From positions 1 to 63,072 of the forward strand of contig DASQAV010000008.1 in the NCBI GenBank assembly GCA_035635575.1: DNA of 63,072 bases. The letters are read 5' to 3'. Of this stretch, positions 1 to 63,072 are shown one piece after another. Position numbers and translations under genes: made by a program. The DNA is from Candidatus Dormiibacterota bacterium. Its GTDB lineage: Bacteria; Eisenbacteria; RBG-16-71-46; SZUA-252. The notes below the pieces were generated by a model that was given only the letters and a program-made list of their open reading frames with translations, had not been told where the DNA came from and searched no databases. Position 1 is the stretch's first letter. Every line of letters begins with the position of its first letter.

Positions 1-434
1 CGCGGCGGCGGCATGGGAACCGCCGGCTGCGTCACAGGCTCCGCATCCGCGACGGCTTGCGCACCCGCGGCGAACGCCGGAGTGAAGCGCTCGATCTCCG
101 GAGGAGCCACGCTCTCGGGGTGAGCCGAGGACGGCATGAACGGGTTCCCCGCGGGCGCTGAGGGCGGCGCGGGAGGCGTCATGGGCGGCGCGGGCGCAGG
201 ACGCGTCGCGGGCGGTGCCTGAGGCGCCGAAGCGTGGGCCGGTGGCGCGGGCTCCCGGCTCGGTTCCTCGGGCGTCGGTGGGATCAGCGGAAGAGGGGAC
301 GGTGCCGGCGCGGAAGGGCGCTCCACCAGGAAGACCGCCTGGCACTTGCGGCACCGAACGCGCGCCCCCTGCGCCGGAATCTTCTCATCCGCGATGGTAT
401 AGCGGGTGTTACACGAGCTGCATTCGACGTGCAT
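1..434 (-). CDS. MJ0042-type zinc-ribbon protein with Pro/Ala-rich tail (5' part only, runs off the left edge)
   Basis: ATG at 434 (complement of cat 432-434) is preceded by GAGGG. Translation is MHVECSSCNTRYTIADEKIPAQGARVRCRKCQAVFLVERPSAPAPSPLP..., with CxxC...CxxC spacing typical of the MJ0042 ribbon family. The frame stays open to position 1. It is absent from the ORF track because no stop lies in the window. Confidence 0.6.
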   Translation of the reverse strand, partial: MHVECSSCNTRYTIADEKIPAQGARVRCRKCQAVFLVERPSAPAPSPLPLIPPTPEEPSREPAPPAHASAPQAPPATRPAPAPPMTPPAPPSAPAGNPFMPSSAHPESVAPPEIERFTPAFAAGAQAVADAEPVTQPAVPMPPP

Positions 435-520
435 CCGTGCCCTCGATTTGAAATCCACGATCAGAGTAGCGGGTCGATCCAAATCATCGGCGACCCGCGC
501 GGCCATCTTTCGGGGAATGT

Positions 521-2590
521 CTAACCGCTTTCCAGGTAACGCTCCGCGTCCTCGAAATGAGCCTCGATCCAGCTCTTGAGCTTTGCTTCCCCGCGCGTTT
601 CTTCCCCGGAGAGAAGCTCCTGCGCAAGCCCGCGGGCCGCCTCGATGAGATCCAGATCCTTCGCGGGATCCAACGCGTGGAAATCCGGGAATCCGTGCTG
701 TGAGGTTCCGAGGAGCTCCCCGGGCCCTCGGAGCTTCAAGTCCTCCTCCGCCAGCTCCTGGCCGTTCTCCACGCGGGCGAAGATCGCCAGCCGCTGCCGC
801 GCGACCTGGCCCACGCCCGTTCCGAGGAGGAGGACACAGCGTCCGGGGCGCTCCGCGCGGCCGACCCTGCCGCGAAGCTGATGGAGCTGGGCCAGCCCGA
901 ACCGCTCGGGATGCTCGATCACGATGAGCGTGGCGTCGGGAATGTCCAGCCCCACCTCCACGACCGTGGTCGCGACCAGGATGCGCGCGTCGCCGGTGCG
1001 GAATCGCTCGATGGCGGTCCTTCGCTCCGTCGCCTTGAGCTTGCCGTGCACCAGCACCACCCCCGCGTCCCTGAGGCGCGGCAGGCGCCCGAGGGCCTCC
1101 GCCATCGCGACCGCGGATTTGAGGTCGGTCGTCTCGCTCTCCTCCACGACCGGATAGACCACGAAGGCACTCCCCCCCTGCTCCACCTCCTCTCCCAGGA
1201 TGCGGGCGAGCGAAGCGATGCCGCTCTCGCGGTGGAATGCGGTCTTCACGGGCGTGCGGCCGGCCGGGCGCTCCGTGAGAAGCGAGAGATCCAGATCGCC
1301 ATAGAGGGTCATCGCGAGACTGCGCGGAATCGGGGTCGCGGTGAGCACCAGCAGATGGGCGTCCCGGATGCCGCTCGTCTTCGAGGCCAGGGAGACGCGC
1401 TGGCGCACGCCGAACCGATGCTGCTCGTCCACCACCACGAGCCCCAGGGAATCGAAGCGAAGATCCCGCTCGAGCAGCGCGTGCGTCCCGATGACCAGGG
1501 CGACTTTGCCCGAGGCCAGGCCGGCGAGGATCGTCGCCCGCTCCTTCGCGGGCGTGGCGGCCGTGAGGAGCGCCATACCCGCCTCGGTGCCTTTCAAGAG
1601 GCGCGAGGCCGTCTCGGCGTGCTGCTCCGCCAGGATCGAGGTCGGTGCCAGGATGGCCGTCTGGGTCCCCGCCCCCGCCGCGCGCACCGCGGCCGCGAGC
1701 GCGAGCACCGTCTTCCCCGACCCGACGTCCCCGAGGAGGAGCCGCCGCATGGGAACCTCGCGGTCCAGATCGCGATCGATCGCCGCGAGTGCCTCCTCCT
1801 GCGAGCGCGTCAGGCGGAATGGAAGGGATGCCCGAAACGAGGACGCCTGGGACGCGCCCGCGCCGAGCGGATGGGCGGCGCGCCGGTCGCGATGGCGCGC
1901 GCGCGCGTAGAGAAGGGAGATCTGGATCCGGAGCAGCTCCTCCAGAGCGAGCCGGCGCCGGGCGGGCTCGGCGTCCTCGGGGGCGGGCGGAAAATGGACC
2001 CGCTCGAAGGCCAGGTCGAGCGCGGGGAGGCCGTGCTCCCGGCGCCACGCCGCCGGAATGGGATCGGGAAGGTCCCGCGCGGCCAGGAGCGCCTCCTCCA
2101 CGCGGCCGCGGAGCCACCGCTGCGTCACGCCCTGGGTGAGCCCATACACCGGGGTCACCCGCGCGAAGTCCGTACCCTGGCTTTCCCCCTCCTCCGGCTC
2201 GAACTCGGGATTGTGCATCTCGAGCCCGTGGTAGGGCTCGACCTGGCCGGAGAAGAAGTAGCGTTCCCCGGCGCGGAGCGCGCGCTCCACGAAGGGCTGA
2301 TTGAACCACACGACGCGGCGGGTCCCCGTTTCGTCCTGGATCATGGCAGCCACGTCCCGCCGTCCCCGGAACCGCCGCTCCAGCCGCAGGGACATCACCT
2401 TGGCCAGCACCGTTGCCTCGGTGTGCGGCTTCAAGAAGGCGATCGGCGTGACGAGGCGTCGGTCACGGTACGCGCGAGGAATGTGAAAGAGGAGGTCCCG
2501 AACCGTGCGGATCTCGAGCTTTCCGAGGCGGCGGGCCATTTCCGGTCCCACGCCGCTCATGAAGCGGACCGGATCGCGAAGGGAGGGCAT
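521..2590 (-). CDS. recG: ATP-dependent DNA helicase RecG
   Basis: 689-aa ORF. N-terminal wedge region GVGPEMARRLGKLEIRTVRDLLFHIPRAY, Walker A GDVGSGKT, DEQH box VVVDEQHRFG, helicase C motif QLHQLRGRVGR. Confidence 0.95.
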   Translation of the reverse strand: MPSLRDPVRFMSGVGPEMARRLGKLEIRTVRDLLFHIPRAYRDRRLVTPIAFLKPHTEATVLAKVMSLRLERRFRGRRDVAAMIQDETGTRRVVWFNQPFVERALRAGERYFFSGQVEPYHGLEMHNPEFEPEEGESQGTDFARVTPVYGLTQGVTQRWLRGRVEEALLAARDLPDPIPAAWRREHGLPALDLAFERVHFPPAPEDAEPARRRLALEELLRIQISLLYARARHRDRRAAHPLGAGASQASSFRASLPFRLTRSQEEALAAIDRDLDREVPMRRLLLGDVGSGKTVLALAAAVRAAGAGTQTAILAPTSILAEQHAETASRLLKGTEAGMALLTAATPAKERATILAGLASGKVALVIGTHALLERDLRFDSLGLVVVDEQHRFGVRQRVSLASKTSGIRDAHLLVLTATPIPRSLAMTLYGDLDLSLLTERPAGRTPVKTAFHRESGIASLARILGEEVEQGGSAFVVYPVVEESETTDLKSAVAMAEALGRLPRLRDAGVVLVHGKLKATERRTAIERFRTGDARILVATTVVEVGLDIPDATLIVIEHPERFGLAQLHQLRGRVGRAERPGRCVLLLGTGVGQVARQRLAIFARVENGQELAEEDLKLRGPGELLGTSQHGFPDFHALDPAKDLDLIEAARGLAQELLSGEETRGEAKLKSWIEAHFEDAERYLESG

Positions 2591-2633
2591 CGAAGGCGGA
2601 TGCTAGGGGGCGCTCGCCCCCGCGTCAAACCGC

Positions 2634-2662
2634 TTGCCCGAGGGCGGGCGCCCGGGTACACT
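2634..2662 (+). promoter_or_regulatory. candidate sigma70-like promoter for rpmB (TTGCCC-17 nt-TACACT)
   Basis: -35 TTGCCC at 2634-2639, 17-nt spacer, -10 TACACT at 2657-2662, 31 nt upstream of the rpmB ATG. Identified by pattern match only. Confidence 0.35.
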
Positions 2663-2693
2663 CGGCCGCTCTCACGATACCCAGGAGGATTTC

Positions 2694-2918
2694 ATGTCTC
2701 GAGCCTGCGACATCTGCGGCAAGGGCGTACAGCACGGCCAGAACGTGAGCCATGCCCACAACGTCACCAAGCGCCGCTGGGAAGTGAATCTGCAGACCGT
2801 GCACGCGCTGGTCGATGGAAAGCCGCGCAAGCTCCGGGTCTGCACCCGCTGCATCCGCTCCGGCGCCGTGCTGAAGAAAATGCCGCAGAGCGCCGCGCGC
2901 AGCGCCCGCGCCGTCTAG
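2694..2918 (+). CDS. rpmB: 50S ribosomal protein L28 (bL28)
   Basis: [57 protein letters not shown] matches bL28. ATG 2694 is preceded by AGGAGGA (2684-2690). The track ORF start at 2634 adds 20 non-homologous residues. Confidence 0.9.
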
Positions 2919-2949
2919 CCCGACACCGAGTCCAAGAGACGGTACGTGC

Positions 2950-2975
2950 GAGAAGCCCGCCTTTGCGGGCTTCTC
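2950..2975. terminator. perfect 11-bp hairpin between convergent rpmB and ftsZ (bidirectional terminator-like)
   Basis: GAGAAGCCCGC cttt GCGGGCTTCTC. It lies 31 nt after the rpmB stop and 1 nt before the ftsZ stop codon complement. No clear U-tract on either strand. Confidence 0.5.
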
Positions 2976-2976
2976 G

Positions 2977-4227
2977 TTAGTCCATTTGCTTCCGCATGAA
3001 GGCCGGGACGTCCATGTTGTCGCGCGTGATCGCGCGGCCGCCGAAAGAACGGCGCGGCGAAGCGGACATCCGGTACCCCGGACGCGCGGAGGCCACGGCC
3101 CCCTCGTCTTCCGGCATCGTCTCCTCCAGAGACGGCATGGAAGGCATCTGCGGCACCGGCGCCGGCCGGACCACGTGCTGCCGCGGCTCGGCCATCGGGT
3201 AGATCCGAGGCTGCTGTGCGTGCGCCGCCACGGGGATTCCCATCGGCCGCTGCTTCTGGTCGCCCTTCCCGAATCCGGTCGCGATCACCGTGATCGAGAG
3301 GCTGTCCCCCATGTGCTCGTCGATCACCGCGCCGAAGATCACGTTCGCGTCGTGTCCCGCCGCGTCGACCACCACGGTCACCGCCTCGTTGATCTCGTGG
3401 AGCGTCATCGACTCGCCCCCCGTGACGTTCACGAGCAAGGCTTCCGCGCCCGAGATCGACACGTCGTCGAGAAGCGGGCTCGAGACCGCGGACTGCGCCG
3501 CCTCGTAGGCCCGGTTCGGTCCGGTCGCGTGCCCCGCACCCATGAGCGCGTTCCCCCGCTCCGCCATGACCGTCTTCACGTCGGCGAAGTCCAGGTTCAC
3601 GAGCCCGGGCACGGTGATGAGATCGGAGATCCCCTTCGTGGCGTGGTGCAGCACCTGGTCCGCCACGCGGAAGGCCTCCTTGAGCGGCGTGGTGCGGTCC
3701 ACGATGGTGAGGAGCCGCTGGTTCGGGATGACGATGAGCGTGTCGACCCGCTCCCGGAGCTCGCGAAGCCCGTCCTCGGCGAGCTGCATGCGGCGGCGTC
3801 CCTCGAACTCGAACGGACGCGTGACCACGGCCACCGTGAGCGCGCCCTGTGCCTTGGCGATCCGCGCGACCACCGGCGCCGCGCCGGTCCCCGTGCCTCC
3901 GCCCATGCCGGCGGTCACGAACACCATGTCCGCCCCTTCCAGCATCTCCGAGATCTGGGCTTCATCCTCCTCGGCGGAATCGCGTCCCACGTTCGGGTTC
4001 GCGCCCGAGCCCAGCCCCTTCGTGATGGTGGTGCCCAGCTGCAGCTTTCTGGGGCTGAGCGACTGATCCAGCACCTGGGCATCGGTGTTGGCCGCGATGA
4101 ACTCCACCCCGTTGAGCCCGGACTGGATCATGCGGTTCACCGCGTTGCCGCCCGCTCCGCCCACACCGATCACCTTGATCGAGGCCCCCAACACCTCCTG
4201 CTTCCCGTCATCGATCAGCTCGAGCAT
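2977..4227 (-). CDS. ftsZ: cell division GTPase FtsZ
   Basis: [17 protein letters not shown], tubulin signature [16 protein letters not shown]-terminal peptide [16 protein letters not shown] lies upstream of the ATG. Confidence 0.97.
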
Positions 4228-4248
4228 CGTCTGACTCCTCCCCGCTGG

Positions 4249-5478
4249 TTAGACCAGCTCCTCGATCCACCGCCGCAACCCGAATGAGATACGACTGAAC
4301 ACCCCCCGCTCGGCCGTGCTCGGCCGCGCACCCAGCATATGGGCGTGGATCGCGAGACCCACGCCCGTGGCAAACCGCGGATCGCACACCGCCTCGGTCA
4401 GCCCCGTGATTCCCATCGGGACGCCGCGCCGCACCGGCAGATCGAAGACCTGCTCGGCCAGCTCGACCATTCCCTCGAGGGACGAAGCGCCTCCCGTCAG
4501 CACCACGCCGGCGCCGAGCAGATCGCCGATGTGGTTCTTGCGGATCTCCTTTTTCCCGAGCTCGAAGATCTCCTCGATCCGGGGCTCGATCATCATGGCG
4601 AGCATGTGGCGCGAGACCTCGCGGTCCATCCTCCCGCCCACGCTCGGCACCTGCACCACTTCCTTGGGGCTCACCATGGACGCGAGCGCGCACCCGCTCT
4701 GGAGCTTGAGCTGCTCCGCGCGCTCCACCGGCGTGCGGAGCCCGATCGCGAGATCGTTGGTGACGTTGGCGCCCCCCAGCCCGATCACGGCGGTGTGGCG
4801 GACGCTTCCCTCGTAGAAGATCGCCACGTCGGTCGTGCCCCCGCCGATGTCGAAGAGCGCCACGCCCAGGTCGCGCTCGTCCTGGGTCAGGACCGCGTCC
4901 GCCGAGGCCAGCGGCTCCAGCACCAGCTCCTCCACCTCCAGGCCCGCGCGCTCGGCGGCGCGGATCACGTTGCGGCACGCCGAGGCGGCGCCGGTGATGA
5001 TGTGGACCTCGGCCTCGAGTCGCACCCCCGACATCCCCACGGGATCTCGGATTCCGTCCTGGTCGTCCACGATGAACTCTTGCGGAAGCACGTGGAGGAT
5101 CTCCCGATCGGTCGGGATCGCGACGGCCTTGGCCGCCTCGATCACGCGCTCCAGGTCGTGTGGCCGGATCTCGGCGTCCTTGCGCGAGACCGCGATGACG
5201 CCGCGGCTGTTGATGCCGCGGATGTGTTCCCCGGCGATCCCGGCGAAGACGGAGCGAATGGTCCGGCCCGACATGCGCTCCGCCTCCTGCACCGCGTACT
5301 GGATGGAGCGCGTCGTCTTCTCGAGATTGACCACCACGCCCCGCTTCAGCCCGTCCGAGGGCGCGGACCCCACGCCGATGATCCGGATCCCGTCGCCGTC
5401 CTCGTCGGACTCGGCGACGATGGCGGTGATCTTCGTCGTGCCGATGTCCAGCCCCGCTACGATTTTCTGTTCGGCCAT
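4249..5478 (-). CDS. ftsA: cell division protein FtsA (actin-like ATPase)
   Basis: MAEQKIVAGLDIGTTKITAIV..., FDIGGGTTDVAIF. Located between ftsQ and ftsZ. GGGGAGGG Shine-Dalgarno. Confidence 0.95.
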   Translation of the reverse strand: MAEQKIVAGLDIGTTKITAIVAESDEDGDGIRIIGVGSAPSDGLKRGVVVNLEKTTRSIQYAVQEAERMSGRTIRSVFAGIAGEHIRGINSRGVIAVSRKDAEIRPHDLERVIEAAKAVAIPTDREILHVLPQEFIVDDQDGIRDPVGMSGVRLEAEVHIITGAASACRNVIRAAERAGLEVEELVLEPLASADAVLTQDERDLGVALFDIGGGTTDVAIFYEGSVRHTAVIGLGGANVTNDLAIGLRTPVERAEQLKLQSGCALASMVSPKEVVQVPSVGGRMDREVSRHMLAMMIEPRIEEIFELGKKEIRKNHIGDLLGAGVVLTGGASSLEGMVELAEQVFDLPVRRGVPMGITGLTEAVCDPRFATGVGLAIHAHMLGARPSTAERGVFSRISFGLRRWIEELV

Positions 5479-5491
5479 CCGCCCTCCCCCA

Positions 5492-6325
5492 TCAGACCTT
5501 GTCCCGAGATGTCGGTGCTTCGCCCAGACTGTCCGGAGCGCACCGGACGATCACCTGTCCCCGATACCTTGCATCCAGAACCAGCACGTGGCGGTCGTGA
5601 TCGCGCAGATCGTGGAGCGTGGCCTTGAGCGCCGTGAGGCAGCGAGACGTCACGCGCTCCGGATCGATCAGGATCGGAATCTGGTCCCGGGAGGTCCGGA
5701 GCACGAACCAGCGCGGATCGCTCGCGACGATCTCGGAGATCTCCGGCAGGAGCCCCACGTCCGGCGACTCGAGCAGGGTGACGACCCGGAGCACGTCGCT
5801 GAACCGCGCGTTGAGGACGCGCGTGCCCGGGCGATGGCTCATGGCCGCCAGCCCGGTGACGACCGGACGGTCGGCGATGAGCCCGCGGGCGAGCGGAGGA
5901 AGCACCGTTCCGGTCGAGTCCACCTCGAGGAGCTTGCCCGCGTTCACGAGCACGAACGGCCGCCGCTCGCGAACCAGGACCCGGAGCGCGGCGGGCAGGA
6001 ACTCCACCCGGGCGCTCTCGATGCGCGGGTTCCGCTCGAGCGAGCGCACGATCTCCGCGGGACGGACCTCGAAGAGGCTCTCGCCGTACTCCACCGGAAT
6101 CGAGGGACGGACCTCCTCCTGAGAGAGATAGAGAAGGCCGGTCACCTCCACGCGGCCCGCCTGAAAGAGCGGCATCCTGCCCAGCACGCGGGCCGCCGAG
6201 GGCCAGAGCCTCGAGAGCCCTGCGAGGAGGAGAAGCGAGAGGAGCGTCACGAGCAGAATCCGGCGATTTCTCCGGCGGCGTTCGGGCCGTTTCAGGCGCG
6301 TGGTGGTGCGGCATCCCGCCCTCAT
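5492..6325 (-). CDS. ftsQ: cell division protein FtsQ (POTRA domain)
   Basis: Basic N-terminus, TM helix ILLVTLLSLLLLAGL, then POTRA-like GRVEVTGLLYLSQEEV...RIESARVEFLPAALRVLVRERRP. ATG 6325 overlaps the murC stop (ATGA). The first 165 codons of the track ORF are out-of-frame read-through of murC. Confidence 0.8.
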   Translation of the reverse strand: MRAGCRTTTRLKRPERRRRNRRILLVTLLSLLLLAGLSRLWPSAARVLGRMPLFQAGRVEVTGLLYLSQEEVRPSIPVEYGESLFEVRPAEIVRSLERNPRIESARVEFLPAALRVLVRERRPFVLVNAGKLLEVDSTGTVLPPLARGLIADRPVVTGLAAMSHRPGTRVLNARFSDVLRVVTLLESPDVGLLPEISEIVASDPRWFVLRTSRDQIPILIDPERVTSRCLTALKATLHDLRDHDRHVLVLDARYRGQVIVRCAPDSLGEAPTSRDKV

Positions 6326-7686
6326 CGCGGCCCTCCCCGCGCCAGCTCGCCCACGCGATACACGTCCCCTGCCCCGATCGTGACCAGGAGATCCCCCTTG
6401 TGGAGGAGCTCGCGGGCGATCTTGGCCGCCTGGCCAAAGTCCTCGGCCATCCGCACGGACGATCCGTTCGCGCGGATGCGGTCCACCAGCATCTCCGTCT
6501 TGACGCCGGGGATCGGCGGCTCTCCGGCGGGATAGATCGGAAGCAGCACGAGCTCCGAGACGCCGGTGAAACAGGTCGCGAAGCGGTCTTGAAGCGCCTG
6601 CGTGCGCGAGAAGCGGTGCGGCTGGAAGACCGCGACGATCCTGCGCTGGTACGTATCTCGAAGGGCCGCGATGGCGGCCTCGATCTCGGTCGGATGGTGC
6701 CCGTAGTCGTCCACCCAGAGCGCGCCGCGCACCTCGCCGCGAAGCTCGAGCCTCCGGCTCACGCCCGAGAACTCGCTCAGCGCTTCGCGGATCTTGGGAA
6801 TGGGAATGCCCAGCTCCCATCCGGCGACGGTGGCCGCGAGCGCGTTCCGGGCGTTGTGGGTCCCGCTCACGCGGAGCTCGAACACTCCCTCGTCCCGCCC
6901 CAGCGCCCGCAGGCGGTAGCGCACGCCGCGGGAATCCACGTGGAGCTCGGATCCCTCGAAGTCCGCCCCCTTCGTGAACCCGTACGTGAGCAGCCGCCGC
7001 TTCACCCCGGCCCGAACCGGACCGATGTTCCGGTCGTCGTGCGGCAGCACCACCGTGCCGTAGAAGGGAACCCGGTTCACGAAGTTGAGGAACGTATCCT
7101 GCACGTGGGCCAGGTCCTTGTAGTAGTCCATGTGCTCGGCATCCACGTTCGTGATCACCGCGATGGTCGGCGTGAGATAGAGGAAGCTTCCGTCGCTCTC
7201 GTCCGCCTCCGCGACCAGGAAGGGCCCCTGCCCCAGGCGCGCGTGCGCGCCCACGGCCTTGACCCGGCCGCCCACGATCACCGTGGGATCGAGGCCGCCG
7301 TGGGAGAGGATCGCGCCCACCATCGAGGTGGTCGTGGTCTTCCCGTGCGCGCCCGCGACCGCCACCGAGTACTTGATCCGCATCAGCTCCGCGAGCATCT
7401 CCGCGCGCGGAATGACGGGAATCAGGCGCCGATGCGCCTCCTGGATCTCCGGATTCGCCTCCGCGATCGCGGTCGACACCACCACCACGTCCGACCCCTC
7501 CACCTGCTCGGCCCGATGGCCGACGAAGATGCGCGCCCCGAGCGAGCGGAGCCTCTGGACCGGCTCCGACTCCTTCAGGTCCGAGCCCGAGACCTGATAG
7601 CCGAGATTCAGCAGCACCTCAGCGATGCCGCTCATCCCGCTCCCACCGATTCCAACCAGATGGATCCTCCTGATCCGGCCGTACAT
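6322..7686 (-). CDS. murC: UDP-N-acetylmuramate--L-alanine ligase
   Basis: IHLVGIGGSGMSGIAEVLLNLGY, Mur ligase P-loop GAHGKTTTTSM. Position in the dcw cluster. Confidence 0.95.
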   Translation of the reverse strand: MYGRIRRIHLVGIGGSGMSGIAEVLLNLGYQVSGSDLKESEPVQRLRSLGARIFVGHRAEQVEGSDVVVVSTAIAEANPEIQEAHRRLIPVIPRAEMLAELMRIKYSVAVAGAHGKTTTTSMVGAILSHGGLDPTVIVGGRVKAVGAHARLGQGPFLVAEADESDGSFLYLTPTIAVITNVDAEHMDYYKDLAHVQDTFLNFVNRVPFYGTVVLPHDDRNIGPVRAGVKRRLLTYGFTKGADFEGSELHVDSRGVRYRLRALGRDEGVFELRVSGTHNARNALAATVAGWELGIPIPKIREALSEFSGVSRRLELRGEVRGALWVDDYGHHPTEIEAAIAALRDTYQRRIVAVFQPHRFSRTQALQDRFATCFTGVSELVLLPIYPAGEPPIPGVKTEMLVDRIRANGSSVRMAEDFGQAAKIARELLHKGDLLVTIGAGDVYRVGELARGGPR

Positions 7687-7692
7687 GAACGC

Positions 7693-8829
7693 TCAGCTCT
7701 CGCGCGGGATCGTGGTCGCATGGACCAGCTGCTCCATGGAGCGCGCGATGCGCTGGGCGGCGTCGACTCGGGCGAACGCCCGGGCATTTCTTCCGATCCG
7801 CCGTAGCCTCTGCTCGTCGCGCAGCAGGGACTCGATCTTCCCCGCCAGCGCCTCCGGCGTGAGCTCCTTGTCGGGAATCACGAGCGCCGCGTCCCGGTCC
7901 ACGAGCCCGCGCGCGTTGTGTGTCTGGTGATCGCGCGTGGCGTGCGGATAGGGAACGAGGATGGCCGCGACCCCGCAGGCGGTGAGCTCGGCGATGGTCA
8001 TCGCCCCGGCGCGGCAGACCGCGATGTCCGCGACCGCGTAGGCCTTCTCGATCGCGTCCAGGTAGGCGAACACCTTCACCCGCAAGGGAAAGCTCCGGAA
8101 CTTCTTCTGGATCGCCTCGAAGTCCTCCGCTCCCGTCTGCCAGATGACCTGCACGTTGGAGAAGCTCTTCAGGCGCTCGAGGGCGCCCTCGGTCGCCCGG
8201 TTGATGCTCGCCGCTCCGCGGCTCCCGCCGAACACGAAGAGCGTGCGCTTCTCGGGGTCCAGGCCGAGCGACTCGTAGGCGCTCCCCTTGTCTTGCATCA
8301 GAAGCGAGCGCCGTATGGGATTTCCCGAGACGCGGAGGTTGTTCTTGCGCCGGAAGTACCCCCGCGACTCGACGAAGCCGATGTGCATCTCGCTCGCGAC
8401 CAGGTTCAGCCAGCGGTTCGTCGCGCCCGGAATGGAGTTCTGCTCCTGGAGGACCACCGGAATCCCGAAGATCTTCGCGACCAGCACCACGGGCGCGCTC
8501 ACGTAGCTGCCGGTCCCCAGGACCACGTGCGGCTTGAAATCCACGATGAGCCGGAAGGACTGCACCAGCGAGCGCGCGAGGCCGACGAAGGCCAGGATCC
8601 AACCCGGGCCGGGACGGCGCGGGAGCCCCCGCGCCGCGATCGTCCGGAGCTCGTAGCCCGCGCGCGGAACCGCCTGGGTCTCCGGCCCGCGGGTGGTTCC
8701 GACGAAGAGCACCCTCGAGTCCGGATGCAGCCGCATCCATTCCTCGGCGATGGCAATCCCCGGATAGAGATGCCCGCCCGTTCCGCCGGCGGCGATCAGC
8801 ACGCGGATCGCACCGGCGCTAGCGGCCAC
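7693..8829 (-). CDS. murG: undecaprenyldiphospho-muramoylpentapeptide beta-N-acetylglucosaminyltransferase
   Basis: G-loop IAAGGTGGHLYPGIAIAEE. GTG at 8829 gives an 11-nt overlap with ftsW. The track ORF start at 8913 would overlap ftsW by 95 nt, so the start is uncertain by 84 nt. Confidence 0.9.
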   Translation of the reverse strand: MAASAGAIRVLIAAGGTGGHLYPGIAIAEEWMRLHPDSRVLFVGTTRGPETQAVPRAGYELRTIAARGLPRRPGPGWILAFVGLARSLVQSFRLIVDFKPHVVLGTGSYVSAPVVLVAKIFGIPVVLQEQNSIPGATNRWLNLVASEMHIGFVESRGYFRRKNNLRVSGNPIRRSLLMQDKGSAYESLGLDPEKRTLFVFGGSRGAASINRATEGALERLKSFSNVQVIWQTGAEDFEAIQKKFRSFPLRVKVFAYLDAIEKAYAVADIAVCRAGAMTIAELTACGVAAILVPYPHATRDHQTHNARGLVDRDAALVIPDKELTPEALAGKIESLLRDEQRLRRIGRNARAFARVDAAQRIARSMEQLVHATTIPRES

Positions 8830-9991
8830 CCGGTCGTTTCCGCGCGGCCCTTCGCTCGGCCGGGCCGGTTCGAATGCCGGTTTTGATCTGGCTTGCGATG
8901 TTGAGTAGGACACCGACCACCCCCAAGTTCACGACCAACGCCGATCCCCCGTAGCTCAGGAAGGGGAGCGGCAATCCGGTCGTCGGAATGATCCCGGTCA
9001 CGACCGAGAGGTTCATCCCAACGTACACACCCAGGCTCACGGTCAGGCCGGCCGCGAGCAGGAACCCAAAACGATCCGGAGCGCGGCCGGCGATCTTCAG
9101 GCCGCGCAAGAACAGAAAGACATAGGCGACGAGCACGGACACGGTGCCGACGAGTCCCAGCTCCTCGCCGATGACGGCGTAGATGAAATCGGTATGCGGG
9201 TCCGGGAGGAAGAAGAACTTCTGCATTCCGCTTCCGGGACCTTCGCCGAAGATGCCTCCCGAGCCGAGCGCCACGATGGACTGGTGGAGCTGCCATCCCT
9301 TCCCCTGCACATCGGCCCCGGTGGACCAGTGCGAGACCCAGCCCTGCACCCGATCCATCATGTAGGGATGGCGCAGCACCACGACCAGCGCGAGAAGGGC
9401 GCCGGCGCCCGCCATCATCCCGAGGTGCTTGGGATTCGCCCCCGCGAGATGGAGGAGGAGAAACCCGGTCACAAGGAGGGCGATGGTGCTGCCCAGGTTG
9501 GGCTGCTTCAAGATCAGGAGCGCGATCAGACCCAGCACCGCCATCGCGGGGAGGAGCCCGTCCCGGAAGGAACGGATCCGGTCCCCCTTCCGGTCGAGGA
9601 GCTTGGCCAGGTAGATGATGCAGGCCACGCGCGCGACCTCGGTGGGCTGGAGGGTGAACTCCGCGAAGGAAAGCCAGCGGTTGGCGCCGCGCACGCCGGC
9701 TCCGCCGAGCACGACGAGCAGAGCGAGAAGCCCCACGCTCCCCGCGAGAGCCACCGGCGCGAGCGGGACCAGCCGGTGATAGTCGAACCGCGCGAGAAAG
9801 AGCATCACGGCGAGACCGAGCAGCAGCCGGAGCGCCTGGCGCTTCACGAAGAAGAACTCGGAATGGTACCGGTCGGCGCCCAGCACCGCGCTCGAGGAGT
9901 AGACCATGATGAGCCCGAGCGCCAGGAGCCCCAGCACGGGGAGCAGCACCCCCCAGTCGAGCTTCCGCGGTTCCGCGATCACGAGGCTCAT
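8819..9991 (-). CDS. ftsW: SEDS-family peptidoglycan glycosyltransferase FtsW
   Basis: 390-aa polytopic membrane protein of FtsW/RodA type (...YSSSAVLG..., FLSYGGSALV). Located between murD and murG. ATG overlaps the murD stop (ATGA). Confidence 0.9.
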   Translation of the reverse strand: MSLVIAEPRKLDWGVLLPVLGLLALGLIMVYSSSAVLGADRYHSEFFFVKRQALRLLLGLAVMLFLARFDYHRLVPLAPVALAGSVGLLALLVVLGGAGVRGANRWLSFAEFTLQPTEVARVACIIYLAKLLDRKGDRIRSFRDGLLPAMAVLGLIALLILKQPNLGSTIALLVTGFLLLHLAGANPKHLGMMAGAGALLALVVVLRHPYMMDRVQGWVSHWSTGADVQGKGWQLHQSIVALGSGGIFGEGPGSGMQKFFFLPDPHTDFIYAVIGEELGLVGTVSVLVAYVFLFLRGLKIAGRAPDRFGFLLAAGLTVSLGVYVGMNLSVVTGIIPTTGLPLPFLSYGGSALVVNLGVVGVLLNIASQIKTGIRTGPAERRAARKRPGGR

Positions 9992-11379
9992 CGGCGGCCC
10001 GACTTCGCGAGGGAGCGCTTCAGCTCGAGCACGGCGGCCTCGAACCGCGCGCCGCGCTCCTCGAAGTTCCGGAACATGTCGTAGCTCGCGCAGCCGGGCG
10101 AGAGAAGCACCACGCCGCCCGGCGTCGCTCGGTTGCGCGCGATCTGGACCGCCTCCTCCAGCGTCGCCGCGCGATCGTGCGGCAGGTCGGGCCAGGAGCG
10201 CTCGATCTTGAAGGCGGCCTCCCCCACGGTCACGAGGTGGCGGACGTGCTCCATGACCAGGGGGCGGATGGACACGAAATCGCCGTCCTTGTCCCGGCCC
10301 CCCGCGATGAGCGTCACCGGCTCCGTGAAGGACTCCAGGGCGCGCCGGAGCGCGTCCACGTTCGTCGCCTTGGAGTCGTTCACGTAGCGCACGTCGTCGA
10401 TCTCCGCCACGGCCGCGAGCCGGTGCGGGAGTCCCTTGAATTCCCGCAGCGCTTTCGCGATCGCCCGCTCGGGAATCCCGACCGCGAGCGCCGCGGCCGC
10501 CGCGGCCGCCATGTTCTCCGTGTTGTGCGGCCCGGGAAGCGTCGCTTCATCGCGCCGCATCAAGGTCCCGCTCCGGCCCTCGAAGCGGAACCGGAGCGAA
10601 TTCCCGTCCAGCCAGACACCGTCCCCCGTCGGATCCGCGAATCCGAACCAGAGCGGCCGCGACTTCATGGGCCGGAGCAGAAGATCGATGCGCGCGTCAC
10701 CCAGAGGCTGCACCCGGTATTCGTCCTCCTTCTGAAACTCGAAGAGCCTCGCCTTGAGCCCCGCGTAGCGTTCCATGCTCCCGTGGCGATCCAGATGGTC
10801 GGGCGTCACGTTGAGCAGCACCCCCACTTTGGGATGGAACCTTGTGCAGGACTCGAGCTGGAAGCTCGAGATCTCCACGACCAGGAGCCCGTCCTCGGGG
10901 ATCTCCTCGGCCTTCTCGGAAAGTGCTACTCCGATGTTCCCCAGCACCTCCGTCTTCCGGCCCGCCGCCCTGCCGATCGCTCCCAGGAGCTCCACCGTCG
11001 TGCTCTTTCCGTTCGTCCCGGTCACCGCCACGATGGGAGCCTTGGCGACCGCGTATCCCAGCTCGATCTCGGACGCGATCGGAATCCCCCGACGCTCCGC
11101 CTCGCGGAAGATCGGGAGATCCAACGGCACGCCGGGGCTGACCACCACGAGATTCCGGCCCTCCAGCTCCTTGGGCCCGGTCGAGCCGAAGGTGATCCCG
11201 ACACCCAGATCGCGGAGCTCCCGGACCGTTCCCTCCAGCTCCTGCGCGCGTCTCCGGTCCACCCCGCGCACGTCGCTTCCGTGGCGCAGCAAGAGCTTCG
11301 AGGCGGCGATCCCGCTCCGCGCCAGCCCCACGACCAGCGCCCGCGATCCCTGAAACCAGGGCGCTTGGGCACGGGTCAT
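9988..11379 (-). CDS. murD: UDP-N-acetylmuramoylalanine--D-glutamate ligase
   Basis: True start is MTRAQAPWFQGSRALVVGLARSGIAASKLL at 11379 (ATGA overlap with the mraY stop). P-loop GTNGKSTT. The upstream 264 codons of the track ORF are read-through of mraY. Confidence 0.93.
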   Translation of the reverse strand: MTRAQAPWFQGSRALVVGLARSGIAASKLLLRHGSDVRGVDRRRAQELEGTVRELRDLGVGITFGSTGPKELEGRNLVVVSPGVPLDLPIFREAERRGIPIASEIELGYAVAKAPIVAVTGTNGKSTTVELLGAIGRAAGRKTEVLGNIGVALSEKAEEIPEDGLLVVEISSFQLESCTRFHPKVGVLLNVTPDHLDRHGSMERYAGLKARLFEFQKEDEYRVQPLGDARIDLLLRPMKSRPLWFGFADPTGDGVWLDGNSLRFRFEGRSGTLMRRDEATLPGPHNTENMAAAAAAALAVGIPERAIAKALREFKGLPHRLAAVAEIDDVRYVNDSKATNVDALRRALESFTEPVTLIAGGRDKDGDFVSIRPLVMEHVRHLVTVGEAAFKIERSWPDLPHDRAATLEEAVQIARNRATPGGVVLLSPGCASYDMFRNFEERGARFEAAVLELKRSLAKSGRR

Positions 11380-12464
11380 TGAAGCTTGAGGGTGCTCAAG
11401 CCGAGAAGGGCGGAGAGGGCGGCCGCGATCCAGAATCGAACCACGACGGTGGGCTCCGGCCAGCCGCTGAGCTCGAAGTGATGGTGGAGCGGCGCCATCT
11501 TGAGAACTCGTTTCCTCCAGAGCTTGAAGGACAGCACCTGCGCCATGACGGAGAGCGCCTCGATCACGAACACCGCGCCGACGATCGCGAGAAGGAACTC
11601 GCGCTTGATCAGGACCGCGACCGTGCCCAGCGCGGCTCCGAGCGAGAGAGAGCCCGTGTCTCCCATGAAGACCTTGGCGGGGTAACAGTTCCACCAGAGA
11701 AACCCCAGCGTCGCCCCCACGACCGCCGAACAGAACACCGTCAGCTCCCCCGCGTCGTGGAGGTAGGGGATCTGGAGGTACTGCGAGAACTTCACGTGGC
11801 CGGTCACGTAGCACATCGCCCCGAGCGCGAAGGCCGCGAAGGTCGTCATGCCCGCCGCCAGGCCGTCCAGCCCGTCCGCGAGATTCACGGCGTTGCTGGC
11901 GCCGGTGATGACGAGGGTGACGAACGGAAGGTAGAGCCAGCCGAAATCCACCACCGTCCGCTTCAAGAAAGGCACGTTGGTCTCGGCCGGATCGAGCGCC
12001 CCGTGGGTCGGATAGAAGTACACCGCCGCGAAGACCGCCATGCCGAGAAGGACCTGACCCGCCAGCTTGTAGCGCCCCAGGAGCCCCTTGCGCAGATGCC
12101 GCACGACGCGGAGGTAATCGTCCACGAAGCCCACGAACCCCATGAAGAGGGTGGCGAGGAGGGCGATCCACACGCTCCGGTTCTCGAGGTTCGCCCAGAG
12201 GAGGGTCGGGATCGCGATCGCGATCACGATGAGGATCCCCCCCATGGTCGGCGTGCCCGCCTTGGGCAGATGGCTCTTCGGGCCGTCGTCTCTCACCTGT
12301 TGCCCGATCTTGAGCCGCTTCAGCCTCTCGATCACCGGCCGCCCGAGGACGAACGCGAGAAGGAGCGCGGTCGCCGCGGCGTAGGCCGAGCGAAAGGTGA
12401 TGTAGCGGAAGACGTTCATCGCCGGGAACTGCTCGTGCAAGGGATAGAGGAGGTGGTAGAGCAA
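11376..12464 (-). CDS. mraY: phospho-N-acetylmuramoyl-pentapeptide transferase
   Basis: MLYHLLYPLHEQFPAMNVFRYITFRSA, KAGTPTMGG, NAVNLADGLDGLA. TTG start with GGAGGAG 7 nt upstream. Confidence 0.97.
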   Translation of the reverse strand: MLYHLLYPLHEQFPAMNVFRYITFRSAYAAATALLLAFVLGRPVIERLKRLKIGQQVRDDGPKSHLPKAGTPTMGGILIVIAIAIPTLLWANLENRSVWIALLATLFMGFVGFVDDYLRVVRHLRKGLLGRYKLAGQVLLGMAVFAAVYFYPTHGALDPAETNVPFLKRTVVDFGWLYLPFVTLVITGASNAVNLADGLDGLAAGMTTFAAFALGAMCYVTGHVKFSQYLQIPYLHDAGELTVFCSAVVGATLGFLWWNCYPAKVFMGDTGSLSLGAALGTVAVLIKREFLLAIVGAVFVIEALSVMAQVLSFKLWRKRVLKMAPLHHHFELSGWPEPTVVVRFWIAAALSALLGLSTLKLQ

Positions 12465-12467
12465 CGG

Positions 12468-13919
12468 TCAGCTCCTCCCCGCCGCGTGGAGCGGGCCGGG
12501 CACGTCCTTCCGTCCCGGAACCAGACGATCGACCACCTGCTCGAGCCGCATGCCGCGGGAGCCCTTCACGAGCACCAGATCCCCCGCGCGCGCATCCTTC
12601 GCGACCGCGGCGGCCATCTCGGCCACCGAGGTGAAGGTCCGGATGCGCTTCGGCTCGACCCCCGCGCCGCGCGCTCCCCGCTCCGTGGCGCGCGAGAATT
12701 CCCCCGCGACGTAGACCCAGGCCTCCCGCGGCACCTGCCCGCCCACCTCCTCGTGGAATCGCTCCGAATCGGGCCCCAGCTCGAGCATGTCTCCGAGCAC
12801 CGCCCGGCGCGCCCCGCGCGTCTCGATCGAGCCGAGGAGGAGGAGCGCCTCGCGCATGGAGGCGGGATTCGCGTTGTAGGCGTCGTCGAGCACGAAGATT
12901 CCTTCCGCGGACAGGAGCTCCAGACGATGGCGCTCGGGACGGAGCGCGCCCAGCGCGTCCCGCGATTCCGCGCGGGTCACGCCGAAATGATCCCCCACCA
13001 GAATCGCGGCCAGCGCGTTCCGGACGTTGTGCCTGCCCAGGAGCCGGAGACGAACCTCGGTCCCGTCGGCGAGCGCGAAGCGCGCACCCCCTTCGGCCGT
13101 GACGGTAGCCTCCAGGGGAACGAGATCGGCGTCGGGCTTCTCGAGTGAGTAGCTCTTCTTGGGGAGCGGGCGGTCCTTGTTCAGCTTCCAGAGACGCTCG
13201 TCGTCCCGGTTCAGCACCAGAAATCCGTCGCGCGGGAGTGCTGAGGCGAGCTCGCTCTTCGCGAGCGCCACATCCTCCACCGTCCCGAGCGAGGCCAGGT
13301 GCGCCGCGCCGGCGTTCGTGAGCACGCCCACGTTCGGCGAGGAGAGACGTGCCAGCTCCTGGATCTCGCCGCGGGCGCTCATGCCCATCTCCAGAACCAG
13401 CATCTGATGCTCGGGCCGAAGATGGGTGAGCGTGAGCGGAACGCCGATGTGGTTGTTCAGATTTCCCCGGTTCTTGTGCACGCGGTAGCGCGACCCCAGC
13501 ACGGCCGCGATCATCTCCTTTGTCGTGGTCTTGCCGTTCGATCCGGTGATCGCCGTGACGGGAATTCCGGATTTCGCCCTGCAGTGCTTCCCCAGGGCCT
13601 GGAGCGCACGGAGGGGATCCTGGACGGCGATGACCGGTTTCTTGCTCCTGGCCCAGCCCGGATCCGGGGGCCTGGATTTCTGGACGAGCGACCCGGAGGC
13701 GTTCCCCTCCAGGGCCATCGTCACGAAATCGTGCCCGTCCGCGCGCGTCCCCGGCAGCGGAACGAAAAGCTCCCCGACGGCGATCGTGCGGGTGTCGATG
13801 GAGCAGCCCGAGAACGCGGTGCGCTTCGGGCTTTCTGGCAATCCTCCCCCCAACAGGGCTCCCTCCGTGACTCGAAGGATTTCCTCGAGCGTGAGCCAGG
13901 GGCTCTCCGAGGCGATCAA
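12468..13919 (-). CDS. murF: UDP-N-acetylmuramoyl-tripeptide--D-alanyl-D-alanine ligase
   Basis: ITGSNGKTTTKEM P-loop. The only start codon near the murE stop is TTG at 13919 (TTGA overlap). The track ORF N-terminus is read-through of murE. Confidence 0.88.
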   Translation of the reverse strand: MIASESPWLTLEEILRVTEGALLGGGLPESPKRTAFSGCSIDTRTIAVGELFVPLPGTRADGHDFVTMALEGNASGSLVQKSRPPDPGWARSKKPVIAVQDPLRALQALGKHCRAKSGIPVTAITGSNGKTTTKEMIAAVLGSRYRVHKNRGNLNNHIGVPLTLTHLRPEHQMLVLEMGMSARGEIQELARLSSPNVGVLTNAGAAHLASLGTVEDVALAKSELASALPRDGFLVLNRDDERLWKLNKDRPLPKKSYSLEKPDADLVPLEATVTAEGGARFALADGTEVRLRLLGRHNVRNALAAILVGDHFGVTRAESRDALGALRPERHRLELLSAEGIFVLDDAYNANPASMREALLLLGSIETRGARRAVLGDMLELGPDSERFHEEVGGQVPREAWVYVAGEFSRATERGARGAGVEPKRIRTFTSVAEMAAAVAKDARAGDLVLVKGSRGMRLEQVVDRLVPGRKDVPGPLHAAGRS

Positions 13920-15409
13920 CGCTGAAACCCTCGGGCGCGGAGCGCCAGGCGAGCCACCTCGCGGTCGTCGAAGTCGAGCGTCCTGGGTCCGATGATCTGA
14001 TAGGTCTCGTGGCCCTTGCCCGCGATCAGGAGCGCATCCCTCGGGGCGCACGCATCCACCGCCGCCACGATGGCTTCCTTCCGGTCCGGCACCGTGCGCA
14101 CGTTCGGGGCGCCGGGGATGCCCGCCTCGATGTCGCGCAGGATCGACTCCGGATCCTCGCTTCTCGGATTGTCGGAGGTCAGGATCACCTGGTCGGCGAG
14201 CCGCGCCGCGACCTTCCCCATGAGCGGGCGCTTGCCCTTGTCCCGGTCGCCGCCGCACCCGAACACGCAGAGGACGCGCTTGGGTCCGAAGGCGCGCACG
14301 GCTTCGAGCGCGCGCTCCAGCGCGTCCGGAGTGTGGGCGTAGTCCACGAGCACCTGGAAGGGCTGGCCCTCGTCCACGGGCTCGAGACGCCCCGGAACCG
14401 AGGAGAGCTTCTCCAGCCCGGCCACGATCGAGTCGCGCGGGATCCCGAGCGCCCGGCCCGCCGTGAACGCGGCGAGCGCGTTCATGGCGTTGAAGGCGCC
14501 GCGCAGGCGCAAGGAGACGGGTGTGGCGTCCCGTCCCTCCAGCACCCGGAAGGAGGTCCCGTCGGGGCGGAGGCGAATGTCGGCCGCCCGGATGTCCGCG
14601 CCCTGGCTCTGGCCGAATCCCATCACCCGCCCGTCGGAGTGCGCCCGGATCCAGCCTCCCACGGGATCGTCCACGTTCACCGCTCCCGTGAATCGCTTGG
14701 TCCGGTCCCCCCGGGTATCGGAGCGGAAGAGGCGTACCTTGGCGTCACGGTACGCGTCGAGCGTGCCGTGAAAATCCAGGTGGTCTTGCGTGAGATTCGT
14801 GAACACGCCGACGTCGAAAGCCAGACCGTACGTGCGGTCGAGTGCCAGCGCGTGCGAGGAGACTTCCATCGCCACCGCGGTGGCGCCCCTTTGTCGCCAG
14901 TCGCGAAGCATCCGCATGAGATCGGGCGCTTCCGGAGTGGTGTGGGGCGCCGTCTCGTTCCGGCCGCCGAATTCGTAACCCACCGTGCCGATGAAGCCGG
15001 CCTTCATTCCCGCGTCCTCGAAGACCGAGCGGATGAGGTGCGCGGTCGTCGTCTTGCCGTTCGTCCCGGTCACCCCCGCCAGCACGAGCTCGCGGGAAGG
15101 GTGTCCCGTCTCCTCGCCGGCGAGGATCGCCAGCGCGCGGCGGGCGTCCGGGACCCGGATCTGCGGGAGATCGGCTTCGGGGACGAACCGCTCCACCACC
15201 GCGGCCGACGCCCCTCGCTGGGCGGCGCCCGCGACGTAGGCGTGCCCGTCCTGCTTCAGCCCGGAGACCGCGACGAACACGTCCCGCGGCTTCACCTCGC
15301 GCGAATCGTACCGAACCTGTTCCCACTCGCCGCGCAGCGTTCCCCGGGTTTCCGACGCTCCCACGATCGCGGGAAGCGCCTCCGTGCGCAACGCGGCGAG
15401 CCCGATCAC
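13916..15409 (-). CDS. murE: UDP-N-acetylmuramoyl-L-alanyl-D-glutamate--2,6-diaminopimelate ligase
   Basis: GVTGTNGKTTTAHL, TSDNPRSEDP (DNPR motif). Three in-frame GTGs at 15409, 15427 and 15439. I chose 15409 because it forms GTGA with the ftsI stop. Confidence 0.9.
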   Translation of the reverse strand: MIGLAALRTEALPAIVGASETRGTLRGEWEQVRYDSREVKPRDVFVAVSGLKQDGHAYVAGAAQRGASAAVVERFVPEADLPQIRVPDARRALAILAGEETGHPSRELVLAGVTGTNGKTTTAHLIRSVFEDAGMKAGFIGTVGYEFGGRNETAPHTTPEAPDLMRMLRDWRQRGATAVAMEVSSHALALDRTYGLAFDVGVFTNLTQDHLDFHGTLDAYRDAKVRLFRSDTRGDRTKRFTGAVNVDDPVGGWIRAHSDGRVMGFGQSQGADIRAADIRLRPDGTSFRVLEGRDATPVSLRLRGAFNAMNALAAFTAGRALGIPRDSIVAGLEKLSSVPGRLEPVDEGQPFQVLVDYAHTPDALERALEAVRAFGPKRVLCVFGCGGDRDKGKRPLMGKVAARLADQVILTSDNPRSEDPESILRDIEAGIPGAPNVRTVPDRKEAIVAAVDACAPRDALLIAGKGHETYQIIGPRTLDFDDREVARLALRARGFQR

Positions 15410-17487
15410 AAGCTCCGAGGCGCGCACCGAAGCGCGCACGTGAGGCCGGAGCGGATGTTCGCACCGGGTGGAGGGTCTTGTTCCACGACCTGCCCGCTGC
15501 CCAGCACCGAGGAAACGGGGATGGAGAGCGCGCTCAGCCGGGCCACCGCCTCGCGCACCGAGAGCCCGTGGAGATCCGGGAAGCCGGTGTCGGGAGGAGG
15601 ATCGGTCGAGAGGACGATCCGGACCACCTCGCCCGAGCGCGCGTTCGTGCCCGGCTCCGGAGACTGAACCGCCACGCGCGCGCCGCTCCCCTCCATGGAG
15701 CAATCCATGCCCGCGGAGCGGAGAACCGAGCGGGCGCGCTCCGCCGCCATCATCCTCACGTCGGGAACGCGCACCTCGGAGGCGCGCCTTCCGGACGCGG
15801 TGAGGAGCGTTTGCGCGGGAACGCGCACCGGTCCTCTTCCCATCGTGGCCCAGGTCGCGACGACGTCTCGGAACACGGGAGCCGCGACGGTGCCGCCGTA
15901 GTAGGCGCCGCGCGGCTCGTCCAGCATGATGATGCCGACGATCTGCGGATTCCGTGCCGGGGCCATCCCGACGAAGGAGGAGAGGTAGCGGCCCTGCCCG
16001 TACCCCCGCCCTCCTTCATCCGACTTCTGCGCCGTGCCGGTCTTCCCGGCGACCTCGCACCAGGGAAGCGCCGCTTCCTTCGCGGTGCCCATGACCACGG
16101 CGTCGCGCAGGAAGGAGCGGAAGGTGTCCGCGGTCTCGGGAGAGATGACGCGGCGGACGCGCTCGACGGGGAAACGCCTCACGGTCTCGCCGTTCTCGTT
16201 CATGAGCGCCGACGCGACGCGCGGCCGGAGCAGAATGCCTCCGTTGGCCACGGCGCAGTAGGCCATGAGGATCTGGAGCGGTGTCGCGGTCACCTCCTGC
16301 CCGATCGAGATCGTGGCGAGCGAGCGCGCCGACCACCGCGAGGGATTCCGGATCTGTCCCGAGGTCTCGCCCGGGAGCGCGATGCGGGTCGGCTGTCCGA
16401 AGCCGAAGAGCCGCGCGTAGCGGTACAGGGTGCTGGCGCCCACCTTCGTCCCGATCTGGGCGTAGCAGACGTTGCTCGAGAGCGCCGTCGCGGCGCGCAT
16501 GGAATACCAGCGCGTCTCCGGGTGCGCGTCGTGCATGGTGAATCCGCCCATGTTCAGCTCTCCGCGATTCACGAAAAAGGAGTCCTCCGGGACCATTACG
16601 TGCTCTTCCAGGGCGGCGCATCCGACGAGGAGCTTGAACGTGGAGCCCGGCTCGTACTGGTCCGCGATGACGCGATTGCGTCCCGGCGCCCCTGGCGGAG
16701 GATTTTGGCCGTCCACCGTGGCCATCGCGAAGATGTCCCCAGTGTGTGGATCGGCGAACACCGCCATGCCGGAGCGCGCGCCGGTGCGCGCCACCGCCCG
16801 CTTCAGTTCCATGACCAGGACCGATTGCGCGTCCCGGTCGATCGTCGTCACGAGACTCAACCCGGGCTCGGGAAGCTTCACCATGCTCTGTGGGAGCTGG
16901 TGCTCCAGCCCGCGCCCGTCCCTGAAAAGAGTAGCCCACCCGCTGACGCCGCGCAGGTCCCGATCGAACGCGCGCTCGATTCCCTCGAGCCCCGCCCCGT
17001 CCAGGCCCACGACCCCCACCACGGGGCGCGCCACCTCGTCCAGGGGGTAGACCCGCGAGGGGACCTCTTCCACTTGAACCCCGGCGGGCAGCGTGGATTT
17101 CCGGAGCGCGATCTCCTGCTCCGGCGTGACCTGCGAGGTGATGCGGATATAGGCGTTCCGGCGGCCACGGCGGAGCCGGTCCAGGCCGCGCGGGCCCGCC
17201 GCGGTCCGGATGAACTGCTTGGCGGCGGTGGCGTTCCGGACCTCGGCCGGGCGGACCGAAATCTGGCTCAGGTCCACGTTGTTCGCCAGGGGGCGGAGCT
17301 GCCGGTCGTAGATCATCCCGCGCTCCGGCTCGAGGATGACCCGCGAGGTCTGCTGGCCGCGGGCCTCCCGGTCGAGCCTCTGGTGACCAAAGACCTGGAT
17401 CGACACGAGACGGGCAAGGATCAGGGCGTAGAAGAGGATTCCGATCGCGGCGAGGAGCTTCAGCCGCCTGAGATGAAGTGGACTCAT
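15406..17487 (-). CDS. ftsI: class B penicillin-binding protein (FtsI/PBP2x-like) with two C-terminal PASTA domains
   Basis: N-terminal TM helix. Transpeptidase motifs STFK, SSN, KTGTA. The last ~124 aa form two PASTA-like repeats (VRVPDVRMMAAERARSVLRSAGMD...VVRIVLS and FPDLHGLSVREAVARLSALSIPV...). Confidence 0.92.
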   Translation of the reverse strand: MSPLHLRRLKLLAAIGILFYALILARLVSIQVFGHQRLDREARGQQTSRVILEPERGMIYDRQLRPLANNVDLSQISVRPAEVRNATAAKQFIRTAAGPRGLDRLRRGRRNAYIRITSQVTPEQEIALRKSTLPAGVQVEEVPSRVYPLDEVARPVVGVVGLDGAGLEGIERAFDRDLRGVSGWATLFRDGRGLEHQLPQSMVKLPEPGLSLVTTIDRDAQSVLVMELKRAVARTGARSGMAVFADPHTGDIFAMATVDGQNPPPGAPGRNRVIADQYEPGSTFKLLVGCAALEEHVMVPEDSFFVNRGELNMGGFTMHDAHPETRWYSMRAATALSSNVCYAQIGTKVGASTLYRYARLFGFGQPTRIALPGETSGQIRNPSRWSARSLATISIGQEVTATPLQILMAYCAVANGGILLRPRVASALMNENGETVRRFPVERVRRVISPETADTFRSFLRDAVVMGTAKEAALPWCEVAGKTGTAQKSDEGGRGYGQGRYLSSFVGMAPARNPQIVGIIMLDEPRGAYYGGTVAAPVFRDVVATWATMGRGPVRVPAQTLLTASGRRASEVRVPDVRMMAAERARSVLRSAGMDCSMEGSGARVAVQSPEPGTNARSGEVVRIVLSTDPPPDTGFPDLHGLSVREAVARLSALSIPVSSVLGSGQVVEQDPPPGANIRSGLTCALRCAPRSL

Positions 17488-17984
17488 CTTGTTCCCCCGG
17501 CCTCCACGGGTGCCGCGGGCAGCCCCACCACCCGCTCGGTCAAAGAAGACGGCAGGGCGCGCCGCGCCGCTCCGAGCAGCTTTTGGCCGAGCCCCAGCCC
17601 GCCGCGCTTGGGGCGCGGGACCGCGAGCTCCACGTCCACCACGCGGGCGGGATCGGGAGCCTGGAAGCCCAGCTGGCCCAGGATCGTGAGATCGAGCCCG
17701 CTACGGAGCGCGGACTGCTCTTCCAGATCGCGCGTGATGCGAATCCGGTTCTCGACCGACCTCACCTCCCGCGCGAGACGATCGCGTTCCATGGAGAGCG
17801 AGTTCGCCACGGTGCGCTCCCACACCTTCGTGAAGAGAAGCGAGGCGCCGATCAGCAACATCGCGATGACCCGGACGCTCACCCGGCGCTTGGGCTGCAT
17901 CCGGAGACGGAGGTACGGCCCCTTGGGGCGCGCCTCCTCGGAATCGTCGACGATCGGTGCCTGGAGCCTCTGGGCGAGGCTCAC
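17484..17984 (-). CDS. ftsL: FtsL-like cell division protein (single TM plus coiled coil)
   Basis: TM helix VSVRVIAMLLIGASLLF followed by a heptad-like region (SLSMERDRLAREVRSVENRIRITRDLEEQ). GTG 17984 overlaps the rsmH stop (GTGA) and has AAGGAGGAGG 6 nt upstream. The alternative ATG at 17900 has no SD. Confidence 0.65.
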   Translation of the reverse strand: MSLAQRLQAPIVDDSEEARPKGPYLRLRMQPKRRVSVRVIAMLLIGASLLFTKVWERTVANSLSMERDRLAREVRSVENRIRITRDLEEQSALRSGLDLTILGQLGFQAPDPARVVDVELAVPRPKRGGLGLGQKLLGAARRALPSSLTERVVGLPAAPVEAGGTR

Positions 17985-18895
17985 GCGTCCTCCTCCTTGC
18001 GCCGCGCGGCTCGCAGCTTGGCGCTTCGGGCGCGCGGATTCCGGCGCGCTTCCTCGGCAGAGGGCCGGACCGGCTTCTTGGTGAGTGGAATCCAGGGCGT
18101 CGGAGTGAGCGGCTGGTTGGGGTCGGAGGGGCGCGGCGGGCGGAACGCATTTTTGACGAATCGGTCTTCGAGCGAGTGATACGCGATGACACAAAGCGTC
18201 CCGCCCGGCCGCAGGAGTGATGGGGACTCGTGAAGCAGCGCTTGGAGCTCCGACAGCTCATCGTTTACCGCAATGCGAAGTGCCTGGAATACCTGGGAGA
18301 GACGGCGGGGGCGCTGGGGTCCCCGAAACAGAGGCTCGAGGGACTGGCGCAGGGCCGTCGCGGTGAGCGGCGTCCCCGAGGAGAGCGCGGCACGGATCGC
18401 CCGCACGGCGGGGCGCGGCCGCGGCAGCTCCCCCAGCTCGCGGAGGATCCGCGTCAGCTCCCGGTCGTCGATGCTCCGGAGCAGAGACTCCGCGGTCTCC
18501 GGAAGTGCCGGGTCGAGCCGCATGTCGAGCGGTCCCGGAGCGGAGAAGGAAAAGCCGCGCACGGGATCGTCCAGCTGGAGCGACGAGAGCCCGAGATCCG
18601 CCAGGATCCCGTGCACCGGGCCCACGCCGAGGCCCTGGAGCGCCTCCCTCATTCCGGAAAAACGCGCGCGCCGCGCCACGAACCGGGGTTCCGGCACGGG
18701 GACTGCGGCGCGCGCTCCTTGAACAGCAGCCGGGTCAGCATCCAGACCTACCAACCTCCCATCCACCCCCAGCGAGTCGAGAATGGCGGCGGCGTGACCA
18801 CCGCCTCCCAACGTCGCATCCACATAGGTCCCGTTCGGATCTGTCAGGAGCAACTGGACGGCCTCCTCCTTGAGAACCGGGACGTGACCCGGCAT
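17981..18895 (-). CDS. rsmH: 16S rRNA (cytosine1402-N4)-methyltransferase
   Basis: MPGHVPVLKEEAV, DATLGGGGHA, YHSLEDRFVKN. Two ATGs at 18901 and 18895. GAGGA has good spacing only for 18895. Confidence 0.92.
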   Translation of the reverse strand: MPGHVPVLKEEAVQLLLTDPNGTYVDATLGGGGHAAAILDSLGVDGRLVGLDADPAAVQGARAAVPVPEPRFVARRARFSGMREALQGLGVGPVHGILADLGLSSLQLDDPVRGFSFSAPGPLDMRLDPALPETAESLLRSIDDRELTRILRELGELPRPRPAVRAIRAALSSGTPLTATALRQSLEPLFRGPQRPRRLSQVFQALRIAVNDELSELQALLHESPSLLRPGGTLCVIAYHSLEDRFVKNAFRPPRPSDPNQPLTPTPWIPLTKKPVRPSAEEARRNPRARSAKLRAARRKEEDA

Positions 18896-18915
18896 TTCCA
18901 TTCCTCGAATCGGCC

Positions 18916-19377
18916 TTAACGCAAGGGGTCGCGGCGAGGCACCGGGTGATGCGGCGCGATGCGCGCGATCCCCAGCAGCGGACGACGCGACGATTCGGTC
19001 TCCTCCACCGGCTTGTATTCCATGCGGCGCATCGCGGGGCCCTGCCCCGCCACGCCGAAGAGGGAGCGGACGTACGCGCTCATGCCGACCAGACAGACGT
19101 CGGAGCCCGTGCTCGCCTGGCGCGTGAGCGCGCGGACGAACGCGGGGAGCGCCTTGTAGTCCATGTGCGTGACCTGCTCGAAGTCCAGACACACGAAGTC
19201 TTGAGGACAGCGCCCGCGCTCCTGGACCGCCGCGATCACGTGCTGGAGCTCGCGCTCGCCCAGGTTGCCGAAGAGGCGCAGCTCGTGGGGTCGTCCCCTT
19301 CCCCGGCCCGCGTCCCACTGGAAGGCGGGCGGATCGGCCGTGACGGAGCGCCGCGCGATGGCGAGGGGGGCGATCAC
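18916..19377 (-). CDS. STAS-domain-like protein (anti-sigma-antagonist fold, no phosphorylatable Ser) inserted between mraZ and rsmH
   Basis: 153-codon ORF with mostly G/C third positions. GTG start overlaps the mraZ stop (GTGA at 19374-19377). STAS-like pattern LRLFGNLGERELQHVIAAV...VCLDFEQVTHMDYKALPAFVRAL...DVCLVGMSAYVRSLFGVAG. Domain call made by eye only. Confidence 0.55.
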   Translation of the reverse strand: MIAPLAIARRSVTADPPAFQWDAGRGRGRPHELRLFGNLGERELQHVIAAVQERGRCPQDFVCLDFEQVTHMDYKALPAFVRALTRQASTGSDVCLVGMSAYVRSLFGVAGQGPAMRRMEYKPVEETESSRRPLLGIARIAPHHPVPRRDPLR

Positions 19378-19814
19378 AGGAGAAGCTCTCCCGCCATGTC
19401 CTCATAGCTCCGGCTCGAGGATTTCAGATATTCCTCGAACTGCGCCGGATCCCAGATCTCGAGATGATCGATGACGCCGTTCACCATGGCTTCCTTCGTG
19501 AGCCGCGCGTGCGCAAGAAGCCGCGGCGGGATGGCGACGCGTCCCTGCGCGTCGAGCGTGGCGTCGTCGGAATCCATCGTCATGGTCCGGAGGAACCGGC
19601 GGTTGGTCTCGTCGTAGAAGGAGCGGGAGCGCAACCGCTCCTCCATCCTCTTCCACTCGTCCTGGGGATAGATCGCGACGCACGTCTCGAGACCGCGGAC
19701 GATGACGAACGTGGCGGAGGCCCTCCCCGATAGCGACTTGCGAAAGCGCGCCGGAATGCTGACGCGACCCTTGTGGTCGATGGAGTGCTGATAGCTTCCC
19801 CGAAAAGTCGCCAT
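19374..19814 (-). CDS. mraZ: transcriptional regulator MraZ
   Basis: Two SpoVT/AbrB-like halves: DHKGRVSIPARFRK and DAQGRVAIPPRLL. First gene of the dcw cluster. Confidence 0.95.
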   Translation of the reverse strand: MATFRGSYQHSIDHKGRVSIPARFRKSLSGRASATFVIVRGLETCVAIYPQDEWKRMEERLRSRSFYDETNRRFLRTMTMDSDDATLDAQGRVAIPPRLLAHARLTKEAMVNGVIDHLEIWDPAQFEEYLKSSSRSYEDMAGELLL

Positions 19815-19884
19815 TCGGTCGTTCCGTTTGGTCCCTGGGTTACTTCAGAGGATGTTCTCGGGAGAAACGGGCCTTCACCGCTTT

Positions 19885-19931
19885 CCCCACGATTCCCCAC
19901 AAATCACCACCGCGGGACCCTAACGCCCCAC
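19885..19931 (-). promoter_or_regulatory. MraZ-type operator: direct GTGGGG/GTGGTG repeats at 10-bp phasing
   Basis: Plus-strand CCCCAC at 19885-19890 and 19895-19900, CACCAC at 19905-19910 (exact 10-bp period), and a fourth CCCCAC at 19926-19931 inside the promoter spacer. On the mraZ strand these read GTGGGG. Confidence 0.55.
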
Positions 19932-19945
19932 CAAGTGGGTGTCAA
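19917..19945 (-). promoter_or_regulatory. candidate Pmra promoter (TTGACA-17 nt-TAGGGT)
   Basis: On the minus strand: -35 TTGACA (19945-19940), 17-nt spacer, -10 TAGGGT (19922-19917), about 100 nt upstream of the mraZ ATG. This is the only sizeable intergenic gap on this strand between 2977 and 31914. Confidence 0.45.
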
Positions 19946-20026
19946 GGCGTTTTCATGAGATGCGAGAAAATTTATTACGTTGAAGCGCTTCGGGTTGCGG
20001 GGTGCCTGACGGGGTGGGGAGAGGAG

Positions 20027-21376
20027 CTACTTTCGAGCAGTCGCGGAGGCGATTTCTTCCAGGATTCCCGCTGCCTGGGAAGCCAGGTTCCTGCGCTCCC
20101 ACGAGGCGAGCCGGTCCGGGGGAATCGGGACCGCCTGATCCTTCCCGGCTCGCCAGGCCTCAAGCTGATTTTCGAGAGCCGCGGCGACCGCGTCCGTGTC
20201 GCCCGGACGGAAGACGATTCCCGCCGCGGTGCTGCGGATGAGATCGGCGGCAGGCCCCTCGTCCAGGATCGCGATCACGGGACGTCCGCTGCTCAGGTAT
20301 TCGTAGATCTTCCCCGTGTAGAGGAGCGCGTCCGCGGCTCCCCCGTGCCCGAGGAGAAGGAGGGCCGAAGCGCGGCTCATCTCGGCGAGCGATTCGATGT
20401 GGGGTCGCGAGGGCTGGATCTCGAGCACGGGGCCCAGCCCGTAGCCTGCCTCCTCCTGCGTGCCGATCTCCTCGTTTCCGCCCAGAAACCGGAGCCTGAG
20501 ATCGCGGGCTGCTGCCGGATCCCGCTCCACCGCGCGCCGCGCGGCATCGAGGAGCGTGTGCACGGTGGGGCGGTGCGCCAGCTGCCCCGCATGGAGGAGC
20601 ACGAAGGCGCGTTCCGGCGAACGATCGGGCCCGCGCGCGCCCGAGCTGCGATCCTCCCCCCACAACGCGCGGCGCCAGTCGTCGGAATCGAATCCGTTGG
20701 GCAGGTACACGAACCGCGAGGGATCCACCTCGGGATAGCGCTTGCGATACATCGCCACCAGCGCCTCGCTCACGAGCGTCACGCGGTCGGCGGCGTGGAT
20801 GACGCGCCCCTCCATCGCCCGGTGCCGGGCCTCGTGCCAGGGGGTCGGAGACCGGTACGTGACGCGCCCCACCCATGGATCGCGAAAGTCCGCCACCCAG
20901 GGAACGTGATGCTTCTTCCGGAGCGCAAGCCCCGCGAGGTGCGCGCTCTCGGGGGAGGAGGTGGTCCACAGGGCGTCGATCCCGCCCTCCCGAAGGCGCG
21001 CGTCACCGGCGCGAAGTGCGGCCTGGGACCAGCCGCGGTACGCGTCGGGAAGGAACATCCAGCGCTGGAGCGAGCGCAGCGCCTTGAAGGCGCCCGCGCG
21101 CCGGGCTCCCTGCGCCTCCTGGACCGGGAATCCCGCCCGGGCGAGCGCGAGGAGAATCTTCCCCGCGGTCATCCCACCCACGCGCAGCACCTCCGCGCTG
21201 CGCGGAATCTCCTCGAGCAGCGTGGGGTCGAGGATCCAGTAGTCCTGATCGCGCGTCGTGACGACGGTGGATCGCCAGCCGCAGGGCTCGAGATAGCGCA
21301 CGAGCTTGAGCGTGCGCTGGCATCCGCCTCCTCCGAGCGGCGGGAAGAAGTAGGCGAGGACCAGGACCCGCTTCAG
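20027..21376 (-). CDS. GT4-like glycosyltransferase (start codon uncertain)
   Basis: KRVLVLAYFFPPLGGGGCQRTLKLVRYL N-terminal GT-B motif and a C-terminal nucleotide-sugar half. No ATG/GTG/TTG lies near the homologous N-terminus. CTG at 21376 overlaps the upstream stop (CTGA). The next canonical start (GTG 21301) would delete the Gly-rich motif. Confidence 0.75.
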   Translation of the reverse strand: MKRVLVLAYFFPPLGGGGCQRTLKLVRYLEPCGWRSTVVTTRDQDYWILDPTLLEEIPRSAEVLRVGGMTAGKILLALARAGFPVQEAQGARRAGAFKALRSLQRWMFLPDAYRGWSQAALRAGDARLREGGIDALWTTSSPESAHLAGLALRKKHHVPWVADFRDPWVGRVTYRSPTPWHEARHRAMEGRVIHAADRVTLVSEALVAMYRKRYPEVDPSRFVYLPNGFDSDDWRRALWGEDRSSGARGPDRSPERAFVLLHAGQLAHRPTVHTLLDAARRAVERDPAAARDLRLRFLGGNEEIGTQEEAGYGLGPVLEIQPSRPHIESLAEMSRASALLLLGHGGAADALLYTGKIYEYLSSGRPVIAILDEGPAADLIRSTAAGIVFRPGDTDAVAAALENQLEAWRAGKDQAVPIPPDRLASWERRNLASQAAGILEEIASATARK

Positions 21377-22449
21377 GCGCTCCTCCCCGACGCGAGTGCC
21401 TGGAGGCGCGCGTCGAGCTCCGCCAGCGTGTCCGCGAAGGAGCCGCGATCCAGGACGCGGGCGCGCGCCCGCGCGCGCATCGCGCCCGATTCCGGATCGG
21501 TGGCGCTCTCCTGGATCGCGCACGCGAGCGCCTCCGCGTCCCCCACCGGCACGAGGTAGCCCTCGCGGCGGTGGGTCACCCATTCTCGATTTCCGGCGAT
21601 GTCGGTCACGATGGGAAGGAGGCCCGACGACATGGCTTCGAGGAGCGATTGCGAGGTCGAGTCGGAGCGGGAGATGGAGACGTAGCGGTCGGCGCTCCGG
21701 TAGAGCTCGCGGAGCCGGTCCTCGCCCACGAATCCTTCCAGCGAGACGTCCCCCGCGATGCCCTCCTCGCGGATCCACGTCTCGACACTCGGGCGAAGCG
21801 GCCCGCTCCCCGCCATCGTGGCGCGGAACGGAAACGCGCGGCGTTTCAGAAGTCCGAGCGCGCGCACGAAGGTCTCGGGGTCGTACACGGCCTCGAGCTG
21901 CCGCGTCCAGAGGATCCGGAGCGGACCCTGGCCGGCGCGCGCCGCCGCCACGCCGTCGGGATGAAACGCGGCGGTGTCCACGCCCCAGGCGCGCGTCCAG
22001 ACGCTCCGGGGATCCGCCCCCAGCTCCACCGCCGCCTCCGAGAGATTCGCAGCGTCCACGTGGATCATGGGAGCTTTGCGCAGCACGAACCGCGCGCGCG
22101 CGCGATGAAACGGAGTGCGCCTCGCGTTCACGAGGAGATCCGAGCCCCAGCACGAAAGGAGCCACGGGCGCGCTCCCGCGAGCACGGCGAGGAGGCCGTA
22201 GTTGGGAAGGAAATGCGCGATGGTCACGTCGGGGCGGAATTCCAGGAGCCCGCGGCGGACGTCCTGCACCGCGCTCAGGTAGCGCAGCGCCTTCACGGGC
22301 CAGGGACGCCCCACCACGCGCGTCGGCACGCCCGCGTCCTTGGCCTCGTGCGCGGTGAGCAGCAGCACGTCGTGCCCACGCGAGCGATAGGCCGCGGCCC
22401 AGCGGCGCGTGTGGATCGACGGGCCGTGCGCGAGGAGGAGGATGCGCAC
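21373..22449 (-). CDS. GT4 glycosyltransferase
   Basis: GTG 22449 gives MRILLLAHGPSIHTRRW. EX7E-type region SQSLLEAMSSGLLPIVTDIAGNREWVTHRREGYLV. Confidence 0.8.
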   Translation of the reverse strand: MRILLLAHGPSIHTRRWAAAYRSRGHDVLLLTAHEAKDAGVPTRVVGRPWPVKALRYLSAVQDVRRGLLEFRPDVTIAHFLPNYGLLAVLAGARPWLLSCWGSDLLVNARRTPFHRARARFVLRKAPMIHVDAANLSEAAVELGADPRSVWTRAWGVDTAAFHPDGVAAARAGQGPLRILWTRQLEAVYDPETFVRALGLLKRRAFPFRATMAGSGPLRPSVETWIREEGIAGDVSLEGFVGEDRLRELYRSADRYVSISRSDSTSQSLLEAMSSGLLPIVTDIAGNREWVTHRREGYLVPVGDAEALACAIQESATDPESGAMRARARARVLDRGSFADTLAELDARLQALASGRSA

Positions 22450-22457
22450 GGAGCGCT

Positions 22458-23432
22458 TCAGCCCCGAAGCTTCCGGTGGACCGAGCTCCTTCGCCCCGCG
22501 ACGGCGAGAGGTCTCGGGACGGCGCCCCAGCTCTCCTTGAACCGGATCAGGCCCGCCGCGTCGTGCGGCGACGCGCCGAAGTTGTATTCCACGTAGCCGG
22601 CCCCGCAGAGCGTCTCGAGCGTGCGCGCGATGAGGAAGTTGTTCGGTCTCAGATGCCAGCTCGACTCGAGCGAGACGGGAAGCCAGTTCATCGCCACCCC
22701 CTCGTGGAAGAGATGCAGGCTCCCGGCGATCGGGCGGTCCCCGTGGTGCACGAGGTGGTATCGCGCGAGCCCCTTCGGCACCAGCTCCCGGTGGATTCTC
22801 CCGTAGAGCGAGTAGGGCTTGGGATTTCCCCCTCTCCGGCGCACGGTGCGCAACGCCAGATCGTAGAAGGCCCGCACGTCCTCCTCCCCCGAGGCCGCGC
22901 GGATCGTGAGGCCGCTCTCTTCGGCCTGCCGCACGAGGCGGCGGGCCGAAGGATGGAAGCCGCGCGCCAGCGCCTCGAAGTCCAGGGAGAGGGGAAGGAC
23001 GTGTGTGAAGCTCTCCGATGGCCGGAGTGCCTCGGGGATCTCGGGGACCGATCCCTGATACCAGGTCATCTCGGAGCGCAGCGTCCACCGGCTTCCGGCG
23101 CGCCGCGCGAACGCTTCCAGGAGCTCGGCGCGGGCGGACACGGGATCGGAGAGACCTTGCCGGAGAATGGGACCCCCATACGTCCCGTACGGCATCGAGA
23201 ACACCGTGCGCCCGATGCCGCGATTTCTCACGATCGCCGGGATCCCCGCCGCATAGCCCGCGTCGTCCTGGATCACGAACGCGACCCAGCGGGCGCCGCG
23301 CCACTCCTGGAGCCAGAGCTCCGCCCACGCGGAGGTGTGGAAGACGGTCGCTTCGAGGGCGCTCGCCACGAGCGCGTCCCACGCGGCGCGATCCGGCGGC
23401 GCGAGGACCTGGACCCGGGACTGGACCTTCAC
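22458..23432 (-). CDS. FemAB-like / GNAT (Acetyltransf_6-type) acyltransferase
   Basis: 324 aa. ...FHTSAWAELW...RYHLVHHGDRPIAGSLHLFHEGVAMNWLPVS...NNFLIARTLETLCGAGYVEYNFGAS...GLIRFKESWGA resembles the FemX/CelD-like family. GTG 23432 overlaps the upstream stop (GTGA). Confidence 0.7.
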   Translation of the reverse strand: MKVQSRVQVLAPPDRAAWDALVASALEATVFHTSAWAELWLQEWRGARWVAFVIQDDAGYAAGIPAIVRNRGIGRTVFSMPYGTYGGPILRQGLSDPVSARAELLEAFARRAGSRWTLRSEMTWYQGSVPEIPEALRPSESFTHVLPLSLDFEALARGFHPSARRLVRQAEESGLTIRAASGEEDVRAFYDLALRTVRRRGGNPKPYSLYGRIHRELVPKGLARYHLVHHGDRPIAGSLHLFHEGVAMNWLPVSLESSWHLRPNNFLIARTLETLCGAGYVEYNFGASPHDAAGLIRFKESWGAVPRPLAVAGRRSSVHRKLRG

Positions 23433-25606
23433 CGCACCACGGCCGCGCGAAGCGTCTTGGAGCGGGTCTTGTCGTGGAGGACGATCAGATAGACCCCGGA
23501 GGGAGCGGGCTCGCCGCTCGCCGCGCGCAGATCCCAGATCTCGTTCTGGGCGGGATCGCACCGGAACCGGTGCACGAGATTCCCCGCGAGGTCGAACACC
23601 TCGCCCGTGAGCGCGTTTTGGATTCCACCGATGCGGAGCGTTCCCTGGGCTCGCGAGGGATTGGGGAACACGAACGCCTGGTCGGTGATCCCCGGCGTTC
23701 CCGCTCCGCTCGGGACCACGCGCGAGATCCCGTGCGCGGTGCCCACCCACAAAGCACCGCGCGCCGCGTCCCAGGCGAGCGCCCGGATATCGTCGTCGAC
23801 CAGCCCCTGCTCCGTCGTGAACACCTCGATCCGTCCGCCGCCGGAAGCATCCGCGCGCGCGAGCCCGGAGGAGGTCCCGATCCAGAGATTCCCATTCGTG
23901 TCGAGGGCGAGATCGTTCACCTGGGCACTCGGGAGTCCGGGCCCGCCAGAGGAAGGAGCGACGGTCAGGAGGCGCCCGAACACTCCGCTCTGGATGCGGC
24001 CCGCGCCCAGCGCCGTCCCGACCCACGCCGTGAGCGGATCGATCACGGCGATCGAGGACACCTGGTTGTCCGGCTGGGCCGCGTAGTGCACCCAGAGGTC
24101 GTCCGCGTGCGTGAGCGTGCCGCGGCCGTCCCAGGTATCCAGGCCGTTCACGCTCCCGAACCATCCCTTCCCCGCGGAATCGAACCGCACCCCCCTCAGA
24201 TTGTTGCTGCGGATTCCGGAATTCGCCGGCGTGAGGGAGTCGAGGCGCGCTCCGCTCTGGGCATCGAAGACATAGACGCCGTTCTCGAGCTGCACGCCTC
24301 CGGCATAAATGAGCCCCGAGGGGGATTGTGCGAAGGCGAAGATATTGTTGGCGGGAGGCAGATCCCAGATGCCGGTCGCCGGATCGTACCGGTCGATCCG
24401 GGGCCGCGGCGTCCCGTCCGCGCAGCAGTGCCCGATCCAGATCCGCTCGCTCGAATCCGAGAAGATTCCGAAGGCGTCGGCCTCCTGGAAGGCGAATCCG
24501 GTCGTGCGGCCCGTGAGCGCGCTCCACGAAGCTCCATCGAAATGAAGCACCACACCGCGCGCGGTGCCCGCGGGGAAATCGTTCCCGGTGGTGAACCAGA
24601 CTCCTCGTGAGTCGGTGACCGCTCTCTGGGTTCCGTTCACCAGAGGTCCGTCGCTCAGATGGGGCTTCCAGACCGAGCTCCCGGAAGGAAGACGGGCCGC
24701 GCCGCCCGAGGTTCCGGCCCAGAGCGCCCCGTCCGGACCGTCCTGGAGCGCGCTCACGCCCAGGGTCGGAAGTCCGGCCCCCACGGACTGCCAGTCGCCC
24801 GCCGCATATCGATAGACTCCAACCCCGGCCGACCCCGAGAAGAATCCCAAGGTACTCTCCACCAGAACCTGGCTCGGAAACGTATGCCCGGAGTTCACGG
24901 GCTGGAACACGCCGCTCTCGTACCGGTACGGCCCGAGCGACGTCGCGGCCCACAAGGTATCCGCGTGCAGGACGAGCGAAGTCGTGGAGAGGGAAAGCGC
25001 CGGCGTGCGGTTCTGCCAGACACCACCCGCGAAGCTGGAGAGCCCGGTCGTCGTCGCCACCCAGAGCGTGTCCTGGACTTGGAGGAACGCACGCACGTCG
25101 TCGCCGGCGAGGGCGCCGGAGGTGGTCGCGTTCGTGAAGGCGCGCGTCAGGCCGATCTGGCCGGTGCCGGGATTCTCCGTGAAGAGGGCCGCGCCTCCGC
25201 TGGTGCCGACCCACACCGAGTCGCCTCGCGTGTAGAGGGCCTGCACGCGATCGGACGGAAGCCCGTCGAAGGAGCTGAGGGGGCGCCGGAAGGTTCCATC
25301 CGGACGGAGCCTCGCGATTCCCTCGTCCGCGGTTCCCGCCCAGAGCATCCCCGACGGGGAGACCTCCACCGAAAGCACGCGATTGGAGGGAAGCCCGCCC
25401 GGGGAGCGCAGGATCTTGGCGATGGCGCCGGAGGTAGGGTCGATGGTGACGACCCCTCCCAACGTTCCCATCGTAACGAGTCCTCTCCACGTCGTGACCG
25501 ACTGGATCTCATTCGAGTTCACGTAATTCTTCACGAAGAGGGTGGTCTGGGCGTCCGCCGCGCCCGTCCAGGCGAGCGGGAGCGCGAGGAAGCAGAGGAC
25601 TTTCAT
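23429..25606 (-). CDS. secreted multi-blade beta-propeller (Reg_prop-like repeats) with T9SS/FlgD-Ig-type C-terminal domain
   Basis: Signal peptide MKVLCFLALPLAWTGAADAQ. At least 11 repeats of the xWxGTxxGxxR type (LWAGTADEGIARL, VWVGTSGGAALF, LWIGTSSGLARA...). C-terminus is FVFPNPSRAQGTLRI...SGVYLIVLHDKTRSKTLRAAVVR. Confidence 0.8.
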   Translation of the reverse strand: MKVLCFLALPLAWTGAADAQTTLFVKNYVNSNEIQSVTTWRGLVTMGTLGGVVTIDPTSGAIAKILRSPGGLPSNRVLSVEVSPSGMLWAGTADEGIARLRPDGTFRRPLSSFDGLPSDRVQALYTRGDSVWVGTSGGAALFTENPGTGQIGLTRAFTNATTSGALAGDDVRAFLQVQDTLWVATTTGLSSFAGGVWQNRTPALSLSTTSLVLHADTLWAATSLGPYRYESGVFQPVNSGHTFPSQVLVESTLGFFSGSAGVGVYRYAAGDWQSVGAGLPTLGVSALQDGPDGALWAGTSGGAARLPSGSSVWKPHLSDGPLVNGTQRAVTDSRGVWFTTGNDFPAGTARGVVLHFDGASWSALTGRTTGFAFQEADAFGIFSDSSERIWIGHCCADGTPRPRIDRYDPATGIWDLPPANNIFAFAQSPSGLIYAGGVQLENGVYVFDAQSGARLDSLTPANSGIRSNNLRGVRFDSAGKGWFGSVNGLDTWDGRGTLTHADDLWVHYAAQPDNQVSSIAVIDPLTAWVGTALGAGRIQSGVFGRLLTVAPSSGGPGLPSAQVNDLALDTNGNLWIGTSSGLARADASGGGRIEVFTTEQGLVDDDIRALAWDAARGALWVGTAHGISRVVPSGAGTPGITDQAFVFPNPSRAQGTLRIGGIQNALTGEVFDLAGNLVHRFRCDPAQNEIWDLRAASGEPAPSGVYLIVLHDKTRSKTLRAAVVR

Positions 25607-25617
25607 CGACGCGCGGA

Positions 25618-27564
25618 TCACGGAACGCTCCTGCCGGTCGCGCGCAGGAAGACGCGCAGGTCCTCGGCCAGCGAGAAGCGCCGGAGATACGCCAGATCCG
25701 CCGCCACCCTCGCCATCGGATCGCCCGTGCTGCCGTTCGGCGGCGTCACGACGCCGGGACGCAGGGACTCGAGCGCGAGCCGGGCCCAGCCCGGAACGTC
25801 CGCCCATCGCTCCGTCTCGTAGGCGCTGCGCCCGACCCAGCTCAGGCTCCCCGACCAGACGCGTCCCCAGGCCTCCGCGGGTCCGTACGCCGCGCCGTGG
25901 CTCCGGAGGTAGGAGCGCAGGGCGCCCCAGCGGAAGGGCGCGACGAAGATGGAGAGCAAGAGATCGCTCGCGCGCTTGCGCGCGCGCACCGAGAGCCCGC
26001 GGCTCGGGGCGTGGAGGAGAACGGCGCGCACCGTGCCGAGGGTGCTCAGATGCTCCTCGGCGGCGAGCTGGGCGACGGAGCCCGCCCAGTAGAGCGCCGC
26101 GCCGGAATCGCGGAGCATGGCGGCCGCCGCGAGGAGGTACGGCACCTCGGAGGGCTCCGGCGCGACGCACACGATCTGGATCCGCTCGCTCTCCACGAGC
26201 GCGCGCAGGCGCGCCGCCGCCGTTTCCGGAGACTCTTCTGGATCGGCGGGGGCCCGGGTGAGCAGCGGCTCGAACCCCTCTGCCCGCGCGCGCTCCAGCG
26301 CTCCGCGCACGCGCTCCGCCTCGCCGCCCTGGCCCACGACCAGGACGCGGCGGAACGCGAAGCCCTGGCGGCGCGCTCCTTCCCCCAGCCTTCCCACGGC
26401 CGAGCGCGTGCCGAGGAGGAACGCGTAGAGAATCGGCGCGAGCAGGAGCACCAGCACGCGCGAGTAGCGCGGCGTCTGGAAGAGGAAGGTCGCGGCCATG
26501 AGGAAGAGCACCGCCTGCAGGGTGGCCTGGCCGATGGAGAACGCCCGCTCGATCGAGTCCACGAACGTGGTTCTCCGGTAGAGGCCGTTCGCCGCCATGG
26601 CCGCCACCGTCACCGCGATCGTGAAGAAAAGAAGCCCGCCGTAGCTCGGGAGCGGAAAGACCGGCTTCTCGAAGAGCCCGTCCAGGGAAGCGCGGATCCC
26701 GTAGGCCGCGAGGAAGGCCAGCACCGCGGCCAGGACGTCGGTGACGAGAGCGGCGAGGGAGAGAATGCGTCCGCGGAATCGGCTCACGGCGTAGAGAACG
26801 GCGCTCCACTTCTCCGCGAAGCGGAGAAGGCCGGCCGCGTGGGCACGGATCGAGCGCGCGCTGAGCTGCGCGCTCCCACGGGCGTACTCGTGGACCATCG
26901 TGGCCTCGGCGCAATAGAGCACCTCGTACCCGTGGCGCCACATCCGCTGGCACCAGTCCACGTCCTCGAAATACAGGAAGTAGCGCTCATCCATCAACCC
27001 CACGTCGCGCACCGCGCGCTTCCGGGCGAGCATCGCCGCCCCCAGGACCCAGTCCACCGTGCGCGTGTCGGCGTGGTCCCAATCGGTCATGAGATGGTTC
27101 CGGAGGGCGCGGCTCATGGCGGCATAGGGCCCGAGCGGCGCCCGCCGCAAAAGGAGGGTCTTCCAATTGTAGAAGCGGCGGGCGGAAAGCTGAAGCGTTC
27201 CGTCCGCGTTCAGGAGCTTGGGAGCCAGGATGCCCGCCCGGGGATGCTCGTCCGCGCAGCGCTCGAGCGCCTCGATGGAGCCGGGCCGGACCAGGATATC
27301 CGGGTTCAGGATGAGAACCCGGTCCTCCCGTGCCGCCCGGATACCCTCATTCACCCCGCGCGCATACCCCAGGTTCCGCCCCGGCTGGAGCACGCGGGCC
27401 GGCCACGGCAAATCGTGCTGTAGGAGGTCCTCGATCGGCTCCCCCGAATTGTTCACGACCAGGAGCTCGCGCACGGGCGAGGGGCGGCTCTCGCGAAGCG
27501 ACTGGAGCAGACGCGTGAGTGCCGGACGGGTGTGGTAGTGGACGACGACGAGCGACAGGGACAT
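25618..27564 (-). CDS. fusion protein: N-terminal GT2 (rhamnosyltransferase-like) plus WbaP-like TM/Rossmann scaffold with truncated phosphoglycosyltransferase domain
   Basis: N-terminal LVVVHYHTRP...VVNNSGEP...YFEDVDWCQRM (GT2). Then four hydrophobic helices and RRVLVVGQGGEAERV (CoA-binding-like). Then KRASDLLLSIFVAPF...SLSWVGRS...DLAYLRRFSLAEDLRVFLRAT, which resembles the sugar-transferase domain ends but lacks the KFRSM/DELPQ core. Confidence 0.8.
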   Translation of the reverse strand: MSLSLVVVHYHTRPALTRLLQSLRESRPSPVRELLVVNNSGEPIEDLLQHDLPWPARVLQPGRNLGYARGVNEGIRAAREDRVLILNPDILVRPGSIEALERCADEHPRAGILAPKLLNADGTLQLSARRFYNWKTLLLRRAPLGPYAAMSRALRNHLMTDWDHADTRTVDWVLGAAMLARKRAVRDVGLMDERYFLYFEDVDWCQRMWRHGYEVLYCAEATMVHEYARGSAQLSARSIRAHAAGLLRFAEKWSAVLYAVSRFRGRILSLAALVTDVLAAVLAFLAAYGIRASLDGLFEKPVFPLPSYGGLLFFTIAVTVAAMAANGLYRRTTFVDSIERAFSIGQATLQAVLFLMAATFLFQTPRYSRVLVLLLAPILYAFLLGTRSAVGRLGEGARRQGFAFRRVLVVGQGGEAERVRGALERARAEGFEPLLTRAPADPEESPETAAARLRALVESERIQIVCVAPEPSEVPYLLAAAAMLRDSGAALYWAGSVAQLAAEEHLSTLGTVRAVLLHAPSRGLSVRARKRASDLLLSIFVAPFRWGALRSYLRSHGAAYGPAEAWGRVWSGSLSWVGRSAYETERWADVPGWARLALESLRPGVVTPPNGSTGDPMARVAADLAYLRRFSLAEDLRVFLRATGRSVP

Positions 27565-27575
27565 GGAAGCTCCGC

Positions 27576-28289
27576 CTAGAGGGCGCCGAGCAGGTCGAGG
27601 ATGCGCAGCCTCCACACCATCCACGCGGCTTCCCACACGATCTTCTGGTTCATCTTCGATTCGCCCGCGCGACGGTCGACAAACAGGATCGGGATTTCCT
27701 TGATCCGGAATCCCTTCCGCCAGGCCTTGAAGTTGATCTCGATCTGGAAGCCGTAGCCGTCCGACTTCACGCGGTTGAGATCGATCGCTTCCAGCACCTG
27801 GCGGCGGAAGCATTTGAATCCGCCCGTCAGATCCTTGATCGGGATGCCGGTGATGACCCGGCTGTAGACGTTGGCGCCGTACGAGAGAATGAGCCGTTTG
27901 AGCGGCCAGTTCACGACGGTGACACCGTGCAGGTAGCGCGATCCCACCACCAGGTCGGCGTTCTCCAGCTCGCGCAGGAATTGCGGGAGCGAATCCGGAT
28001 TGTGTGAGAAATCGGCGTCCATCTCGAAGACCGCGTCGTAGCCGCGCTCGAGCGCGTATTTGAATCCCGCAACGTACGCCGAGCCCAGACCCATCTTGCC
28101 CGGACGGTGCATGACGTGGACGCGGGGATCGGCGGCCGCCAGCTGATCCGCGACGGCTCCCGTCCCGTCGGGAGAGTTGTCGTCGACGATCAGGACCTCG
28201 AGCGGCAGGTTCTGGGCAAAGATCTGCCGCAGGAGCTCGGTGAGGTTCTCCCGCTCCTTGTAGGTCGGGATGATCACGAGCGCCTTCAT
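27576..28289 (-). CDS. polyprenol-phosphate mannose/hexose synthase (Dpm1/Ppm1-like GT2)
   Basis: MKALVIIPTYKERENL, IVDDNSPDGT, EMDADFSHNP, soluble 237 aa. ATG overlaps the upstream stop (ATGA). Confidence 0.88.
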   Translation of the reverse strand: MKALVIIPTYKERENLTELLRQIFAQNLPLEVLIVDDNSPDGTGAVADQLAAADPRVHVMHRPGKMGLGSAYVAGFKYALERGYDAVFEMDADFSHNPDSLPQFLRELENADLVVGSRYLHGVTVVNWPLKRLILSYGANVYSRVITGIPIKDLTGGFKCFRRQVLEAIDLNRVKSDGYGFQIEINFKAWRKGFRIKEIPILFVDRRAGESKMNQKIVWEAAWMVWRLRILDLLGAL

Positions 28290-30748
28290 GACGGCGCCTC
28301 GGTCACGGGCTCCGCGCGTCCGGAGGCGCCCCGGCGGCGGCGTCTCTGGAAGAGGCCGGCGCCCGCGATCAGCACGGTCACGAGGAGCGACGCTCCGGAG
28401 ATCCGGATTCCCTCGCGCAGGGAGCGCGGCTCGTAGCGGAAATGAATGCGGTGCGCTCCGGGCCCGACCAGCACGCCGCGCATCAGGTAGTTCACGCGAT
28501 GGATCGTCGCGGGCTTCCCGTCGACGGTGGCCTCCCAGTCCGGGTCGTACTGATCCGCGAGCACGAAGAGCCCCGGCGTCTGGGTCAGGACCAGGAATTC
28601 CGCCTCGTTGAAGTCGTAGCGTAGGACCCGGACCGAATCGCGCTCCGCGGGCTCGCTCATCACCGGCAACGAGTCCCCGGTCCAGAGCGCCTCCTTCGCC
28701 GGGTTGAACCCGTTCGTGCGGATCGTCGCCATGGCGACCGCGTCGTCGCGAACGGGCTTCAGCCGGTGCACCACGTACGCGCGCGGCAGAACCCCCACGA
28801 TCTCGTACACGTTGATGTCCCCCTCGTGGCGCAGGGTGACGCCGGGCGTGGTGGGCGGAAGCTTGCCGTCCAGGAGCACGTATTTGACGTTGAGGAACCG
28901 AAGCATATCCAGGCTGCTCATGATTCCGGCCGTGTCCGCCAGTGCCTGGTAGAGCTTCGGCTTGGCCGGATGATAGCCGAGCACGGAGGCCACCCCGTAG
29001 GCGGCCAGCCTGCTGTCGTGCGGATCCAGGGGGAAGACCCGGAAGAGCGTGGAATCGGACTTTAGGAAGGTCACCTCGGGCGTTTCCATGAAATACCCCG
29101 CGTAGTCTTCCGGTGATCCTAATTGTGGATCGATGATCTTCCGATCGACCGTCCAGAGATCCACGGCCACGACCAGGAGCACCGCGATCGCGGCGGCCGC
29201 GCGGGTCATCTTCCCGCGCCGCGCCATGCCGATGAAGAGGAGCCCCAGCCCGAGCAGAAGGCCGGACTTGATGGCGTCGAGCGAGGCCATGTCCAGAGCC
29301 TGGCGGGCGAGGTCGGGGGTGAAGTGAGGGCGGACGCGCGCGGCGCCGCTCACGAGGCCTCCCGAGAACGCGTGGAGGATCGCGACCACCGCCACACCCG
29401 CGCCGGCCGAGATCCAGGCGGCCCGGATCCATGGGGCGCCCGGATCCCGCCCCTTCTCCTTCGTGGCCGCGGGACGCTCGAGCGCTTTCGTGAGCCCGAA
29501 GGCGGCGAGGGCTGCGGTGGCGAACTGGACCAGAACCAGCACCATCACGGGAACGCGGAACTTGTTGAAGAACGGGAGATGGAAGTAGAGGAGCGAGTAG
29601 AGGAGCTGGAAGTGCTTTCCGAACGACATGAGGAGCGCGACGCCCGCGAGTCCCAGGAGATACCACCGGACGCTGCTCCGCCAGCGCATCGCGCCGTAGA
29701 CCGCGAGCGCGAGGGTCAGGATCCCCATGTAGTTCGGATAGTCCGTGAACGGCATGCTTCCCCAGTACGTGCGCCCGCCGAAGCCGAACATGCTCGGGAT
29801 CACGAAGGTCAAGATTTCGCGCGGATGGAAGGACCAGGAAGTTGCGTACTCGAGTCCCGCTCCTCCGCCCTCTCCCGCGCCGCGGATCGAGAGTTTGGAA
29901 TACTCGTGGGTCGGGAGGTAGAGGAAGGCGCTCATCCCGAAGCCGAGCAGAAGCCCCACGCCGAGGCCCAGCACCGCGCGAGCGCCTTCGGTCCTGCGCC
30001 CTTCGCGGTAGCCCGCGACCGCGAGATAGATGGCGTATCCCAGAAGCGCGAGCCACGAGTAGAAGACGATCTGCACGTGCCCGCGCAGGAGCTGGAGCGC
30101 GGCGGCCAGCGCGAACGCGGCCAGGGCGAGAAGCGATCCCCGGCGCGCGAACCGGTCCAGGAGAAGGACCAGGAGTGGCAGGTACGCCGCGGTCATGATC
30201 TGGCTGCCGTGGCCGAACACCCCCACCGCGACGAGGTTCGGCGTGAGGGCAAGGGCCACGGCGCCGAGGGTCGCTCCTTCGGGTGCGGCGCCCAGCGCGC
30301 GCAGGAGCGCGAACATCGAGAGCGCGAGCAGGAGGTAGTGCGCGAGGAGCCACGTGAGGTCCGGGAAATGGAGCGTCTTGTTCAGGAATCCAAAGACGAC
30401 GTCCAGGGGATAGACGTACGGAACGAAGGTGAGGCTTCCAAAACTGGGCATCCCCAGGAAGTGGTACGGATTCCAGAGAGCGTAGACGTGCCTTTTTTGC
30501 AGGGCATCCAGCGCGACGCGCGCGAATCCCGCGGGCGCCACGGAATCGGGCGTGAGAAACACCTTCCCGAACGCGATCGGATAGAAGAAGACGAGCACCA
30601 CGGCCGCGACGATCGCCCAGGCCCAGCGCGAGAAGAGCTCCGGGGTCTCGCTCTGGCGCGGCTTCCCCGCGCGCTCCGGGGATCGCTCCTCCCTCGGGCC
30701 CCGCGACCCCCGCGCGCCGCCGCGCGACTCCTTGGAATGCTTGGTCAC
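28286..30748 (-). CDS. YfhO-like polytopic membrane glycosyltransferase (GT-C fold)
   Basis: 820 aa with more than 10 predicted TM helices in the first ~500 aa and a large C-terminal extracytoplasmic domain. N-terminal region FYPIAFGKVFLTPDS...LWNPYHFLGMPSFGS is YfhO-like. GTG start overlaps the upstream stop (GTGA). Confidence 0.7.
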   Translation of the reverse strand: MTKHSKESRGGARGSRGPREERSPERAGKPRQSETPELFSRWAWAIVAAVVLVFFYPIAFGKVFLTPDSVAPAGFARVALDALQKRHVYALWNPYHFLGMPSFGSLTFVPYVYPLDVVFGFLNKTLHFPDLTWLLAHYLLLALSMFALLRALGAAPEGATLGAVALALTPNLVAVGVFGHGSQIMTAAYLPLLVLLLDRFARRGSLLALAAFALAAALQLLRGHVQIVFYSWLALLGYAIYLAVAGYREGRRTEGARAVLGLGVGLLLGFGMSAFLYLPTHEYSKLSIRGAGEGGGAGLEYATSWSFHPREILTFVIPSMFGFGGRTYWGSMPFTDYPNYMGILTLALAVYGAMRWRSSVRWYLLGLAGVALLMSFGKHFQLLYSLLYFHLPFFNKFRVPVMVLVLVQFATAALAAFGLTKALERPAATKEKGRDPGAPWIRAAWISAGAGVAVVAILHAFSGGLVSGAARVRPHFTPDLARQALDMASLDAIKSGLLLGLGLLFIGMARRGKMTRAAAAIAVLLVVAVDLWTVDRKIIDPQLGSPEDYAGYFMETPEVTFLKSDSTLFRVFPLDPHDSRLAAYGVASVLGYHPAKPKLYQALADTAGIMSSLDMLRFLNVKYVLLDGKLPPTTPGVTLRHEGDINVYEIVGVLPRAYVVHRLKPVRDDAVAMATIRTNGFNPAKEALWTGDSLPVMSEPAERDSVRVLRYDFNEAEFLVLTQTPGLFVLADQYDPDWEATVDGKPATIHRVNYLMRGVLVGPGAHRIHFRYEPRSLREGIRISGASLLVTVLIAGAGLFQRRRRRGASGRAEPVTEAPS

Positions 30749-31914
30749 GCGGCGTCCCCTGTGCAGAACGCGACGAAGCGGCCGGCGATCTCGTCCCAGT
30801 CGTGACGCCGCGCGAAGGCGAGGAGCGGGGCGGGATCGGCGGCGGATGCGATCAGCGCCGAGGAGGCGGCGATGAAGTCCTGCTCGGAGTCCGCGACCCT
30901 GGCCGCGTCACCCCACGCACGAACCTCTTCGGTGAAGCGGGTGGTGACACAGGGCACGCCGGCCGCGGCGTACTCGTAGAGCTTCACCGGATTCACCGCC
31001 TCCGTGAGCGGTGTGCGCCGGAACGGAATCAGGCCCACCCGAAACGCCCGCACGATGGAGGGGATCTCCTCGTAGGGCCTCGGGCCGATCCAGAACAGGT
31101 TGGGGGTCTGGGCCTGCGCGCGCTCCAGCTCCTCGCGTGTCGCGGGGGGAGCGGGACCGACGAGGAGGACCCGCGCCCGCGGCAGCGCGCGCGCGAGATT
31201 CAGGACCAGCGGCAGGTCGAACCAGGAGTGCAGCGAGCCCACGTATCCCAGAATCGGTGACTCTGGATTGCCCGGGAGATCGCCGGCGGGAGCGGCCCGG
31301 GCGAACCGCGCGACCTCCACGCCGTTTCCAATGAGCGTGGGGTCCTGAGCGCCGCCGGCGCGCGCGAGACGTGCCAGGGGCTCGGAGGTGACGCTGACCC
31401 GATCGGCCTCGCGGAGGAGCCCTTCCCAGTGGCGCACGAGGCGCGGCGGGACGGGCGCGAAATGGAGCGGCGCGTCGATCATGTCGTACACCGTCCGGTC
31501 CGCGCGGAGCGCCGGAAGAAAGGGACGCGCGAGGAAGTTCTGGACCAGCGCGAGCCTCCTTCGCCCGGGCCTCCCGAATCCGGCGAGCATTTGCGCCCAG
31601 GCCCGCTGGAGCGAGAAGAGAGCCAGAGCGGCGGGCGGCCAGTCACCCACGCGATAGAAGAGCCGCCTGAGGCCGGGCGAGCGCGCGTGCAGCGGGAGGA
31701 AGGGAAAGGAAACACGGGAGATCCTTCCGGAGACGGGCGTCGGGCGGAAGGCGGGAGGGTGGCCCAAGGTCCAGGGCTCCACGAAGAGAATCCGAACGTC
31801 GGACGGAAATCTCGTGGCGAGCTGCTGCGGCCGTTGCCAGAGACTGTCCCAGGGAATATCACTGAGCCAGACGACGTCCCAGCCGGGACGCACGTGAGAC
31901 GCCGTAGCAAGCAC
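30745..31914 (-). CDS. GT-B glycosyltransferase (TuaH-like)
   Basis: DVVWLSDIPWDSLWQRPQQLATRF N-terminal motif. C-terminal NPVKLYEYAAAGVPCVTT. GTG 31914 chosen. The track ORF extends into the divergent intergenic region. Confidence 0.7.
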   Translation of the reverse strand: MLATASHVRPGWDVVWLSDIPWDSLWQRPQQLATRFPSDVRILFVEPWTLGHPPAFRPTPVSGRISRVSFPFLPLHARSPGLRRLFYRVGDWPPAALALFSLQRAWAQMLAGFGRPGRRRLALVQNFLARPFLPALRADRTVYDMIDAPLHFAPVPPRLVRHWEGLLREADRVSVTSEPLARLARAGGAQDPTLIGNGVEVARFARAAPAGDLPGNPESPILGYVGSLHSWFDLPLVLNLARALPRARVLLVGPAPPATREELERAQAQTPNLFWIGPRPYEEIPSIVRAFRVGLIPFRRTPLTEAVNPVKLYEYAAAGVPCVTTRFTEEVRAWGDAARVADSEQDFIAASSALIASAADPAPLLAFARRHDWDEIAGRFVAFCTGDAA

Positions 31915-31920
31915 GAGCTC

Positions 31921-31950
31921 AGAGTACGGGCAGCCGCAATCGACCGTCAA
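31921..31950 (-). promoter_or_regulatory. candidate promoter TTGACG-18 nt-TACTCT, 6 nt upstream of GTG 31914 (leaderless-type geometry)
   Basis: On the minus strand: -35 at 31950-31945 and -10 at 31926-31921. Pattern match only. Confidence 0.3.
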
Positions 31951-31971
31951 GACACCACATGCGCGGACTGA

Positions 31972-32000
31972 TTGACCTTTCGATGCACCTCCCGTAGCGT
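31972..32000 (+). promoter_or_regulatory. candidate promoter TTGACC-17 nt-TAGCGT, 8 nt upstream of GTG 32009 (leaderless-type geometry)
   Basis: -35 at 31972-31977 and -10 at 31995-32000. Pattern match only. Confidence 0.3.
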
Positions 32001-32008
32001 GCGCCCGC

Positions 32009-33154
32009 GTGCCCCGGCCGACCCGAGTCGCGATTGATCTGAGACCCCTCAGCCGGGGACCCTCGACCGGGATCGGACTCATCCTGTCCCAGATCCTGGA
32101 AGAGCTCCCCGGGCACGGCTTCGAGTTCATCGGCGTGAGCGACCGCCCCGTCGGCTCCCCCGCGGTCGTGGAATCGATCGAGGTGCGCGCCGGCCGGGGA
32201 TCCGTCGGGCGCATTCGCTGGGAGACGCGCGAGCTTCCGGGGATCTTGCGCGCGATCCACCCCCAGCCCGATCTCTATCACGCGACCTGGAATCACGGCG
32301 TCCCTCCCGGGCTCCCTTTCCCCGCACTCCTCTCGCTCCATGATCTGATCCCCTGGAAGGCGCCCGCGCTCGTGCCATGGCCCCAGCCCTCGTTCCTGCA
32401 CCGATGGCTCTATCGGCGCCAGGTTCGCGCGTCCGCGAGGAGCGCCGCGGCGATCGTGACCCTGAGCGAGGCGAGCCGCGGCGACATCGTGGCGCGAATG
32501 CCGGAGGTCTCGGCGAAGATCGAGGTGGTCCCCTGCGCCGTTCCGCGGTGGCTGGGACCCGCGTCCAGGGACGCCATCGCCTCGGCGCGCGCGCGGTTCG
32601 GGGAGCGCTATTGGCTCTACCTCGGAGGATTCGACCCGAGGAAAGGCGTCGAGGTTCTCGTGGAGGCCATGGCGATCGCGTTTCCGGAGGGAAAGGGCGC
32701 GCCCGCTCTCGTGCTCGCCGGGTCCGTGAATCGTCTCGCGACCGATCTCGCCCGGTCCGCGGCCGATCGAGGGATTCGCGTGAGCCTTCCGGGATACGTT
32801 CCGGATTCCGAGCTTTCGGGGCTTCTGGGAGGCGCCACGCTCTTCGTGTACCCCTCGCGCCACGAGGGATTCGGAATTCCGCCGCTTCTCGCGATGGCGG
32901 TGGGAACGCCGTGCGTGACGAGCGACATCCCCGCGATCCGCGAGGTGGTAGGAGACGCGGCGGCGCTCTTCCCTTCCGGCGACGCGCCGGCGCTCGCCTC
33001 CCTGCTCGCCGAGGCCGCGAAGGATCCGGCATCGCTCTGGCCGCTCGCGCGGCGCGGCATGGAGCGCTCCCGGAGCTTCAGCGTCGAGGCGATGACGGAG
33101 CGAATGATTCGGGCGTACGGACGGGCGGCGGAGACCCGAGCAGGATCCGCGTGA
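32009..33154 (+). CDS. GT4 glycosyltransferase (only plus-strand gene of the cluster)
   Basis: 381 aa. PSRHEGFGIPPLLAMAVGTPCVTSDIPAIREVVGDAAALF (EX7E region). GTG start. Confidence 0.85.
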   Translation: MPRPTRVAIDLRPLSRGPSTGIGLILSQILEELPGHGFEFIGVSDRPVGSPAVVESIEVRAGRGSVGRIRWETRELPGILRAIHPQPDLYHATWNHGVPPGLPFPALLSLHDLIPWKAPALVPWPQPSFLHRWLYRRQVRASARSAAAIVTLSEASRGDIVARMPEVSAKIEVVPCAVPRWLGPASRDAIASARARFGERYWLYLGGFDPRKGVEVLVEAMAIAFPEGKGAPALVLAGSVNRLATDLARSAADRGIRVSLPGYVPDSELSGLLGGATLFVYPSRHEGFGIPPLLAMAVGTPCVTSDIPAIREVVGDAAALFPSGDAPALASLLAEAAKDPASLWPLARRGMERSRSFSVEAMTERMIRAYGRAAETRAGSA

Positions 33155-34037
33155 AATCGAAAAAGCCCAAGAAAAGGGCGCCCGCGCTCTTCGCGTCTCC
33201 GCGCACGAGCGAGCGGACGAGGAGCCAGCTCGTCCACGCGAGGTAGGCCAGCCAGGCGAGCGGCCGCTGCCACCGGGTGCCGTAACGCGACAGGTAGAGA
33301 GCACCGCTGCGCAGGCGATAGTAGGCCTTGAGCGGCGTCAATCCGCCTCCGCTCGTCGCGGACACGTGGTGCCAGACCTTGGCCGAGGGCTCGTAGCCGA
33401 GCCGGAAGCCCGAAGCGCGCGCCTTGGCGGCCCAGTCCACGTCCTCGACGTACATGACGTAGCTCGAATCCAGCGGCCCCGCCGTTTCGATCGCCTCGCT
33501 CGAGAGGAGCGCCGCGGCGAAGGAGACGTATTCCACCTCGCGCGGACCGTCGTGGAGCTTCTCGTCCTTCACGTTCACGCCACGGTGGCGGATGAGCCCC
33601 GTGCGCCGGCCCACTTCTCCGCCCGCGAACCAGATCACGTCCGGCCGGTCGTAGTAGAAGATCTTCGGGGAGACCGCGGCGAGCCGCGGATCCGCCTCCA
33701 GGACGGCCCGGAGCTTCAGGAGTGCGGTGCGCTCCAGGACGACGTCGTTGTTCAGGACCAGCACGGAGCGCGCCCCCTGGTCGAGCGCCCGCTTCAGCCC
33801 CTCGTTCACGCCGCCGGCGAAATAGAGGTTCCTCTCGAGCCGGAGCACGTCGGCCGCGGGAAACTCCGCGCGGACCGCCTCCGCCGTTCCGTCCGTCGAG
33901 CCGTTGTCCACGAGGAGGGCGCGGTCCGGGGCGGGCTCGAGCGCCAGGACCGACGTGAGACATTGCCTCGTCAGCGGGAGCTGATTCATCGCGAGGATCA
34001 GCGCCCAGGTCGGCTTCACGGCGCGCGCGGCACTCAC
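33078..34037 (-). CDS. GT2 glycosyltransferase (rhamnosyltransferase-like)
   Basis: LVDNGSTDGT, YVEDVDWAAKARASGF. Paralogous to the N-terminal half of 25618-27564. GTG 34037 overlaps the upstream stop (GTGA). An alternative GTG lies at 34019. Confidence 0.8.
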   Translation of the reverse strand: MSAARAVKPTWALILAMNQLPLTRQCLTSVLALEPAPDRALLVDNGSTDGTAEAVRAEFPAADVLRLERNLYFAGGVNEGLKRALDQGARSVLVLNNDVVLERTALLKLRAVLEADPRLAAVSPKIFYYDRPDVIWFAGGEVGRRTGLIRHRGVNVKDEKLHDGPREVEYVSFAAALLSSEAIETAGPLDSSYVMYVEDVDWAAKARASGFRLGYEPSAKVWHHVSATSGGGLTPLKAYYRLRSGALYLSRYGTRWQRPLAWLAYLAWTSWLLVRSLVRGDAKSAGALFLGFFDFTRILLGSPPPVRTPESFAPSSPRR

Positions 34038-35191
34038 AGGCAGTCCCGGGCGAGCGACTCGAGCGCCTCCGCCAACCCATCCCACGAGAAGCGCCCCCGA
34101 GTCCGCGCGACCCCCTCCCGAAGCCGGGCGCCGAGATTCTCGTCGAAGAATCGCTCGATCGCGCGCGCGAGCGCCTGGGGATCGCGCGGCGGCACGAGAA
34201 GCCCCGAGACGCCCTCCTCGACCACCTCCTCCAGCCCGCCGGTCCTCGTGGCGATCACGGGCACCCCCGCGCCGAAGGCGATCTGCGCGATGCCGGAGCC
34301 GGTCGCCTCGCGATAGGGCAGCGCCACCACGTCGGCTGCGGCGAAATAGCGCGCGACCTCCTCGTTGGGGACGTAGCGGTTCACGACGCGGACGCGGCCG
34401 CGGAGGGCCGGGTCGTCGAGGAGCGGGCGGTACCGGGCTTCCGGCTCGTAGAACTCCCCCACCACGACGAGATGATCCCACGCGTCCGGCCGCGCCAGCC
34501 GGAGCGCCGTCAGGAGGTCCCCGAGCCCCTTGTAGGGACGGACGTAGCCGAAGAAGAGGAGCACGCGCCCTTCGAGTCCCAGGACGCGGCGCGCTTCCTC
34601 ACGGCTCACCGTCTTCTCGCTGAAGACCGCGTACGTGGGATGCGGATGGATGCGCACGGGACGGCCCCGGGCCAGGCGTTCGAGCTTCTCCGCCTCCGAG
34701 CGCGCGTGGACCAGGAAGGCGTCCGCGCCTCCCAGGCCGTAGGCGGTGAGGGCGCGGTCGAGCGGCGTGCTTTCGTGCGGCGCGACGTTGTGGCAAAGGT
34801 AGATCCGGACGGGCTTCCCGCCCCCGCTCGCGGAGGAGGCGCCCTTCGCGCGCGCGGCGCGTGCCGCGGTCCCGAGGGACGGCCCGAAGAAGGGATGCCA
34901 CCACGGGACCACGAGGAAGTCGGGCCGGAGCGCCCGGAGCCGCGCCCCGGTGCGAAACCAGGAGAAGGGATTCACGCTGTCCAGGATGGGCTCGGGAGCG
35001 ACCGGCGGCTCGATCGCGTCCCGGCTCGTGTCGAACTGGGTCGTGCCGGGAAAGAGGAGGCCGGGATAGAGCCGTCGGAAGGAGAGGATCGAAAGCTCGT
35101 GCCGCTTCGACAGAGCCTGCGCGAGAAGCGTCGTGTAGTGCGCGATCCCGCCCCGGTGAGGGTACGTCGGTCCCAGAATCGCGGCCTTCAA
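34034..35191 (-). CDS. GT4 glycosyltransferase
   Basis: 385 aa. YREATGSGIAQIAFGAGVPVIATRTGGLEEVVEEGVSGLLV. Confidence 0.88.
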   Translation of the reverse strand: MKAAILGPTYPHRGGIAHYTTLLAQALSKRHELSILSFRRLYPGLLFPGTTQFDTSRDAIEPPVAPEPILDSVNPFSWFRTGARLRALRPDFLVVPWWHPFFGPSLGTAARAARAKGASSASGGGKPVRIYLCHNVAPHESTPLDRALTAYGLGGADAFLVHARSEAEKLERLARGRPVRIHPHPTYAVFSEKTVSREEARRVLGLEGRVLLFFGYVRPYKGLGDLLTALRLARPDAWDHLVVVGEFYEPEARYRPLLDDPALRGRVRVVNRYVPNEEVARYFAAADVVALPYREATGSGIAQIAFGAGVPVIATRTGGLEEVVEEGVSGLLVPPRDPQALARAIERFFDENLGARLREGVARTRGRFSWDGLAEALESLARDCL

Positions 35192-35216
35192 CGGTTCCGC
35201 ACTCCCTGGAGGAAGA

Positions 35217-36173
35217 CTAGAGCCGCTCCCTGATCGCGTAGTCCGGCTCGTGGCTGCGCGTGCTCGCGATGAGCTCGCCCAGGAATCCCATCGAGATGAA
35301 CTGAATCCCCAAGATCACGAGCACGGCCCCGAAGAGGAGCGCCGGGCGGAGCCGCAGTCCTTCCCCCATCACCCAGCGCCAGGAGAAGCCGACCGTGATG
35401 GCCGCGCCGACCAGCGTGAAGAAGACGCCGATCCGTCCGAAGAGGTGGAGCGGCCGTCTCGAGATCCTCGTGAGGAACATGACGGCGAGAAGATCCAGGA
35501 AGCCGTTCAGGAACCGGCCCGCGCCGAACTTCGTCTTCCCGTGGAGCCGCGGATGGTGCACGGTCCGCATCTCTCCCACGCGGAATCCGTTCCAGTGCGC
35601 GAGCACGGGGATGAACCGGTGCAGCTCGCCACGCAGGCTCAGGGTCCGGACGACCTCCGCCCGATAGGCTTTCAAACCGCAGTTCATGTCGTGGAGCCGG
35701 ACACCGGTCATCGAGGAGGTCACCGCGTTGAAGAGCTTCGAGGGCACCGTCTTCGTGATCGGATCCTGGCGCTTCTGCTTCCAGCCCGAGACCAGGTCGT
35801 AGCCTTCGTCGAGCTTTCCGATGAGGGATCCGATCTCCGAGGAGTCATCCTGTAAATCGCCGTCCATGGTGACGAGGACGCGTCCGCGCGCCGCGCCGAA
35901 GCCCACCGAGAGCGCGGCCGACTTGCCGTAGTTCCTGCGAAAGACGATGGCCCGGAGATTCGGGATGCGGCGGTGCAGCTCGTGAAGGCGCGCCACCGTG
36001 TCGTCGCTGGATCCGTCGTCCACGATCAGGATCTCGTAGCTCTTCCCGAGGGCCTCGAGATCCACCGTGAGCTTCTCGAGGAGCGGCTTCAGATTCTCGC
36101 CCTCGTTGTAGACCGGAACGAGCACGGTGAGATCCACCTGGCCGGGCCTCGCGTGGAGCGGCGGGCCCTCCAT
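35217..36173 (-). CDS. membrane-anchored GT2, polyprenyl-phosphate sugar synthase type (ArnC/GtrB-like)
   Basis: VLVPVYNEGENL, IVDDGSSDDT, TMDGDLQDD, two C-terminal TM helices. ATG 36173 shares one base with the upstream TGA. Alternative ATG at 36197. Confidence 0.85.
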   Translation of the reverse strand: MEGPPLHARPGQVDLTVLVPVYNEGENLKPLLEKLTVDLEALGKSYEILIVDDGSSDDTVARLHELHRRIPNLRAIVFRRNYGKSAALSVGFGAARGRVLVTMDGDLQDDSSEIGSLIGKLDEGYDLVSGWKQKRQDPITKTVPSKLFNAVTSSMTGVRLHDMNCGLKAYRAEVVRTLSLRGELHRFIPVLAHWNGFRVGEMRTVHHPRLHGKTKFGAGRFLNGFLDLLAVMFLTRISRRPLHLFGRIGVFFTLVGAAITVGFSWRWVMGEGLRLRPALLFGAVLVILGIQFISMGFLGELIASTRSHEPDYAIRERL

Positions 36174-37108
36174 CACGTCTTCCGCTGCCATTCCCATTGG
36201 AGGAAGAGCCCCCGTTCGATTGAGGTGCGCGGCAGAAACCCGAGATCGCGGCGCGCGAGCTTCGTGTCGGCCGACGTGTCGCGAGGGTCTCCGTGCTGCG
36301 GCTCGACGTGGCGCCGCTCGAGCTTCTTCCCCACGAGCCGCTCGATCTCGTCGAGCACTTCCCGGAGCTCCACCCGATGCCCGCCGCCGACATTGTATGC
36401 GAATTCCGGCACGGGAAGGGTCAGGCTCGACACCGTGGCCCGGATCGCGTCCTCCACGAAGGTGAAGTCGCGCGTCTGCCTCCCGTCCCCGTACACCGTC
36501 ACCGGCGTGCCCCGCCGTCCCGCCTCGAAGAAGCGGTGGAAGCCCATGTCGGGGCGCTGCCGCGGTCCGTAGACGGTGAAGTACCGGAGCGCCACCGCCG
36601 GGATTCCGTGCTCCCGCCGGTACGCATGGACCAGCGCTTCGGTCGCGAGCTTCGTCACGCCGTAGGGCGAGATGGGCCTCCTCGGCTCATCCTCCGGCGT
36701 GGGAGTGCGCGAGGCACTGCCGTAGACCGAGGAGCTGGACGCCACCGTGACCCGCTCCAGCGACCGGTCCCGGCACGCGTCCAGGAGCCGCTGCGTGGCG
36801 AGGACGTTGTGCTCCGCGTACTCGCGGAAGGAATCCCCCCAGCTCGACCGCACGCCCGGCAGCGCGGCCAGATGGGCCACGTGCGTCACGCCGTCGAGGA
36901 GCGGATTCAGGTCGGCGTGGCGCAGGTCCGATTCCAGGAAGCGGAACCCCGGATCCTGCCTCAGGCGTTCGAGATTCGCGCGCTTCACCGAGGCGTCGTA
37001 GTTGGGCGTGAACGCGTCCACCCCGGTGACCTCGAATCCCGCTCCCCGGAGCGCCTCCGCGAGCGTCGATCCCAGGAAGCCGGCGACGCCCGTGACGAGC
37101 GCGCGCAC
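36173..37108 (-). CDS. NAD-dependent nucleotide-sugar epimerase/dehydratase (extended SDR)
   Basis: MRALVTGVAGFLGSTL, catalytic YGVTK. Confidence 0.9.
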   Translation of the reverse strand: MRALVTGVAGFLGSTLAEALRGAGFEVTGVDAFTPNYDASVKRANLERLRQDPGFRFLESDLRHADLNPLLDGVTHVAHLAALPGVRSSWGDSFREYAEHNVLATQRLLDACRDRSLERVTVASSSSVYGSASRTPTPEDEPRRPISPYGVTKLATEALVHAYRREHGIPAVALRYFTVYGPRQRPDMGFHRFFEAGRRGTPVTVYGDGRQTRDFTFVEDAIRATVSSLTLPVPEFAYNVGGGHRVELREVLDEIERLVGKKLERRHVEPQHGDPRDTSADTKLARRDLGFLPRTSIERGLFLQWEWQRKT

Positions 37109-37114
37109 GGCCGC

Positions 37115-39745
37115 TCAGCGCGCTCCGCCGGCCGCGCGCGTCCCCTGGCCCGCCCGCGGCGCCTGGCCTGCCCGCGGCGTCTGGCCCGGCGGCGGCTCCG
37201 CCGAGATCCGGAGCGAGTCCTCGTACGCCTTGAGCCACGCTGCGCCCTGCGGGTCTTCGGGATGGGCCCGCGCCCAGGTACGCAGCACGTCCACGCCCTC
37301 CTGCTTGCGTCCCTCGAGCCAGAGCGCGCTGAAGAGCGCGCCGAACCAGTCGAAGTAGCGCTGGTCGATGGCGCAGGCGCGCCGGAGCTCGTCCAGCCCC
37401 TTCTCGATCAGGACCGGATTCCGGGTCTTGTGGCCGCGCTGCCAGTGGATGACGCCGAGGTGGTAATAGAACTCCGCGGAATTCGGGAAGCGCTGCTGCG
37501 CATCCGTGAAGACGCGCTCGGCATTCAGAGTGTCTCCCATGTCCTGATAGGACTTGCCGAGGTACTCGAGGAGCCCGGGGAAATCGGGCGTCATCTTGAC
37601 AGCGTCCCGCAGCACGTTGAGCGCGTCCTTGGTCTGCCCCTCCTGCTGGAGCTGGTAGGCGACCTGGACGTGGGCCGCGCTGTAGTTCTGCACCAGCTTG
37701 TAGGCGTTGTCGTCCTTGTACACGGTCCGGTCGTAGTCGCGGTTCTTGTTCAGGAGCCCGCCGTAGCGGAACACGTGGTAGAGGTTGTAGAGGGTCTTGT
37801 TCACGTCCACGACGTGGTCCCCCACCGGAGTCGGGCTGATCCGGAACACCAGGCCTTCCAGGACCTGGTTCTTGTCGAATCCCAGCTGCTCGGGAACGGT
37901 GACCGCCATGTAGATCGGCCGCTTCCACCCGTTGACCTTCACCATGTCCGCGACGGCCTGATCCTTCACCCAGACGATCTTTCCCGTCTTCTCGTCCTGG
38001 TATGGCTGGATGGCATCGAGCTGGGAGTCGGTGAAGGAGAACGGAACGCGCGGCTCCTGGTCGCGCAGCTGCTTGATGTACCAGGGCGTGTTGAGAAGGC
38101 TCAGGTTCACGACCCGCACGTCCTTCCGTACCTTCTCCACCTCCTGGATGTACCAGAGCGGGAACGTGTCGTTGTCCCCGTTCGTGATCACGATCGCGTT
38201 CGGCGCGAGCGGCGTGAGCATGTTGTACGCGTAGTCGTGCGCGATGTAGAAGCCCGACCGGTCGTGCTCGTACCACCCGTTCTTGAGCGGGAGGAGCGAG
38301 ATCCCGATCAGCGCCAGGGCCGCGATCCAGAGCCCCTTGCGCTCCCCTGCGAACGTGGCGGCCAGGCCGGATCGGGCCGGCTCGAGCGCCCGCGCGATCC
38401 AGTCCAGAATGCCCGCGGCGCCCATCCCCATCCAGATGGCCAGGAAGTGATAGGAGTTCGTGAAGAAATAATCGCGCTCGCGCACCTCGTGATCGGTGAA
38501 GTTGAGGTAGAAGATGAGCGCGGGGCCCATCACCACGTTCTGCGTCAGGAAGAACCAGAACGTCTTCTTGTCCCGCTTCCAGTTCCACCACGCGCCCAGA
38601 GCCAGAAGGAGGAACGGGATGGAATTGATCGCGAGGACCCAGAAGGAATCCGGGCCGAAGGGGCCGAATCCGCTCGTCAGCGTGTACTGCTGTCCGACGT
38701 AGCGGAAGTACATGTGGCTGATCTGGTACCAGACGTCCGCGCGGCGCTCGAAGGGGCTGGAGGGTCCGTACTGCTTGCGCAGGAGATAGTCCTTCCAGGT
38801 ATGGAAGGTCTCCGGCGCTCCCTCGTTCACGTTGGGATGCTGCTGGCTGCGCACGAGGAGGAAGAGCTGGACGGTGAATCCCACCAGGAGCGCGATCATC
38901 CACCAGGTGAAGAGGTTGTTCTTCACGAGCTTCTTGCGGTTCAGGGTGTAGATCCCGACCAGAATCGCGAACACCGTGAGGATGAGCGGGAGGGGCACGT
39001 CCACGTCGGCAGAGAACTCGTTCACCCACAGGAAGAGGACGAACCCTCCCAGGAGCGCCGCCGATGCCCAGAATTTCCCCGTCTTGAAATAGTTCGGGCG
39101 GGCGATCGCGAAGAGCACGAGAAGGCCGGGGGCTACGAGAATCGTTCCGAGATGCACGGCCGCGGAGATGGAGAGGAGATAGACGATCAGGACCAGGAGC
39201 CGGTCGTTCCCGGTCTCCCCCAGATGCTCCCACCAGTTGAACGACAGCCAGATGGTGAACGCGACCAGGAAGGAGGACAGGGAGTAGACCTCGGCCTCGA
39301 TGGCGCTGTCCCAGAAGGAGTTCGAGAATGCGACGAAGAACGCCGCGATCAATCCGCCGACCTCGCAGGCGAGCTGACGCGAGGGCTGCGATGCCTGGTC
39401 CCCGAACCACCGGCGGAGAGAGCGCACGGTGATGAGGAACGTGAAGAGCGCCGTGAGCGCCGAGGCCAGCGCGCTCATGAAATTCACCTTCCACGCCACG
39501 CCCCCGATCGGGATGAGGCTCATCATCCGCCCCAGCATCGTGTACACGGGATTCCCGGGCGGATGCGGCAGCCCCAGGATGTAGGACGTGGCGATGAACT
39601 CGCCGGAATCCCAGAACGGGACCGTCGGCGTCAGCGTCCGGAGGTAGGCCAGAAGCGGGACGAGGAAGGCGAACGCCGCGGCGATCAGGTGCCAGCGGTC
39701 CGCGTTCCTGCCCAGCGCGCTCACGTCTACCCGCTCCGCGCTCAT
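37115..39745 (-). CDS. DUF2723 (TMEM260-like) GT-C membrane glycosyltransferase with C-terminal TPR domain
   Basis: 876 aa. Hallmark VPFWDSGEFIATSYILGLPHPPGNPVY near the N-terminus, about 11 TM helices, a periplasmic middle domain, TPR-like C-terminus (...LGKSYQDMGDTLNAERVF...AEFYYHLGVIHWQRG...) and a Pro/Ala/Gly repeat tail. Confidence 0.8.
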   Translation of the reverse strand: MSAERVDVSALGRNADRWHLIAAAFAFLVPLLAYLRTLTPTVPFWDSGEFIATSYILGLPHPPGNPVYTMLGRMMSLIPIGGVAWKVNFMSALASALTALFTFLITVRSLRRWFGDQASQPSRQLACEVGGLIAAFFVAFSNSFWDSAIEAEVYSLSSFLVAFTIWLSFNWWEHLGETGNDRLLVLIVYLLSISAAVHLGTILVAPGLLVLFAIARPNYFKTGKFWASAALLGGFVLFLWVNEFSADVDVPLPLILTVFAILVGIYTLNRKKLVKNNLFTWWMIALLVGFTVQLFLLVRSQQHPNVNEGAPETFHTWKDYLLRKQYGPSSPFERRADVWYQISHMYFRYVGQQYTLTSGFGPFGPDSFWVLAINSIPFLLLALGAWWNWKRDKKTFWFFLTQNVVMGPALIFYLNFTDHEVRERDYFFTNSYHFLAIWMGMGAAGILDWIARALEPARSGLAATFAGERKGLWIAALALIGISLLPLKNGWYEHDRSGFYIAHDYAYNMLTPLAPNAIVITNGDNDTFPLWYIQEVEKVRKDVRVVNLSLLNTPWYIKQLRDQEPRVPFSFTDSQLDAIQPYQDEKTGKIVWVKDQAVADMVKVNGWKRPIYMAVTVPEQLGFDKNQVLEGLVFRISPTPVGDHVVDVNKTLYNLYHVFRYGGLLNKNRDYDRTVYKDDNAYKLVQNYSAAHVQVAYQLQQEGQTKDALNVLRDAVKMTPDFPGLLEYLGKSYQDMGDTLNAERVFTDAQQRFPNSAEFYYHLGVIHWQRGHKTRNPVLIEKGLDELRRACAIDQRYFDWFGALFSALWLEGRKQEGVDVLRTWARAHPEDPQGAAWLKAYEDSLRISAEPPPGQTPRAGQAPRAGQGTRAAGGAR

Positions 39746-40794
39746 CCCCGGCCTTCCCCCGGCGAGGCCTCTCGCTCGCCGATGCGCTTCTGCTTCCGCT
39801 GCTCGATGCGCTTCCCGATCGCGCGCCGCGGCGTGCGGGAGATGAAGATGAGCCCGCCCAGGAGGCTGATCAGGACCGAGATGATGTAGGTGAGGAACGG
39901 AATGCTGAAGGCCTGCTCCCGCGTCATACCCGCCATCCGGAAGAGCACCACCGCCGCCCCTTCACGCACGCCGATCCCGTTCAGGGAAATGGGAAGCGAG
40001 ATGAGCGCCGCCAGGATCGGGACGAAGAGGAAGTAGTACGAGAGCGAGACGCGCACGCCCAGCGCCAGCCCGACGAGATAGTGGACGTAGATGCGGCTGA
40101 TCTGCACGAGGGTGGACGCGACGTAGGCCGCCGCGAGCGCGCCTCCCTGATTCCGGAATCCGTGGAGGTCGTCCATGAGCCGCGCGATCGCGCGCTCCAC
40201 CTTCCGGGCCCCGATCATGCGAAAGGGGCGCTCGAAGGCCTGGAGCACGCCGCGATGGAAGATGCTCACGAAGAGCGCCAGCGCCATGAGGAACACCACG
40301 AGCGTGGCCACGTACAGGGCGTGGAGGTGCACCCGGTCCAGGGCCGTGATCGAGGCGATGACGGCCAGGAATCCGATGGCCACCACGCCGATCAGCCGGT
40401 CCATGAGCGTCGCCGAGAAGACGGAGCTCACGCGGTCCGCGTGCTTGGAGGCGTCGCTGATGCGGGCGATGTCCCCTCCGATGTTCGAAGGCAGGAAATT
40501 GTTGAAGAAGAGCCCGACGAAGTAATACGACGCCGCCTTGGGATAGGGAATCGCCACCCCCTGCGCGCGGAGCAGCCGCGCCCAGAGCCAGCTCCCGATG
40601 AGGCTCGACACGAGAAAGAGCGCCGCGGCCAGGGCGAGGAGACCCGGATCGGCCGCGCGCATCGTACTCCATACGTTGCGCGGCGAGACCTTCGCGATGA
40701 CGTACGCGAAGAGGAGCACGCTGAGGAGGATCTTGAGCGCGATGAGGGGCACTTTGAGCTTCCGGAGCGTGCCCGAGCCCGTCTCGCCCTTCAT
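39742..40794 (-). CDS. UPF0104 / lysyl-PG-synthase-TM-like flippase-like membrane protein
   Basis: ATG 40794 overlaps the upstream stop (ATGA). Motif FFNNFLPSNIGGDIARI, about 8 TM helices. Confidence 0.8.
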   Translation of the reverse strand: MKGETGSGTLRKLKVPLIALKILLSVLLFAYVIAKVSPRNVWSTMRAADPGLLALAAALFLVSSLIGSWLWARLLRAQGVAIPYPKAASYYFVGLFFNNFLPSNIGGDIARISDASKHADRVSSVFSATLMDRLIGVVAIGFLAVIASITALDRVHLHALYVATLVVFLMALALFVSIFHRGVLQAFERPFRMIGARKVERAIARLMDDLHGFRNQGGALAAAYVASTLVQISRIYVHYLVGLALGVRVSLSYYFLFVPILAALISLPISLNGIGVREGAAVVLFRMAGMTREQAFSIPFLTYIISVLISLLGGLIFISRTPRRAIGKRIEQRKQKRIGEREASPGEGRG

Positions 40795-41912
40795 GCCGCT
40801 CCCGCCGCTCTCGCCGCGCGCTCGATCACGATCCGGCTCTCCGCGTAGCAGCGCTCCCACGTGAAGCCGCGCGCCCACCGGATCGCCGCCTCCGCCATGC
40901 GAAGCCTCCGGGGACGGTCGGTGAGGAGCGACACGATGGCGCCCGCGAGTGCCTGCGCGTCGCCGTGCGGCACCAGGATGCCGGTTTCCTGGTCCCGGAC
41001 GGATTCGACGAGACCCGGGCTCCGGCTCGCCACGACGGGCGTGCCGCAGGCGTTCGCCTCGATGACGGTGAGGCCCCAGCCCTCCTTGGGAGAGGGCGCC
41101 GTGGCGACCAGCGCCTGGTTCAGGGCCGCCACCTTGTCCCGGTGGCTCAGGGCACCCAGGAACTCGACCCGGCTCTCGATCCCCAGCGAGCGCGCCAGCG
41201 ATTTCAAGACGTCGCGGTAGGGACCGTCGCCCACGATCCGGAGCCTCGCCTCCGGGACGCGGATCAACACGAGGGGAAAGGCGCGGATCAGATGCTGCGC
41301 GCCCTTGTACTTCCGGAGGCGTCCCACGAAGACCACGATGGGCGAATGTCGAGCCTCGGGCGGGACCGTGACGGCGTAGGCGTCGTGATCCAGGCCGCAG
41401 CGCACGACATCGATCCGCTCGCGCGAAATTCCGCGCTGCACGAGATCGTCTCGCGTGCTCTCGGAGATGGCGAGGAACGGAACGCCGCGGTACACGAGGG
41501 GAATCAAGCTCTCGTGGGCCCGTACCAGGGCGCCCAGGACGGGCGAGGCCTCCTGGAACACGGTGGAGCCGAAGAGATGCGGCACCACGGCGAGCACAGG
41601 GGCGCGGACGTACCAGGGCGTGAAGAAGGGAACCTTGTTGATGTCTTCCAGGACAAGATCAAATCGCTCTCCCCGAAGCTTTCGTCGATACAGCTGGGCG
41701 AGGGCAAGATGCGCATTGTACCACGATCCCGCGCGCAGGACGCGCATGCCCTGAACCGTTTCCTCGGCCTTCGATCCCGGGAACGCTTCCGCGAGCCAGG
41801 TCACCTGGTCGCCGTCCCGCACGGCGCGGGTCAGGATCTCCGAGAGATGGAGCTCGGCGCCCCCGGCCTCCGGGTGCCGGGGGTCCCTCCAATTGAAGGC
41901 GAGGAGATTCAC
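40791..41912 (-). CDS. GT4 glycosyltransferase
   Basis: GTG 41912 overlaps the upstream stop (GTGA). PSPKEGWGLTVIEANACGTPVVASRSPGLVESVRDQETGILV. Confidence 0.85.
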   Translation of the reverse strand: MNLLAFNWRDPRHPEAGGAELHLSEILTRAVRDGDQVTWLAEAFPGSKAEETVQGMRVLRAGSWYNAHLALAQLYRRKLRGERFDLVLEDINKVPFFTPWYVRAPVLAVVPHLFGSTVFQEASPVLGALVRAHESLIPLVYRGVPFLAISESTRDDLVQRGISRERIDVVRCGLDHDAYAVTVPPEARHSPIVVFVGRLRKYKGAQHLIRAFPLVLIRVPEARLRIVGDGPYRDVLKSLARSLGIESRVEFLGALSHRDKVAALNQALVATAPSPKEGWGLTVIEANACGTPVVASRSPGLVESVRDQETGILVPHGDAQALAGAIVSLLTDRPRRLRMAEAAIRWARGFTWERCYAESRIVIERAARAAGAA

Positions 41913-42715
41913 CCGATAGATACACCGGAGGGCGAGGAATCCGCCCGCTCTTTTCGGCCGAGCGCGCCGATCACGAAGTAGGTGTAGAAGGCGATCCGGC
42001 TCTTGCGGAGCCGGGCGCGGGCCGTGGCCATGAGGCGGGAGAGCAAGGGAAGGGGCGGCGGGAAGAGGGGCAGCCGCGCGACACGCGATCGAAGGAGCAC
42101 CACCCGGAGCGAGCGGTAGAGGAGCCCGGGGACCATCCAGTTTCCGTACCGCCGCGTCACGGTCACCCCGGCCCTCCGCATGAGCCCCTCCAGCTCGCCG
42201 ATCGTGAACTCGGTCTCCCACCCCGCGAACCACTTCCCCATCGCGATGAGGAGATGCTTGAGCACCGTGTAGAGATGGAAGCGCTGCGGCACGTCCACGA
42301 GCAGGACTCCCTCCGGCTCCAGCGCGCGGACGTTCTCGCGCAGGAGCGGGAGCGGATCGCGGAAATGCTCGAGGAGGCCTTGATGGAACACCACGTGGAA
42401 GGCGCCGTCCCGGAAGGGCATCCGGAGCGCGTCCGCGCGAACCAGGTGAACGCGCTGTCCCGCGCGCTCGGCGACGGCGCGGGATACGTGCAACGAGGCC
42501 AGGGAATAGTCCAGCACCACCGCGACCGCCCCGGCCTGCGCCAGCGTGACGCTGTCGCGTCCGGAGCCCGCCCCCACCTCGAGCACGCGCTTCCCCGCGA
42601 CCGGGGTCGCGGCCAGGATCTCCTCCACCACGCGTCCCTCGGTGGGATAGACGTCCTCGATCTCCGCGCGCTCGCGCCAGAAGCGCGACCAGTGGGCTTC
42701 GGTGGATTGACGCAC
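41909..42715 (-). CDS. class I SAM-dependent methyltransferase
   Basis: VLEVGAGSGRDS motif I and FHVVFHQGLLEHF. GTG start. Confidence 0.85.
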   Translation of the reverse strand: MRQSTEAHWSRFWRERAEIEDVYPTEGRVVEEILAATPVAGKRVLEVGAGSGRDSVTLAQAGAVAVVLDYSLASLHVSRAVAERAGQRVHLVRADALRMPFRDGAFHVVFHQGLLEHFRDPLPLLRENVRALEPEGVLLVDVPQRFHLYTVLKHLLIAMGKWFAGWETEFTIGELEGLMRRAGVTVTRRYGNWMVPGLLYRSLRVVLLRSRVARLPLFPPPLPLLSRLMATARARLRKSRIAFYTYFVIGALGRKERADSSPSGVSIG

Positions 42716-42718
42716 GGA

Positions 42719-43444
42719 CTATTCCCCGGAGGCGAGTCGCGCGGCCAGGACGGGCGGGAGGCTCGCGGCGCGGATCTTCTCCTGCGCCGCTTCGATGTCG
42801 TACGGCACGCGCACGAACTCGATCGTGCCCACGGGCTCCTCGAGAAGGACGAAGCATGCGCGCGGGTCGCGGTCACGCGGCTGGCCGACGCTCCCGACGT
42901 TCACGATGTAGCGATAGAGCGGATCGAAGCGAAGGGTGGTGGGCGGCAGCGACTCACACCCGGCCGCGGTGCGCTCGAAGATCGCGGGCTGGTGCGTGTG
43001 CCCGATGAAGCAGGCGGCCTCGGTGAAGAACTGGAACTGGGGCTCCGCGTCGAAGCGGTCGAAGATGTACTCCCAGTCGCGGGGCGCGGCCGGGGAGGCG
43101 TGGACGAAGAGATACGGCTCGCGGCGCTGCGACAGGGTGAGAGCGCGCAGGTAGTCGCGGTTCTGGGTCGTAAGGACTTTCGCGGTCCAGAGCGCGGCGG
43201 CCTTCGCGTTCGGGTTGAAGCGCGAGATCTCCGGTCCGCCGCTCGCGGCGGAATCGTGATTGCCCAGGAGCACCAGCTGGGAGCGCTTCCGGATGAGGTT
43301 CAGGCACTCGTTCGGGCTGCCGCCGTAGCCGACCGCGTCCCCGAGGCACAGGATCCGGTCCGCGCCGCGTTCGTCCACGGCTTTCAGGACCGCCTCCAGC
43401 GCTTCGAGGTTGGCGTGTACGTCGGAAAGGAGCGCCGTCTTCAT
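42719..43444 (-). CDS. metallophosphoesterase (YfcE/Metallophos_2-like)
   Basis: LSDVHAN, CLGDAVGYG, LLGNHD, IGHTH motifs. ATGA overlap with the nusB stop. Confidence 0.85.
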   Translation of the reverse strand: MKTALLSDVHANLEALEAVLKAVDERGADRILCLGDAVGYGGSPNECLNLIRKRSQLVLLGNHDSAASGGPEISRFNPNAKAAALWTAKVLTTQNRDYLRALTLSQRREPYLFVHASPAAPRDWEYIFDRFDAEPQFQFFTEAACFIGHTHQPAIFERTAAGCESLPPTTLRFDPLYRYIVNVGSVGQPRDRDPRACFVLLEEPVGTIEFVRVPYDIEAAQEKIRAASLPPVLAARLASGE

Positions 43445-43860
43445 CCCGGTGGCCGCACGTCGTGGGCGAGCCGGTCCAGGATGCCGTTCACGAAGGCGCC
43501 GGAGGTTTCCATGCCGTATTTCTTGGCGATTTCGATCGCCTCGTCAAGCGCAACCCGTACCGGCACCTCGGCGTGGTAGAGAAGCTCCGCCGCGGCGAGG
43601 CGGATCACCGAGCGATCGGTGGCGGCCATGCGCGAGAGCGACCAGTTCTTGGCGATGCGCGAAACAACGGCGTCGATCTCCGGCTGATGGAGCGCCAGGG
43701 TGGAGACGAGCGAGCCCGCGAAGTCCCGGGTCTCGGAATCGGCCGCCTCCTCCAGATCTTCCAGAATTTCCTCGTAACAGCGCTCGACGGGATCGCCGGT
43801 CACGTCCGATTGGTACGCCGCGCGAAACGCCAGCTCGCGGGCCTGGCGCCGCCGCGTCAA
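43441..43860 (-). CDS. nusB: transcription antitermination factor NusB
   Basis: RRRQARELAFRAAYQ..., AELLYHAEVPVRVALDEAIEIAKKYG. TTG start overlapping the ribH stop (TTGA). Confidence 0.93.
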   Translation of the reverse strand: MTRRRQARELAFRAAYQSDVTGDPVERCYEEILEDLEEAADSETRDFAGSLVSTLALHQPEIDAVVSRIAKNWSLSRMAATDRSVIRLAAAELLYHAEVPVRVALDEAIEIAKKYGMETSGAFVNGILDRLAHDVRPPG

Positions 43861-44390
43861 CGCGGCCTCCGTCCCAGCGCGCGGCAGAGTCGCGCCATCT
43901 CGATCGCGCCCTCGGCCGCCTCCTCACCCTTGTTGCCGTGCGCTCCGCCCGCCCGCTCCAGCGCCTGCTCCTCCGTGTCCGTGGTGAGCACACCGAAGAG
44001 CACCGGGACGCCGCTCTCGTAGGAAGTCCGGGCGATTCCACGGGAGGCCTCCCCCGCCACGTAGTCGAAGTGGGGCGTCTCCCCCCGCACGACCGCGCCC
44101 AGGCAGACGATGGCGTCGTGCTTCCGGGAGGCCGCGAGGCGCTTCGCGACGGCCGGGAGCTCGAAGGCGCCCGGTACCTTCACGACCAGGACGTCCCGCG
44201 CGCGCACCCCGCGGCGCTCGAGAGCCCCGAGGGCGCCCTCGAGGAGCCGCGCTCCCACGCGCTCGTTGAAGCGAGAGAGAAGGACCGCGATCCTAAGCCC
44301 CGCGCCCTCGAGCGTCCCCTCGAGCACGCGAGGAGCGCCGCCCCCCGCCGAGGAAGCGGATCGGGCGGGAGCGGATCGGGCGCGGCTCAT
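43857..44390 (-). CDS. ribH: 6,7-dimethyl-8-ribityllumazine synthase
   Basis: IAVLLSRFNERV, VKVPGAFELPAVAKRLA, HFDYVAGEASRG. ATG 44390 overlaps the ribBA stop. Confidence 0.92.
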   Translation of the reverse strand: MSRARSAPARSASSAGGGAPRVLEGTLEGAGLRIAVLLSRFNERVGARLLEGALGALERRGVRARDVLVVKVPGAFELPAVAKRLAASRKHDAIVCLGAVVRGETPHFDYVAGEASRGIARTSYESGVPVLFGVLTTDTEEQALERAGGAHGNKGEEAAEGAIEMARLCRALGRRPR

Positions 44391-45652
44391 GGCCGGTAGC
44401 CCCGCTTCCCGTTCCCACGCGCCGCGTGCGTCCGGACGGCGAGCGGATGCTTCAGGAGATGCCCCAGACGGTCGCGCTTGGTCGCGAGATAGCGCGCGTT
44501 CGAGACGTTGGGAGTGATCTCCAGCGGCTCGCGCGCCACGACGTCGATCCCGTATTCGCGGAGCGCCTGGATCTTGCGCGGGTTGTTGGTCAGTAGCCGG
44601 ACCTTGGAGTACCGGAGATCGCGGAGGATCTGCGCCGCCACGCCGTAGTCGCGAAGATCGGGCGCGAAACCCAATTGGAGATTGGCCTCGACCGTGTCGA
44701 GCCCCAGGTCTTGCAGCTCGTAGGCGCGGAGCTTGTTCGCGAGGCCGATGCCGCGCCCTTCCTGGCGAAGATACAGGAACGCTCCCGCGCCCTCGCGGTC
44801 GATGCGCTCGAGCGAAGCCTCCAGCTGCTCCCCGCAGTCGCAGCGCTGGGATCCGAAGACGTCGCCGGTCAGGCACTGGGAGTGCACGCGCACGAGGCGC
44901 GGGCCCTTCCCCGCCGTTCCCTTCACGAGGGCGACGTGGTGGTACCCGTCCACCTGGCTCTCGTACACCATCACGCGGAAGCTCCCGAAACGGGTCGGGA
45001 GGCGCGAGGACGCCACGCGTCGGATGAGCCGCTCGTGAAGGTATCGGTAGCGGATCAGATCCCGGATCGTGACGAGCACGAGCTCGTGCCGCCGGGCGAG
45101 CCGCGTCAGGTCGCGTCCCCTCGCCATCGTTCCGTCCGGGGACAGGATCTCGCAGAGGAGCCCCGCGGGCTTGAGCCCCGCGAGCCGCACGAGATCCAGC
45201 GCCGCTTCGGTGTGGCCGGGGCGCTTCAGCACGCCCTCGTCCGCGGCGCGCAGCGGGAACACGTGCCCCGGACGCGCCAGGTCCTCGGGCTTCGTCCTGG
45301 GATCCGCGAGCGCCCGGATCGTGAGCGCCCGGTCATGGGCCGAGGAACCCGACGTCGTGCCGCGAAGGAGATCCACCGAGACCGTGAACGGCGTCGCGAA
45401 TCGCGCCGTGTTGACCGGAGCCATGAGCGAGAGCCCCAGCGCTTCCAGCCGGCTTCCCGGCATCGACACGCAGATCAGACCACGCGCTTCCCGGGCCATG
45501 AAGTTCACGTCGTCGGCCGAGGCCTTCTCCGCCGCCATCACGAAGTCTCCTTCGTTCTCGCGGTCCTCGTCGTCCACGACGACCACCATCTTCCCGGCGC
45601 GGATCGCCTGGAGCGCTTCCTCGATGCTCGAGAACGCTTCGGGACTCTTCAT
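44387..45652 (-). CDS. ribBA: bifunctional 3,4-dihydroxy-2-butanone-4-phosphate synthase / GTP cyclohydrolase II
   Basis: VVVDDEDRENEGDFVMAAE (DHBP synthase) and HSQCLTGDVFGSQRCDCGEQL (GCH II zinc site). ATG 45652 overlaps the ribE stop. Confidence 0.95.
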   Translation of the reverse strand: MKSPEAFSSIEEALQAIRAGKMVVVVDDEDRENEGDFVMAAEKASADDVNFMAREARGLICVSMPGSRLEALGLSLMAPVNTARFATPFTVSVDLLRGTTSGSSAHDRALTIRALADPRTKPEDLARPGHVFPLRAADEGVLKRPGHTEAALDLVRLAGLKPAGLLCEILSPDGTMARGRDLTRLARRHELVLVTIRDLIRYRYLHERLIRRVASSRLPTRFGSFRVMVYESQVDGYHHVALVKGTAGKGPRLVRVHSQCLTGDVFGSQRCDCGEQLEASLERIDREGAGAFLYLRQEGRGIGLANKLRAYELQDLGLDTVEANLQLGFAPDLRDYGVAAQILRDLRYSKVRLLTNNPRKIQALREYGIDVVAREPLEITPNVSNARYLATKRDRLGHLLKHPLAVRTHAARGNGKRGYRP

Positions 45653-46308
45653 GCGCGGCCGCTCCGTGCCTCGAGCCCGGACGGCGCCGCGAGGATTCCG
45701 CGCGCCAGTGCCAGGCGCTCGAGATACCGGGCCAGGAGATCCACTTCCAGATTCACGTCGGTTCCCTCCTCGTATTCCGATGCGATCGTGTGCTCGAGTG
45801 TGTACGGCACGAGCGCGACCACGGCCCGCGTGCCCTCGCACGCGGCCACCGTCAGGCTGATGCCGTCCAGGGCGATCGATCCCTTCACCGCGACATAGGG
45901 TGCAAGCGATTCCGGGATCTCGACCGAGACGAGCACGTCGCTTCCCGACCGGCGAACCGACGCGATCCTCGCGACGGAATCCACGTGCCCCGAGACCCAG
46001 TGGCCGCCCAGCTCATCCCCCAGCCGGAGCGCCCGTTCCAGATTCACCCTTCCGCCGGGGACGAGCTTCCCGAGCGTGGTGTGGCGCAGCGTCTCCGGCA
46101 CCGCGGTCGCGTGGAGGACGCCCTCCTGCGCCCGCTCCACCGTGAGGCAGACTCCGTTCACGGAAACGGAGGCCCCCGCGGGCGGAGGAGCGTCAAACCC
46201 GGCGCGGATGCTGAGCCGGACCGCTCCCGGGCCCGCCGGTGTTGCATCCGGCGCGAGAGGTCCGATGGCTTCGACGCGTCCCACCCGCTCGACGATGCCG
46301 CTAAACAT
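45649..46308 (-). CDS. ribE: riboflavin synthase alpha chain
   Basis: MFSGIVERVGRV..., duplicated lumazine-binding halves (VNGVCLTV / LDGISLTV). Confidence 0.93.
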   Translation of the reverse strand: MFSGIVERVGRVEAIGPLAPDATPAGPGAVRLSIRAGFDAPPPAGASVSVNGVCLTVERAQEGVLHATAVPETLRHTTLGKLVPGGRVNLERALRLGDELGGHWVSGHVDSVARIASVRRSGSDVLVSVEIPESLAPYVAVKGSIALDGISLTVAACEGTRAVVALVPYTLEHTIASEYEEGTDVNLEVDLLARYLERLALARGILAAPSGLEARSGRA

Positions 46309-47386
46309 CGCGCTCCTTCCGGACCTGGCCCTCGATCCAGAGGTCCCGGCCCACGCGCCGCGTCACGAGCGACTCCACCTCGATCGCCTCGTCCAGATGG
46401 GCGCGGCCGAGATCGCGCGTCCATGCCGGGGCGCTGGCACCTCCCAGGATCCGGGGCGCGATTCCCACCGCGACGCGGTCCGCGAGCCCTTCGCGAAGGA
46501 TCGCCGTATGCACGGTCGGCCCTCCTTCCACGAGGAGGGAGAGCCTTCCCTCCCCGGCCAGCTTCCGGAAGAGCGCCTGGAGCGGTACCCGCCCCGTTTC
46601 GTCCGGAGCGAAGGCAGAGACCCGGACGCCGAGCGCCTCCAGCGCCTGGATCGCCGGGCGCTCCTGGGAGACGGTCGCGATCAGGAGCGGTGCCTCATGC
46701 GCCGAGCGGACGAGCCGCGAGCCGGCCGGGATGCGAAGCCGCGAGTCGAGCACGACGCGGAGCGGATTCCGTCCCTTCCAGAGCCGCACCGTCAGCTCCG
46801 GGTCGTCCCCCAGCACCGTGCCGATTCCGACCAGGATGGCGTCGTGCTCCGCCCGGAGCCTATGGCAGAGCCTCTGCTCCTCTTCCCCGCCCAGGCCGCG
46901 CGATTCTCCGGCGTCGCTCGCCATGCGGCCGTCGAGCGAGATCATCGATTTGAGCATCACCCACGGGAGCCCGGTGGCCAGGAACTTGAGATATGCCGCG
47001 TTCAGCTCCAGGCATTCCTCGCGGCGCACGTCCTCGACCACCTCGATCCCGGCGGCGCGCAGCGCCGCAACACCACGCCCGTCCACGAGCGGATTCGGAT
47101 CGCGCATGCCGAGGATCACGCGGCGAATCCCGGCCCCGACGATCGCGGCGACGCAGGCAGGCGTGCGCCCCTGATGGGCACAGGGCTCGAGCGTCGAGAC
47201 GAGCGTCTGGCCGCGGGCGCGATCCCCGGCTTCCTCCAGAGCCCGCACCTCGGCGTGCGCCTCGCCCGCGCGCGCGTGGAAGCCACGGCCCACGATGGCG
47301 CCGCCGCGCAGCACGACCGCGCCCACGCGCGGGTTGGGATGCGTGGTGCCCACCCCGCGGCGCGCGAGACGGATCGCCGCCGTCAT
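46301..47386 (-). CDS. ribD: bifunctional diaminohydroxyphosphoribosylaminopyrimidine deaminase / 5-amino-6-(5-phosphoribosylamino)uracil reductase
   Basis: HAEVRALEEAG...EPCAHQGRTPAC deaminase zinc motif, then a reductase domain. ATG 47386 has AGGA 7 nt upstream. The in-frame ATG at 47470 abuts the terminator U-tract and lacks an SD. Confidence 0.9.
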   Translation of the reverse strand: MTAAIRLARRGVGTTHPNPRVGAVVLRGGAIVGRGFHARAGEAHAEVRALEEAGDRARGQTLVSTLEPCAHQGRTPACVAAIVGAGIRRVILGMRDPNPLVDGRGVAALRAAGIEVVEDVRREECLELNAAYLKFLATGLPWVMLKSMISLDGRMASDAGESRGLGGEEEQRLCHRLRAEHDAILVGIGTVLGDDPELTVRLWKGRNPLRVVLDSRLRIPAGSRLVRSAHEAPLLIATVSQERPAIQALEALGVRVSAFAPDETGRVPLQALFRKLAGEGRLSLLVEGGPTVHTAILREGLADRVAVGIAPRILGGASAPAWTRDLGRAHLDEAIEVESLVTRRVGRDLWIEGQVRKERDV

Positions 47387-47470
47387 GGCTTTGTCCTCGG
47401 TCCCGGAACGATGACGGTCGGGTGCCCGCCGGGAAGGTTCTTTCGCCGCTGTCGTGATCCGCATGCTCAT

Positions 47471-47503
47471 GAAAAATGCCCCGCAGGCAGACACCCGCGG
47501 GGC
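47471..47503 (-). terminator. intrinsic terminator of the FMN riboswitch expression platform
   Basis: Minus-strand RNA reads GCCCCGC-gGGtgtctgCCt-GCGGGGC followed by AUUUUUC, 40 nt downstream of the aptamer. Confidence 0.6.
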
Positions 47504-47543
47504 GCACCCGGCCCAAGGCCGGTCGCATCCGTCCACTGTGGCC

Positions 47544-47667
47544 ATCCTTCTCCCATCCAGACTTTGACTGTCGGCTCCGGAATTTCACCGGATCTGCCGC
47601 GGGGGGATACCCCTTTGGCTCGCGGGCTGTTACCGCCGGTGGGGACTTTCACCCCGCCCCGAAGGAT
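47544..47667 (-). promoter_or_regulatory. FMN riboswitch (RFN element) aptamer
   Basis: The minus strand reads AUCCUUCGGGGCGGGGUGAAAGUCCCCACCGGCGGUAACAGCCCGCGAGCC...GAUCCGGUGAAAUUCCGGAGCCGACAGUCAAAGUCUGGAUGGGAGAAGGAU. All conserved RFN blocks are present and P1 closes as AUCCUUC/GAAGGAU. It lies directly upstream of ribD. Confidence 0.92.
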
Positions 47668-47685
47668 GTCTGCGATTCGTATCGG

Positions 47686-47714
47686 ATGGTAGTCCGAACG
47701 AGCTGCTAGCGCAA
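47686..47714 (-). promoter_or_regulatory. candidate rib promoter TTGCGC-17 nt-TACCAT
   Basis: On the minus strand: -35 at 47714-47709 (overlapping the stop codon of the upstream gene) and -10 at 47691-47686, about 18 nt before the riboswitch P1. Confidence 0.3.
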
Positions 47715-50525
47715 GAGGATGAGCTTCTTCGCCTGGACGTCGCCGTCGGCTTCGAGGCGGTAGAAGTAGGCGCCGCTCGCGAGCTCCCGCCCGTGATCAT
47801 TGGTACCGTCCCAGGTCACGCGATATTCCCCGGCGGGCATCATCCGATCCGCGAGGCTCCGCACCGGTGCTCCGGACACGTTGAACACGAGGAGACGGAC
47901 GCGCGTGGGGTGCGAGAGCGTGAACCGGATCGCGGTGTGGGGATTGAAGGGATTCGGCGCGGCGTCGAAGAGCTGGGCGCGCGGCGCTCTCGGTCCCGAC
48001 GAGACGTCCACGCCGGTGGCGATATAGCATCCTGGAACCTCGAGCTCCTCGACGAGCGTCCGGTAGAGGAGGAGATTCAGGCGCGTGGCGCTCTGGATCG
48101 AGGCCAGGCCGAACCCGAGCAGGACGGAGCGCGAGGAATCCGCGACCACCCCGACCGAATCGCGGAACTCCACGGCGCCCGTGAACCCGTTGGGATAGGT
48201 GATCCAGGCGCGCGCCTTCCCGCCGGCGCAGGTGGAGCCCGCCAGCGCGTCGAAGCGGTTCAGTACAGGACACTGTCCGTTCAGCAGGAAGGGCTCGGAG
48301 GCGATGCGCGTCCCGGCCGCACCCACCGTCAACGGGCTGAGCGAGTCTTGTGGAATGTTCTCCCACACGTCGCGAATGTAGCTCGTACCCAGCGTGCACG
48401 TGAGGAACGTGCCGATGTCCTGCCCGTTCGCCGCCAGGTCGTAGGCGAGATTGTCCCCCGCGAGCACGAGCCCCCGGTTCCCTCCCGGAAGCTTGGCCCA
48501 CGTCTTCAAGAGCTGCTGGTCCTCGGCGGAGAGGGTCAGGGAAGAGCGCGTTCCCACGTCCCAGATGATCGCGGAATACACGCCGAGCGAGCCCACGGGC
48601 ACGCCGGGCCAGTACCGGATCGGATCATTGGGCGGCCCGCCCCCGATCGCGTTCCCCATGGCGCTGGTGGGAGCGTTCATGTCGTAACGGTCGTAGCGCA
48701 GGCCGAGTGCTGAGAGCGTCTGGTCCATCGAAGGGCTGGGATCCACGCCCGCGTACGCGTTCACGTAGAGCACGTTCGCCGTGTTGCCCGCGCACGTGCC
48801 CGACGCGCTCTGGATCGCGGGCAGCACCGTGGCGTTGAGGTAGTGCGAGGCGGAAAGCGCATCCAGCGGAAGCGTGGCCGTCGCGTCGAGCGAATCGGTC
48901 ACCGCGAAATAGTAGCGAAGCGTCGTGCCCCGCGCGTAGGCGCCCGCGGGAACGTCCGCCGAGTACGCGCTGGGAATGGCGGCGCCGTAGGGCGTCAGGG
49001 GCAGGCTCAGGAAAGCGCCGCCGTCCAGACTGTAGAAGAACTGGGCTGCCTTGAGCCCGCGGGACGCGGAAAGGCGCACCGAGACGCTGTCCCCGCGGGG
49101 GGTGTTGAAATTGTCGTTGGAATGGAACGCCGTCGTCTTGAAGGTGTCCTGGAAGAGGTCCTCTTCCGAAGCCACGATCGAAGGGGGCGCGAGCCCGACG
49201 ACGCCGACCGCGAGGTTGTCGAAATAGACCGACGTCCCCGAGGGTGTGGAGACACCGTCGCAGTAGAGCTGCGAGTAGTCCGCGACCTCGATCATGAACT
49301 GCACGGAATCCTTGCCCGCGGCGGCGGTAAGTGGGATGGACTGGCGCAGCCATTCCTTCTCGCTGCCGGCGTAGAGCTGGCTCGTGGCCGGGCTCCAGGT
49401 CGACCAGGCCCCGCCCGCGTTCCGGGTGCGAAGCCTGACGGCGTAGTAGAAGCAGGCGAACTGCGGGAGGTTTCGATAGACATCCCAGGCGGCGAACACC
49501 TGATCCGCCCGATTCACGAAAACCGAAGGGCTGATCAGCTTGTCATCCATGCGCGTCGTCAGGGATCCCGTCGATGGATTGGTCACGTCCCAGACCTTCG
49601 AGGTGTTGGACGTGCAGACCTGCTCTCCGGGAGCGTTGGCGCGGATGCGCCAGAAATCGCCGGCCGCCGGGAAGGTGGATACGGTCCACGTCCCTTGCCC
49701 GAACTCGAAATCGTCGAAGAAGCGCAGGTCCGTCGTGCCCGCTTTCACAGTCACGTTGTCGATCGACCAGCCGTCGGCGTTCGGGACGAGTCCGTCCGAG
49801 GAGGACCCCTGGACGTCGCTCCGGAATACGAACCGGAAATGCACCGGGTTGACCTTGGCGATGATCGAATCGGGGATCTGCACCGTGGCGGTATCACACG
49901 GCGCGCCCGCGGGTCCGTGCACCGCGCCCGTCCATTGATGGACCCCAATCCAGCCGTCGACGGGATCGAAGATCTCGAGGTACGCGAAATCGAAGTTCGC
50001 CTCGACGCTGAGCTGATGCTTGAAGGAGATCTTCACCGGGCTCGCCGCGCCGGTGAGGCTCACGAAGTTCTCGAGGGTCTGGTTCCAGCCGTTGTCGTAG
50101 CCGTATCGATTCGCGTCCAGGACCCAGGTCGAGTCGATTCGCCCGCACCAGAAGGCGTTCCCCTGGCAGCCGTAGGTGGTGGCGATGTGCCAGGCGGCGG
50201 GCTGGAAGGAGGCGTCCTGGTGGGCATAGCCCCCTTCGTTCGAGGGGCTGGAGCGGGTCTCGAGGCTGTCGCGGTACACCCAGACCGTGTCGCCGCTCTG
50301 ATTTCTTTGCTGGCTCCGGAACACCCAATCCTGCCGTCCCGGCTTTGCACGCGGGGTCACGTTTCCGGGACCGGGAAGCGGGAGCGATCGACTGGCGAGG
50401 CGAGGATAGACTCTTACGGAATAAGGGGATGGCGCCGCCGCGAGGGAGACCGATCCACCTGCCAGAGCCGCGCCGAGGGAGGCAAAGCAAAGCACGGCGG
50501 AGGCAGAGGCACGGAAGCGGGTCAC
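47706..50525 (-). CDS. 939-aa secreted protein of unknown function with T9SS/FlgD-Ig-type C-terminal domain
   Basis: Signal peptide MTRFRASASAVLCFASLGAALAGG. No HExxH or other catalytic motif seen. C-terminus is APNPFNPHTAIRFTLSHPTRVRLLVFNVSGAPVRSL...YRVTWDGTNDHGRELASGAYFYRLEADGDVQAKKLILLR. Confidence 0.8.
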   Translation of the reverse strand: MTRFRASASAVLCFASLGAALAGGSVSLAAAPSPYSVRVYPRLASRSLPLPGPGNVTPRAKPGRQDWVFRSQQRNQSGDTVWVYRDSLETRSSPSNEGGYAHQDASFQPAAWHIATTYGCQGNAFWCGRIDSTWVLDANRYGYDNGWNQTLENFVSLTGAASPVKISFKHQLSVEANFDFAYLEIFDPVDGWIGVHQWTGAVHGPAGAPCDTATVQIPDSIIAKVNPVHFRFVFRSDVQGSSSDGLVPNADGWSIDNVTVKAGTTDLRFFDDFEFGQGTWTVSTFPAAGDFWRIRANAPGEQVCTSNTSKVWDVTNPSTGSLTTRMDDKLISPSVFVNRADQVFAAWDVYRNLPQFACFYYAVRLRTRNAGGAWSTWSPATSQLYAGSEKEWLRQSIPLTAAAGKDSVQFMIEVADYSQLYCDGVSTPSGTSVYFDNLAVGVVGLAPPSIVASEEDLFQDTFKTTAFHSNDNFNTPRGDSVSVRLSASRGLKAAQFFYSLDGGAFLSLPLTPYGAAIPSAYSADVPAGAYARGTTLRYYFAVTDSLDATATLPLDALSASHYLNATVLPAIQSASGTCAGNTANVLYVNAYAGVDPSPSMDQTLSALGLRYDRYDMNAPTSAMGNAIGGGPPNDPIRYWPGVPVGSLGVYSAIIWDVGTRSSLTLSAEDQQLLKTWAKLPGGNRGLVLAGDNLAYDLAANGQDIGTFLTCTLGTSYIRDVWENIPQDSLSPLTVGAAGTRIASEPFLLNGQCPVLNRFDALAGSTCAGGKARAWITYPNGFTGAVEFRDSVGVVADSSRSVLLGFGLASIQSATRLNLLLYRTLVEELEVPGCYIATGVDVSSGPRAPRAQLFDAAPNPFNPHTAIRFTLSHPTRVRLLVFNVSGAPVRSLADRMMPAGEYRVTWDGTNDHGRELASGAYFYRLEADGDVQAKKLILLR

Positions 50526-50547
50526 ACTTCTATTTTACCACGAGAGA

Positions 50548-51699
50548 CTACCTAAGTTCCTCTGAGATCACAGGCTGGGCGCCCAGCTTCCGGGCCAATC
50601 CTTTCACCGCTTTGAGGGTTTCGGCACCGGTCGCGGACGCCCACGGATCGAAGCGACCCCCCTCCCGAAGCGGAAGACCCAGGGCTGTAGCCTCGCGCGC
50701 CGCGCGGGCGAGATAATGCCTGCGTCCCAGATCGGGAAATGGATCGAGTCCCTGGTTCGGGGCGCTCGGGGCGGCCGCGATTCCCGCGCCCGGAGATCCC
50801 GAATTCCCCGCGGCCTGCGGCGTGCCCTCGATCTCCATGAGGAGGAGCGCGAGCGCCCCGCGCGTGACCGGATCTCCGAGATGATAGGAGCGGTCGGCAA
50901 AGGGAGTGATCCATCCGCGCGCCATCGCCGAGCGGATCCATCGCTCTCCCCAGGCACCGCGCGCCTCCTCCGAATCGGAGGGACGGGCCGTCTCCGCGCG
51001 CCAGCTGGGCCGTTCCGGATCGGCGCCCAGCTCGGCGGCGAGCAGCACGCCGAGCTCTCCGCGTGAGAGCGTGGAATGCATGCGGAGCGCCACGTACCCC
51101 ACGGGCAATCCCGCGGCAACGTAGCGGGACTCCAGCGCGGAAGTCAGGGCGGCCTGCGTGGGTGCGTGGCTCGGATCGCGAGCGAGCGCTTTCGTGAACG
51201 CGTCCACGGCCAGCTTCACGTCCCCCGCCTGCGCATAGGCGCGGCCCAGCTCGAAGTAGGGCTCGGCACTCAACGTGTCGAGCGCCGCGGCGCGGAGGAG
51301 CTCGGTCTTGGCATCGAGGTAGCGGTGGGTGGCAATGTGAAGCCGCCCCAGCGCCACGTGCGCCGAGGCGCTCTGAGGCATGAGCTCCACGGCGCGCGCC
51401 AGGGAGCGCCGCGCCGTCTCCGCTTCCCCCAGCTGCAGCGAGGCCTGCCCCGCGCCCATCTCGGCCCGGAACTCCAGATCGCGCACGCCCGCCCGCTTCG
51501 CGGCCGCCGCGGCGCGCGCGTAGAACGCGCGCGCCTCCGCCGTGGCGCCTCGCGCGCTCGAGGAATCTCCAGCGGCAAGAAGCACCGGGATCGAGGCGGA
51601 GTCCTCGGGACGCGCCGGGCGCGCCTCGTGTCCGCCGGCACAGCCGGACAGAGCCCAGGCGAGGAGGAGTAGCGTCGTGGCGGGAAGCGTTCTAGGCAT
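50548..51699 (-). CDS. lipoprotein with N-terminal TPR repeats and C-terminal SLH-like repeats
   Basis: Lipobox LAWALSGC. TPR-like AEPYFELGRAYAQAGDVKLAVDAFTKALARDPSH. SLH-like WIRSAMARGWITPFADRSYHLGDPVTRGALALLL and FPDLGRRHYLARAAREATALGLPLREGGRFDPWASATGAETLKAV. Confidence 0.75.
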   Translation of the reverse strand: MPRTLPATTLLLLAWALSGCAGGHEARPARPEDSASIPVLLAAGDSSSARGATAEARAFYARAAAAAKRAGVRDLEFRAEMGAGQASLQLGEAETARRSLARAVELMPQSASAHVALGRLHIATHRYLDAKTELLRAAALDTLSAEPYFELGRAYAQAGDVKLAVDAFTKALARDPSHAPTQAALTSALESRYVAAGLPVGYVALRMHSTLSRGELGVLLAAELGADPERPSWRAETARPSDSEEARGAWGERWIRSAMARGWITPFADRSYHLGDPVTRGALALLLMEIEGTPQAAGNSGSPGAGIAAAPSAPNQGLDPFPDLGRRHYLARAAREATALGLPLREGGRFDPWASATGAETLKAVKGLARKLGAQPVISEELR

Positions 51700-52381
51700 G
51701 GAGAAGTTTTCGCTCCTTGAAGCTCGCGTATGCGTCCTTCGCGACCACGACGTGGTCGAGAATATCGATGCCGAGAATTCTCCCGGCTTCCACGAGGCGG
51801 CGCGTGATCGCGAGATCCTCCTCGCTCGGCGTCGGGTCCCCGGACGGATGATTATGGGCCAGGATCAGGCTCGCGGCCGAGACCGCGATGGCGGGCTGGT
51901 ACACCTCGCGCGGATGGACGATGCTCGCGTTCAGGCTGCCGATGGAGATGATCTCGCGGCGGAGCACCTGATTTCGTGAATTCAAATAGAACCCGACGAA
52001 ATGCTCCCGGTTGGCGCCGCGTATGTCCCGGGTGAGATCGAACACCGTCTCGGGTCCGCGCACAAGCGCCGCCGCGTCTCCATCCGGCCAGAGCCGCCGC
52101 CCCAGCTCCGCCGCCGCGAGGAGCTGCGCCGCGCGCGCCTGCCCCAGACCTTTCACGAGCAGGAGCTCCTCCACCGGAACCCGATGAAGCTGACGCAGGG
52201 GGATGGCCGACGTGACCCGCGTCCCCAGCTCCAGAACACCCTCCCCCGGACCGCCCGTTCCGAACAGTACCGCCACCAGATCCGCATCCGTGAGGACGCC
52301 GGGTCCGGACTGGAGCAACCGCTCGCGCGGGCGCTCATCTTCCACCATGTCGTCGATCGTGGTTCGTTTCTTCCGCCGCAT
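51692..52381 (-). CDS. radC: RadC-family JAB/MPN domain protein
   Basis: HhH region VKGLGQARAAQLLAAAELGRR, JAMM motif LAHNHPSGDPTPSEED. ATG 52381 has GGAGGAG 8 nt upstream. The track start GTG 52390 is too close to the SD. Confidence 0.88.
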   Translation of the reverse strand: MRRKKRTTIDDMVEDERPRERLLQSGPGVLTDADLVAVLFGTGGPGEGVLELGTRVTSAIPLRQLHRVPVEELLLVKGLGQARAAQLLAAAELGRRLWPDGDAAALVRGPETVFDLTRDIRGANREHFVGFYLNSRNQVLRREIISIGSLNASIVHPREVYQPAIAVSAASLILAHNHPSGDPTPSEEDLAITRRLVEAGRILGIDILDHVVVAKDAYASFKERKLLHA

Positions 52382-52435
52382 CCCAAGCACTCCTCCGGGA
52401 GCGGTGTCGCGGGTGTGTTGAAGCGAGGTGAGCCG

Positions 52436-52464
52436 ATGCTAGGGAGGAACCGTCGCCCAGGCAA
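52436..52464 (-). promoter_or_regulatory. candidate radC promoter TTGCCT-17 nt-TAGCAT
   Basis: On the minus strand: -35 at 52464-52459 and -10 at 52441-52436, in the 82-nt gap after the upstream stop. Confidence 0.35.
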
Positions 52465-52472
52465 GGGGAAAA

Positions 52473-55421
52473 CTAGAGCCTGAGATCGTTCCGGTACACG
52501 CGGATGGTCGCGCGGGAGCGGAGCCGGTCCGTCCATGCCGCGGTCTGTCTCTCGAAGAGCTCCTCGCGGAGCTCATTCTTGTGCTCCGCATACTCCTTGG
52601 GGCCGAGTGCTGAGACGGAATCCACGACCGCGTAGAGCGTGCCCATGGCTCCCGCCCGCGGACGGAGCACGTGACCCGGGCGCCCGGAGAAGATCTCCGC
52701 GTAGAACGACGAATCGCGCGCGAGCACCGAATCGCGCGCCAGCTCCGGGACCGGACCCGTGCGCGGGAAGGACCGCGAGAGGCGAAGTCCCCCGAGCGGA
52801 ATCGCGAGCGTCTCGAGGTCCTTTCCCCGCTCGAGATCGCGCCGCAGCGCGGCGCCGATGGAATCCACGAGCGCCCGGCGCTGCACCAGCTCCATGTCCT
52901 GGATGGCCTGGTCCTTCACCGCGCCGAACTCGGCCTCACGGGGCGGGACCGCGCGCGTGAGCCGGGCCACGAGGTATCCCCGCTCGACCTGGATGGGGCG
53001 CGACACGCCTCCCGGAGCGAGCGAGCCGATACGCTCCTCCACCTCCGGGACGGGCCCGACGCCGGGCGAGGGCTCTCCTTGCGCCACCGGGGGCGACGCG
53101 ATCATTCCGCCGTGCTCCTTGGCCAGCTCCTCGAAGCGGGCCCCCGGCGCCTCGGCCCGGCGCGCGAACGACCCGGCCGCCTCGGAAGCGAGCGTATCCA
53201 CGAGGCTCTCCCCCAGGACGCCGCGGATCTCGGCGCGCGAATCGTCCAGCGTCCGGAGCCGCTGCGGCTCCTGATGGTCCATGCGGATCACGTGGAACCC
53301 GAACTGCGTCTCCACCACGGGGCTCAGCTCTCCGTCCTGGAGCGCGAAGGCTGCATCCCCGAATTCCTTCACGACCTGCCCGCGCGTGATCTCGCCCAGA
53401 TCCCCGCCCTTCGCGGCAGAGGTGCGATCGGTCGAATTCTCCTTCGCCAGCGACTCGAAATCCTCCCCGGCCTTGGCGCGGCGGAGCACCTCGAGGGCTT
53501 GGGCCCGGGCCGCGCTCCGGGCTCCCGCGCTCTCGCCGGGACGGAATCCGATGAGGACGTGGTGAACGCGAGCGCGCGCCGGCACCGTGAATTCGATCTT
53601 GTGGGTCTCGTAGTACGCACGGATCGAGTCCTCCGGAACCGGCGCCGAGTCCGCCTTCATCTTCGCGAAGAGAACGTAATCGAAGGCCCAGCGCCGGGGC
53701 GTCTGATACCGGTCACGGTGCGATTCGAACCAGCTCCGCGCGGCGCGCTCGGTTTCCGCCCGGCGTTTCAGCTCGATCTCGGAGCGGGCCTGCGGGCGCA
53801 CCGCTTCGTAGGGCGGCTGGTAGCGGTCGTTCCGCTCCACCACGCGCGCCACGAAGACCGAGTCCCGGAGCACGCGCGGTCCGACCACGCTGCCGGGCGA
53901 CATCGTGTAGAGCGAGTCGAGAAGGGAGCCCTCGAGCAGGAGGGCCCGCTCCGGAGGCTGTCCCCGGTAGATGGAGACGGGATCGAGCGTGGCGTCGAAG
54001 CGCCGCGCCACCTCTTCCGCAGCCTCTCCGCGCCGGAGGCGGAACGCGGCATCCCCCAGGGTGCGGAACGCCAGGTCCAGCTGGCGCTCCTTCCGCACCA
54101 AATCCGGTAATGATTTCAGCATGGAGTCCGCCCAGACGTGAGCCGTGTCCGGCATGCCGGAGCTCTTGCGGATGCGCTCGAGAGCGCGCGACAGGTCGCG
54201 GTCGGATACGGGACGGGAATCGGTGAAGGAATCGGTGGCGCGCGCCAGAACCACGGCGCGCAGGAGCGGAACGCGGTAACGCTCGGGACGGGCCGCGAAA
54301 TCGATTCGAGCGAGCGAGTCGGTCTCCGCCGACCGGACTTCCGTATCCGCGTGGCGCTTGACCTGACCCACCACCTCGCGGAAGGGGCGCGCCTTGGGCT
54401 CCCGATGCTCCTCGAGGCGGGCGATGATGTAGAAGGTTCCGAACTTGAGCGGATCCGGGAGCCACTGCTTCGGACGGGCGTTCTTCAGCGCCTCGACCAG
54501 GGCGTCGGAGCGTCCCAGCCCCCGCACCGGATCCCCCACCCGGAAGATCCCCGTATCGTGTACTCCGCCGTATTCCTTGGCCACCGTCTCCGCGGATCGG
54601 CCCGCCCTGAGCGCCGCAAGCAGCGCCCTCGCGGCCAGCTGCGTCTGCGCCTCCACCGCGGCCCGGAGCGAGTCCGATGCCCGGCCAGCCGGCTCGATGG
54701 GAACGCGGAGGTACGTGAGCCGCGCCTCTTCGGGAGACTGGAACTCCTCGGCGTGACGGTCGTAGTAGGCGCGGATCTCCTCCGCGGTCGCCTCGCGCTC
54801 CAGCGGCGCGAGATCCGTAGTGAGCCAGAGATAGCGGATGGACGCTTGGGCCGTTCGGCTCTGAAATTCCTTTCGGAGCTCGGACTCGGGAATCGCGTAG
54901 CGCGTCCGCATCCACGCCACGTACTTGTCCAGGAGCACGGCGTTTCTCACCTGCTCCGCGATCACGCGGTAATTGGACTCGGGGGAATACTTGAACTGCC
55001 GGAACTTCTCCGGATCCACCTTCCCCGCCGTCTTGAAGTAGTCGTTCTTCTGGAGGCGCGCGTCCAGCTCCGCCTCGGTCGCGGTGAATCCGCGGCGCTT
55101 CGCGTCCGCGACCCAGAGCCGCTCGCGCACGAGCTCTTCGAAGACATTCTTCCGGAGGAGCGTCTTCTCATCTCCCGTGAGCGCGCGGCCCGCGCGCGCC
55201 TCGACCTCTCGGAAGTACGGGTCCGCCAGCCGGTCCCACTGGAGCTTCTGGATGGGGATCCCGTCCACGACCGCGATGGTGACGGTGTCGGCCCGCTGGA
55301 TCGCGACGGGAGGGGCCGGAGCGGGAGCCGCGGTCACGGGCAATACCCAGAGAAGTCCCAGGAAGAGCGGAAGGACCGGGATTCGCGCGCGAAAAGGAAG
55401 AGGGTGTTTCACGGGATTCAC
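52473..55421 (-). CDS. large periplasmic PpiD/SurA-like chaperone with parvulin PPIase domain
   Basis: GTG 55421 (or 55412), signal/anchor IPVLPLFLGLLWVLPVTAAPA, SurA-N-like regions, parvulin ARVHHVLIGF...GGDLGEITRGQVVKEFGDAAFAL...FGFHVIRMD. The track ORF N-terminal 154 codons are antisense read-through into the mgtE region. Confidence 0.8.
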   Translation of the reverse strand: MNPVKHPLPFRARIPVLPLFLGLLWVLPVTAAPAPAPPVAIQRADTVTIAVVDGIPIQKLQWDRLADPYFREVEARAGRALTGDEKTLLRKNVFEELVRERLWVADAKRRGFTATEAELDARLQKNDYFKTAGKVDPEKFRQFKYSPESNYRVIAEQVRNAVLLDKYVAWMRTRYAIPESELRKEFQSRTAQASIRYLWLTTDLAPLEREATAEEIRAYYDRHAEEFQSPEEARLTYLRVPIEPAGRASDSLRAAVEAQTQLAARALLAALRAGRSAETVAKEYGGVHDTGIFRVGDPVRGLGRSDALVEALKNARPKQWLPDPLKFGTFYIIARLEEHREPKARPFREVVGQVKRHADTEVRSAETDSLARIDFAARPERYRVPLLRAVVLARATDSFTDSRPVSDRDLSRALERIRKSSGMPDTAHVWADSMLKSLPDLVRKERQLDLAFRTLGDAAFRLRRGEAAEEVARRFDATLDPVSIYRGQPPERALLLEGSLLDSLYTMSPGSVVGPRVLRDSVFVARVVERNDRYQPPYEAVRPQARSEIELKRRAETERAARSWFESHRDRYQTPRRWAFDYVLFAKMKADSAPVPEDSIRAYYETHKIEFTVPARARVHHVLIGFRPGESAGARSAARAQALEVLRRAKAGEDFESLAKENSTDRTSAAKGGDLGEITRGQVVKEFGDAAFALQDGELSPVVETQFGFHVIRMDHQEPQRLRTLDDSRAEIRGVLGESLVDTLASEAAGSFARRAEAPGARFEELAKEHGGMIASPPVAQGEPSPGVGPVPEVEERIGSLAPGGVSRPIQVERGYLVARLTRAVPPREAEFGAVKDQAIQDMELVQRRALVDSIGAALRRDLERGKDLETLAIPLGGLRLSRSFPRTGPVPELARDSVLARDSSFYAEIFSGRPGHVLRPRAGAMGTLYAVVDSVSALGPKEYAEHKNELREELFERQTAAWTDRLRSRATIRVYRNDLRL

Positions 55422-55492
55422 GAGTTTATTCAGGAGCTCAGGACCTGTCCATCCCAAATACAGCCGAACGCCCGCTTTTCTCCAGGGGAAGG

Positions 55493-55522
55493 TTGATGGC
55501 GGGGGAACCGATCCACTACGAT
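55493..55522 (+). promoter_or_regulatory. candidate mgtE promoter TTGATG-18 nt-TACGAT
   Basis: -35 at 55493-55498 and -10 at 55517-55522, 53 nt upstream of the mgtE ATG. Confidence 0.3.
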
Positions 55523-55575
55523 GACCCCTCACGCTGCCCGCGAGGCAGCGATCCGAACGTACGAGGGGGGGTTCC

Positions 55576-56910
55576 ATGCCACCCGATCTCGAATCCAATG
55601 TCGCCGAGCGGCTTTCCCCGGAAGATCTCCTGGAGGCGTGGCACCTTCTCGTCCCGGAAGATCGCCTGGAGAGTTTCCGGGCGCTGTCCCGGCCGGAAGC
55701 GGAAGATCTCTTTCTCAGCCTGAGCGCGCCCGACCAGGCCGAGCTCCTGCGCGCGCTGCCCCAACCGGAGCGCCGCTCCTGGATGCGTCTTCTCGCACCC
55801 GACGATTGCGCGGACCTGGTCCAGGTGATCCCGCACGAAGATCGTGAGGAGCTCCTCTCCCTGCTGGACGACACCACGCGCAAGGAAGTGAACGGCCTCC
55901 TGGCCTACGCCGAGGACGACGCGGGAGGTCTGATGAATCCGCGATTCGTCCGGGTCCGCCCCGAGATGACCGCCGACGAGGCGATCACGTACCTCCGCCG
56001 GCAGGCCCCGGACCGGGCGGGCGCCATGCACTACGCCTACGTGCTGGATCCGGAACAGAGACTCCGCGGCGTCGTGTCCTTCCGCAAGCTTCTCGCGGCG
56101 AAGCCCGATCAGCGTGTGTCCGAGGTCATGCAGACCGATCTCATCAAGGTCCCGGAGAAGATGGACCAGGAAGACGTGAGCCGTCTCTTCGCCACGTACC
56201 GCCTCATGGCGTTCCCGGTCGTCGACGGGAACGGGCACATGAAGGGGATCGTGACCCTGGACGACATCGTCGACGTCGTCCGCGAGGAGGCCACGGAGGA
56301 CATCCAGAAGATCGGAGGTACCGCGCCGATGGACGCGCCCTATCTCCGGATCAGCATCGTGGACATGATCAAGAAGCGCGGCGGCTGGCTGGCCGCGCTC
56401 TTCATCGGCGAGACCCTGACCGCGACCGCGATGGGCTACTTCGAGGCGGAGATCGCACGCGCCGTGGTGCTCGCGCTCTTCGTGCCGCTGGTCATCTCCA
56501 GCGGGGGGAATTCCGGAAGCCAGGCCACCACGCTCGTGATCCGGGCGATGGCGCTGGGTGAAGTGCGGCTGCGCGACTGGTGGCGGGTGGTCCGGCGCGA
56601 GGTCATCTCCGGGCTGGGGCTCGGGGGCATCCTCGCCGTCATCGGGATGGGACGCATTCTTCTCTGGCAAGCCCTCTTCCATACCTACGGCCGGCACTAC
56701 CTCCTGGTGGCGCTCACGGTGGCGGCGAGTCTGGTGGGTGTGGTGCTCTGGGGAACGGTCGTGGGCTCGATGCTGCCGTTCCTCCTTCGCCGGCTGGGAT
56801 TCGATCCCGCCAGCTCCTCCGCGCCCTTCGTCGCGACGCTCGTCGACGTGACGGGGCTCATCATCTACTTCACGACCGCGAGACTGATTCTTTCGGGGAC
56901 CCTGCTCTAG
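55576..56910 (+). CDS. mgtE: magnesium transporter MgtE
   Basis: MgtE N-domain, CBS pair, TM domain with PLVISSGGNSGSQATTLVIRA and VATLVDVTGLIIYF. Confidence 0.95.
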   Translation: MPPDLESNVAERLSPEDLLEAWHLLVPEDRLESFRALSRPEAEDLFLSLSAPDQAELLRALPQPERRSWMRLLAPDDCADLVQVIPHEDREELLSLLDDTTRKEVNGLLAYAEDDAGGLMNPRFVRVRPEMTADEAITYLRRQAPDRAGAMHYAYVLDPEQRLRGVVSFRKLLAAKPDQRVSEVMQTDLIKVPEKMDQEDVSRLFATYRLMAFPVVDGNGHMKGIVTLDDIVDVVREEATEDIQKIGGTAPMDAPYLRISIVDMIKKRGGWLAALFIGETLTATAMGYFEAEIARAVVLALFVPLVISSGGNSGSQATTLVIRAMALGEVRLRDWWRVVRREVISGLGLGGILAVIGMGRILLWQALFHTYGRHYLLVALTVAASLVGVVLWGTVVGSMLPFLLRRLGFDPASSSAPFVATLVDVTGLIIYFTTARLILSGTLL

Positions 56911-57920
56911 GGAGCGGCGTGCAGCGGCTCGCCCGCCTGCTCCTCGGCGTGGTAGGAGCTCCGCACCAAGGGCCCCGACGCCACCTGCCGGAATCCCAGC
57001 TTCAGGCCGTACTCACGATAGTGCGCGAATTCCTCGGGCGGCGCGTACCGCTCGAGCGGCAGATGGGATCCCGAGGGGGGCAGGTACTGTCCCAGCGTCA
57101 CCATGGAGCAGCCGTGGTCCCTCAGGTCGCCCAGGAGCTCCTCCACCTCCTCCACCGTCTCCCCCACCCCCAGCATGATTCCCGACTTCGCCGGAATGCC
57201 GGGAGCGATCTCGGTGACGCGGCGCAGCAGCGTCAGCGAGCGCGCGTACCGCCCCGCGGGGCGCACGCGGGGATAGAGGCGCTTCACCGTCTCCATGTTG
57301 TGGTTTAGTACGTCGGGCCGCGCCGCCAGGACGCATTCCAGCGCCTCGCGGTTCCCCAGGAAGTCCGGAATGAGCACCTCGACGCGCGCGGTGGGGATCT
57401 CGGAGCGGATGGACCGGATCACGCCGGCGAACTGGAACGCGCCCCCGTCCGGGAGCTCGTCGCGGTTCACGGAGGTCACCACCACGTATCGAAGGCCCAG
57501 CTTGCGCGCCGCCTGCGCCACGCGCATGGGCTCCTCGAGGTCGACCGGAAGGGGCTTCCCGTTCCGGATGTCGCAAAAGGGACAGGACCGCGTGCACACA
57601 TTGCCCAGGATGAGGAAGGTGGCGGTGTGGCGCGAGAAGCAGTCTCCGATGTTGGGGCAGTTGGCGCTCTCGCACACGGTGTGGAGATCCAGCGTGCGTA
57701 GGATCGCCTTCGTCTCGAGGTAGGCCTTGCCCGAGGGAATCCGGGCCTTGAGCCAGTCGGGGCGCCGTGGCGGCGCCGGCGCTTCGCTCAGGCGCTGATA
57801 GGCGCGCAGCGGCTTCCGCTTCTCCCCGGCGTGGATCCTCCGGTCGGAAGGAAGCGAGAGGGAGATCGGCACTCCCCCAAGAGGCGCCTGCGCCCCCTCA
57901 GAAGTGGATCGCTCGTCCAT
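56907..57920 (-). CDS. lipA: lipoyl synthase
   Basis: CESANCPNIGDC auxiliary cluster and CTRSCPFC radical-SAM cluster. The start overlaps the lpdA end by 23 nt. Confidence 0.93.
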   Translation of the reverse strand: MDERSTSEGAQAPLGGVPISLSLPSDRRIHAGEKRKPLRAYQRLSEAPAPPRRPDWLKARIPSGKAYLETKAILRTLDLHTVCESANCPNIGDCFSRHTATFLILGNVCTRSCPFCDIRNGKPLPVDLEEPMRVAQAARKLGLRYVVVTSVNRDELPDGGAFQFAGVIRSIRSEIPTARVEVLIPDFLGNREALECVLAARPDVLNHNMETVKRLYPRVRPAGRYARSLTLLRRVTEIAPGIPAKSGIMLGVGETVEEVEELLGDLRDHGCSMVTLGQYLPPSGSHLPLERYAPPEEFAHYREYGLKLGFRQVASGPLVRSSYHAEEQAGEPLHAAP

Positions 57921-59295
57921 CGGTCGCCAGCATCGCTTCCATCGTGGCTTCGGCCAGGGTCGGATGCGCGTGCACCACGTCCGCCAGCTCGAGCGCGGTC
58001 GCCTCGAAGTGGCGCGCGACCACCGATTCCGCGATCTGCTCGGTGGCCTGGACGCCGATGATGTGCACGCCCAGGAGCTCGCCGCTCGAGGCGTCGGAGA
58101 CGGCCTTCACGAATCCGTCCCCTTCTCCCAGGATGCCCGCCTTGGCGTTGGCGATGAAGGGGAACTTGCCCGTCTTCACCGCGCGTCCCGACGCGCGGGC
58201 CTGCGCCTCGGTCATTCCCATGCTCGCGATCTGCGGATGGCAATAGGTGCAGCTGGGGATCGCCTGGTAGTTGACGGGATGCGGATGCTTCCCGGCGATC
58301 TTCTCCACGGCAACCACGCCCTCGTGCGAGGCCACGTGCGCCAGCGCGGGGCCGGGCACGATGTCCCCGATGGCGTAGATGCCGGGCACGTTCGTCTCCA
58401 TCATCTCGTTCACTCGGACGAACCCGCGCTCCACCTGGATTCCCAGGGACTCCAGGCCGATGTTCTCGGTGTTGGGCTTCCTTCCCGCGGCCATGAGGAC
58501 GCGCTCGGTGTGATAGCGCTCCACCTTCCCCTGGATTTCGACCTCGGTCCAGGCCTGGTCCCCTTCGGCGCGCACGCTCTTGATCGAGGCGCCCACGAAG
58601 ACCTCCATGCCCTGGCGCGTGAAGGAGCGCAAGAGCGCGTCCGAGATCTCCTGATCCTCGATCGGAACCAGACGCGGCTCCCTCTCGACCAGGATCACCT
58701 TCGACCCAAACGAGTGGTAGATGGAAGCGAACTCCACCCCCACGGCCCCGGCGCCGATGACGAGAAGCGATTCCGGAATGCGGTCGAGGTTCAGGATGTC
58801 GTCGCTCGAGAGGATGATCTTTCCGTCCACGGGCGCCATGGGGAGCGCGCCCACCCGGGAGCCGGTCGCGATCACGACCGCGTTCGCCGAGACCTCGCTC
58901 TTCGCACCGCCGGCGTCGGTCACCTCGATCCGATCCTTGGCCTTGAGCCGGCCCTCTCCCTTGATCGTGACCACCTTGTTCTTCTTGAGGAGCGACTCCG
59001 TGCCCATGAGGTTCTTCTTCACGACGCGGTCCTTCCGGTCCATCGCGGCCTTCAGATCCAGCGAGGCCTCGGAAAGGCGCACACCAAACTCGCCGGCGCG
59101 GCGCGCGAGCAGCAGCACCTCCGCCGTCTCGAGGAGCGCCTTCGTGGGGATGCAGCCGCGATGAAGACAGGTTCCGCCCACCCGGTCCTTCTCGATGACC
59201 ACGGTCTTGAGACCCAGCTGTCCCGCGCGGATCGCGGCCACGTAGCCGCCGGGCCCTCCGCCGAGAATGGCGACGTCGTATCGCTCGCCGGTCAT
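57898..59295 (-). CDS. lpdA: dihydrolipoyl dehydrogenase
   Basis: ILGGGPGGYVAAIRA FAD site, redox disulfide GGTCLHRGCIPTK, C-terminal HAHPTLAE. Confidence 0.95.
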   Translation of the reverse strand: MTGERYDVAILGGGPGGYVAAIRAGQLGLKTVVIEKDRVGGTCLHRGCIPTKALLETAEVLLLARRAGEFGVRLSEASLDLKAAMDRKDRVVKKNLMGTESLLKKNKVVTIKGEGRLKAKDRIEVTDAGGAKSEVSANAVVIATGSRVGALPMAPVDGKIILSSDDILNLDRIPESLLVIGAGAVGVEFASIYHSFGSKVILVEREPRLVPIEDQEISDALLRSFTRQGMEVFVGASIKSVRAEGDQAWTEVEIQGKVERYHTERVLMAAGRKPNTENIGLESLGIQVERGFVRVNEMMETNVPGIYAIGDIVPGPALAHVASHEGVVAVEKIAGKHPHPVNYQAIPSCTYCHPQIASMGMTEAQARASGRAVKTGKFPFIANAKAGILGEGDGFVKAVSDASSGELLGVHIIGVQATEQIAESVVARHFEATALELADVVHAHPTLAEATMEAMLATDGRAIHF

Positions 59296-59307
59296 CGATC
59301 CCCCGGG

Positions 59308-60075
59308 CTAATTCTTCTTCCCCGCCTCGAGGCGCGCCCGGATGAGCGGCTCGAACAGGTCGATGGGAACCGGGAAGATCGTCGTCGAGTTGTTCTCCGT
59401 CGCTATCTCGGCGAGCGTCTGGAGGTAGCGGAGCTGCATGGCGAGCGGCTGCGTGGCGATGACCGCGGCCGCCTCGGAGAGCTTCTGCGATGCCTGGAGC
59501 TCTCCTTCGGCATTGATGACCTTGGCGCGGCGCTCCCGCTCGGCTTCCGCCTGGCGCGCGATAGCGCGCTGCATCTCTTGCGGCAGGTCTACGTTCTTCA
59601 CTTCCACCGTGCTCACCTTGATCCCCCAGGGCTCCGTGTGCCGGTCGATCACCGCCTGAAGCTCCAGGTTGATCTTCTCGCGCTTGGAGAGGAGCTCGTC
59701 CAGATCCGACTCCCCGAGGGTGCTCCGCAGCGTGGTCTGGGCGATCTGGGACGTGGCGTAGAGGTAGTTCTCCACCTCGAGGACCGCGCGGTTCGCGTCG
59801 AGCACGCGGAAGTAGATCACGGCGTTCACCTTCACGGTCACGTTGTCCTTCGTGATCACGTCCTGGGACGGCACGTCCATTGCCACCGTGCGGAGCTGGA
59901 TCCGGACCATCTTGTCCACGATGGGGATGAGGAAGATGATGCCGGGTCCCTTGGCGCCGATGGCGCGGCCGAGCCGGAACACCACGCCGCGTTCATACTC
60001 ACGCAATACCTTGATGGCGCTGCTGAGAATCAGGAAGATCAGGAAGAGTACGACCGCAGCGGAAATCGAGATCAT
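59308..60075 (-). CDS. SPFH/band-7 stomatin-like protein
   Basis: N-terminal TM, then [16 protein letters not shown]...[18 protein letters not shown]...[17 protein letters not shown]. Confidence 0.92.
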
Positions 60076-60087
60076 CGCCCCACCCCC

Positions 60088-61398
60088 CTATGCTTTCCGG
60101 ACGTGCAGCCGCAAGCCGTCGACGCGGTCGACCGCCACGGGCGCGCCCTTTTCGATTCGCTCGTCCGCTTCCGCCGCCCAGTATGCCCCGTGCACGAACA
60201 CTTTTCCCTCTCGCGTTCCGAGATCCGTCACCGCCACGCCGCGCTCCCCGAGAAGGCCTTCGCGCCCGGTGATGGGCTTTCGCCGAAGTGCCTTGTATCC
60301 CGCGCCGACCACGAACGCGAAGAATAGCACCGTCACCACGGCGACGGTCAGGATCACCGAGAGCGAGATGCGCATCGTACCTCCGTCACCGCTCGTCAGA
60401 ACGAGCGAGCCCAACACGAGGGCCACGATTCCCCCCACGGTGAGCAGTCCATGGCTCTGAACCTTGATGTCCACCAGGAAGAGCAGCATCGCGAAGAGAA
60501 TCAGGAACAGGCCCGTGAGGTTGATGGGCAAGGCCTGGAACGCCAGGAAGGCGAGCAGAATGCAGATGCCGCCCACGATCCCGGGAAGGATGGCGCCGGG
60601 ATTCGAGAGCTCGAACAGGAGCCCGTAGAAGCCGAGGATGAAGAGGATGTACGCGACGTTCGGATCGATGATCCGGCCGAGGAACTTCTGCCGCCAGCTC
60701 GCGCCGGTGGCGTGGCGCTCGGCGTCCTTGGTGTGGAGCGTGCGCGCCAGGCCCGCGATCGTCACCTTCCTGCCGTCGATCTTCTTCAGGAGATCGTCCA
60801 TGTCGCGCGCCAGAAGGTCCACGACGTGCATCTTCACCGCCTCGTCCTCGGGAAGCGATCCTCCCTGGCGCACGGCCTTCTCCGCCCAGTCCGCGTTCCG
60901 GCCGCGCTGCGCGGCGAGGGAGCGGATGTAGCTCACGGCGTCGTTCTGCACCTTGTGGGCCATCGTCGAGTCCATGCCGCCTCCGCCGAGGCTCACGGGC
61001 GTCGCGGCGCCGATCGCGGTGCCCGGCGCCATGGCGGAGATGTGCGCCGCGTAGGCGATGAAGGTGCCCGCCGAGGCGGCGCGGCTTCCAGCGGGCGCGA
61101 CGTATACGACGACGGGAATCTCCGAGACGAGGATCCTTTTCACGATCTCGCGCATGGCGGTGTCGAGCCCGCCCGGAGTGTCGAGCAGGATCACCAGCGC
61201 CTCGCGCTTCTCGCGCTCCGCGCGGCCGATGGCCTGCGTGATCACCTGCGCCGAGATGGGCTGGATCGCGCCGTCCACGGTGACGATGTCGACGACAGGT
61301 TTGCCCTTTGCGGGAAGAAGGGGCTTGGCCCCGGTCAGCATGAGAAGCGCCGCGGCGCATGCAGCAAGGAACCACACGGTGTACCGGGAAGGCTTCAT
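60088..61398 (-). CDS. NfeD-family membrane-bound ClpP-class serine protease (stomatin operon partner)
   Basis: ClpP-like [12 protein letters not shown] and [17 protein letters not shown], central TM bundle, C-terminal OB-fold [26 protein letters not shown]. Confidence 0.9.
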
Positions 61399-61793
61399 CG
61401 TTCGCTCTGGCGAGACCGTCCCTTGAGCCCCGGCGTCTCCTCGGTGCGTCGAATGCGGTTCTTCTCGTCCACGAACACGACGGTGGGCGCGTGCCGCAAC
61501 AGCTCCTCGCGCTCCATCACGGCGTAGGTGAGGATGATCACCGTGTCGCCGACGTGGGCCAGGCGCGCCGCAGGGCCGTTGAGACAGACCACCCCCGAGG
61601 CGCGGGGACCCCGGATGGCGTACGTGTCGAAGCGCTCGCCGTTGTTCACGTTCAGGATCTGCACCTGCTCGTGCGGCAGGATGTCCGCGGCATCCATCAG
61701 ATCCGCGTCGATCGTGATCGAGCCCTCGTAGTTCAGGTCGGCCTCGGTGACGGTCGCGCGGTGGATCTTGGATTTGAAGACGGTCAGGCGCAT
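61395..61793 (-). CDS. panD: aspartate 1-decarboxylase proenzyme
   Basis: [29 protein letters not shown] with the Gly-Ser self-processing site. ATG 61793. The track ORF start at 61856 adds 21 Arg/Gly-rich residues. Confidence 0.93.
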
Positions 61794-62779
61794 GCGAGCA
61801 CGGCCTCCCGCGCCGCGGCGTACTGGCGCTCGGGCGCCGCGGAAGGCACCGCGCACCCGGGGCCCAGGATGAACCGTGTCCCTCCGGATTCCTCGATGGC
61901 GGCGCGCGCCTCGGCCTGCACTGCCTCCGGCGTACCCGCGACCATCGTCCGCTCGTGATCGATGCCGCTCAGGAGCGTTTTCTGCGTGTGCTTCCGGACA
62001 TCTGGGATTGAGGGATTCCCGGGCTCATGGTTCGCCCAGGAGACAACCTGGACCGGATAGTCGAGATGCTCGCGCACGAAGGCGTGCGGGCCGCAGACGT
62101 GGATCACGTTCATGGCGCCCCGCTTCGCCTCTTCGAGCACGCGAAGGTCGTAGGGGCGGCCGAATTCCTCGAGCAGCGCCTTGTCGATCCGGGTCGTGTT
62201 CCCGTAGTCGGTCGTCGCGAAGAAGATCCCCGCGGCGCCGCGCTGCATCGTCTCGCGGACGAACGCCGTGAAGGTCTGCGTGATCGCGCGAAGGGCTCCG
62301 TGGACGCGCTCGCCGTGGCGGCGCAGATGCTCCACGAAGCGGGCGTCGTCATTGATGAGATCCGCCGCGATCGAAACGGGATTGAACACGGTCATGACCC
62401 AGTCGGTCTCCCCCTGGATCTTGGCCGCGATTCGCTCCTCGGCGTCGAGCATCTCGCCGAGCGTTCCCTTGGTAGGATCCAGCGGCGTGATGAGCTCCCA
62501 GTCCTGGGGCTCGCGGACCGGCGATCGGACCACCTTGGGCTTGTCGAGCGGGCCCTTGCCCGGCCTCTCGGTCTTCACGCCCCAGTCCTCCACGTGATAG
62601 GAGGCGCGCGGGTTCACCTTCATGAAATCCCAGTCGTACTTCTTCTGGAATTCGAGCATTGCCTCCGCCAGCTCCGCGGCCGAGCCCTCCCGGTCGTAGA
62701 AGTGCCGCCAGAAGGACATGGGCGGCCGGTCGGTGCGCTCACCCTGTAAGGTTTTCTGGATCCGCTCACGCCGCGTCAT
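61784..62779 (-). CDS. uroporphyrinogen decarboxylase (URO-D) family protein, function unclear
   Basis: 331 aa. ...[11 protein letters not shown]..., [25 protein letters not shown] resemble the URO-D/MtaA-like TIM-barrel family. No neighbouring heme genes. Confidence 0.75.
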
Positions 62780-62922
62780 GAAACTCCCCGACTCATGAGG
62801 TCGAGCTTATGTGCTTGCAAGTCGTTACAGGCGGGCACAAGATTGTGATGGTACACGGAACCCCTCCCCCTCACAAGCCCGCTCGAGCCTCTTCCGGAGC
62901 GCCGACCGACTGGAGGCACCGC

Positions 62923-63072
62923 GTGCAACTCCTTCGACTGCGACACCTTCCGGGTATTCATCTCCGAGTCCTTTGGATGCTGGTCGTGCCCCTGGCGCTT
63001 CTAACCTTGCCCCGCCCGGCCTTTGCTTCGGAACGCCCCATCACCGTCCAGCTGGGCGGCGGGCTTCGTTTC
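62923..63072 (+). CDS. signal-peptide protein, 5' part only (runs off the right edge)
   Basis: GTG 62923 is preceded by GGAGG (62912-62916). Translation is VQLLRLRHLPGIHLRVLWMLVVPLALLTLPRPAFASERPITVQLGGGLRF, with a basic n-region, hydrophobic core and AFA-S cleavage-like site. Open to the window end. Confidence 0.4.
   Translation, partial: MQLLRLRHLPGIHLRVLWMLVVPLALLTLPRPAFASERPITVQLGGGLRF

Follow-up and report, generated by a model that had tools for sequence, protein, structure and literature searches.

The window analysed here, a 63-kb stretch of DNA (63,072 nucleotides), harbours at positions 20027-42715 a cluster of 17 genes spanning ~23 kb. In our reading it is an envelope glycosylation locus of housekeeping type that Candidatus Eisenbacteria, an uncultured phylum, inherits vertically; it would have been assembled from older FCB modules and would work as proposed below, and the probability of this reading is estimated at roughly 0.45. 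A literature search turned up no description of the locus, in agreement with the initial annotation, which had regarded it as a plausible undescribed system.

Gene content and flanks of the locus

Since raw lists of open reading frames are uninformative at 69% GC, the genes were called with a codon-usage model and the cluster was annotated via Pfam and NCBIfam profile searches. The sugar-handling cluster was recovered in place, although with 17 genes instead of the 18 counted initially:

g17, 41909-42715, minus strand: class I SAM methyltransferase, 268 aa (Pfam Methyltransf_11, E 2e-17)
g16, 40791-41912, minus: GT4, 373 aa, cytoplasmic (Pfam Glycos_transf_1, E 4e-45)
g15, 39742-40794, minus: LPG_synthase_TM 'flippase-like' membrane protein, 350 aa (PF03706, E 8.5e-40)
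g14, 37115-39745, minus: GT-C of the TMEM260/DUF2723 family with C-terminal TPR, 876 aa (PF11028, 168 bits; TPR matches)
g13, 36173-37108, minus: NAD-dependent sugar-nucleotide epimerase/dehydratase (SDR), 311 aa (Pfam Epimerase, E 2e-53)
g12, 35217-36197, minus: ArnC/GtrB/PgfS-type polyprenyl-phosphate sugar synthase, GT2, 326 aa (ArnC, E 8e-50)
g11, 34034-35191, minus: GT4, 385 aa, cytoplasmic (Pfam Glyco_trans_1_4, E 4e-24)
g10, 33078-34037, minus: GT2 of WbbL/GlfT1 type, 319 aa (Pfam Glycos_transf_2, E 8e-15)
g9, 32009-33154, plus: GT4, 381 aa (Pfam Glyco_trans_1_4, E 2e-24 in the plus frame)
g8, 30745-31893, minus: TuaH-like GT-B, 382 aa (NCBIfam TuaH, 82 bits, E 3e-23, below cutoff; Pfam Glyco_trans_1_4)
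g7, 28286-30748, minus: YfhO-family GT-C, 820 aa (Pfam YfhO, 37 bits; AlphaFold/Foldseek fold)
g6, 27576-28289, minus: soluble DPMS/DPM1-like synthase, 237 aa, catalytic domain only (5mlz, E 4.9e-38)
g5, 25618-27564, minus: fusion of GT2, TM bundle/CoA_binding_3 and PGT remnant (Pfam GT2, CoA_binding_3)
g4, 23429-25621, minus: secreted PorZ-like protein, 730 aa (AlphaFold/Foldseek match to PorZ 5m11)
g3, 22458-23432, minus: Acetyltransf_6/FemAB-like acyl-/aminoacyl-transferase, 324 aa (PF13480, E 3e-19; FemAB, E 3e-6)
g2, 21373-22449, minus: GT4, 358 aa (Pfam Glyco_trans_1_4, E 2e-23)
g1, 20027-21301, minus: GT4, 424 aa (Pfam Glyco_transf_4, E 1.5e-12)

The profile searches reproduced exactly the twelve glycosyltransferases (GTs) predicted beforehand, namely five GT4 (g1, g2, g9, g11, g16), one TuaH-like GT-B (g8), four GT2 (the N-terminus of g5, g6, g10, g12) and two GT-C enzymes (g7, g14). 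The epimerase (g13), SAM methyltransferase (g17), FemAB-like (g3), flippase-like (g15) and secreted CTD-bearing propeller (g4) genes were matched as well. Upstream the cluster is flanked by ribD/E/BA/H-nusB and downstream by mraZ-STAS-rsmH-ftsL-like-ftsI-mur...-ftsZ, as described initially, except that a metallophosphoesterase gene (42719-43444) sits between nusB and the cluster. Most gene junctions are 4-nt overlaps. Co-orientation with dcw applies to 16 of the 17 genes, since g9 lies on the plus strand. Neither a match to the Wzx, Wzy, Wzz, Wza or ABC families nor an intact phosphoglycosyltransferase (PGT) was obtained for the cluster ORFs or for the 20 ORFs scanned on its flanks within the 63-kb window; the absence claimed initially thus withstood the HMM annotation that had been named as its possible refuter. 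For the other ORFs of the window, among them mur ligases, ftsA, rib genes and nusB, identification relied solely on position and synteny.

For several of the cytoplasmic GTs and tailoring enzymes the best NCBIfam matches were below cutoff, comprising MshA and BshA for g16, RmlB and GalE for g13, rhamnosyltransferase and GlfT1 for g10, EpsE for g2 (100 bits) and pepcterm_femAB for g3 (69 bits), for which no PDB sequence match was found; g11 weakly matched MshA and GlcNAc-PG synthase. The methyltransferase g17 has a hydrophobic C-terminus, overlaps g16 by 4 nt and forms a tight pair with it across phyla (together in 20/21 loci); g13 and g12 occur together in 9/13. At their 3' ends g9 and g10 share 77 nt, and the g9 orthologues in L001 and L002 (see below) likewise lie on the opposite strand. 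A second co-directional run (g8 to g1) opens with g8, which overlaps g7 by 4 nt, and ends with g1, the last gene before mraZ. Its orthologues in L004 and L005 measure 447-449 aa versus 424 aa, so that the start of g1 may lie further upstream.

GT-C enzymes, sugar donors and the g5/g4 pair

Both GT-C assignments, whose failure would have counted against the initial annotation, were borne out. The sequence of g14 matched the solved human TMEM260 (9rql, E 2.5e-20) with its 'FWDSGE' aligned to 'GGDSGE' and the loop-1 Asp kept; D46 and E49 are invariant (22 homologues) and identity within Eisenbacteria is 58-86%. Human TMEM260 uses Dol-P-Man as donor and targets protein domains via its TPR region (PMC10214176). 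The TPR domain of g14 is on its own no proof of a protein acceptor. For g7, built of ~12 TM helices, a periplasmic beta domain of 245 aa and one last TM helix, the Pfam YfhO score was 37 bits (cutoff 28.5), with the best-scoring stretch confined to the last 50 aa. Its AlphaFold model (pLDDT 81, pTM 0.82) matched AftD, STT3, ArnT, EmbA/B, AglB, PglB and DPY19 in Foldseek with probabilities of 0.99-1.0; every confident match was a GT-C enzyme, mycobacterial AftD being the top one. The loop-1 residue D68 is invariant, and the homologues carry the NCBI name 'YfhO family protein'.

Residues 1-228 of g6 align to chain residues 23-246 of P. furiosus DPMS (5mlz), no TM segment was predicted and identity is 55-62% even across phyla; judged by this likeness, g6 is probably a polyprenyl-phosphate hexose synthase whose sugar is probably mannose. 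Full-length PDB matches of g12 were ArnC (E 8e-50) and GtrB (sll0501, E 5e-35), its NCBIfam scores were 178 bits for ArnC and 136 bits for PgfS, and it ends in two C-terminal TM helices (252-270 and 287-305). The AglJ model of NCBIfam scored 62 bits for g6 and 78 bits for g12 versus a cutoff of 325. The two synthase/GT-C sets of the initial annotation were therefore recovered as enzymes, while their pairing by adjacency (g6-g7, g12-g14) is probably reversed. Translational coupling of g6 and g7 in the window is compatible with that pairing, but the constant neighbour of g6 is g5, which it directly adjoins in 10/14 loci. YfhO was found with an ArnC/GtrB-like gene in 6/6 loci, and TMEM260-like loci of other phyla have a DPMS-like gene and lack g12 and g7. 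Because co-occurrence and family precedent favour it, g6 is probably paired with g14 and g12 plus g13 with g7. A candidate flippase for the lipid-linked sugar is g15 (NCBIfam TIGR00374, 84 bits versus cutoff 43; ~7 TM segments), whose start is most likely the ATG at 40794 within the ATGA overlap with the g16 stop (350 aa).

The protein g5 joins a GT2 domain (1-260) to a TM bundle with a CoA_binding_3 DUF (~265-480) and a PGT remnant (~520-648), and only positions 2-270 of the 445 of the NCBIfam EPS_sugtrans model were matched. No Bac_transf match was obtained for g5 even at E<=1; 8/12 members of its family were matched. Furthermore, where WbaP has its Asp-Glu dyad ('SLDELPQ'), the g5 family shows 'AA' or an alignment gap. 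Among orthologues the remnant shows 61-79% identity, the same as the rest of the protein, which suggests purifying selection. By sequence the PGT-like domain appears to be conserved and catalytically dead, devoid of the dyad and of half of Bac_transf, and the initial statement that the only such domain is truncated is confirmed.

The adjacent g4 carries a signal peptide, two beta-propellers (Reg_prop) and a T9SS-type C-terminal beta-sandwich, and it overlaps g5 and g3 by 4 nt each, indicating translational coupling; in P0366, a protein of the divergent relative L086 (see below), the two are joined as a fusion of g4 with a g5-like protein. The top Foldseek match of its AlphaFold model (pLDDT 89, pTM 0.87) was PorZ (5m11) over the full length (E 1.3e-27, TM 0.64/0.63), HTCS sensors reaching TM 0.33-0.36 only. 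NCBIfam gave 87 bits for PorZ (cutoff 260), restricted to the C-terminal 160 aa, and 21.4 bits for Por_Secre_tail (cutoff 23). PorZ is a glycolipid-delivery protein of type IX secretion, listed in NCBIfam as 'anionic LPS delivery protein'. According to the model, g4 is a predicted structural homologue of PorZ. The secreted CTD-bearing propeller of the initial annotation is thereby retained, its identity amended and a link to type IX secretion added via Foldseek.

Conservation and modularity

The gene order from nusB to mraZ is kept in two other Eisenbacteria genomes (L001/L004 and L002/L005) at 50-92% protein identity, the same level as for the housekeeping flanks nusB and mraZ, so that the synteny survey suggested initially returned the same arrangement. 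The 17-gene order is identical in all three genomes, down to 50% identity, and is far from chance. Retention of the whole order at this identity indicates a vertically inherited, housekeeping-type locus and not a variable island.

Relatives of g14 were found in at least 15 FCB-type lineages, and across many FCB-group phyla the TMEM260-like GT-C travels with g17-, g16-, g15-, g6- and g5-like genes. The order seen in other phyla is TMEM260-like, GT2, flippase-like, ..., DPMS-like, GT2/half-PGT, accA. TMEM260-like genes are adjoined by g16 in 27/80 genome loci and by g15 in 17/80; a g10-like GT2 follows them in other phyla (17/80 loci), as exemplified by the GT2 at 5998-7032 in L037. In the distant lineages L015, L016 and L042 the two GT-Cs and the two donor synthases are again found together. 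In more distant Eisenbacteria (L003, L010, L013, L086) the gene content differs, and the TMEM260-like core is widespread without a g4 neighbour. By gene co-occurrence the locus is modular, and it appears to be a composite of older modules and not a single invention.

It is very improbable that unrelated GT genes simply gathered between rib-nusB and dcw: sub-modules do occur apart in other phyla and content varies in the four divergent loci, but the strict order in three genomes, the mostly 4-nt junctions and the joint recurrence of both GT-Cs and both synthases argue against it.

Proposed mechanism and alternative readings

According to the reading we prefer, two polyprenyl-phosphate sugar donors would be made on the inner side of the cytoplasmic membrane, probably polyprenyl-P-mannose by the soluble g6 and a second donor by the membrane-anchored g12, with the nucleotide sugar supplied by g13. 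After flipping, for which g15 is the candidate, the donors would be used on the periplasmic side by the TPR-bearing g14, most likely drawing on g6 and acting on protein acceptors, and by g7, most likely drawing on g12/g13, for which CsbB-YfhO and S. mutans Pgf provide precedent. Eight cytoplasmic GT domains (g1, g2, g8, g9, g10, g11, g16 and the GT2 of g5) would build a lipid-linked oligosaccharide tailored by the methyltransferase g17 and by g3. Our preferred guess is that polyprenyl monophosphate serves as the primer, with no canonical PGT in the locus: Pren-P-Man from g6 may be held by the dead-PGT scaffold of g5, whose GT2 would add the second sugar. Haloarchaeal AglJ, AglG, AglI and AglE are a precedent for such monophosphate-linked assembly; to our knowledge, there is no established route to polyprenyl-monophosphate-linked oligosaccharides in Bacteria, and the low AglJ scores of g6 and g12 also count against this scheme. 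Finally, g4, co-translated with g5 and g3, may act at the cell surface by binding the completed glycan or glycolipid.

A serious, though on balance unlikely, competitor is an ordinary Und-PP-linked pathway (heteropolysaccharide, O-antigen-like or protein glycan) with PGT, Wzx and polymerase/ligase encoded elsewhere in the genome, the synthase/GT-C modules only decorating the exported product as in the Gtr and Arn systems. The eight GT domains on the cytoplasmic side depend on a lipid primer and a flippase, g5 descends from a Lg-PGT, and several GTs best match EPS/O-antigen enzymes (EpsE, WcaL, TuaH, rhamnosyltransferase), all below threshold. Moreover, in L086, a divergent Eisenbacteria MAG, the homologous block g8-g7-g6-g5/g4 is adjoined by a Wzx-type flippase (Polysacc_synt PF01943, 32 bits versus cutoff 28) as well as by PglF-like dehydratase and DegT aminotransferase genes, which, for that lineage at least, points to the Und-PP/Wzx route; the flippase also means that a classical pathway with genes elsewhere may exist. 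The initial claim of a difference from EPS or O-antigen assembly is consequently not proven. Against this pathway, no PGT, Wzx or polymerase/ligase gene was found in the scanned window ORFs or within the nusB-to-murE span of L001/L004 and L002/L005, the sole PGT-derived domain is apparently kept dead throughout the g5 family, and the locus keeps a strict order and has evolved in step with its housekeeping flanks, unlike typical hypervariable polysaccharide loci.

That the locus makes a surface glycolipid tethering type IX cargo, analogous to P. gingivalis A-LPS, we consider distinctly unlikely; this idea overlaps the others and is not mutually exclusive with them. By analogy, a PorU-type sortase would receive the glycolipid from g4, which would act like PorZ, and g3 would act like VimA and install an aminoacyl group whose amine would serve to attach the cargo, VimA being an N-acyltransferase-like enzyme which attaches Ser or Gly to the linking sugar (PMC7468200). 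It draws on the PorZ match of g4 and the NCBIfam name of that family, on the coupling of g4 to g5 and g3 together with the P0366 fusion, and on two CTD-bearing proteins in the window (g4 and 47706-50360). However, the PorZ profile score is far under its cutoff, the TMEM260-like core is common without g4, neither Wbp-pathway genes nor a VimE-like deacetylase occur in the locus, and the A-LPS pathway of P. gingivalis is of WbaP/Wzx/Wzy/WaaL type, a gene set different from that of the locus (PMC13086638).

There is little to recommend a lipomannan- or lipoteichoic-like lipoglycan modelled on mycobacterial PIM -> LM/LAM, in which the PimA/MshA-like GT4s g11 and g16 would glycosylate a membrane glycerolipid in the cytoplasm, g15 would flip it and the GT-Cs would extend it with polyprenyl-P-sugars. 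Such a route needs no PGT, g11 and g16 best match MshA and more weakly GlcNAc-phosphatidylglycerol synthase, g15 is of the same family as the lipid-flippase domain of MprF and AftD heads the fold matches of g7. All GT4 matches are, however, far under the family cutoffs and generic for GT4, inositol and phosphatidylinositol genes are absent from the locus, and protein acceptors are suggested by the TPR of g14 together with its relationship to a protein O-mannosyltransferase.

On the preferred reading, then, the locus appears, without the usual genes for starting, polymerising and exporting nearby, to build a glycan that is attached or decorated outside the cytoplasmic membrane.

Gene content and flanks of the glycosylation locus

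At the G+C content of the window (69%), raw ORF lists and GC3 filters mixed real genes with antisense shadows and were discarded; gene calling relied on a model of codon usage, for which the clearest genes served as training set. As outlined in the table below, this model yielded 17 genes within 20027-42715, and not the eighteen of the initial annotation. The twelve glycosyltransferases (GTs) claimed there were recovered exactly by Pfam and NCBIfam, comprising five GT4, one TuaH-like GT-B, four GT2 and two membrane enzymes of the GT-C class.

Table. Genes of the cluster, numbered from the mraZ side to the nusB side and assigned by Pfam and NCBIfam unless stated otherwise.
g1 (20027-21301, minus strand): GT4
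g2 (minus): GT4
g3 (minus): Acetyltransf_6/FemAB-like protein, acyl/aminoacyl-transferase-like (Pfam)
g4 (minus): secreted Reg_prop propeller protein
g5 (minus): GT2 at the N-terminus
g6 (minus): GT2
g7 (minus): GT-C, YfhO
g8 (minus): TuaH-like GT-B
g9 (32009-33154, plus): GT4
g10 (minus): GT2
g11 (minus): GT4
g12 (minus): GT2
g13 (minus): SDR epimerase/dehydratase
g14 (minus): GT-C, TMEM260-like/DUF2723 with TPR repeats
g15 (minus): LPG_synthase_TM 'flippase-like' protein (Pfam; NCBIfam TIGR00374 above cutoff)
g16 (minus): GT4
g17 (41909-42715, minus): SAM methyltransferase

The co-orientation with the division/cell-wall (dcw) operon holds for 16 of the 17 genes, the sole exception being g9. 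Both proposed flanks were confirmed, with ribD, ribE, ribBA, ribH, nusB and a metallophosphoesterase gene upstream, and mraZ, a STAS-domain gene, rsmH, an ftsL-like gene, ftsI and mur genes, on to ftsZ, downstream. Most gene junctions in the cluster overlap by 4 nt, which splits it into one co-directional run from g17 to g10 and another from g8 to g1; between them g9 lies convergent with g10. A promoter and terminator scan gave no signal exceeding shuffled expectation, and consequently operon boundaries are defined by gene spacing only. The assignment of g3 is at the Pfam level, its PDB sequence search having returned no match. For g9, g11 and g16 a defence-system reading of the PF20706 'GT4-conflict' matches was dropped, as the generic GT4 matches were stronger.

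Some further features were recorded in the window. The 3' ends of g9 (+) and g10 (-) overlap by 77 nt (33078-33154; 16565-16641 in L001), with equal length in L001 and L002, which belong to two other Eisenbacteria genomes. The lowest G+C of the cluster (0.64-0.65 versus 0.67-0.715 elsewhere) was found at 37000-40000, the region of g14, which is among the most conserved proteins. The STAS-domain ORF (153 aa, 18916-19377, minus strand) lies between mraZ and rsmH, and the same insertion occurs in L004 and L005 of these two genomes. At 52473-55343 (minus strand) an unusually long SurA_N-domain protein of 956 aa is encoded, for which Pfam marks three PPIase (Rotamase_2) stretches.

In agreement with the initial annotation, no match to the Wzx, Wzy/WaaL, Wzz/Wzc, Wza or ABC-transporter families was obtained when the ORFs of the cluster and 20 flanking ones were scanned, and no initiating phosphoglycosyl transferase (PGT) was found in the same set; the remaining ORFs of the window were assigned from position and synteny only. 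No cluster ORF matched the small GtrA/GtcA-family flippases, which leaves g15 as the sole flippase-like gene. No unassigned gap exceeds 212 nt, which leaves no room for a hidden small GtrA-type gene.

Donor synthases, GT-C enzymes, g5 and g4

Both lipid-phosphate-sugar synthases that had been proposed were identified. g6 (237 aa, no TM segment) matched the catalytic domain of the dolichol-phosphate mannose synthase (DPMS) of Pyrococcus furiosus (5mlz) over its whole length (residues 1-228, E 4.9e-38), and the membrane protein constantly found next to it is g5. g12, of 326 aa with a pair of C-terminal TM helices, gave full-length PDB matches to ArnC (E 8e-50) and GtrB (E 5e-35); among NCBIfam models it scored best with ArnC (178 bits), followed by PgfS of S. 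mutans (136 bits).

The two GT-C assignments stand as well. g14 matched PF11028 with 168 bits (cutoff 24.2, E 2e-49) and the solved human TMEM260 (9rql) with E 2.5e-20. In the latter alignment 'FWDSGE' of g14 corresponds to 'GGDSGE' in the first extracytoplasmic loop of the human enzyme, which contains Asp52, the proposed catalytic residue (PMC10214176). D46 and E49 of g14 are invariant across 22 homologues, and its C-terminus (residues 690-771) matched TPR_14, TPR_11, TPR_16 and TPR_19. For g7, PF09586 (YfhO) scored 37.1 bits (cutoff 28.5), the best-scoring stretch covering just the last 50 residues (734-784), and NCBI names its homologues 'YfhO family protein'. A PDB sequence search with g7 returned no match, and the assignment was settled by structure prediction. 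All confident Foldseek matches of the AlphaFold model (pLDDT 81, pTM 0.82) in the PDB were GT-C enzymes (AftD, STT3, ArnT, EmbA/B, AglB, PglB and DPY19; probability 0.99-1.0). About 12 TM helices are followed by a beta-rich outer domain of 245 residues and a final TM helix, and Asp68 in loop 1 is invariant (alignment of 31 sequences). This predicted topology, together with Asp68, fits YfhO.

g5 (648 aa) joins a GT2 domain to the TM bundle (TM segments at 267-386) and the PF13727 DUF (CoA_binding_3, E 6.5e-8) of a large monotopic PGT (Lg-PGT, WbaP type). Its PGT domain had been described as truncated, and indeed Bac_transf (PF02397) did not match g5 even at E<=1, while NCBIfam EPS_sugtrans covered model positions 2-270 of 445 only and a PDB sequence search with g5 returned no match. 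Like the Lg-PGTs (PMC10942596), g5 retains the TM bundle and the DUF, and the C-terminal motifs KRxxD, 'SLVG', 'RPG' and 'DLxYxxxxS' are recognisable; unlike them, it lacks the Asp-Glu dyad, the KFRTM region and the Bac_transf match, and carries the additional N-terminal GT2 domain. The dyad resides in 'SLDELPQ' of WbaP (PMC10942596), which aligned to a gap in g5 and to 'HLAALPA' in P0419, the most canonical of the sampled members of this family. As an exhaustive search unveiled, fusions of the g5 kind form a family of 650-740 aa. Bac_transf matched 8 of the 12 sampled members; in L037, the sole member whose range was inspected, the match comprises the C-terminal half (profile 94-176 of 179). 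According to the alignment both the dyad and the KFRTM region are missing from every sampled member, and the whole family appears catalytically dead in its PGT part. Across Eisenbacteria orthologues the PGT remnant is 61-79% identical, matching the rest of the protein; it is a pseudoenzyme domain that has been maintained, not debris.

The description of g4 as a secreted propeller protein bearing a C-terminal domain (CTD) was correct, and its identity as a PorZ-like protein can be added. By sequence, g4 scored 87 bits against NCBIfam PorZ (NF052228, cutoff 260) over the C-terminal 160 residues (566-726) only, and its match to the NCBIfam T9SS type-A CTD was borderline. The top PDB structural match of its AlphaFold model (pLDDT 89, pTM 0.87) was PorZ (5m11) over the full length (E 1.3e-27, TM 0.64/0.63). 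Both proteins carry a signal peptide, a pair of propellers and a CTD that are placed alike in space; identity is 18%, and the score lies under the family cutoff. Propellers of Bacteroides HTCS sensors were best by sequence, but reached TM 0.33-0.36 only, because their domains are arranged differently. An HTCS-type periplasmic sensor was dropped as an assignment: g4 has no TM or kinase part, the CTD is present, and PorZ is by far the better global match.

Unlike PorZ, g4 is encoded within a glycan-synthesis operon, where it shares 4-nt overlaps with both g5 and g3, and in one lineage it is fused to a glycosyltransferase. Among 150 representatives no Rosetta-stone fusion of g6 and g5 was found; a g5-g4 fusion turned up instead. 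In a divergent Eisenbacteria MAG (52% G+C; locus L086, 10001-14164) a g5-like and a g4-like part form one ORF of 1387 residues (P0366), with the former signal peptide, the signal-peptide-like segment 'RRRIVPLSIIPLLFLFSQKSEA', at the junction. P0366 could be a true signal-anchor fusion or the result of a lost stop codon. A g4-like gene also follows g5 in two further loci (L012 and L015).

PorZ, a type IX secretion component, is called 'anionic LPS delivery protein' by NCBIfam. In P. gingivalis its ligand, A-LPS, is built by the WbaP/Wzx/Wzy/WaaL route plus Wbp/Vim genes (PMC7468200, PMC13086638), the linking sugar being modified with Ser or Gly by VimA (PMC7468200). This gene set (Wbp/Vim and WbaP/Wzx/Wzy/WaaL) is not present at the locus, and consequently the parallel to PorZ is one of role, not of pathway. 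Elsewhere in the window (47706-50360, minus strand) an 884-aa protein is encoded whose only recognisable part is a C-terminal FlgD_ig/T9SS type-A sorting domain; a gene of this kind precedes ribD in L001 and L002. It is possibly a T9SS cargo or a glycosylation substrate.

Conservation, modularity and donor pairing

Nearly all homologues of g14, g7 and g4 in the range of 50-90% identity are labelled Candidatus Eisenbacteria, a group of which we know of no cultured member. The synteny survey in related genomes proposed with the initial annotation was carried out, and the whole order of ribD-nusB, 17 genes and mraZ-rsmH-ftsI was found to be kept in two other Eisenbacteria, on two long contigs (L001/L004 and L002/L005; g14 identity 78% and 60%). 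There the cluster proteins are 50-92% identical, a range equal to that of nusB and mraZ. Judged by these alignments, the locus is vertically inherited under purifying selection, quite the reverse of a variable island for surface polysaccharides. In L001/L004 g6 seemed to be lost, and the idea that it is dispensable was considered and dismissed: in this long-read assembly the gene is present at 84-88% identity and split by two frameshifts. The orthologue (L001 21391-22103; L004 7334-8046) runs through three reading frames, most likely owing to assembly indels and not as a pseudogene, and g11 is similarly split in appearance in L002/L005.

When species-representative genomes were scanned with the alignment of g14, relatives at 28-42% identity appeared in many lineages, namely Eisenbacteria, Latescibacterota, Zixibacteria, KSB1, Krumholzibacteriia, Cloacimonadota, Marinimicrobia, Gemmatimonadota, Fibrobacterota, Calditrichia, Ignavibacteria, Chlorobiaceae (including the cultured Prosthecochloris ethylica) and Bacteroidota (Chitinophagaceae, Rhodothermales, Balneolaceae). 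In order to survey the neighbours of these TMEM260-like genes, the cluster proteins were searched by tblastn against 85 loci (80 genome loci plus L001-L005).

Table. Neighbours of TMEM260-like genes, counted over the 80 genome loci.
g17 with g16: 20 of 21 loci
g15: 17 loci
g10-like GT2: 17 loci
nusB: 15 loci
g6 directly followed by g5: 10 of 14 loci
g12 with g13: 9 of 13 loci
g7 with g12: 6 of 6 loci
g7 with g6: 4 of 6 loci

Across phyla g6 is 55-62% identical. The order TMEM260-like, GT2, LPG_synthase_TM, ..., DPMS-like, GT2/half-PGT, accA is shared by, among others, a Fibrobacterota MAG and an uncultured lineage of low GC. In the 15 of 80 loci with nusB, this gene lies directly upstream of the TMEM260-like module; they comprise Eisenbacteria, Zixibacteria, Krumholzibacteriia, Fibrobacterota and Chitinispirillaceae, and the linkage to this housekeeping gene must hence be old.

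With respect to the two sets of synthase and GT-C that had been postulated, all four enzymes are present, whereas their pairing by adjacency is likely reversed. YfhO and PgfM pair with CsbB/PgfS-type synthases. TMEM260, on the other hand, uses Dol-P-Man (PMC10214176), and in eight TMEM260-like loci a DPMS-like gene occurs without g12 or g7. Since co-occurrence counts and family knowledge agree, g6 is likelier to supply g14, and g12/g13 to supply g7.

Proposed pathway, alternatives and biological meaning

Each part of the cluster belongs to a known family or kind. Systems combining GtrB/CsbB/PgfS-type synthases with a GT-C include CsbB-GtcA-YfhO of B. subtilis and Listeria (teichoic acids), Pgf of S. 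mutans (adhesins; PgfS, the epimerase PgfE and PgfM1/M2) and ArnC-ArnT. Like CsbB-YfhO and Pgf, the locus holds a full-length ArnC/GtrB/PgfS-type synthase with two TM helices (g12) and a YfhO-family GT-C (g7), which always co-occurs with g12, and the epimerase g13 resembles PgfE. Unlike in those systems, the host is a diderm FCB-group bacterium without teichoic acid, an LPG_synthase_TM protein stands in place of a GtrA/GtcA-family flippase, and g12/g7 are embedded among ten further GTs.

In the Agl N-glycosylation of Haloferax volcanii the DPM1-like AglJ primes dolichol monophosphate, soluble GTs extend the glycan, and flipping and GT-C transfer follow, the final mannose being added from Dol-P-Man by a second GT-C, AglS. 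Similarly, the locus lacks a PGT and encodes two DPM1/AglJ-like GT2s, many soluble GTs and two GT-Cs, although these are of the TMEM260 and YfhO types and not STT3/AglB. The likeness is one of logic only, as the NCBIfam AglJ scores (top match of g6 with 62 bits, among the top matches of g12 with 78 bits) are far under the cutoff of 325. We know of no bacterial precedent for such logic.

The actinobacterial Ppm1/Pmt pair follows a logic comparable to that of DPM1/TMEM260, which carries out eukaryotic protein O-mannosylation (PMC10214176). g14 shares with human TMEM260 the N-terminal GT-C module, the loop-1 Asp and the C-terminal TPR region, and g6, like human DPM1, consists of the DPMS catalytic domain and has no membrane anchor. 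Furthermore, g6-like and g14-like genes travel together in several phyla. In contrast, identity between g14 and human TMEM260 is low and local, and the cytoplasmic GTs, the methyltransferase and the GT2/dead-PGT fusion have no eukaryotic counterpart. To our knowledge no bacterial DUF2723 protein has a tested activity.

The locus encodes two synthases of polyprenyl-phosphate sugars and two GT-Cs whose acidic loop-1 residues are intact, together with a flippase-like protein and eight GT domains in the cytoplasm. To these are added a methyltransferase and an acyl/aminoacyl-transferase-like protein, as well as the dead PGT scaffold and a secreted PorZ-like protein. In the reading we favour, g6 would form Pren-P-Man and g12 a second Pren-P-sugar from the product of g13, both donors being flipped by g15. 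g14 and g7 would transfer the sugars outside the cytoplasm, with g14 selecting protein acceptors through its TPR domain. A lipid-linked oligosaccharide would be assembled by the cytoplasmic GTs; in our preferred version its primer would be Pren-P-Man and the first extension would be made by g5, where the dead PGT domain would serve to hold the polyprenyl phosphate. The product would be bound at the surface by g4. Priming in this manner mirrors the haloarchaeal Agl logic and would account for two observations, that g6 and g5 are constantly adjacent and that the dead domain has been retained. We assign a probability of roughly 45% to this package as a whole. The post-export glycosylation initially suggested is supported in outline and altered in detail, namely by the reversed pairing, the PorZ-like g4, the modularity of the locus and the Wzx-type flippase of L086.

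The last point bears on an unlikely, though serious, alternative, a classical Und-PP/Wzx pathway whose genes missing from the scanned ORFs lie elsewhere in the genome. In L086 a homologous block (TuaH-like, YfhO, DPMS-like, g5/g4), preceded by genes for a DegT aminotransferase and a nucleotidyltransferase, is followed at 14269-21013 by a PglF-like dehydratase gene and by one for a flippase of the Wzx type (Polysacc_synt, PF01943, 32 bits, cutoff 28). One GT4 and one GT2 are also encoded there, as is a protein of 503 aa that has 9 TM segments and no Pfam match; its N-terminal 'ITDDTFIHLQYAKNL' looks GT-C-like. Judging from gene order, at least one lineage joins a homologous block to a Wzx-type route, so that missing Wzx-type genes near the window cluster cannot mean a pathway without them. 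The L086 neighbour genes, including Wzx (by tblastn), have no match in the window. It is quite improbable that the locus product is the anchor of type IX cargo, a reading to which the PorZ-like g4 is relevant and which overlaps with the favoured package or the Und-PP/Wzx route. A glycerolipid-based lipoglycan appears highly improbable, and a mere juxtaposition of unrelated genes is hardly credible for components which are co-inherited and largely translationally coupled.

Beyond the Eisenbacteria, the recurring core (DPMS-like, GT2/dead-PGT, g10-like GT2, flippase-like, TMEM260-like TPR GT-C, and the methyltransferase+GT4 pair) might represent a PGT-free bacterial protein O-glycosylation across the FCB group. 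It would be primed with Pren-P-Man, extended by a GT2 whose repurposed dead PGT domain holds the lipid, flipped, and transferred by the TMEM260 counterpart, and in Eisenbacteria it would also be wired to a PorZ-like surface protein. We regard this proposal as speculative and rather doubtful. If true, DUF2723 proteins would be candidates for the O-glycosyltransferase of general O-glycosylation in the FCB group, and the PorZ-like wiring would link the pathway to type IX secretion cargo attachment. The general O-glycans of B. fragilis have a mannose linkage (PMC8698959), and in the literature found on Bacteroidota general O-glycosylation no O-glycosyltransferase or O-oligosaccharyltransferase was named.

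Literature searches on bacterial or Bacteroidota DUF2723 or TMEM260, on Eisenbacteria glycosyltransferases and on Eisenbacteria T9SS gave no relevant paper. Likewise, we found no description of the conserved 17-gene combination as a whole, of the FCB-wide TMEM260-like core beside nusB or other housekeeping genes, of a GT2/dead-PGT family paired with a soluble DPMS, or of a PorZ-like gene within a glycan operon, and no published work on ligand synthesis for the type IX attachment complex outside Bacteroidota.

Human TMEM260 is a disease-linked protein O-mannosyltransferase, and its bacterial TMEM260/DUF2723 relatives are widespread across the FCB group, including Bacteroidota and Chlorobiaceae. 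The locus sets them in a defined gene set of donor synthase, candidate flippase, tailoring enzymes and second GT-C, by which the "function unknown" of DUF2723 is narrowed to a few assays. The GT2/dead-PGT fusion family offers a clean pseudoenzyme case and, together with the soluble DPMS-like protein always found beside it, may show how soluble synthases dock to the membrane or how glycans are primed without a PGT. A PorZ-like gene in, and once fused to, a glycan operon hints at how the ligand of a type IX attachment complex is made, and may indicate the way in which cargo becomes anchored in groups other than Bacteroidota. Finally, the locus lies between nusB and the division/cell-wall operon and evolves as these do, which suggests a core component of the Eisenbacteria envelope as the product.
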